Shown here one piece after another: positions 1 through 17,027 of a DNA stretch of 17,027 nt (positions are counted from its first letter, which is position 1; the number at the start of each line of letters is the position of its first letter). The stretch is from a virus: the IMG/VR virus record IMGVR_UViG_3300045988_062861; one strand, given 5' to 3'. Made by a program: the position numbers and the translations under genes. The notes below the pieces were generated by a model. It did not search any database. It saw nothing but the letters and a program-made list of their open reading frames with translations, and was not told where the DNA came from.

Positions 1-80
1 GCCCAGTAAAAAATAGACCCCCCTTGTCAGTTCACCCTTTTTCATAAAAACTACAACAAAATTCTGTGCAAATTGACAGC

Positions 81-109
81 TTGACAAACTGTCAAACGTG
101 TGCTATACT
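81..109 (+). promoter_or_regulatory. ITR promoter P1 (sigma-A consensus, inward-facing)
   Basis: TTGACA (81-86), 17-nt spacer, TGc-TATACT extended -10 (101-109). The -35 is part of a perfect inverted repeat, TTGACAaacTGTCAA (81-95). Confidence 0.7.
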
Positions 110-173
110 ATAGATACAAGGTAAGGAAAGGAGTCCAATACAGGATAACACCTTGAAAGGTGAAAACAAGTAC

Positions 174-202
174 TTGACAAACTACCAAACCTGTGATATC
201 AT
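174..202 (+). promoter_or_regulatory. ITR promoter P2 (sigma-A consensus, inward-facing)
   Basis: TTGACA (174-179), 17-nt spacer, TGa-TATCAT extended -10 (194-202). It lies 93 bp downstream of P1 and is about 80% identical to it over roughly 52 bp, including the shared initial transcribed block acaaggtaaggaaa. Confidence 0.7.
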
Positions 203-243
203 GTAGTTACAAGGTAAGGAAAACAGAATAGGAGGAAATAGTT

Positions 244-333
244 ATGAGAAAAGCCTGTCAGGTAGAAATCAATAAAAAGGCTGACGTAATTTGCGAGGAA
301 ATTTATAACCTCTACTCAGAAAAACAGATATGA
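244..333 (+). CDS. Small ITR ORF, 29 aa (MRKACQVEINKKADVICEEIYNLYSEKQI), hypothetical
   Basis: ATG at 244 preceded by ataGGAGGAaatagtt (SD 8 nt upstream), about 35 nt downstream of P2; TGA at 331-333. It is below the length cutoff of the supplied ORF track. Confidence 0.45.
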   Translation: MRKACQVEINKKADVICEEIYNLYSEKQI

Positions 334-446
334 ATACGATCATTGAAGTTATGAGCTCAGAGCATATCACAGAATTGCAGGGCGGCATGTTAGTATTATA
401 ACTTACATAGCTGTGCTATCGGCATAAACGGGCGGAAAGGAAAAGA

Positions 447-707
447 ATGAAATACAAGATTAAGCTTTACATCGGCGGACACATGTCAATGGTTACCTAT
501 CGCACGGACACTTTGCAAAACGTATTATCGTGCGCCAGAAAGTCAATCACACTGTTTTCAGAGTGCGACGAGAGAGTAAAAATTTGCATTCTTGACAATG
601 ACGGCAACGGTATTATGTCATACATTACTGGAAACAAACCTAAACCAGTATATACGGCTATCGACCATGTAAACAAGGAGCGAAAAACCTACTACACCGG
701 AGCATAG
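447..707 (+). CDS. ITR-encoded 86-aa hypothetical protein (left copy)
   Basis: ORF-track entry with an aaaggaaaag SD-like sequence before the ATG. It is the longest ORF in the ITR and is oriented with P1/P2. I recognise no motif in it. Confidence 0.65.
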   Translation: MKYKIKLYIGGHMSMVTYRTDTLQNVLSCARKSITLFSECDERVKICILDNDGNGIMSYITGNKPKPVYTAIDHVNKERKTYYTGA

Positions 708-729
708 TTCTTTAGAAAGGAGAAAAACT

Positions 730-828
730 TTGAAGATCAAACTTTTACGACTTTTACAGGTCTTAATAATCGTGTCATTGATTTACGATATTGTTGTATT
801 CAACTACACAGCAAATATTTTTGGTTAA
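730..828 (+). CDS. Small hydrophobic ITR ORF, 32 aa (TTG start; MKIKLLRLLQVLIIVSLIYDIVVFNYTANIFG)
   Basis: AAAGGAG at 718-724, then a 5-nt gap, then TTG at 730; TAA at 826-828. It has a basic N-terminus followed by one hydrophobic stretch. Its 3' half and stop lie inside the 95-bp repeat unit. Confidence 0.4.
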   Translation: MKIKLLRLLQVLIIVSLIYDIVVFNYTANIFG

Positions 829-874
829 TGCGGCTCGAGTTAGTCTAAACTAACTCATAACAAAATATTTCAAT
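780..874. repeat. Single copy of the 95-bp ITR repeat unit (left arm)
   Basis: gatttacgatattgttgtattcaactacacagcaaatatttttggttaatgcggctcgagttagtctaaactaactcataacaaaatatttcaat. It contains the hairpin GAGTTAGT-ctaa-ACTAACTC. Confidence 0.9.
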
Positions 875-908
875 TAATTGTGAATAATCACTTGACAAAA
901 ACAGTGTT

Positions 909-940
909 GCCCAGTAAAACATAGACCCCCCTTACCAGTT
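909..940 (+). other. Internal, degenerate copy of the genome terminus (fossil end)
   Basis: gcccagtaaaacatagaccccccttaccagtt matches bases 1-32 (gcccagtaaaaaatagaccccccttgtcagtt) at 29 of 32 positions. It begins at the first base after the ITR. Confidence 0.85.
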
Positions 941-943
941 GTC

Positions 944-986
944 AAGAAAAAAGTGCACCAGCACACCTATAAAAGGCATGCTGGTG
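944..986 (-). terminator. Rho-independent terminator of the late operon
   Basis: On the minus strand, 7 nt after the tail-fibre stop: CACCAGCA (986-979), 15-nt loop, TGCTGGTG (963-956), then cacUUUUUUcuug. Confidence 0.75.
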
Positions 987-992
987 TCATCT

Positions 993-3347
993 TTATACGT
1001 ATCCACAAGCACGGATTTTTTGTGCAAGCATTTTACCTAAAGCGGTGTATCCATTTGCGTTAAGATGTACTGAATCTGAACGTAACGATGAAGGCACTTC
1101 ACCTCTTCTCATTTCATCCGTATCTGTGCTTGTTGGCGTGAGGTTCATTATAGCCATACCGTACTTGTTAAGCATATTTCTTGTGTTAAAATAATGCACA
1201 CCGTATTTGCTAAGCATCTGTGATTCTTCGTCTGACATACTAGAGGCACTTCCAGTACTAAGACCCATTACGATATAGTTGTCGTTAATTTTACTAATCA
1301 TTGAGTCAATGATACTTAACCTCTCGGCTAGATCTGGGCCATTTTGTCCAACAAAAATAACTGTAATTTTACCCGTAATATCGCATCCGGAGAATTTGAC
1401 TGGTGTTTCTGCAAGTAACTTGTCATTATATCCCGTAATAGTGTACTTAGCATTCGGGTCACTTCCGCTTGTTTGTGAAATTGACAAGGTACATTTCACG
1501 CCGTTAATGTATATCGGATTAACGGAATTACTTCCCGTCCCTTGTCTTAATGGATTGCACGTAGTTCCGTAAATATCTTTTAATTCTGACAAAGAATATT
1601 CACTTACTGTGCCTGCCTTAAGAATAAGTGAATTACCACCCTGTCTACAAGCGATTGTGTTAGCATTTTCTCCGCCAACACCACAATTTTTGAAAGAAGT
1701 AATTCCTAATTCAGAAGCACAAACGCTAGGATAATTTGTTCCAGACCCTCCAGCTCCAGCTGTCAAGCTATCTCCCCAAAAGCAAAGGTCAGTTGTATAT
1801 TCAAAGTCATTAACAGTATGCCATAAGTCGTACAGTGTATTATCAGTGAATAGCATGAATTTAATATTAACAGTGTTTGGCACCTGTGAAATGTTATCAA
1901 TTCTTAATATAGCGGTTTTAATAACGTCAGAAGTTGAACCACCTTTAGGAAGTGTCATTTTGTTCACAGAGATTTTGCCAGGTTTAAAATCAATGGTACT
2001 GCCGTAGCATACACTAGCATTATTCCAACTCGCGTTATTCGATAGCCAGAGCGAAAGAGAGTATTTACCAGCAATTCCAGAATCTCTGGCATCAACCAAA
2101 TAATAGACATCTAGTGTATTAGTTTTTGGATTTACCATTGGAACAGTAAAAGTAGACGCAACGCCAACTACATTAGGGTTTGTGCCGCTTTCTCCCTTAT
2201 TATAGGCATCAAAAGAAATAAATGAAGTTCCATTTGCATCAGTTGTAATACCAGTTGAGGAGGAACCCTTATAGTGTACAGATGTACTAAACTGCTTACT
2301 ATAAGCAAAACCATCTTTCAATAGTCTATCACCAGTTACTTTAGAATCTGCCGCCGCACCATTAATTGTAAGCGTATTGTCTATCGCAGGAACACTATTC
2401 CATAAGTTGTACAGTGTATTATCAGTGAATAGCATGAATTTAATATTAACAGTGTTTGGCACCTGTGAAATGTTATCAATTCTTAATATAGCGGTTTTAA
2501 TAACGTCAGAAGTTGAACCACCTTTAGGAAGTGTCATTTTGTTCACAGAGATTTTGCCAGGTTTAAAATCAATGGTACTGCCGTAGCATACACTAGCATT
2601 ATTCCAACTCGCGTTATTCGATAGCCAGAGCGAAAGAGAGTATTTACCAGCAATTCCAGAATCTCTGGCATCAACCAAATAATAGACATCTAGTGTATTA
2701 GTTTTTGGATTTACCATTGGAACAGTAAAAGTAGACGCAACGCCAACTACATTAGGGTTTGTGCCGCTTTCTCCCTTATTATAGGCATCAAAAGAAATAA
2801 ATGAAGTTCCATTTACAGCAGTTGTAATACCACTTGAGGAGGAACCCTTATAGTGTACAGATGTACTAAACTGCTTACTATAAGCAAGACCGTCTTTTAA
2901 CAGTCTTTCACCAACCACTTTAGAATCTGCCGCCGCACCCTTGATGCTCAAACTTGTATCAATTACCGGGTTAGTCGGATTCGTGATATGTTTTGTTAGC
3001 CAGTTATTCACCTCGTCAATTACATCCGGCTTGATGATATTAAGCAAAGCACCTGACTCAGCCATTTCATCAAGTTTCTTGTCAATCTCTGGCTGAACGT
3101 CCAGATTTTCAAAGTACGTATTAACGTACTGCTGTAACTGGACATAAGCCGCATGAAGCTGTACAACATCTGTGTGAAGCGTATCTACATCATGCATTGT
3201 TTTATTGAGATAGTCAACTGTCTTGCAAAGAAGTTCCATATAACTCAGTGAGTCATCATACACAAGTGGCAGTACTTTCTGGCACCAGTAACGAAACGGT
3301 CTTAACTCAGTGTATTCACCCATATCAGGCGTGTAATTAGCATTCAT
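993..3347 (-). CDS. Tail fibre / appendage (receptor-binding) protein with duplicated central module and C-terminal SGNH/GDSL hydrolase domain
   Basis: It is the last gene of the late operon, the gp12 position in phi29. The start is moved to ATG 3347 (MNANYTPD...) because AAGAAAGGAG lies 6 nt upstream. The N-terminal anchor motif RPFRYWCQKVLPLVYDDSLSYMELL is followed by two ~193-aa repeats. SGNH blocks are readable: FWGDSLTAG (I), GVGGEN (II), VGQNGP (III), DSVHLN (V). Confidence 0.8.
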   Translation of the reverse strand: MNANYTPDMGEYTELRPFRYWCQKVLPLVYDDSLSYMELLCKTVDYLNKTMHDVDTLHTDVVQLHAAYVQLQQYVNTYFENLDVQPEIDKKLDEMAESGALLNIIKPDVIDEVNNWLTKHITNPTNPVIDTSLSIKGAAADSKVVGERLLKDGLAYSKQFSTSVHYKGSSSSGITTAVNGTSFISFDAYNKGESGTNPNVVGVASTFTVPMVNPKTNTLDVYYLVDARDSGIAGKYSLSLWLSNNASWNNASVCYGSTIDFKPGKISVNKMTLPKGGSTSDVIKTAILRIDNISQVPNTVNIKFMLFTDNTLYNLWNSVPAIDNTLTINGAAADSKVTGDRLLKDGFAYSKQFSTSVHYKGSSSTGITTDANGTSFISFDAYNKGESGTNPNVVGVASTFTVPMVNPKTNTLDVYYLVDARDSGIAGKYSLSLWLSNNASWNNASVCYGSTIDFKPGKISVNKMTLPKGGSTSDVIKTAILRIDNISQVPNTVNIKFMLFTDNTLYDLWHTVNDFEYTTDLCFWGDSLTAGAGGSGTNYPSVCASELGITSFKNCGVGGENANTIACRQGGNSLILKAGTVSEYSLSELKDIYGTTCNPLRQGTGSNSVNPIYINGVKCTLSISQTSGSDPNAKYTITGYNDKLLAETPVKFSGCDITGKITVIFVGQNGPDLAERLSIIDSMISKINDNYIVMGLSTGSASSMSDEESQMLSKYGVHYFNTRNMLNKYGMAIMNLTPTSTDTDEMRRGEVPSSLRSDSVHLNANGYTALGKMLAQKIRACGYV
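1821..2978. repeat. Intragenic tandem duplication, 2 x 579 bp (193 codons) inside the tail-fibre gene
   Basis: 1821-2399 versus 2400-2978. 1831-2235 is identical to 2410-2814 (405 bp by eye). The remainder of each copy is only partly similar and is clearly diverged beyond 2361/2940. Confidence 0.9.
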
Positions 3348-3361
3348 AGTATACTCCTTTC

Positions 3362-4150
3362 TTACCATAACAGGAAGAACAGATCTTTCAGTTCATCCAC
3401 AATCATTTGATCAATGTTCAGCATACTTTCTCGATACTCAATCAGCATTTTAGAATAAGATGTTCCGCTTCTCTTACCCTGTACGTGCTCCGAGTATTCT
3501 TTCAGTGAACTATAATTTCCAGTACTTTCAGAATCAGACGTTCCTGCATTAACCTGTGTAGCAGTGTTATCAAGCTTCTGAGTACCAGTATCAGCAGAAC
3601 TACCTTTATCTGTTACATTTCTAGCGTCAGTTAGATATGCACCAGTTTCAACACCAGTCAACGCACCTTGAGGTGTATCAGAAAATTTATTCCACTGATT
3701 GTTTTCGTCTGTGTGTTTCAGATTGTCAGTTCTTAGAGAACTAAGGTTATCAGTTCTCGTGTTGCTATCTTCGCCATGAAGTGTTGAACTGTTATTACCC
3801 TCGTCTTTCAGATTATGAGTAGTGTTTAAGTCAACATCATACAGAGGATTGAACTCAAGTGTTGCGCTTTTATATAACTGATTGTAGTATGGCATAATCA
3901 TGTTCATACGTTCAGTTAGCCACATCTTCCATATACCAACCGTTTCAGATGCAATCTCACGGAGGTAAAAGTGTTTCAGAATCTTGCAACACAGGACTTT
4001 TCGATACGTTTCATCATAGATAGGAAAATCACCGAAAATTTTGTTCCAGCTTTTTTCAATGATCGCATTAATGTTAGATGCTCCTTGACTCTCTGAATAT
4101 CCTGCTTCTGTTTCGCAGATGAATCTTACTTCGGTGGTGTATTTACTCAT
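3362..4150 (-). CDS. Lower collar protein (phi29 gp11 position)
   Basis: It sits directly downstream of the portal gene, as in phi29. The start is moved to ATG 4150 (MSKYTTEV...), which overlaps the portal stop (gATGAGTAA) with GGTGAG upstream. The call rests on synteny and size only. Confidence 0.6.
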   Translation of the reverse strand: MSKYTTEVRFICETEAGYSESQGASNINAIIEKSWNKIFGDFPIYDETYRKVLCCKILKHFYLREIASETVGIWKMWLTERMNMIMPYYNQLYKSATLEFNPLYDVDLNTTHNLKDEGNNSSTLHGEDSNTRTDNLSSLRTDNLKHTDENNQWNKFSDTPQGALTGVETGAYLTDARNVTDKGSSADTGTQKLDNTATQVNAGTSDSESTGNYSSLKEYSEHVQGKRSGTSYSKMLIEYRESMLNIDQMIVDELKDLFFLLW

Positions 4151-5039
4151 CAGTCTCACCATCCTCTCCGGTGTTATTCACAGAGTTATTCACATCTTCT
4201 ACTTCTGGAATCTGATAGTCCTGTCGATATTCAACCGTTATGTTTGTGCCAAACATCTGATTAATTTTATTTGCGGCAGTACGGCGGCTTTCCAGTCTGG
4301 AATATCTAGACGCTACAACTCCACCCTGATTTCGATTTACTTCATCCGTAATCATACGTTCTTTTTTCTGCGTGTTGATATTGCTGATACCTAGTCTTGT
4401 CAACGCTTCGTTCCAATACTGTGTTTTCAGTGCATAGATTTTATCAGCAACGAATGGCGCATTGGTAGTAACAGCTCTAAGCGCAGTTGGGTCAAGATCA
4501 TTGTCACCAAAAATTACAGGTGAATTACCGTCATACTCTTTGTACACGTTAAGCAAAGAAAGACGCTGTTTTTCTGTAGCGCGCACCAGAATTGGTGTTT
4601 TCTGTGCGTTTGCATTTACGTCAATGATTCGATCGAGATTGTACAGTCGTTTGGCATAAATCATGGAGTCGGCTACAGATGGTGTACGTAAAAAGTTATT
4701 GTAGATAATAACGCTGTCAGATTCTGATAAAGTTTTGTTATAGCCATTGTAACGTGAGTAAGCTGTTCTTCTAGTCGGGTATCCATACACATCAAAGTTA
4801 CCTGCTGGCAGACAAGATAAACATAACTGTGGTTGATTTTCCAGTTCTTCATCTTTGAACCAAACAGCCACCCCGGTTAAAAACAACTGCATTTCAAGAT
4901 AACGTACATCTATACTGTCTGGTACGTTTTGCCACTCAAACATGGAAACAGCTAGTTCAGACAGTACACGTAGGTACTGTCCATATGTAGCTGTATTACC
5001 TAAGAGTGACTCATCAAAATTTGTTTTTCTTTTCCCCAT
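4143..5039 (-). CDS. Portal / upper collar connector protein (phi29 gp10-like)
   Basis: The translation shows NANAQKTPILVRATEKQRLSLLNVYKEYDGNSPVIFG and KKERMITDEV, closely resembling phi29 gp10 [37 protein letters not shown] and KKERMVTDEV (recalled). It has an acidic C-terminus. The start is at ATG 5039 (AGGAG 8 nt upstream) rather than the track's TTG 5045. Confidence 0.88.
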   Translation of the reverse strand: MGKRKTNFDESLLGNTATYGQYLRVLSELAVSMFEWQNVPDSIDVRYLEMQLFLTGVAVWFKDEELENQPQLCLSCLPAGNFDVYGYPTRRTAYSRYNGYNKTLSESDSVIIYNNFLRTPSVADSMIYAKRLYNLDRIIDVNANAQKTPILVRATEKQRLSLLNVYKEYDGNSPVIFGDNDLDPTALRAVTTNAPFVADKIYALKTQYWNEALTRLGISNINTQKKERMITDEVNRNQGGVVASRYSRLESRRTAANKINQMFGTNITVEYRQDYQIPEVEDVNNSVNNTGEDGETDE

Positions 5040-5050
5040 TGTCAAGTCTC

Positions 5051-6625
5051 CTAGTTTGTTGGTCTGTTATCAAGTGAATAGTCACCGATCTCGTCACCGT
5101 TCCTCCACCATGTAATACCCTTATTGAATATGCTTACAATCTCTCTTGCATCATCGGATGGCAATGAACCAGTGAGAACACAAGAAACTGTTTTGATGAA
5201 AGTCCAATGAGTTCTAGCGTGTAAGTTAGGTGTCATCAGAGCATTCTGCGCATATCCAAACATGGTAAAGAAGTCATCAATCAGTTTAGCAAACGGTGCG
5301 CGAACTGTCTGGTGTTCAAAAGTAAATTGAACTTTACCCATCTGAGCGTTAAGAGAATCACATTCGATCTGTCCATGCGTCTGAGGTGGCGTATTTTCTA
5401 AATCCTGTTTCTTGCCCATAATAGCATAAGCTTGATTGAACAGATTTTGCTCACCCATAATTGCAGTTGTTGCGGCACTGTTTGAATTTCCATTCATAGC
5501 AGATGTTCCTACAGAAGCAACGTTTGTCATTGCACTTGCAAGCATGGCAGAGGTAACACTTCCTTTGTTCTGCGCCCACCACGCTTTCCATGCATCACCA
5601 GACCACGCAATGGTTGGAAAGTTTGAGAGTACAAGTCCACGGTCATAGTTTTTATCCATACCCATATAATTCATTGGATATAGTGTGACAGTTGGAGTTG
5701 TCACGATTGCGCCAGCCAGTTTAAAATTTACAAGCGAGTGAGATTCCTCAGAGTATTTGAACTGCTCCCATCTGTACTCGGCACGACTGCCTGCATTGTT
5801 TGATAGTACAAGTTTGCAGAATGGATAAGAAAAGAGTTTGCGATTCTTTACGTCATGTCCATCTATTTGAGTTAGATTGTTGTAAACAGGAACGGTTTTT
5901 TCGTGCAACCCACCTGCTGAGCTTTGAGAAGAACCAGCTTCGTCAAGAAACGATGGATATTGAAACGCTGATACGAGAGCATCTTCTTTTCCATTGTCAA
6001 TCCAATTCTTAATTTCCGTTGTTATTGATGCAGAATCTAAAGCACGAATGCCAGACTCAAGACCGAGTCCGCAAAAGATTTTGCCACGTGTTTTCGGGTC
6101 GGCCACAGTTCCATCAGCTCGCTGTGTATAATAAAGACCGATTGACATTGAGTTTAAGTCAACCACAGTCTTTTTCTCGACTGTGTAATCACCTAAATCG
6201 AGATTTTCTGGAACGAGATTTTCAAAATATCCATCACTCTCACTATGCTGTCTCTCAACAAAGCACTGTCCGAGTGTAAAGTCAAACAGCCAAGTCTGCA
6301 ATACATCAATCTGATATGTTACAATAGATGTAATATTGTTCACATACTCGATGGAAGTAATAAATGCATAGAACCATTTGTTTCCATAAGCTGTGTTTTG
6401 GAACATCATGTAGTTACAATCGTAGATTTCATCAGCCAACACACCTACTTTCATGGTATTACGTGAGTGACGCTGATAGGTGTTCTTTGTGAAAGCACGT
6501 TTCTGTTTACTGATAAAGTAGTTGGACTGCTTTGCTTCGGAGTCAAAGTAGATCGTGTGATCGTAGGACGGCTCAAGCGGAACGTTGTGTAATAAACGTA
6601 TAGTTGTGTTTGGAGAAATATACAT
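5051..6625 (-). CDS. Tail knob / distal tail tube protein (phi29 gp9-like)
   Basis: YMMFQNTAYGNKWFYAFITSIEYVNNITSIVTYQIDVLQTWLFD matches phi29 gp9 YIMFQNADYGNKWFYAFVTELEFKN...FEIDVLQTWMFD (recalled). The start is at ATG 6625 (MYISPNTT; AAGGAG 6 nt upstream) rather than the track's TTG 6643. Confidence 0.88.
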   Translation of the reverse strand: MYISPNTTIRLLHNVPLEPSYDHTIYFDSEAKQSNYFISKQKRAFTKNTYQRHSRNTMKVGVLADEIYDCNYMMFQNTAYGNKWFYAFITSIEYVNNITSIVTYQIDVLQTWLFDFTLGQCFVERQHSESDGYFENLVPENLDLGDYTVEKKTVVDLNSMSIGLYYTQRADGTVADPKTRGKIFCGLGLESGIRALDSASITTEIKNWIDNGKEDALVSAFQYPSFLDEAGSSQSSAGGLHEKTVPVYNNLTQIDGHDVKNRKLFSYPFCKLVLSNNAGSRAEYRWEQFKYSEESHSLVNFKLAGAIVTTPTVTLYPMNYMGMDKNYDRGLVLSNFPTIAWSGDAWKAWWAQNKGSVTSAMLASAMTNVASVGTSAMNGNSNSAATTAIMGEQNLFNQAYAIMGKKQDLENTPPQTHGQIECDSLNAQMGKVQFTFEHQTVRAPFAKLIDDFFTMFGYAQNALMTPNLHARTHWTFIKTVSCVLTGSLPSDDAREIVSIFNKGITWWRNGDEIGDYSLDNRPTN

Positions 6626-6644
6626 AAACTGCTCCTTTTTCAAG

Positions 6645-6675
6645 ACGCTACCTATCTATTACAGATAGGTAGCGT
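6645..6675 (-). terminator. 13-bp-stem hairpin immediately after the capsid gene (partial terminator or mRNA stabiliser)
   Basis: acGCTACCTATCT-attac-AGATAGGTAGCgt lies between the capsid stop (6686) and the tail knob start. The trailing sequence gucuug is only weakly U-rich, so read-through is expected. Confidence 0.45.
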
Positions 6676-6685
6676 ATAATTAAAA

Positions 6686-8098
6686 TTATGCTTTCTTATT
6701 CAGTACAACTGTAAAACCAACCGCTGAATCAGGAGCAACTGGCGTTTTCGCTTCATATTCTGTGCCATTAATAACCATCGTTAGGTTAACTGCCTTAGAT
6801 GCCGATGACGCTGGAATCATGATTGCACCATACGGAAGAACGGCGATACCATCTGTTGTAGCCTGTTTGGTCTGCTTAAACTGATAAGTACCCGGTACGA
6901 GAGTAGCATTATCATCCTGTACACTGAGTGTAAATACCGTTGCAACGTCGCTGGTATCTTTTCCAGTAACTTCCACGGTGTAAGATGTTTTCGGTGCAAT
7001 GGTAGCCGCGTCGGTGACAAATACAATCGCATTGGAGAACGGTGAACTGGAAATTGTTTTCCAAACGTGATAGAAATAATTCCAGTACAACCCTGCGGCA
7101 GAATACTGCTCGGTGAATTTTGCATTGTTATCGTAAACCTGGAACCAGTCTACATCAAGCAGAACAGCCTTTACATTTTTCATGTGAGCCAGTTCATCTG
7201 CTGTTACTTCTTCCAGACCGTCAGAGTTATCACGAATAACATCGAACCGTTCATTGTCAAATGATGTCCAATCGTCGATCAGATGTACTGCTGACGTGAA
7301 CGTTGCTTTGTCCATGTTGAATGCGGCGGCAAGTACGTTAACGTCGTACTTCGCATTAAACCAACTGTCCATAAAGATAACCTGATTTTCACGCGGCGTA
7401 GATGTACGCACACCAGATGCATTGTACTTTGTTTTCATGAATGTAAGATCATTCGAAGCACCACGGAACATTTCACCAGCTTCTTTCAGATCAGTTCCAG
7501 CACCGATAGATATTGGACACATCTTGCCGTGAGATACAGCCTTAATGAGCAGATATTTGAAAAGAAGAAACTCGTCATACTCAGCCGCCTTGTAAACAGA
7601 TTCCACAATTTTAGCAACTAAATCCTGTACGCCAGATTCTGCTAAGAAAGCAAGACGTAAATCCTCGTCCTGTATTGTTACCGGATACATAACGCGCCAG
7701 TTCATTGCATGGAATGCCGATTTTACATCCGGAAGTGTACGCTTAAATTCACGAGCCGCACCCTTTTCCGGTGTGTAATCAACAACCTTTGCAATCTGCA
7801 CAAAGATTTCTTCGACGGTTTCGCCAAATTCAAGATATCCTTTTTTCAGTGATGCATACGGGTTGTTGAATGTAGCACTTTTTGTCATAACAAGTGCAAT
7901 ACGGTTTACGATGGAGTTAATGAACTGATTGGAGAAAGCTGGTGTCCCACAAATTACTTCTCCTACTTTTGGAATGTCGCTTGCTTTTGCGACAACTGGT
8001 ACAGACTGCTGATAATCATAGGGTGCATTCTGACGAATAGCATTCATGATGTCAAGCGTTGATGCCTGTAATGTTGATTTTGCAATTCTTCTAGGCAT
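6686..8098 (-). CDS. Major capsid protein (phi29 gp8-like) with C-terminal Ig-like extension
   Basis: LDIMNAIRQN..., FINSIVNRIALV, LAAAFNMDKATF and GLYWNYFYHVWKTISSSPFSNAIVFV parallel phi29 gp8 YDIVNAIRNS, FITSLVDRIGLV, LAKAFNMNRTDF and [26 protein letters not shown] (recalled). AGGAGG lies 8 nt upstream of the ATG. Confidence 0.9.
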   Translation of the reverse strand: MPRRIAKSTLQASTLDIMNAIRQNAPYDYQQSVPVVAKASDIPKVGEVICGTPAFSNQFINSIVNRIALVMTKSATFNNPYASLKKGYLEFGETVEEIFVQIAKVVDYTPEKGAAREFKRTLPDVKSAFHAMNWRVMYPVTIQDEDLRLAFLAESGVQDLVAKIVESVYKAAEYDEFLLFKYLLIKAVSHGKMCPISIGAGTDLKEAGEMFRGASNDLTFMKTKYNASGVRTSTPRENQVIFMDSWFNAKYDVNVLAAAFNMDKATFTSAVHLIDDWTSFDNERFDVIRDNSDGLEEVTADELAHMKNVKAVLLDVDWFQVYDNNAKFTEQYSAAGLYWNYFYHVWKTISSSPFSNAIVFVTDAATIAPKTSYTVEVTGKDTSDVATVFTLSVQDDNATLVPGTYQFKQTKQATTDGIAVLPYGAIMIPASSASKAVNLTMVINGTEYEAKTPVAPDSAVGFTVVLNKKA

Positions 8099-8110
8099 TT
8101 CTAAATCCTC

Positions 8111-8398
8111 CTATTCTGTCTTAAACAGACTTTCATATGTTAATGATTTCGGCTCTGGTTCGTCACCGCCTTGATCTTGTTCCGGGTCAGCCTTACCGCT
8201 AAAGCGGTCAGTGTAACGTTTCCGCCATGCTTTGTCGTTTTCCTCATACTTTGTTTTCCAATCTTCACCAGACCTTTCATTCAGATCGGTTAACGTATCG
8301 GAAACATCTTCCAGCATAGCAAGCTGTGTATCGTCTGGTGACTCACCAAAAGAAGCTTTCAGTTCGTCAATAATTTCCTGTCTTGTTCTTACTGCCAT
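8111..8398 (-). CDS. Scaffolding protein (phi29 gp7 position), 95 aa
   Basis: A small, acidic, helix-prone protein directly upstream of the capsid gene. The start is at ATG 8398 (MAVRTRQEII...), with AAGGAGAA 6 nt upstream. The track's 8437 start is a TTG with no SD. Confidence 0.6.
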   Translation of the reverse strand: MAVRTRQEIIDELKASFGESPDDTQLAMLEDVSDTLTDLNERSGEDWKTKYEENDKAWRKRYTDRFSGKADPEQDQGGDEPEPKSLTYESLFKTE

Positions 8399-8409
8399 AA
8401 TTGTTCTCC

Positions 8410-9465
8410 TTAAATGAAATATCTGCACATCATCCAAACAGGCAACTTCTTTTTCTTTTTTATCGGCGGCAACGGTGGAACGTCACCGCCAGACAAGAAA
8501 AGGAAAATCAACAAAGCGTTGTTTAAATTGGCTTCACTTCCGAAAGAAAGAAGTGTGGAACTAGGGTGGTCGTAGGATTCTTCGTTGTACCATGCACCTG
8601 GTTTATCCGAAGCGTGGGTGTTAAAATACTCAAGATATGTGTTTGCGCATGAAATACGATAGGAAAGGGAGGAATCGCTGATACCCTCCCACCCACGCAT
8701 GAACGCTTCGGTCAACATGGAAAGATCGGTACGGGTGCTTGACAAGAATTCCGATAGGTTGTCGAAGTTTGCGGCAACACCGGACGGATACCAGATATTT
8801 TCGTGAATGAAATACGCAAGCTGACCGTTTCCGTCGTTTGAAGCGTATCCATTTTCCTGTAACCAGTTAAGCAACTGTGTGCGTCTGTTCGTCTCGGAGT
8901 TGTCGGTCCATTGTCCTAATCCAAAACCTTGCTTATATCCTAGTTCCCACTGTCCGGGGTTCAGTGTACTTTCCTGCATCCAGTTACCGCAGATTGCCGC
9001 GGCAACATAAGCAGATGCACCAACGCCGGAACCACCAGACCCATACCGAAAGCAACGCGACCAGTTGCTCGGTGATGATTCCGAGGTGTTGATACTAACT
9101 TGCTGTTCGAGTGGCGCATCATCTGTGTGCGCACCCATAGTTCTTCGTCCTTGATAGACCATCTCGGTATGACCGGAGCGCCAGAGAATATCACCCGGTT
9201 TCCAGACATTCGAAACGGGAACTTCGGTAAATCCCATTGATAGCAGAACGGAAATCATATCGGAAGTAGTGAACGGGTGTTTGGAACCGTAAGTCGCAAT
9301 GACGGGGAAAGCACCAGCTAAAAGCGCGTACCAGATAAACGAGGAACAGTCATAGTAGGTGATTCCATTTACGGTTTGCTGTTCCCGGTAAGTCTGTGAA
9401 TAACCGACGTTTGATCGGTTACAGGTAGCAACTGCCCAGGACCATGAAGTGTTGATGTTAGCCAC
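8410..9465 (-). CDS. Virion-associated peptidoglycan hydrolase (gp13-like): N-terminal Amidase_5/NlpC-P60-like cysteine peptidase plus C-terminal phage-tail-lysozyme-like domain
   Basis: GTG start at 9465, with AAGAGGGA 7 nt upstream, overlapping the endolysin stop. The N-terminus carries GYSQ...YYDCSSF...PGDILWRSGHTEMV (Cys/His peptidase signature). The C-terminus carries AAICGNWMQESTLNPGQWE...GFGLGQWT, typical of the phage tail lysozyme family. Confidence 0.75.
   Translation of the reverse strand: MANINTSWSWAVATCNRSNVGYSQTYREQQTVNGITYYDCSSFIWYALLAGAFPVIATYGSKHPFTTSDMISVLLSMGFTEVPVSNVWKPGDILWRSGHTEMVYQGRRTMGAHTDDAPLEQQVSINTSESSPSNWSRCFRYGSGGSGVGASAYVAAAICGNWMQESTLNPGQWELGYKQGFGLGQWTDNSETNRRTQLLNWLQENGYASNDGNGQLAYFIHENIWYPSGVAANFDNLSEFLSSTRTDLSMLTEAFMRGWEGISDSSLSYRISCANTYLEYFNTHASDKPGAWYNEESYDHPSSTLLSFGSEANLNNALLIFLFLSGGDVPPLPPIKKKKKLPVWMMCRYFI
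8455..8461 (-). promoter_or_regulatory. Candidate -1 programmed frameshift heptamer A_AAA_AAG
   Basis: The minus strand reads ccg atA AAA AAG aaa aag aag in the hydrolase frame, so the heptamer is in the correct phase. The -1 frame downstream (gaa aaa gaa gtt gcc tgt ttg gat gat gtg cag ata ttt cat tta agg aga aca att ATG gca...) has no stop and is the scaffold frame. Confidence 0.35.
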
Positions 9466-10138
9466 GAGTTAATCCCTCTTTAGCGATATATCCTGTATAC
9501 GTGCAACCGTCTACAACTGCTTTAACAAGATACCATTCACCAGTGTAATATCCATAGTTTCTAACGCCTGTTCCCGTTGGTAATGTTAAAATAACATGTT
9601 TGTTCATGCCAGCACCAACACGCAAATTATAACGATCATTGGTGTGATACGCTCCGGCAATCTCCCGGTTAAAACTACGTGCTGATTCTGGTTTGATTGG
9701 CGATGATATATTATTCTGAGGTTCATCATTTCCTTTGTAACGATAGTGAACAAGATTACTGTACGGAAGACAGTAATAAGATCGAACGCATATTTCTCTT
9801 CCGGTCTGATCACCTGTCTCGCCATCAATTCCACCGTTCTCCGACTGGCTGGCGTGAACAATATGCGAAGCGTCAGTTGACATCGTAACGTGATGACCAG
9901 CGGCAAGATGAATGTCTCCACGTTTCCATGGAGCATTGCACTTTTTAAACCCACACTTGATAAGCTGTGATTCTAAGTTGCGCGTTGTACTGTATTTACT
10001 GACGGCAAAGCCTGTCTTGCTTAACGCTGTTCCAATAAATGAACTACAGTCATAGTCTGGTCCGTTTCTGTTTACTTGTGAATAGCCATGGCTATCATCG
10101 GCGGCAATCTGTTCCGCCCAGGATACTGTTGTTTCAAT
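9458..10138 (-). CDS. Endolysin: Amidase_5-type cysteine amidase/peptidase plus C-terminal SH3-like wall-binding domain; proposed ATT start
   Basis: The track starts the ORF at ATG 9883. The same frame is open back to a TAA at 10153-10151 and encodes the catalytic N-terminus: IETTVSWAEQIAADDSHGYSQVNRNGPDYDCSSF...NAPWKRGDIHLAAGHHVTMSTDASHIVHAS. This resembles the Pal/Dp-1 Amidase_5 domain (recalled). There is no ATG, GTG, TTG or CTG in that extension. ATT at 10138-10136 overlaps the holin TGA. The C-terminal ~60 aa (YHTNDRYNLRVGAGMN...GEWYLVKA) look SH3-like. Confidence 0.7.
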   Translation of the reverse strand: METTVSWAEQIAADDSHGYSQVNRNGPDYDCSSFIGTALSKTGFAVSKYSTTRNLESQLIKCGFKKCNAPWKRGDIHLAAGHHVTMSTDASHIVHASQSENGGIDGETGDQTGREICVRSYYCLPYSNLVHYRYKGNDEPQNNISSPIKPESARSFNREIAGAYHTNDRYNLRVGAGMNKHVILTLPTGTGVRNYGYYTGEWYLVKAVVDGCTYTGYIAKEGLTRG

Positions 10139-10337
10139 CTTTGGCGTTGTTTACACCTCCTAAATGCACACACAGGTTATTAATTGCCAGCGTATTTGCT
10201 TCGACGCTTTTACAAAGTTCTTCCATCTCTGCTTTGTGAGCTTCTTTTTCTCTAATCATATACCAGAAAAGAGCACCACAACACACGATTGGAAAACCGA
10301 GCGACCCGATAAGCTGTGTGACGGTTGTTACATCCAT
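10134..10337 (-). CDS. Holin, BhlA/UviB-like (67 aa)
   Basis: One N-terminal TM segment (VTQLIGSLGFPIVCCGALFWYMI) is followed by a charged helical tail. It lies directly upstream of the lysin. The start is at ATG 10337 (AAGAGAGG 8 nt upstream) rather than the track's GTG 10346. Confidence 0.65.
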   Translation of the reverse strand: MDVTTVTQLIGSLGFPIVCCGALFWYMIREKEAHKAEMEELCKSVEANTLAINNLCVHLGGVNNAKD

Positions 10338-10372
10338 TTTCTTCACCTCTCTTTCGTAATTTAATCATAACA

Positions 10373-10401
10373 CTTAGGCTTGATTATGTCAAGCTTTTAT
10401 G
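10373..10401 (-). promoter_or_regulatory. Late-operon promoter (sigma-A consensus)
   Basis: On the minus strand: TTGACA (10401-10396), 17-nt spacer, TGt-TATGAT (-10 at 10378-10373), about 30 nt upstream of the holin ATG. Confidence 0.7.
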
Positions 10402-10417
10402 TTATAATATTTTTAGA
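10389..10417 (+). promoter_or_regulatory. Promoter of the packaging ATPase gene
   Basis: TTGATT (10389-94), 17-nt spacer, TGt-TATAAT (-10 at 10412-17), about 45 nt upstream of ATG 10464. Its spacer contains the -35 of the divergent late promoter. Confidence 0.7.
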
Positions 10418-10463
10418 ATCAAAAAGTTCATGATTCAAATAATTGGAAAGGAAGAATGTTTGA

Positions 10464-11501
10464 ATGTCAAAGTATTACGACGGAACGAAGCTTCTTTCGC
10501 TCAAAGACCTTGACGGACAACGACCGGAGATTTATATGGTCACAACAAACCGAACAGGCGGTAAGACTACTTATTTTGGACGATATTCTGTTCGACGTTT
10601 TATAAACTTCAATGAAAAGTTCGCACTACTCTATAGGTATAACTACGAACTGGACAACGTGTCTGACAAATTCTTTAAAGACTTGAAAACTCTGTTCTTT
10701 CCTAGTATGGAAATGACAAGTAAGAGACTTGCTCACGGAATATTTCATGAGTTATATCTGAATGACCGTTCCTGTGGATACGCTATTACATTAAATAGTG
10801 CCGATCAGCTTAAAAGATATTCGCATTTATTTTCTGACGTTGACCGCATTTTATTCGATGAGTTTCAGTCGGAGACAAACCATTATTGTGATAAAGAAGT
10901 AAATAAGTTCCAGAGCATTCACACTTCTATTGCTCGTGGACAGGGAAAACAGACTCGTTATGTTCCTGTATTCATGATGTCAAATCCCGTAACTCTATTA
11001 AATCCATACTACAGTGCTATGAAAATCGGAAGTAGATTACAGTCTAATACTAAATTCCTACGCGGAACTGGATGGGTATTGGAACAAGGTTATGTTGACA
11101 GTGCGGCGAAAGCAATGAAGCAATCTGGTTTTACTAAAGCTTTTGCTGATGATGATTACATGAAGTATTCTTCCGAAGCTGTATATCTGAATGACAATTA
11201 CTCTTTTGTTGAAACCATGCAAGGAAAATGTAAGTATGTTTGCACACTTCGTTATATGGGTAAAGAGTATGGCATTAAGGAATACGTAGAAAAAGGTGTG
11301 GTGTATGTCGATGACAAACCTGACTTAACTTATCCATACAAAATCACAGTTACAACCGACGATCATCAGATCAACTACTTGATGTTACAGAGACACGATA
11401 TGTTCATCATGAATATGCGTTTTCTGTTCAGCAAGGGTGCGTTCCGGTTCAAGAATCTGGAATGCAAAGAAGCAACGCTGGCGGCATTGTCGTACAGATA
11501 A
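10464..11501 (+). CDS. DNA encapsidation ATPase (phi29 gp16-like)
   Basis: Walker A TNRTGGKTT and Walker B RILFDEFQSE are present. VFMMSNPVTLLNPYY, TVTTDDHQINYLML and GAFRFKN parallel gp16 TIVFDEFIRE, CICLSNAVSVVNPYF, TLTTDDLNENMMLI and GYLRFDN (recalled). Confidence 0.88.
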   Translation: MSKYYDGTKLLSLKDLDGQRPEIYMVTTNRTGGKTTYFGRYSVRRFINFNEKFALLYRYNYELDNVSDKFFKDLKTLFFPSMEMTSKRLAHGIFHELYLNDRSCGYAITLNSADQLKRYSHLFSDVDRILFDEFQSETNHYCDKEVNKFQSIHTSIARGQGKQTRYVPVFMMSNPVTLLNPYYSAMKIGSRLQSNTKFLRGTGWVLEQGYVDSAAKAMKQSGFTKAFADDDYMKYSSEAVYLNDNYSFVETMQGKCKYVCTLRYMGKEYGIKEYVEKGVVYVDDKPDLTYPYKITVTTDDHQINYLMLQRHDMFIMNMRFLFSKGAFRFKNLECKEATLAALSYR

Positions 11502-11623
11502 TTATGGTATCTACCATTGTTTCATATCATGATAGGTATGGACGCCCAGTTGAAACTATACTGCCTTACTTATTTACTGCTAGGCAAGCAGGCATGATGC
11601 GTTCATTGGTTAAAGATATATGT

Positions 11624-11668
11624 AAGAAGCGGGGATAACTTACCTAGTAAGTTCCCCGCTTCTTTTTT
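11624..11668. terminator. Terminator hairpin between the convergent ATPase and early transcription units
   Basis: aaGAAGCGGGGA-taacttacctagtaagt-TCCCCGCTTCtt is followed by a T-run on the plus strand. On the minus strand it starts right at the stop of the 77-aa ORF, but the trailing U-tract there is weaker. Confidence 0.75.
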
Positions 11669-11900
11669 AATTACTCTTGAACAGACCTTTCTGGTATACA
11701 CGGATGACAAGCCACCCTCTTAATTTGTCTACCGACATACTCCAGATCAGATATTTTTCTGGTTTCAGTTCGTCGTAGTATCGTATCATTTTTTCACATC
11801 TTCCTTTGAAGATTTCTTTTCCGTTATCGCAGTCTGAAACATCAATAACCATGCAGTAAACAGTAGGTGATATATAGAATCTAAGTTCTTCTAAAGTCAT
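11667..11900 (-). CDS. Hypothetical 77-aa protein, last gene of the early operon
   Basis: ATG at 11900 with GGAGGT 8 nt upstream. I recognise no motif. Confidence 0.55.
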   Translation of the reverse strand: MTLEELRFYISPTVYCMVIDVSDCDNGKEIFKGRCEKMIRYYDELKPEKYLIWSMSVDKLRGWLVIRVYQKGLFKSN

Positions 11901-11972
11901 CACTTTGTACCTCCATCACATTCAATATTTCTGTAATCTCTTACAGATACAAGATTGCCTTTAAATTTTTTC

Positions 11973-13958
11973 TCACCTCATTTTATAGGTTGTTTCACAG
12001 AGCAACACGCCGCCGGGAATACGCTTTGGCATCAGCTTTCCCGGAACAGTCAATCCATAAGTAAAATCAGTTAAGTCTCTGTGAATAGGCTTGTTAGTTT
12101 CATCGAATAAGAAATATTTCTCTTCCTCTTTCCAGTCATCTGGTTTTCCTTGCTTATCTTCCATACTTCTGATGAACAGGTCTTTACACTTTCTAGGCAT
12201 GCCAGCACATTTTACATTATAATAAGGTTCAACTTTCTCACCAACCCATTCGTTGTCTTTCAACTCAAGATCTTCTTCGACTACGTGTTCAATGTATGTT
12301 TTCTGCCGTGTGAAAATAGCACTATCCCATTTACTTTCCAGTTTCCAGCAACAAAATGCTGTGTTGTGTACTTTAATTCCCTGTACTTTTTCTGGTTTCA
12401 AATTGCAATGAATGCTATCTGTATCGGCATAGATAAAACCTGCCTTGCCTACACCATGATAGTTCGCTTGTGCCGCTCTGATCGTAAAGTTACGCGCATA
12501 ACTTGTGATTGCAGAACCGATCGGTATGTAGCCGGGTTGTTTGTCATTCGCTTCTACGCTACGAAATCCTATTGAGTTGTCATCTTTCAGATATGCTACT
12601 TTGAATGAACTGTCCGTGCTACTTGCGAACTTACCGTACAGATTGTTCAAGAAAAGCTTTGCTAACTGACGCTTTGCTCCCTTACTGTTCATTTTAATCT
12701 CCTTGTACTTGTCAATATAGCCGTCAAACAAACCGATCTTTTTCTCAAAATAACAACCGTCTAATATTTGAAAATCCTCTACGTCATAGTGTTCTAAGAA
12801 AAGATTGTAATCTGTCATTGTTAAGGTCAACTCTACAGTTGTTGGAACTTTCTTCATGTTACCATCATAGATGTATCTATGGTATTGACCATTGAGGTAT
12901 ACATCTGAGGTTTCCAGTGCTTCTGTTCCCCTGTACAGAGATGAACCTTTGATCTGGATGAAAGGTAACTTATCTTTCTTGAGATAGAAACGTGTTCGAA
13001 TACGAACGAAGAAATACTTTTCCTGCACATCGTCTGGAATGCCGTTTTGAAAGAATACAGGTAGTCCTACAGGGTAATAGTTACCAGACTCAGAGTGCAT
13101 CATGGAGGGGTACAATGAATTTACGTCAGCAGTTACGCCATTACCATACGGAATACCCGTCTTGCCTTTTACAGCATAACACCAGCCGCCTTTGTATGAC
13201 TTTTTAACATACTCGCCAGCATTAGAAACGCCATATATACTCTTGTCGATCTTGAATTCGTAGAGGTTTGGAAACATCTGTTCCCACTCATATACCGTTT
13301 CATGCTCAAATATGTTTTTATATTCTTCCATGCAACACGAGCCGATCGTAAGCTTGTTATGTCCCTCTGCGAACATGAACTCGATTGCTTCTTTTATGAC
13401 AAGAACGTCGTTCTTAATATACTCGATCTCTTCCGCTGTGATTTCACAACCAGCATATCGCAAGCCTTTGTATTCCATTTCAAGCTTACGGTGCTTTAAC
13501 TTAAACGATTCACCTATTGTCTTGACAGAAAATGGTAACAGCTTTAGTGAGTCACGTAACTCAATGAACTTTCCATTGCCCAATCGTATGGTGATTGAAT
13601 ACCACTGACCTTTGTCACTGATAGAATACTTGAAAGATCGAAAGTTCATATCTTTCTCTTTTAACCAACTTACGCTGTACTGTTCTGACGTATTGACGAT
13701 GAAAGCTTGTTGATAACCTTGTTTGATTAAGTAATCTATCCAGAAAGAACCATCAAATTTTAAGTTATGAAAATAGCAGATTATGTTACACTTGTAGGAT
13801 GCAAGATGTTTAAGACAATCTCCGATGCTATGCGACAAGGTGACTGTCTCTGTGTTTAACTCTACTGTAGCCGCCGCCCACACTTCGGTATCAGTTTGAC
13901 CAGCGTATACGGTCGTTTCAAAATCTCCTACAAAGTAGCGATATTTCCGTTTTCTCAA
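11973..13958 (-). CDS. Protein-primed family-B DNA polymerase (phi29 gp2-like)
   Basis: Motifs readable in the translation: ExoI FVGDFETT, ExoII FHNLKFDGSF, ExoIII YIKNDVLVIKEA, motif A DVNSLYPSMM, motif B KLFLNNLYGKFA, motif C YADTDSIH and KxY RQKTYIE. The only start upstream of ExoI is TTG 13958, 2 nt after the terminal-protein stop, which implies translational coupling. Confidence 0.97.
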   Translation of the reverse strand: MRKRKYRYFVGDFETTVYAGQTDTEVWAAATVELNTETVTLSHSIGDCLKHLASYKCNIICYFHNLKFDGSFWIDYLIKQGYQQAFIVNTSEQYSVSWLKEKDMNFRSFKYSISDKGQWYSITIRLGNGKFIELRDSLKLLPFSVKTIGESFKLKHRKLEMEYKGLRYAGCEITAEEIEYIKNDVLVIKEAIEFMFAEGHNKLTIGSCCMEEYKNIFEHETVYEWEQMFPNLYEFKIDKSIYGVSNAGEYVKKSYKGGWCYAVKGKTGIPYGNGVTADVNSLYPSMMHSESGNYYPVGLPVFFQNGIPDDVQEKYFFVRIRTRFYLKKDKLPFIQIKGSSLYRGTEALETSDVYLNGQYHRYIYDGNMKKVPTTVELTLTMTDYNLFLEHYDVEDFQILDGCYFEKKIGLFDGYIDKYKEIKMNSKGAKRQLAKLFLNNLYGKFASSTDSSFKVAYLKDDNSIGFRSVEANDKQPGYIPIGSAITSYARNFTIRAAQANYHGVGKAGFIYADTDSIHCNLKPEKVQGIKVHNTAFCCWKLESKWDSAIFTRQKTYIEHVVEEDLELKDNEWVGEKVEPYYNVKCAGMPRKCKDLFIRSMEDKQGKPDDWKEEEKYFLFDETNKPIHRDLTDFTYGLTVPGKLMPKRIPGGVLLCETTYKMR

Positions 13959-13960
13959 AG

Positions 13961-14818
13961 TTAATAGTCACTGTCCATCATATCGTCTAAATCTTCGAAA
14001 GAACGCATAGCAGATTCAGACAATGCAAAACCAGAAATATTACTTAAAAGAGCAACTATATGCTGAGCGGATGCCCACACTAAATTAGCGTCGGAATCGT
14101 AGTGAATAACGCCTAGCCATTTCTGAATATCATCCCATTGTTTTGACAACTCTTGACCGACTTTGTTCTTTCCAACTTCTGTAACGTTAAAAGATTGCTG
14201 TAGTTCTTTCGGCAACGTTTTTATTATCCCATACCCTATATCTGCCACAACTTCATCTAACGTCGCTAAAATTTCATCCAGAGCTCTGTTAGCTGTTTCA
14301 GCTACATTCGGACTTCTTCGTACTCTTTTACCTGTAACAGAAGTGTAATAATATACATCCATGGTAGAAATTATTTCTTTTAACTTGTCAACTAAATCGT
14401 TGAAAGCTTCTGCATAAGCCAGCACTGGCTCGTCTGTTACAGGTGTTTTAGTTCCGTCTGTGCTAGTCCAGAACCTCTGTTCTGCTTCTTTCTTTTCTTT
14501 TCTTGTTTTAGCTGCTGCCTTTGCTCTTAACTGACGCTCAAGTTTTAAACCCTCTTTACCAGAAACGATTTCACCAAATGTAGCTTCGCCACCATAAGAA
14601 GCTTTTGAATACAACTCCTCTTTCGTGAGTTTTTTCAACTTTCGAATACTGGCTTCGGTTTTACGCTTCGGAATAGATGGTACAATAGATTCTGGAAAGC
14701 TATATCCACGCTTTTCCGCTCTTCTAACGAATGACTTAACACGATTTCGCTCTTTTGCGTATGCCTTGTTGATAGCTTGCTGTTTTGCTGTTTGTCCCTT
14801 TTTTGTTTTCTTTGCCAC
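13961..14818 (-). CDS. Terminal protein (replication primer), putative
   Basis: 285 aa, immediately upstream of and coupled to the polymerase gene, as phi29 gene 3 is to gene 2. It has a very basic N-terminal third and an acidic C-terminus. GTG start with GAGAGG 8 nt upstream. The call rests on position, size and composition. Confidence 0.6.
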   Translation of the reverse strand: MAKKTKKGQTAKQQAINKAYAKERNRVKSFVRRAEKRGYSFPESIVPSIPKRKTEASIRKLKKLTKEELYSKASYGGEATFGEIVSGKEGLKLERQLRAKAAAKTRKEKKEAEQRFWTSTDGTKTPVTDEPVLAYAEAFNDLVDKLKEIISTMDVYYYTSVTGKRVRRSPNVAETANRALDEILATLDEVVADIGYGIIKTLPKELQQSFNVTEVGKNKVGQELSKQWDDIQKWLGVIHYDSDANLVWASAQHIVALLSNISGFALSESAMRSFEDLDDMMDSDY

Positions 14819-14844
14819 TGTTTTTACCTCTCTTTACTATTGAT

Positions 14845-14884
14845 ACAAGAAAAGGAGGTATCAAACCTCCCTTTCTTGTTTTTT
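14845..14884. terminator. Intra-operon terminator / attenuator between the SSB-like and terminal-protein genes
   Basis: ACAAGAAAAGGAGGT-atcaa-ACCTCCCTTTCTTGT forms a 15-bp stem with one mismatch. On the minus strand the GC core GGGAGGU/ACCUCC is followed by UUUUCUUGU. On the plus strand the full stem is followed by TTTTT. Confidence 0.6.
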
Positions 14885-14888
14885 GCAC

Positions 14889-15242
14889 TTAGTGCTGTAC
14901 ACTGTTATAGTCTAAGCGGCAGTCGATAAAGTCTCGTCCTGCTTTCGTCTTGCCAGACTCTTTAATAATTGCATACTCTTCTTCGCCAAACACATCATGA
15001 ATACGTTCCAGTGATTTACGAAATGTTGCCGACTGGAATGCATATACCTTTCCGCTGGTATCCATGATTGCCGTAATCTCGGCAATAGTACCGTCTTCTT
15101 TTTCGTCCTCGTAGGAACACCAAACTGATACGGGAATTGATGTTCCGTCCGGAACATCTTTCATTGATTCTGCACCTTTATCTACCGTAAGCATATACTG
15201 TTCAATTTTTGTAAGTTCTTTGCTTGCTTTTAATACTTTCAT
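14889..15242 (-). CDS. Single-stranded DNA-binding protein, phi29 p5-like (putative)
   Basis: 117 aa in the gene-5 position. VPDGTSIPVSVWCSY...EITAIMDTSGKVYAFQS...SGKTKAGRDFIDCRL resembles p5 LPDGTIIEANAIAQY...VTTIFAADGSLYSAIS...GTSSKGNVFFSLQL (recalled). AAGGAG SD. Confidence 0.5.
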   Translation of the reverse strand: MKVLKASKELTKIEQYMLTVDKGAESMKDVPDGTSIPVSVWCSYEDEKEDGTIAEITAIMDTSGKVYAFQSATFRKSLERIHDVFGEEEYAIIKESGKTKAGRDFIDCRLDYNSVQH

Positions 15243-15273
15243 TTTTTGTTTTCTCCTTTTTCTTGTTTTTTAT

Positions 15274-15301
15274 GGTGACAGGTGTGGAAAGTCCTGTCAC
15301 C
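15274..15301. other. Intergenic stem-loop between the p6-like and SSB-like genes
   Basis: GGTGACAGG-10 nt-CCTGTCACC. There is no U-tract 3' of it on either strand, so it is not a canonical terminator. It may be an RNA processing or stability element. Confidence 0.4.
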
Positions 15302-15359
15302 TGTTTAAAGACTCTGCTTTCTTGCACGTATGGTTGAATTTACTTTTTATAACCTGCTG

Positions 15360-15641
15360 TTAGTTACGTTTCGGAAGTGGCTCTAACTCTGCCGCATGAG
15401 CGATAAAGTCAGACTCTTTCATACCGTATCTTTTCTCGAACGGCTCTACAGCCAGGATTTTAACGATTTTGAAATCTTCTGTATCATGCTCGTTACGAAC
15501 CTTTTTCAGAAGTTTTTCATCGTTGGTATGCTGACCTCCGATCTCGTAAGTTACATTGCTCGGTTCACAACTTACAGTGTCCATAGCAAGGACTGTTACT
15601 TTTGTACCGAGGACGGTACGAGTTACCATTGATTCTCTCAT
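15360..15641 (-). CDS. Early dsDNA-binding protein, phi29 p6-like (putative)
   Basis: It is the first gene of the early operon, 93 aa. VTRTVLGTKVTVLAMD...EKLLKKVRNEH...KIVKILAVEPFEKRYGMKESDFIAHA follows the pattern of p6 ITKTTVNVAKMVMVD...EQAQWRMKRKY...VQVVSVEPNTEVYELPVEKFLEVA (recalled). GGAGG lies 9 nt upstream. Confidence 0.5.
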   Translation of the reverse strand: MRESMVTRTVLGTKVTVLAMDTVSCEPSNVTYEIGGQHTNDEKLLKKVRNEHDTEDFKIVKILAVEPFEKRYGMKESDFIAHAAELEPLPKRN

Positions 15642-15680
15642 TTCCGCTTTCCTCCTTTTCTTGTATTTTTGTTGTTTCGG

Positions 15681-15816
15681 AAATTATTTTACCAGACGTC
15701 AGAACTCGTCTGGAAGAGCGACCGCGGTGATGAACCGCGTTAAGTCGGCTTGCCGCTCAAGAGGTGGGCGGTTGGCACGCCGCCCTAACAGTGTTGTAAG
15801 AACTATCTCTCTTACT
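15681..15816 (-). promoter_or_regulatory. Structured, G+C-rich 5' leader of the early operon (candidate regulatory RNA or ncRNA)
   Basis: Minus-strand hairpins: GUAAGA/UCUUAC at the predicted 5' end (15815-15796); GGGCGG-8 nt-CCGCCC (15785-15766); GAGCG...CGCUC (15758-54 / 15720-16) enclosing CGCGG-uucauca-CCGCG (15739-23); CCAGACG-8 nt-CGUCUGG (15713-15692), followed by uaaaauaauuu. Confidence 0.5.
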
Positions 15817-15822
15817 GTATTT

Positions 15823-15851
15823 ATTATACCTCTTAACACTGTTTTTGTCAA
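15823..15851 (-). promoter_or_regulatory. Early-operon promoter (perfect TTGACA-17-TATAAT)
   Basis: On the minus strand: TTGACA (15851-15846), 17-nt spacer, TATAAT (15828-15823). The near-palindrome GTGAATAATCAC (15863-15852) abuts the -35. The ITR boundary (15835) lies inside the spacer. Confidence 0.75.
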
Positions 15852-15868
15852 GTGATTATTCACAATTA

Positions 15869-16248
15869 ATTGAAATATTTTGTTATGAGTTAGTTTAGAC
15901 TAACTCGAGCCGCATTAACCAAAAATATTTGCTGTGTAGTTGAATACAACAATATCGTAAATCATTGAAATATTTTGTTATGAGTTAGTTTAGACTAACT
16001 CGAGCCGCATTAACCAAAAATATTTGCTGTGTAGTTGAATACAACAATATCGTAAATCATTGAAATATTTTGTTATGAGTTAGTTTAGACTAACTCGAGC
16101 CGCATTAACCAAAAATATTTGCTGTGTAGTTGAATACAACAATATCGTAAATCATTGAAATATTTTGTTATGAGTTAGTTTAGACTAACTCGAGCCGCAT
16201 TAACCAAAAATATTTGCTGTGTAGTTGAATACAACAATATCGTAAATC
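15869..16248. repeat. Tandem array of four head-to-tail 95-bp units (right arm)
   Basis: Units at 15869-15963, 15964-16058, 16059-16153 and 16154-16248 appear identical by eye. Each carries the 8-bp-stem palindrome gagttagt-ttag-actaactc. Confidence 0.92.
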
Positions 16249-16298
16249 AATGACACGATTATTAAGACCTGTAAAAGTCGTAAAAGTTTGATCTTCAA
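16200..16298 (-). CDS. Right-arm copy of the 32-aa hydrophobic ORF
   Basis: Mirror of 730-828. It ends in the outermost (4th) copy of the 95-bp array, so the product is the same. Confidence 0.4.
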   Translation of the reverse strand: MKIKLLRLLQVLIIVSLIYDIVVFNYTANIFG

Positions 16299-16320
16299 AG
16301 TTTTTCTCCTTTCTAAAGAA

Positions 16321-16581
16321 CTATGCTCCGGTGTAGTAGGTTTTTCGCTCCTTGTTTACATGGTCGATAGCCGTATATACTGGTTTAGGTTTGTTTCCAG
16401 TAATGTATGACATAATACCGTTGCCGTCATTGTCAAGAATGCAAATTTTTACTCTCTCGTCGCACTCTGAAAACAGTGTGATTGACTTTCTGGCGCACGA
16501 TAATACGTTTTGCAAAGTGTCCGTGCGATAGGTAACCATTGACATGTGTCCGCCGATGTAAAGCTTAATCTTGTATTTCAT
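16321..16581 (-). CDS. ITR-encoded 86-aa hypothetical protein (right copy, identical)
   Basis: The ORF-track translation is identical to that of 447-707. Confidence 0.65.
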   Translation of the reverse strand: MKYKIKLYIGGHMSMVTYRTDTLQNVLSCARKSITLFSECDERVKICILDNDGNGIMSYITGNKPKPVYTAIDHVNKERKTYYTGA

Positions 16582-16694
16582 TCTTTTCCTTTCCGCCCGT
16601 TTATGCCGATAGCACAGCTATGTAAGTTATAATACTAACATGCCGCCCTGCAATTCTGTGATATGCTCTGAGCTCATAACTTCAATGATCGTAT

Positions 16695-16784
16695 TCATAT
16701 CTGTTTTTCTGAGTAGAGGTTATAAATTTCCTCGCAAATTACGTCAGCCTTTTTATTGATTTCTACCTGACAGGCTTTTCTCAT
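16695..16784 (-). CDS. Right-arm copy of the 29-aa ITR ORF
   Basis: Mirror of 244-333; cat at 16782-84 is the reverse complement of ATG. Confidence 0.45.
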   Translation of the reverse strand: MRKACQVEINKKADVICEEIYNLYSEKQI

Positions 16785-16825
16785 AACTATTTCCTCCTAT
16801 TCTGTTTTCCTTACCTTGTAACTAC

Positions 16826-16854
16826 ATGATATCACAGGTTTGGTAGTTTGTCAA
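16826..16854 (-). promoter_or_regulatory. ITR promoter P2, right-arm copy
   Basis: Mirror image of 174-202. Confidence 0.7.
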
Positions 16855-16918
16855 GTACTTGTTTTCACCTTTCAAGGTGTTATCCTGTATTGGACTCCTT
16901 TCCTTACCTTGTATCTAT

Positions 16919-16947
16919 AGTATAGCACACGTTTGACAGTTTGTCAA
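16919..16947 (-). promoter_or_regulatory. ITR promoter P1, right-arm copy
   Basis: Mirror image of 81-109 (coordinate = 17028 - x). agtata at 16919-24 is the reverse complement of TATACT. Confidence 0.7.
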
Positions 16948-17027
16948 GCTGTCAATTTGCACAGAATTTTGTTGTAGTTTTTATGAAAAAGGGTGAACTG
17001 ACAAGGGGGGTCTATTTTTTACTGGGC

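Follow-up and report, generated by a model that had tools for sequence, protein, structure and literature searches.

The window, by which we mean the whole stretch of viral DNA analysed here (17,027 nt), carries in its interior a set of genes identified by Pfam and PHROG matches, whose positions are given in Table 1 together with the features of both ends. The family-B DNA polymerase (PolB) gave full-length tblastn matches to the polymerases of phi29, Nf and B103 (34–36%). The late genes include a phi29-type MCP (Phi29_MCP, PF25622), gp9 tail knob (PF16838 and PF20934), connector (PF05352), lower collar (phrog_5472 and phrog_3225) and gp13-like lysozyme (PF18013), with matches of the structural and packaging set also to phrog_2150, 2006, 2038, 5472 and 2248, and with an SGNH/GDSL-like C-terminus in the tail fibre. 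Outside the left arm of the inverted terminal repeat (ITR), the plus strand holds only the gene for the gp16-type ATPase, which together with the MCP, connector, lower collar and tail knob places the window among the phi29-like protein-primed podophages of Salasmaviridae and allied families. A full phi29-like gene set had already been claimed by an earlier reading made from the letters alone (the sequence-only reading), and the Pfam and PHROG matches bear this out, the terminal protein being a candidate only. The 285-aa ORF beside PolB is a terminal-protein candidate by position and charge pattern only, the N-terminal half being basic and the C-terminal tail acidic; its model is helical (pLDDT 72.7) and it has no PHROG, Pfam or PDB-fold match.

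Table 1. Coordinates of genes and sequence features in the window
Feature	Position	Strand	Copy in right arm	Remarks
Left ITR arm	1–908	+		Probable derived inverted copy of the right (early) genome end
Early promoter P1	81–109	+	16919–16947 (-)	TTGACA-17-TATACT with TG
Early promoter P2	174–202	+	16826–16854 (-)	TTGACA-17-TATCAT with TG
29-aa ORF	244–333	+	16695–16784 (-)	N-terminal stump of the relatives' 109-aa early gene
23-aa ORF	330–401	+	16627–16698 (-)	C-terminal stump of the relatives' 97-aa early gene
86-aa early gene	447–707	+	16321–16581 (-)	Intact, clade-conserved
32-aa TTG ORF	730–828	+	16200–16298 (-)	C-terminal part of the relatives' 59-aa small membrane protein
Probable duplication junction	907–908	+		TT common to right-arm ...CAGTGTT/AAGAGG and ancestral terminus (TTTGCCCAG)
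Probable fossil of ancestral left terminus (GCCCAGTAAAACATAGACCCCCCTTACCAGTT)	909–940	+		91% identical to present terminus 1–32
Terminator hairpin, 13-bp stem	956–986	-		After tail-fibre gene, between gene and fossil terminus
Late block	993–10346	-		Order: holin; endolysin (start codon lost); gp13-like lysozyme; scaffold candidate; MCP; gp9 tail knob; connector; lower collar; tail fibre
gp16-type packaging ATPase	10464–11501	+		PF05894
Protein-primed family-B DNA polymerase, 661 aa	11973–13958	-		PF03175, E = 1.8e-43; phrog_1907, E = 2.4e-135
Terminal-protein candidate, 285 aa	13961–14818	-		Directly upstream of PolB, ends 2 nt before it
phi29-type SSB, 117 aa	14889–15242	-		PF17427, 25.3 bits (cut-off 25)
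p6-like dsDNA-binding protein, 93 aa	15360–15641	-		phrog_6370, E = 2.7e-5
Conserved structured RNA	15680–15815	-		Downstream of P3; z = -2.9; 25 pairs, 5 compensatory
Promoter P3	15823–15851	-		TTGACA-17-TATAAT, 12/12
Right ITR arm	15835–17027	-		Probable source copy, 1,193 bp
95-bp tandem array	15869–16253			TRF: 4.1 copies, 99% matches

The physical terminus reads 5'-TTTGCCCAG, given that in one contig of a relative (008466) an Illumina adapter is joined directly onto it and that another contig (049624) begins with it. The true ends of the window would then probably carry three further T each, which are missing from the deposited sequence. Such a T triplet is the terminal reiteration required by sliding-back initiation (PMC6266182), so that a linear genome, an ITR and a reiterated terminal triplet are found together here, the TTT itself being absent from the window. 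Contigs of other assemblies end within a few to ~50 nt of position 1 (they start on the window at 3 for L006, 21 for L003 and ~48 for L001), and none of them shows the run-through past this position that would have spoken against a genome end. Most likely, then, the window is an almost complete linear genome from a phi29-like, protein-primed podophage of the human gut; the earlier claim of a whole linear genome stands as whole or nearly so, with probably three terminal T missing at each end.

Structure and content of the repeat arms

The segments 1–879 and 16149–17027 are inverted copies of each other, 100% complementary over 879 nt, and a further match between 775–908 and 15835–15968 (99%) extends the homology of the left arm to 908. 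With the 95-bp array, these matches establish as real the inverted end copies of 908 and 1,193 bp described in the sequence-only reading. The right arm runs on without a break into the early operon, an arrangement found in every relative, and is 285 bp longer (1,193 vs 908 bp) because of the extra 95-bp units that it holds; the left arm has ~1.4 copies of the unit, starting from 775, and the relatives ~1.4 copies. The copy number of this unit is beyond the resolution of short-read assemblies (contigs L008, L009 and L168 break within the array) and may therefore be an assembly estimate, as may the asymmetry between the arms.

Each arm contains the two consensus promoters that had been reported, P1 and P2, which both score 11/12, carry the TG of an extended -10 and rank in the window's top six sites; P2 belongs to a 50-nt duplicated promoter module. 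The edge of the right arm falls within P3, the -35 box lying in the ITR and the -10 outside it, and the left-arm copy has no -10. Four ORFs rather than the three previously counted are found in each arm (29, 23, 86, and 32 aa), and of these the 86-aa ORF alone is an intact conserved gene. The 29-aa ORF shares MRKxCQVEINKKxDxICEEIYNL with the relatives before reaching a deletion breakpoint at 312/313, and together with the 23-aa ORF it represents the remains of genes destroyed by a 739-bp deletion. The 32-aa ORF, which starts with TTG and extends into the 95-bp unit, may be the one left uncounted by the earlier reader. The 86-aa protein shows 24 invariant columns in the alignment and a structure model of pLDDT 93.6, with no family match in PHROG or Pfam, and structure searches of PDB and BFVD likewise gave no match; a role in DNA entry or anti-defence is pure speculation.

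Two further elements lie just inside the arms. The hairpin after the tail-fibre gene is conserved at the left end of relatives, and transcription from the left arm, heading toward the convergent tail-fibre gene, would be expected to meet it. The structured RNA downstream of P3, about 130 nt long, is a candidate for a packaging RNA or for the 5' leader of the replication operon; an Rfam search gave no match at E <= 1. The same RNA falls inside the ITR of a second long-ITR genome, IMGVR_UViG_3300045988_056329 (hereafter 056329).

A probable terminal duplication within a short-repeat clade

Uncultured close relatives from the human gut were found in IMG/VR, ENA, and Logan, with 85–98% DNA identity and the same termini. 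All seven that are complete or nearly so have an imperfect ITR of only 27–35 bp and carry the early cassette once, at the right end, with the 86-aa gene in single copy. The left ends of three relatives (034823, L169, and 053285) correspond to the sequence at 909–940 of the window, followed by the same hairpin. With relatives of such short ITRs, whose left end lies at 909–940, positions 1–908 would be a recent inverted duplication of the right end. One arm still sits in its ancestral surroundings, the other lies beyond an older terminus whose sequence can still be recognised, and the long ITR has arisen within a short-ITR clade. We consider it probable, jointly with the view of the window as a near-complete phi29-like genome, that the kilobase ITR is a recent, lineage-specific terminal duplication and no conserved design. 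The ancestral genome probably extended from ~909 to the right end with an imperfect ITR of roughly 35 bp, of the kind that its relatives still have. Ongoing homogenisation, and not a young age, could also explain why the arms are perfectly identical. In 056329 (17,010 nt), a perfect ITR of 981 bp comes from the same end with a different duplication junction, and from these sequences the arrangement appears to have been acquired independently in two lineages.

The microhomology at the junction of the window is 2 nt (TT), weak evidence when taken alone, and that of 056329 is 9 nt (GTAAAAAAT), common to an internal site of the right arm and to positions 9–17 of the old terminus. Both junctions, being only two cases, are inside the 2–21 nt range reported for phi29 polymerase, which in vitro produces mostly inverted chimeras when 3' ends prime on displaced 5' strands through 2–21 nt of complementarity (PMC1855051). 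The most likely process by this analogy would be template switching by a strand-displacing polymerase, which fits the junctions. The nascent strand would arrive at the left end of its template, where its 3' end would pair through a few bases with the single strand displaced from the right end and be extended up to the 5' end of that strand. In this manner ~0.9 kb of the right (early) end would be added in inverted orientation outside the left terminus, burying the old one at 909–940, and since the right origin would be perfectly reproduced at the end of the product, the next protein-primed round would fix the new ITR. The copied piece would have included the replication origin, the two strong early promoters, the remains of both deleted early genes, the 86-aa early gene in intact form, the truncated small membrane-protein gene, one 95-bp unit and the -35 box of the next promoter. 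As a presumed outcome, the two origins would no longer differ, and the early promoters would now occur twice, as would the 86-aa gene.

Alternative explanations and genome length

An artefactual left arm, in which an in-vitro chimera (from MDA with phi29 polymerase or from library ligation) or an assembler error had joined an inverted right-end copy to the true left terminus, is highly improbable. MDA chimeras are mostly inverted with 2–21 nt of microhomology (PMC1855051), which is the geometry seen at the left arm, and the sequence of the 908/909 junction has no match in IMG/VR or JGI metagenome contigs. Against this, a MEGAHIT contig assembled at k = 127 from a bulk faecal metagenome (L168/L011; 15,928 nt) is colinear with the window from 89 to 16016, crossing the junction, and differs from the window at 28 positions, all away from it. 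In an independent SPAdes assembly the ITR contig had a coverage of 5.10, which is 1.83 times that of two unique contigs from this phage (2.79 and 2.78). The assemblies supporting the junction may belong to a single project (ERR414271/ERR414272, PRJEB5224) and derive from samples that are closely related. The ancestral termini, both facing outward, share k-mers of at most 13 nt around mismatches, and a de Bruijn graph would therefore be unable to build this join, while a random chimera, as a minority species, would not assemble as the sole path. Microhomology-mediated illegitimate recombination or end joining between antiparallel co-replicating genomes, through host or phage recombination functions, is an unlikely source of the duplication, even if it accounts equally well for the product and for the 2 and 9 nt of microhomology, and sequence alone cannot separate it from template switching. 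The junction of the window retains all of the old terminus except at most one base, as would be expected if a polymerase had nearly finished copying its template, and less so after a random break; switching by phi29-type polymerases has just such an inverted, intramolecular geometry as its signature. Furthermore, end joining acts poorly on the ends of phi29-type genomes, which are capped by the terminal protein.

Regarding what the duplication might be good for, the sequence-only reading saw a symmetric early cassette, so arranged that whichever end leads would express the same early genes, with ITR-encoded proteins acting in internalisation or anti-defence. Each arm does have two near-consensus inward promoters followed by the conserved 86-aa gene, and the apparent independent gain in two lineages could mean an advantage. 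Such a selected design is nevertheless very unlikely, with the cassette at one end only in the seven close relatives, three of the four ITR ORFs being gene stumps, the left-arm copy of P3 broken, left-arm transcripts running into a convergent late gene and the 86-aa protein having no detectable relation to known entry or anti-defence proteins. The old left terminus, still present at 909–940, marks the long-ITR state as young, and the symmetry of the arms is therefore better read as a recent duplication. Compatible with such a duplication, and a tentative suggestion as to its selective cause, is that it was kept, together with the 285-bp expansion, as a refill after deletions toward the genome length best suited to the capsid and ejection machinery. 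Both long-ITR genomes have independent deletions in the early region (379–1117 of L169 is absent from the window and 171–1010 from 056329). Minus their duplications they would measure about 15.8 and 16.1 kb, below all seven relatives (16.57–18.1 kb), whereas with them they reach 17,027 and 17,010 bp, close to relatives of 17,002, 17,020, and 17,099 bp. This length compensation is doubtful all the same, given the very small sample and a deletion and duplication that could have come in either order; genome lengths in the clade also span 1.5 kb and thus point to no tight optimum. More speculative, and rather unlikely in its full breadth, is the proposal that protein-primed genomes repeatedly and rapidly gain long ITRs when their replicative polymerase switches template and duplicates an end, the product being retained as a refill of deletion-shortened genomes to a workable packaging length.

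Long terminal repeats in other linear replicons

The copying of one end onto the other is known from ITR variants of poxviruses, from the repair and extension of adenovirus ITRs and from linear plasmids and chromosomes of Streptomyces, in which terminal genes become diploid and the arms are then kept identical. These cases differ from ours in end chemistry (hairpins in poxviruses), in size or in a recombination-driven origin. To our knowledge, no natural terminal duplication has been described in a phi29-like phage, nor one that retains the buried old terminus.

The ITR of the window is the longest among the ~25 phi29-like genomes checked; ITRs measure 6–16 bp in the Bacillus phi29-like relatives and 25–30 bp in the podophages of Clostridium perfringens. 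The ITR of the window also exceeds those annotated for Streptococcus phage Cp-1 (236 bp) and Lactococcus phage asccphi28 (577 bp), in agreement with the earlier statement that it is longer than in characterised relatives. Among cultured phages, the window is closest to Clostridium phages CS229P1-3 (OP172772-4; host Clostridium_Q symbiosum), which share the gene order and strand layout of the window, with the ATPase on the opposite strand, and whose PolB is 59.8% identical; the record of CS229P1 has no ITR at its deposited ends. Among protein-primed podophages, asccphi28 (NC_010363; ~18.8 kb) has, like the window, a long near-perfect ITR (583–609 bp in our own alignments), with promoters and terminators annotated in each arm. 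This ITR is only ~0.6 as long, has no annotated CDS and adjoins no fossil terminus; the phage also differs in gene order and is not closely related to the window. The ITR of Cp-1 (NC_001825) carries promoter elements, as in the window, and its edge falls between the -35 and -10 of a promoter as in our right arm, although it is about four times shorter, holds no gene, keeps a working -10 in both arms and has no fossil terminus. The window therefore shares with both phages the near-perfect, promoter-carrying type of ITR, whereas no relatedness to them was found, both being absent among the top PolB matches and having a different gene order.

A parallel to the two junctions themselves is offered by the inverted chimeras of MDA, with the same geometry and microhomology range (PMC1855051). 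Those are an in-vitro side reaction on random templates, whereas here we find a heritable genome architecture in bulk metagenomes. If the recurrent route proposed above were true, the two gut phages would be natural intermediates with the old terminus still visible, and would provide a general model for the origin of long ITRs in asccphi28, Cp-1, adenoviruses, linear plasmids, and polintons. The probable copy of one end onto the other, with its buried fossil, shows how long terminal repeats can arise in phi29-type viruses.

Gene content and relatives

All long ORFs of the window but one are carried on the minus strand, and genes were assigned by PHROG and Pfam searches together with precomputed Pfam matches. 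The terminal-protein candidate has a basic N-terminal half and an acidic C-terminal tail, and found neither a family match in PHROG or Pfam nor a fold match in the PDB with Foldseek. No tRNAs were found in the window.

Genes and promoters of the window (positions refer to the whole stretch)
Feature	Position	Strand	Basis
Tail fibre, GDSL/SGNH-like C-terminus	993-3368	-	phrog_28673
Lower collar	3362-4162	-	phrog_3225, phrog_5472
Connector	4143-5045	-	PF05352
gp9 tail knob	5051-6643	-	PF16838, PF20934
Major capsid protein	6686-8098	-	PF25622
gp13-like lysozyme	8410-9465	-	PF18013
Holin	10134-10346	-	phrog_4898
gp16 ATPase	10464-11501	+	PF05894
Protein-primed PolB	11973-13958	-	PF03175, phrog_1907
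Terminal-protein candidate, 285 aa	13961-14818	-	just upstream of PolB; charge pattern; helical model
phi29-type SSB	14889-15242	-	PF17427, at cut-off
p6-like protein	15360-15641	-	phrog_6370
Promoter P1	81-109	+	11/12 match, extended -10
Promoter P2	174-202	+	11/12 match, extended -10
Promoter P3	15823-15851		12/12 match

The closest annotated phages are the Clostridium phages CS229P1-3 (host Clostridium_Q symbiosum), whose PolB is 59.8% identical to that of the window and whose gene order and strand layout are the same. When the whole window was compared by megablast with 50,697 phage records, no nucleotide match appeared, and relatives were reached solely via proteins: 13 contigs were rebuilt from IMG/VR through PolB and the lower-collar protein, and further whole contigs were added through capsid proteins. 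Host assignment from GTDB genome contigs was rejected, as the relatives' whole contigs appear in MAG bins of unrelated taxa (Muribaculaceae, Prevotella, Lachnospiraceae, Saccharimonadales). Whole related phage genomes of 15-18 kb (L185-L204, from GTDB) were also seen within bins of Bacteroidaceae and Gastranaerophilales; their placement probably reflects binning errors and is useless for finding the host.

Several local features were observed along the way. The endolysin start codon is lost at 10145-10147 (minus strand, upstream of ORF 9458-9883), where ATG has become ACG (AGGAGG…AACAATGCC in relatives vs AACAACGCC in the window), a change also present in the independent contig L168. The protein has 228-234 aa in relatives; the frame of the window is still open, and from its first canonical start only the C-terminal 141 aa would be made, without the amidase N-terminus. 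The tail-fibre gene holds a direct repeat (1795-2094 and 2374-2673, 300 nt, 96%, 579-bp spacing) that gives two copies of a domain of ~193 aa, in a region either resolved differently between assemblies or polymorphic. Back-to-back promoter-like sites lie at 10364-10408, one before the holin and late genes (10392-10364, minus strand, 11/12 with TG) and one before the ATPase (10380-10408, plus strand, 10/12), overlapping a hairpin (10376-10396). The arrangement resembles a compact divergent control region for the sole plus-strand gene.

The inverted repeat and its cargo

The arm lengths of 908 and 1,193 bp given by the sequence-only reading were reproduced by two inverted matches and a tandem array. 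Positions 1-879 match 16149-17027 perfectly over 879 nt, for which chance is not an issue, and a second match (775-908 with 15835-15968, 99%) takes the left homology up to 908. A 95-bp unit in tandem (15869-16253, 4.1 copies, 99% matches by TRF) accounts for the greater length of the right arm; the left arm and relatives have ~1.4 copies. This unit comprises the 3' end of a small membrane-protein ORF and the hairpin GAGTTAG-TCTAAA-CTAACTC, and the ~4 copies are confined to the right arm (15869-16253 vs 775-908). Short-read contigs of other assemblies break inside the array, so the copy number and the asymmetry of the arms are uncertain.

Searches for identical proteins located this phage in several human-gut assemblies. 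In ERZ1314563, an 872-nt SPAdes contig equal to window 3-874 has a coverage of 5.10. Coverage is 2.79 and 2.78 for two contigs from the unique region of the same phage; the ratio, 1.83, fits a repeat present in two copies. A 15,928-nt MEGAHIT k127 contig (L168; ERZ919513, run ERR414271) follows window 89-16016 colinearly and therefore spans the 908/909 junction with the left arm from 89 on. Of the 28 positions at which it differs from the window, 25 fall within the tail-fibre gene's internal repeat; it is therefore a separate assembly. As for window position 1, contigs of several samples end within a few to ~50 bases of it and none extends past it. An assembler misjoin in the de Bruijn graph by way of the short ancestral ITR was rejected, the shared k-mers being too short and both termini pointing outward. 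There is a small residual chance that the left arm is an artefact, since the supporting samples may be related and the evidence consists of assemblies. Neither IMG/VR nor JGI metagenome contigs contained the exact junction strings, and the terminal motif ACCCCCCTTRYCAGTT retrieved only already-known contigs and chance matches.

The physical ends could be located from contig starts. Contig 049624 starts with TTTGCCCAGT, and contig 008466 has an Illumina adapter (…GTGCTCTTCCGATCT) joined directly to TTTGCCCAGT; thus the physical end is 5'-TTTGCCCAG. The sequence-only reading of a whole phi29-like genome with kilobase ITRs is supported, with the amendment that the window appears to lack three terminal T at either end. 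Sliding-back initiation needs a reiterated terminal triplet (PMC6266182). Untrimmed adapter opens L015/L061 (IMGVR_UViG_3300045988_008466) and L016 (…_047558) over the first 24-30 nt, and in 008466 it abuts the phage terminus TTTGCCCAG exactly. These adapter-bearing IMG/VR contigs are database contamination, yet they mark the physical DNA end, and adapter remnants on contig ends are usable for fixing true termini.

The reading of the arms as a designed, symmetric early cassette is not supported. The only intact ORF of the ITR is the 86-aa one, which is single-copy in every short-ITR relative examined, and the others are parts of genes. Alignment with the relatives L169 and L001 places a 739-bp deletion in the window at 312/313; it cut a 109-aa gene, whose first 23 residues remain in the 29-aa ORF, and left the tail of a 97-aa gene as the 23-aa ORF. 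The 32-aa TTG ORF represents the C-terminal portion of a 59-aa membrane protein. The 86-aa protein has 37 homologues, all within the clade (66-95% identity, 24 invariant columns), and a confident AF2 model (pLDDT 93.6), with no PHROG or Pfam match and none for the model at E <= 0.001 in PDB or BFVD; a weak match to T4 Dmd (probability 0.77, E = 0.4) was rejected as noise. As to transcription, P1 and P2 form a duplicated 50-nt module, and the right arm stops between the -35 and -10 of P3, so that the left-arm copy of P3 has no usable -10. Ahead of the left-arm transcripts lie a hairpin with a 13-bp stem (956-986) and then the convergent tail-fibre gene.

Between P3 and the p6-like gene there is also a conserved structured RNA of ~130 nt (15680-15815, minus strand), with 25 predicted pairs, five of them with compensatory changes (z = -2.9), far better conserved than its flanks among relatives that are themselves ~75-97% identical. 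It is a candidate for the packaging RNA of the gp16-type motor or for the leader at the 5' end of the replication operon. A search of Rfam at E <= 1 yielded no pRNA in the window and no match to this RNA; a PreQ1 riboswitch-like match at 15257-15309 (minus strand, between the p6-like and SSB genes) stayed below threshold (23.5 bits, gathering score 39, E = 0.5) and is most likely due to chance.

Origin of the left arm

Directly inside the left arm, positions 909-940 (GCCCAGTAAAACATAGACCCCCCTTACCAGTT) repeat the terminal 32 nt at 91% identity and are oriented as at position 1. The left ends of five relatives (053285, L179, L173, L180 and L184) have the same terminal motif followed by differing downstream sequence, and in all seven short-ITR relatives the ITR is only ~27-35 bp with two internal mismatches. 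The ancestral genome therefore ran from window 909 to the right end, and 1-908 were added outside its left end. The added piece is 100% identical to its own right arm vs only 77-97% to the right arms of relatives, and is therefore a self-copy. The ITRs of asccphi28, of Cp-1 and of two gut relatives (103 and 141 bp) were inspected for adjoining fossil termini, and none turned up.

The same has happened twice. The relative IMGVR_UViG_3300045988_056329 (17,010 nt; PolB 98% and lower-collar protein 96% identical, nucleotides ~94-97% over the unique region) has a perfect 981-bp ITR, whose left arm reaches ~150 nt further into right-end sequence, through P3 and the structured RNA, and meets the old terminus at another point than the arm of the window. 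Its right arm reads …GACGTCTG-GTAAAAAAT-TCCGAAAC and its left arm …GACGTCTG-GTAAAAAAT-AACACCCCCCTTACCAGTT; the join therefore uses 9 nt common to terminus positions 9-17. In the window the join is …CAGTG-TT-GCCCAG, with TT common to the right-arm site (…CAGTGTT followed by AAGAGG) and TTTGCCCAG. These junctions point to a second, independent duplication event in 056329.

We infer that the left arms arose by template switching of a nascent 3' end. A nascent strand begun at the right origin would displace the parental strand that has the right terminus as its 5' end; on reaching the left end of the template, its 3' end (…CTGGGCAA in the window, …ATTTTTTAC in 056329) would pair with TT or GTAAAAAAT, respectively, on the displaced strand and be extended up to the 5' end of the latter. 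The new strand would end in an exact copy of the right origin, and the next protein-primed round would therefore fix the new ITR. In vitro, phi29 polymerase carries out this reaction: >85% of MDA chimeras are inverted joins, in which a 3' end primes on a displaced 5' strand of its own molecule through 2-21 nt of complementarity (PMC1855051). Recombination of two genomes through microhomology could also have made the duplication, and the sequence by itself is compatible with it. The two closely related natural genomes display the event itself, each with a fossil terminus, a defined microhomology junction and short-ITR sister genomes, and the mechanism is therefore directly testable.

A weaker idea, from a very small sample, is that the duplications may compensate in length for early-region deletions, which are independent in the two genomes (L169 positions 379-1117 for the window, 171-1010 for 056329). 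Without the duplications the two would measure ~15.8 and 16.1 kb, below the 16.57-18.1 kb spanned by the seven complete or near-complete relatives; with them they reach 17,027 and 17,010 bp, near relatives of 17,002, 17,020 and 17,099 bp.

Comparison with other protein-primed genomes

In every protein-primed genome, be it of a phi29-like phage, tectivirus, adenovirus, linear plasmid or polinton, the ITRs serve as replication origins, and they range from 6 bp to kilobases; we know of no agreed account of how the long ones originate. Completeness callers based on ITRs will take genomes such as these for ordinary ones, and assemblers mostly break them at the repeat, many contigs of the clade ending at ~14-15 kb.

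The 236-bp ITR of Cp-1 (L178, NC_001825; ~215-250 and the mirrored right end) stops within a promoter, with the -35 inside the repeat and the -10 outside it, as at the right arm of the window, but the Cp-1 arms each own a -10. The shared boundary may be a coincidence, or promoter regions may be preferred as switch sites.

ITRs measure 6-16 bp in Bacillus phi29-like phages (PMC6266182), 25-30 bp in Clostridium perfringens podophages (PMC3362512), 22-28, 103 and 141 bp in whole contigs of more distant gut relatives, 236 bp in Cp-1 (annotated) and 577 bp in asccphi28 (annotated GenBank record, with promoters and no CDS). The window (908-1,193 bp) and 056329 (981 bp) have the longest among the ~25 genomes examined, and only these two combine an intact gene within the repeat with a fossil terminus beside it. 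They extend the known continuum and do not amount to a new kind of system; the novelty lies in a natural case, seen twice, of a protein-primed phage whose ITR grew through terminal duplication while its old end was kept.

Follow-up and report, generated by a model that had tools for sequence, protein, structure and literature searches.

The stretch of DNA analysed here (17,027 bp; hereafter the window) comprises, as judged from its sequence, all or nearly all of the genome of a phi29-like protein-primed gut podovirus. It encodes a protein-priming family B DNA polymerase (PF03175, 1.8e-43; phrog_1907, 2.4e-135) that is 34-36% identical to the phi29 and Nf polymerases, and a structural and packaging module with the connector gp10, major capsid protein, tail knob gp9, lower collar and gp16 ATPase (matching, as listed, PF05352, PF25622, PF16838 + PF20934, phrog_3225 and PF05894). 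Most genes are carried by the minus strand, and the gp16 packaging ATPase lies on the plus strand. The major capsid protein (Phi29 MCP, PF25622) belongs to the late operon, together with tail knob gp9, connector gp10, the lower collar and a 791-aa tail protein. The early operon, also on the minus strand, holds a p6-like dsDNA-binding protein of 93 aa (15360-15641; phrog_6370, 2.7e-5), a 117-aa SSB-like ORF (14889-15242) with a weak Phi29_Phage_SSB match in the collection annotation, a putative terminal protein of 285 aa (13961..14818) and the adjoining protein-primed family B polymerase (11973..13958). The putative terminal protein is assigned by synteny only, its ORF lying immediately before the polymerase gene, and it gave zero sequence matches in Pfam, PHROG or PDB. 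We found no pRNA gene among Rfam families at gathering score within the whole window; a divergent pRNA could escape such a search.

When the whole window was compared with the INPHARED phages by megablast, there were zero nucleotide-level matches, and relatives in that collection are found at the protein level only. The closest deposited relatives are unannotated human-faecal scaffolds and the Clostridium symbiosum phages CS229P1-3. The latter are the nearest cultured relatives, with a polymerase ~60% identical in CS229P1, and their deposited ends are not ITRs. The 'complete genome' of CS229P1 (OP172772.1) starts, and nearly ends, with the GC-rich sequence GTTAACGCTCCGCTCCGCGCCGCCTTCGGCCGCGCTCCGC..., unlike the AT-rich phage DNA, and these ends may be non-phage or adapter-like sequence, or unresolved ends.

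Terminal regions of the window

The last gene of the late operon encodes a tail or appendage protein (993..3368, minus strand) and contains an internal 579-nt repeat, in which positions 1795-2094 and 2374-2673 are 96% identical at a spacing of 579 nt. The 791-aa ORF has no record as such; a 784-aa version from an internal start is on record. When the window was compared to the MEGAHIT contig k127_25306, 25 of the 28 differences fell in the repeat region of this gene, which suggests either recombination between the repeats or repeat mixing in assembly. Directly downstream of the ORF, which ends at 993, lies the intrinsic terminator of the late (structural) operon (944..986, minus strand), with a hairpin at 956-986 and a U-run at 946-955. 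The hairpin (986..956) has a dG of -25.5 kcal/mol (z = -5.8), and none of 200 shuffles was as stable. It is thus real, as was assumed by the preliminary description of this DNA, which had placed a late-operon terminator just inside a buried genome end.

At the other end of the genome, an early promoter with the perfect consensus TTGACA-17-TATAAT (15823..15851, minus strand) is predicted to drive the operon of the p6-like, SSB-like, putative terminal protein and polymerase genes. The left arm of the inverted terminal repeat (ITR) carries two tandem near-consensus promoters pointing inward (81-109 and 174-202, plus strand) and small inward early ORFs, for instance at 447-707 (86 aa). These promoters sit in two tandem 50-nt repeats located 93 nt apart (80-129 and 173-222) and mirrored at 16806-16948. 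Each repeat consists of a near-consensus extended -10 promoter (TTGACA-17-TATACT in one, TTGACA-17-TATCAT in the other) and then ACAAGGTAAGGAAA. The same 50-nt repeat is also present at the truncated right ends of relatives. The repeats have no Rfam pRNA match, and their promoters could, from the sequence pattern, drive a small RNA.

The left ITR arm (1..874, plus strand, for its exact part) is the reverse complement of 16154-17027, and this right arm (16154..17027, minus strand) is the native place of the sequence in all relatives. An ITR is expected of a protein-primed genome, and over this part the arms are exact inverted copies. Further in, the left arm has one copy (780-874) of a 95-nt unit that occurs in the right arm as four identical tandem copies (15869..16248, minus strand), so that the arms differ by 285 nt (three extra copies). 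Each unit holds a hairpin with a 7-bp stem (GAGTTAG..CTAACTC). Past this indel the arms agree again: the innermost 34 nt of the left arm (875..908, plus strand) are the reverse complement of the innermost 34 nt of the right arm (15835..15868, minus strand), the donor copy, and end with the -35 box TTGACA (892-897) of the duplicated early promoter. The arms then diverge at 908|909. Given the tandem-repeat difference, a '908-bp ITR' is true of the left arm only; the right arm measures 1193 bp and the two are not collinear. A single 95-nt unit is found in the right arm of the relatives L129-L135, and at least two units were found in the right arm in three independent assemblies. The four-unit array is either an expansion that followed the ITR event or a copy number beyond short-read resolution. 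All the evidence presented here comes from short-read assemblies. We had considered the count of one against four units as proof that the arms are physically distinct, and dropped this argument because short reads cannot resolve four identical units.

A buried terminus and its junction

Immediately inside the left arm, at 909..940 (plus strand), lies a fossil left terminus (GCCCAGTAAAACATAGACCCCCCTTACCAGTT) that is identical at 29 of 32 positions to both present termini, namely 1-32 and the reverse complement of 16996-17027. This match had been pointed out in the preliminary description and is confirmed here: 0 of 200 dinucleotide-preserving shuffles produced a copy with three or fewer mismatches. 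A third 'copy' of the terminus at 11544-11575 shows only 66% identity and is attributed to chance. The copy had also been described as starting where ITR identity ends. The divergence at 908/909 agrees with this, but exact identity between the arms already stops at 874, where the 285-nt indel follows. The fossil bears the left-end signature ..CTTACCAGTTG followed by the terminator, and both present termini bear ..CTTGTCAGTTC, the signature of the right ends of the closest relatives. One substitution, A to C at position 920, is unique to the fossil; among the other 16 aligned rows (termini and fossils), 14 have A and none has C. The duplicated -35 box at 892-897 is now paired with TAAAAC (915-920) of the fossil, a poor -10. 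An outward promoter-like site (TTGACA-16-TATGTT; 918-945, minus strand) also overlaps the fossil. It would have pointed off the genome end in the ancestor and now reads antisense into the left ITR arm; it is probably due to chance.

The identity of the physical terminus bears on how this junction should be read. As judged from the ends of related contigs, the real terminus is most likely TTTGCCCAG, not GCCCAG, and the window probably lacks 3 nt at each end. In IMG/VR record 3300045988_008466, an Illumina adapter is followed by TTTGCCCAGTT, i.e., adapter|TTTGCCCAG. The contig of a close relative (049624) ends with TTTGCCCAGTAAAAAATAAAC, and in the wider clade at least 10 contig ends start with TTTGCCCC. 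The TTT reiteration is thus present at the ends of relatives, and the window itself starts at G; an exact search for the window's terminus in IMG/VR yielded zero matches, and no record of the window itself turned up in the IMG/VR and JGI metagenome collections searched. Sliding-back initiation needs a terminal reiteration such as TTT (PMC6266182; PMC4974454). With the TT at 907-908, the fossil reads TTGCCCAG..., which lacks one T relative to the clade terminus TTTGCCC. Since the terminus is most likely TTTGCCCAG, the fossil does not confirm the first base of the window as the physical end, and the earlier view that it independently validates gcccag as the real terminal sequence probably does not hold.

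The junction reads …CAGTG-TT-GCCCAG. In all relatives the right arm reads …CAGTGTT|AAGAGG, which makes the TT native to that arm; at the junction it can be assigned to either partner. If the true terminus carries TTT, then the GTT|GCCCAG join represents a 2-nt TT microhomology rather than a clean blunt joint, and at least the final T is missing from the fossil. The corresponding breakpoint of the right arm (15834|15835) lies in the spacer between the -35 and -10 boxes of the early promoter (15851..15823).

Illumina TruSeq or Nextera adapter sequence was left at several public contig ends, in several cases directly abutting the phage terminus. The records concerned are 3300045988_047558 and 3300045988_008466 (right ends), OJJT01000536.1 (positions 1-136) and the left ends of L021, L041, L051 and L070. 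Such remnants help to locate physical DNA ends, yet they contaminate the records. The left end of 3300045988_078762 (L048) begins with its own 22 outermost terminal nucleotides in reverse-complemented form (GTTTGAATTTTAATGGGGCAAA), after which the sequence picks up again within the terminus. This short fold-back is probably a library or assembly artefact, and such artefacts exist in this dataset.

Short-ITR relatives and recurrence of the architecture

We scanned IMG/VR with the portal protein and the polymerase, which gave about 115 loci, and rebuilt 12 close relatives end to end. The preliminary description had proposed to look for relatives whose left end starts at the homologue of position 909, and such relatives were found three times: 034823, 053285 and OJJT01000536.1 each have a left end that starts at about this homologue and runs straight into the homologous terminator. 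The first of them, 3300045988_034823 (16,533 bp, ~88% identical), starts with CCAGTTAAAAATAGACCCCCCTTACCAGTTGTCAAGAAAAAAGTACACCAGC, the homologue of window position 911 onwards. The second, 3300045988_053285 (17,020 bp), starts with GTAAAAAATAGACCCCCCTTACCAGTTG on the left and ends with GTAAAAAATAGACCCCCCTTGTCAGTTC on the right; its short ITR is perfect over ~20 nt and imperfect over ~30 nt, and its left and right ends differ by ACCAGTTG / GTCAGTTC, the same difference as between the fossil and the termini of the window. In the third, OJJT01000536.1 (ENA, ~93% identical, from a metagenome pattern scan), a Nextera adapter …AGATGTGTATAAGAGACAG abuts GTAAAAAATAAACCCCCCTTACCAGTTGTCAAG, which indicates a physical fragment end at the 909 homologue. 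Two other matches of the metagenome pattern search (L123 and L125) are unrelated GC-rich contigs and were discarded. Pre-duplication sister genomes of the window therefore exist. In these short-ITR genomes the terminator lies a few nucleotides from the physical genome end. All relatives tested, the short-ITR ones included, have the homologue of window 1-908 at their right end. The Clostridium podoviruses phiCPV4, phiZP2 and phiCP7R, which are of the same phage type and come from a gut/Clostridia context, have ITRs of 25-30 bp (PMC3362512) that resemble the inferred ancestral state. Unlike the window, neither these phages nor CS229P1-3 have a long ITR.

The architecture of the window is present, with different breakpoints, in four other lineages of this gut clade. 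The closest is 056329 (17,010 bp, 94% identical), which has an exact ITR of 981 nt, a fossil at 973-1001 and a 9-nt microhomology (GTAAAAAAT). Its arm reaches ~150 nt further into the right end than that of the window, and its fossil retains less of the old terminus. Since the window keeps more of the old terminus and 056329 more of the right arm, neither can be derived from the other. The remaining three lineages (066587, 106331 and 137506) belong to a more distant part of the clade, with portal proteins 62-67% identical. In 066587 the exact ITR spans 139 nt and the fossil, a second terminus copy TGTGCCCCTTTTAAATCAAAC, starts at position 140 and is followed by the late terminator; the breakpoint 139|140 falls 5 nt after TTGACA and no microhomology is visible. 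The exact ITR of 106331 spans at least 776 nt, its outer part being truncated, and the junction AGTATT|GCCCCTTTAATG (AGTATT|GCCCC) presents a TT microhomology; the right arm continues as AGTATT|TAAATT. Finally, 137506 has a left arm of ~1015 nt, with a p6-like gene within the duplicated arm, and a junction ATATG|CCCCTTTAAG (ATATG|CCCC) with a TG microhomology. Its right arm is absent from the contig and the ITR is therefore unconfirmed; we matched its left arm to the right arm of 106331 instead, which it follows through the breakpoint of 106331 before joining 67 nt further in.

All five cases add early-end sequence to the late end, and no mirrored case was found at ~36 right ends or in 12 rebuilt genomes, although these are small numbers. 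The junctions have 2-9 nt of microhomology, or none visible in 066587, and four of the fossils have lost 1, 1, 2 and 8 terminal nucleotides. In two of the five cases, the breakpoint lies inside the spacer of a sigma-70-type promoter, 12 nt after TTGACA in the window and 5 nt after it in 066587. It is possible that bound RNA polymerase or an open complex might favour a template switch at such sites; with n = 5, this is not significant.

Some other loci carry terminus-like sequences away from their ends. Those found at ~500 nt in L056 and L075 show 4 mismatches to the terminus and fall within the tail gene; we attribute them to chance. In 3300045988_022126 (L026) and 3300045988_038793 (L029), whose right ends are missing, ~55 nt of unrelated sequence are found outside a perfect terminus motif. 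Since k-mer overhangs typically have this length, the two contigs may contain further buried termini for which the outer ITR arm was collapsed by the assembler.

Origin of the long repeat

These results lead us to favour, with good confidence, the interpretation that the window is a phi29-like genome whose ITR has grown from ~30 bp to ~900 bp through the joining of its right end, copied in inverted orientation, onto the left one. The preliminary description had proposed an ancestor spanning 909-17027 that acquired an inverted right-end copy. The relatives support this scenario, which needs to be amended in that the arms are not collinear and the junction has a TT microhomology. The enzymatic route would be a template switch or a fold-back and, by analogy with the phi29 precedent only, the viral polymerase would catalyse the event during strand displacement. 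The ancestor would have run from ~907/909 to 17027, with a ~30-bp imperfect ITR and the late-operon terminator almost at its left end. A strand with its 3' end at the left terminus, either a nascent strand from the right end or a displaced parental strand after exonucleolytic nibbling, would anneal over 0-9 nt to the complementary strand, in single-stranded form, at an internal site of the right end. In the window, a single such event would have begun with a TT pairing at 15835/15836, within the main early promoter's spacer. Extension over the right-terminal ~0.9-1.2 kb of the complementary (displaced) strand, up to its protein-capped 5' end, would produce long self-complementary ends and a valid origin at the new 3' end. 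One further protein-primed round would then yield a long-ITR duplex of which both ends carry the origin of the right end, the ITR now measuring ~900 bp. Buried at 909-940 and without its last nucleotide, the old left terminus would no longer be an end and would presumably be non-functional. Because the switch would occur at the very end of the template, nothing would be lost and the whole genome would be retained. The losses of 1, 1, 2 and 8 nt fit switching or trimming just before the capped end, and the two of five acceptor sites located in promoter spacers are suggestive only.

The main rival explanation is an artefact. The packaged genome would then start at ~909 with a ~30-bp ITR, and a chimeric junction would have led the assembler into the right arm and on to the right terminus; the chimera could stem from ligation or template switching during library preparation or from bulk-metagenome DNA containing a rare by-product of replication. 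Chimeras made by a polymerase typically show microhomology at their junctions, too. An artefact would likewise yield arms that are 100% identical, and beyond the true end there is nothing to compete with a chimeric read. Moreover, the adapter remnants and the 22-nt fold-back at contig ends indicate that the termini of public assemblies are not clean, and an internal ITR resulting from mis-assembly has been reported for the PZA record (PMC6266182). Evidence from other assemblies of the same phage speaks against this rival. In the SPAdes assembly ERZ1314563, the unique contigs have coverages of 2.78 and 2.79 (agreeing to 0.1%), and the ITR contig (L134; 872 nt, 100% identical to window 3-874) has a coverage of 5.10. 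This ratio of 1.83 fits roughly two arm copies per genome with some end loss, and not a rare chimera, which would give ~1x; the estimate comes from one assembly at low depth (2.8x vs 5.1x k-mer coverage) that does not include the junction. The junction itself was assembled by two different pipelines: the MEGAHIT contig k127_25306 (L126, ERR414271) spans window 89-16016 with 28 differences, and a scaffold in ERZ28596397 (L136) spans window 854-9347. Both derive from the data of Li et al. 2014 and may share a single sample with each other and with the window, so that the junction may be documented in one biological sample only. In k127_25306, the left arm is organised as flank, single unit, 34 nt and fossil, and a unit-unit junction is present in the right arm only. 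The left arm thus has one 95-nt unit against at least two in the right arm, and the single left-arm unit differs by one SNP from the innermost right-arm unit. The C at 920 of the fossil, absent from every other aligned row, also argues against an artefact, as does the polarity of the five cases, since chimeras should arise at both ends. Overall, an artefact now looks unlikely.

Growth by end duplication could also be accepted and its product interpreted differently. The fossil might still be functional, acting as an embedded origin or repair template that interconverts long- and short-ITR genomes in a mixed population, as in adenovirus, for which genomes with embedded ITRs reportedly resolve to normal ends (work attributed to Haj-Ahmad and Graham, 1986). 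The fossil is nearly intact (29/32), and the complement of the right terminus, when part of a displaced strand, could conceivably anneal to it. We nevertheless regard a functional fossil as very improbable: the 1.83x coverage places the duplication in most genomes of that sample, the terminal T is missing, the fossil carries a C found at that position in no other aligned row, and phi29-type initiation is said to require an origin at a DNA end (Garcia and colleagues, 1984). Alternatively, the polarity could be reversed, such that the long ITR is ancestral and the short-ITR relatives lost the left arm, an internal terminus-like sequence becoming the end. Both states are present in data that lack a rooted phylogeny. 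A terminus copy is, however, found exactly at the inner boundary of the ITR in five genomes whose boundaries differ (908, 981, 139, at least 776 and ~1015 nt), which is expected only if each was made by joining onto an existing end. The window and 056329 are, moreover, not derivable from each other, and the related Clostridium podoviruses have 25-30-bp ITRs (PMC3362512). We give a reversed polarity hardly any credence.

Returning to growth by end duplication, we lean towards viewing it as a recurrent, ongoing and polar process in the whole clade of human-gut phi29-like phages, with at least five independent events. Within that interpretation, each event may have added 0.14-1 kb and trimmed the fossil by 1-8 nt, with at most 9 nt of microhomology. 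If true, these genomes constitute a natural time series of the birth of long ITRs in protein-primed replicons, and would point to a template switch immediately ahead of the protein-capped last nucleotide, made by the polymerase or by the nibbled 3' end of the displaced strand.

Events of this kind are known from laboratory systems. The DNA polymerase of phi29 is said to switch template in vitro, generating palindromic TP-DNA and inverted end-duplications (Esteban and colleagues, 1997), and subgenomic molecules reportedly arise in vivo from such switching (Murthy and colleagues, 1998). As in the window, one end is inverted and duplicated by a strand-displacing protein-primed polymerase, leaving a functional origin at both ends. 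The phi29 products are, however, short defective palindromes that represent laboratory or infection by-products, whereas a switch of the type inferred for the window takes place 1-8 nt from the template end, keeps the whole genome and has given rise to a dominant natural genotype. In adenovirus, mutants that carry a duplicate of one end at the opposite end, or that have embedded ITRs, have reportedly been isolated as well (by Brusca and Chinnadurai in 1983 and by Haj-Ahmad and Graham in 1986). These also involve a protein-primed linear genome in which an inverted terminal segment on the opposite end lengthens the ITR, and in which internal ITR copies are tolerated; unlike the window, they are laboratory isolates of a eukaryotic virus and are explained by panhandle repair. 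We know of no description of a natural series of independent events with fossil termini, and our literature search for natural fossil termini returned nothing relevant. Natural, repeated and legible cases in phi29-like phages thus appear to be new to the literature searched.

Other small protein-primed podoviruses have ITRs of hundreds of base pairs that, like those of the window, contain promoters according to their record annotations, such as Lactococcus phage asccphi28 (577 bp) and Streptococcus phage Cp-1 (236 bp). We searched both genomes for a copy of the terminal sequence and found none at or near the inner boundary of the ITR, and none elsewhere. The history of their ITRs is erased, whereas in the window the old end remains legible, and short-ITR sister genomes exist.

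End duplication doubles the dose of the early promoters and of the small early genes, and the duplicated promoters now aim inward at the late terminator, resulting in convergent transcription into it. Both effects may be under selection. Our results further indicate that the ends of uncultured linear phage genomes, and the practice of calling a genome complete from its ITR, need care: an internal copy of the terminus is a mark either of recent ITR expansion or of mis-assembly. How identical ITRs of hundreds of base pairs originate and are maintained is a long-standing question, in phi29-like phages as well as in tectiviruses, adenoviruses, linear plasmids and polintons, and the answers so far have come mainly from laboratory artefacts, namely phi29 palindromes evolved in vitro and adenovirus mutants. 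The natural genomes described here keep the state before the event (the sisters), the state after it, and the scar in the form of the old terminus and the microhomology at the junction. With several independent events, the mechanism becomes testable on real sequence.
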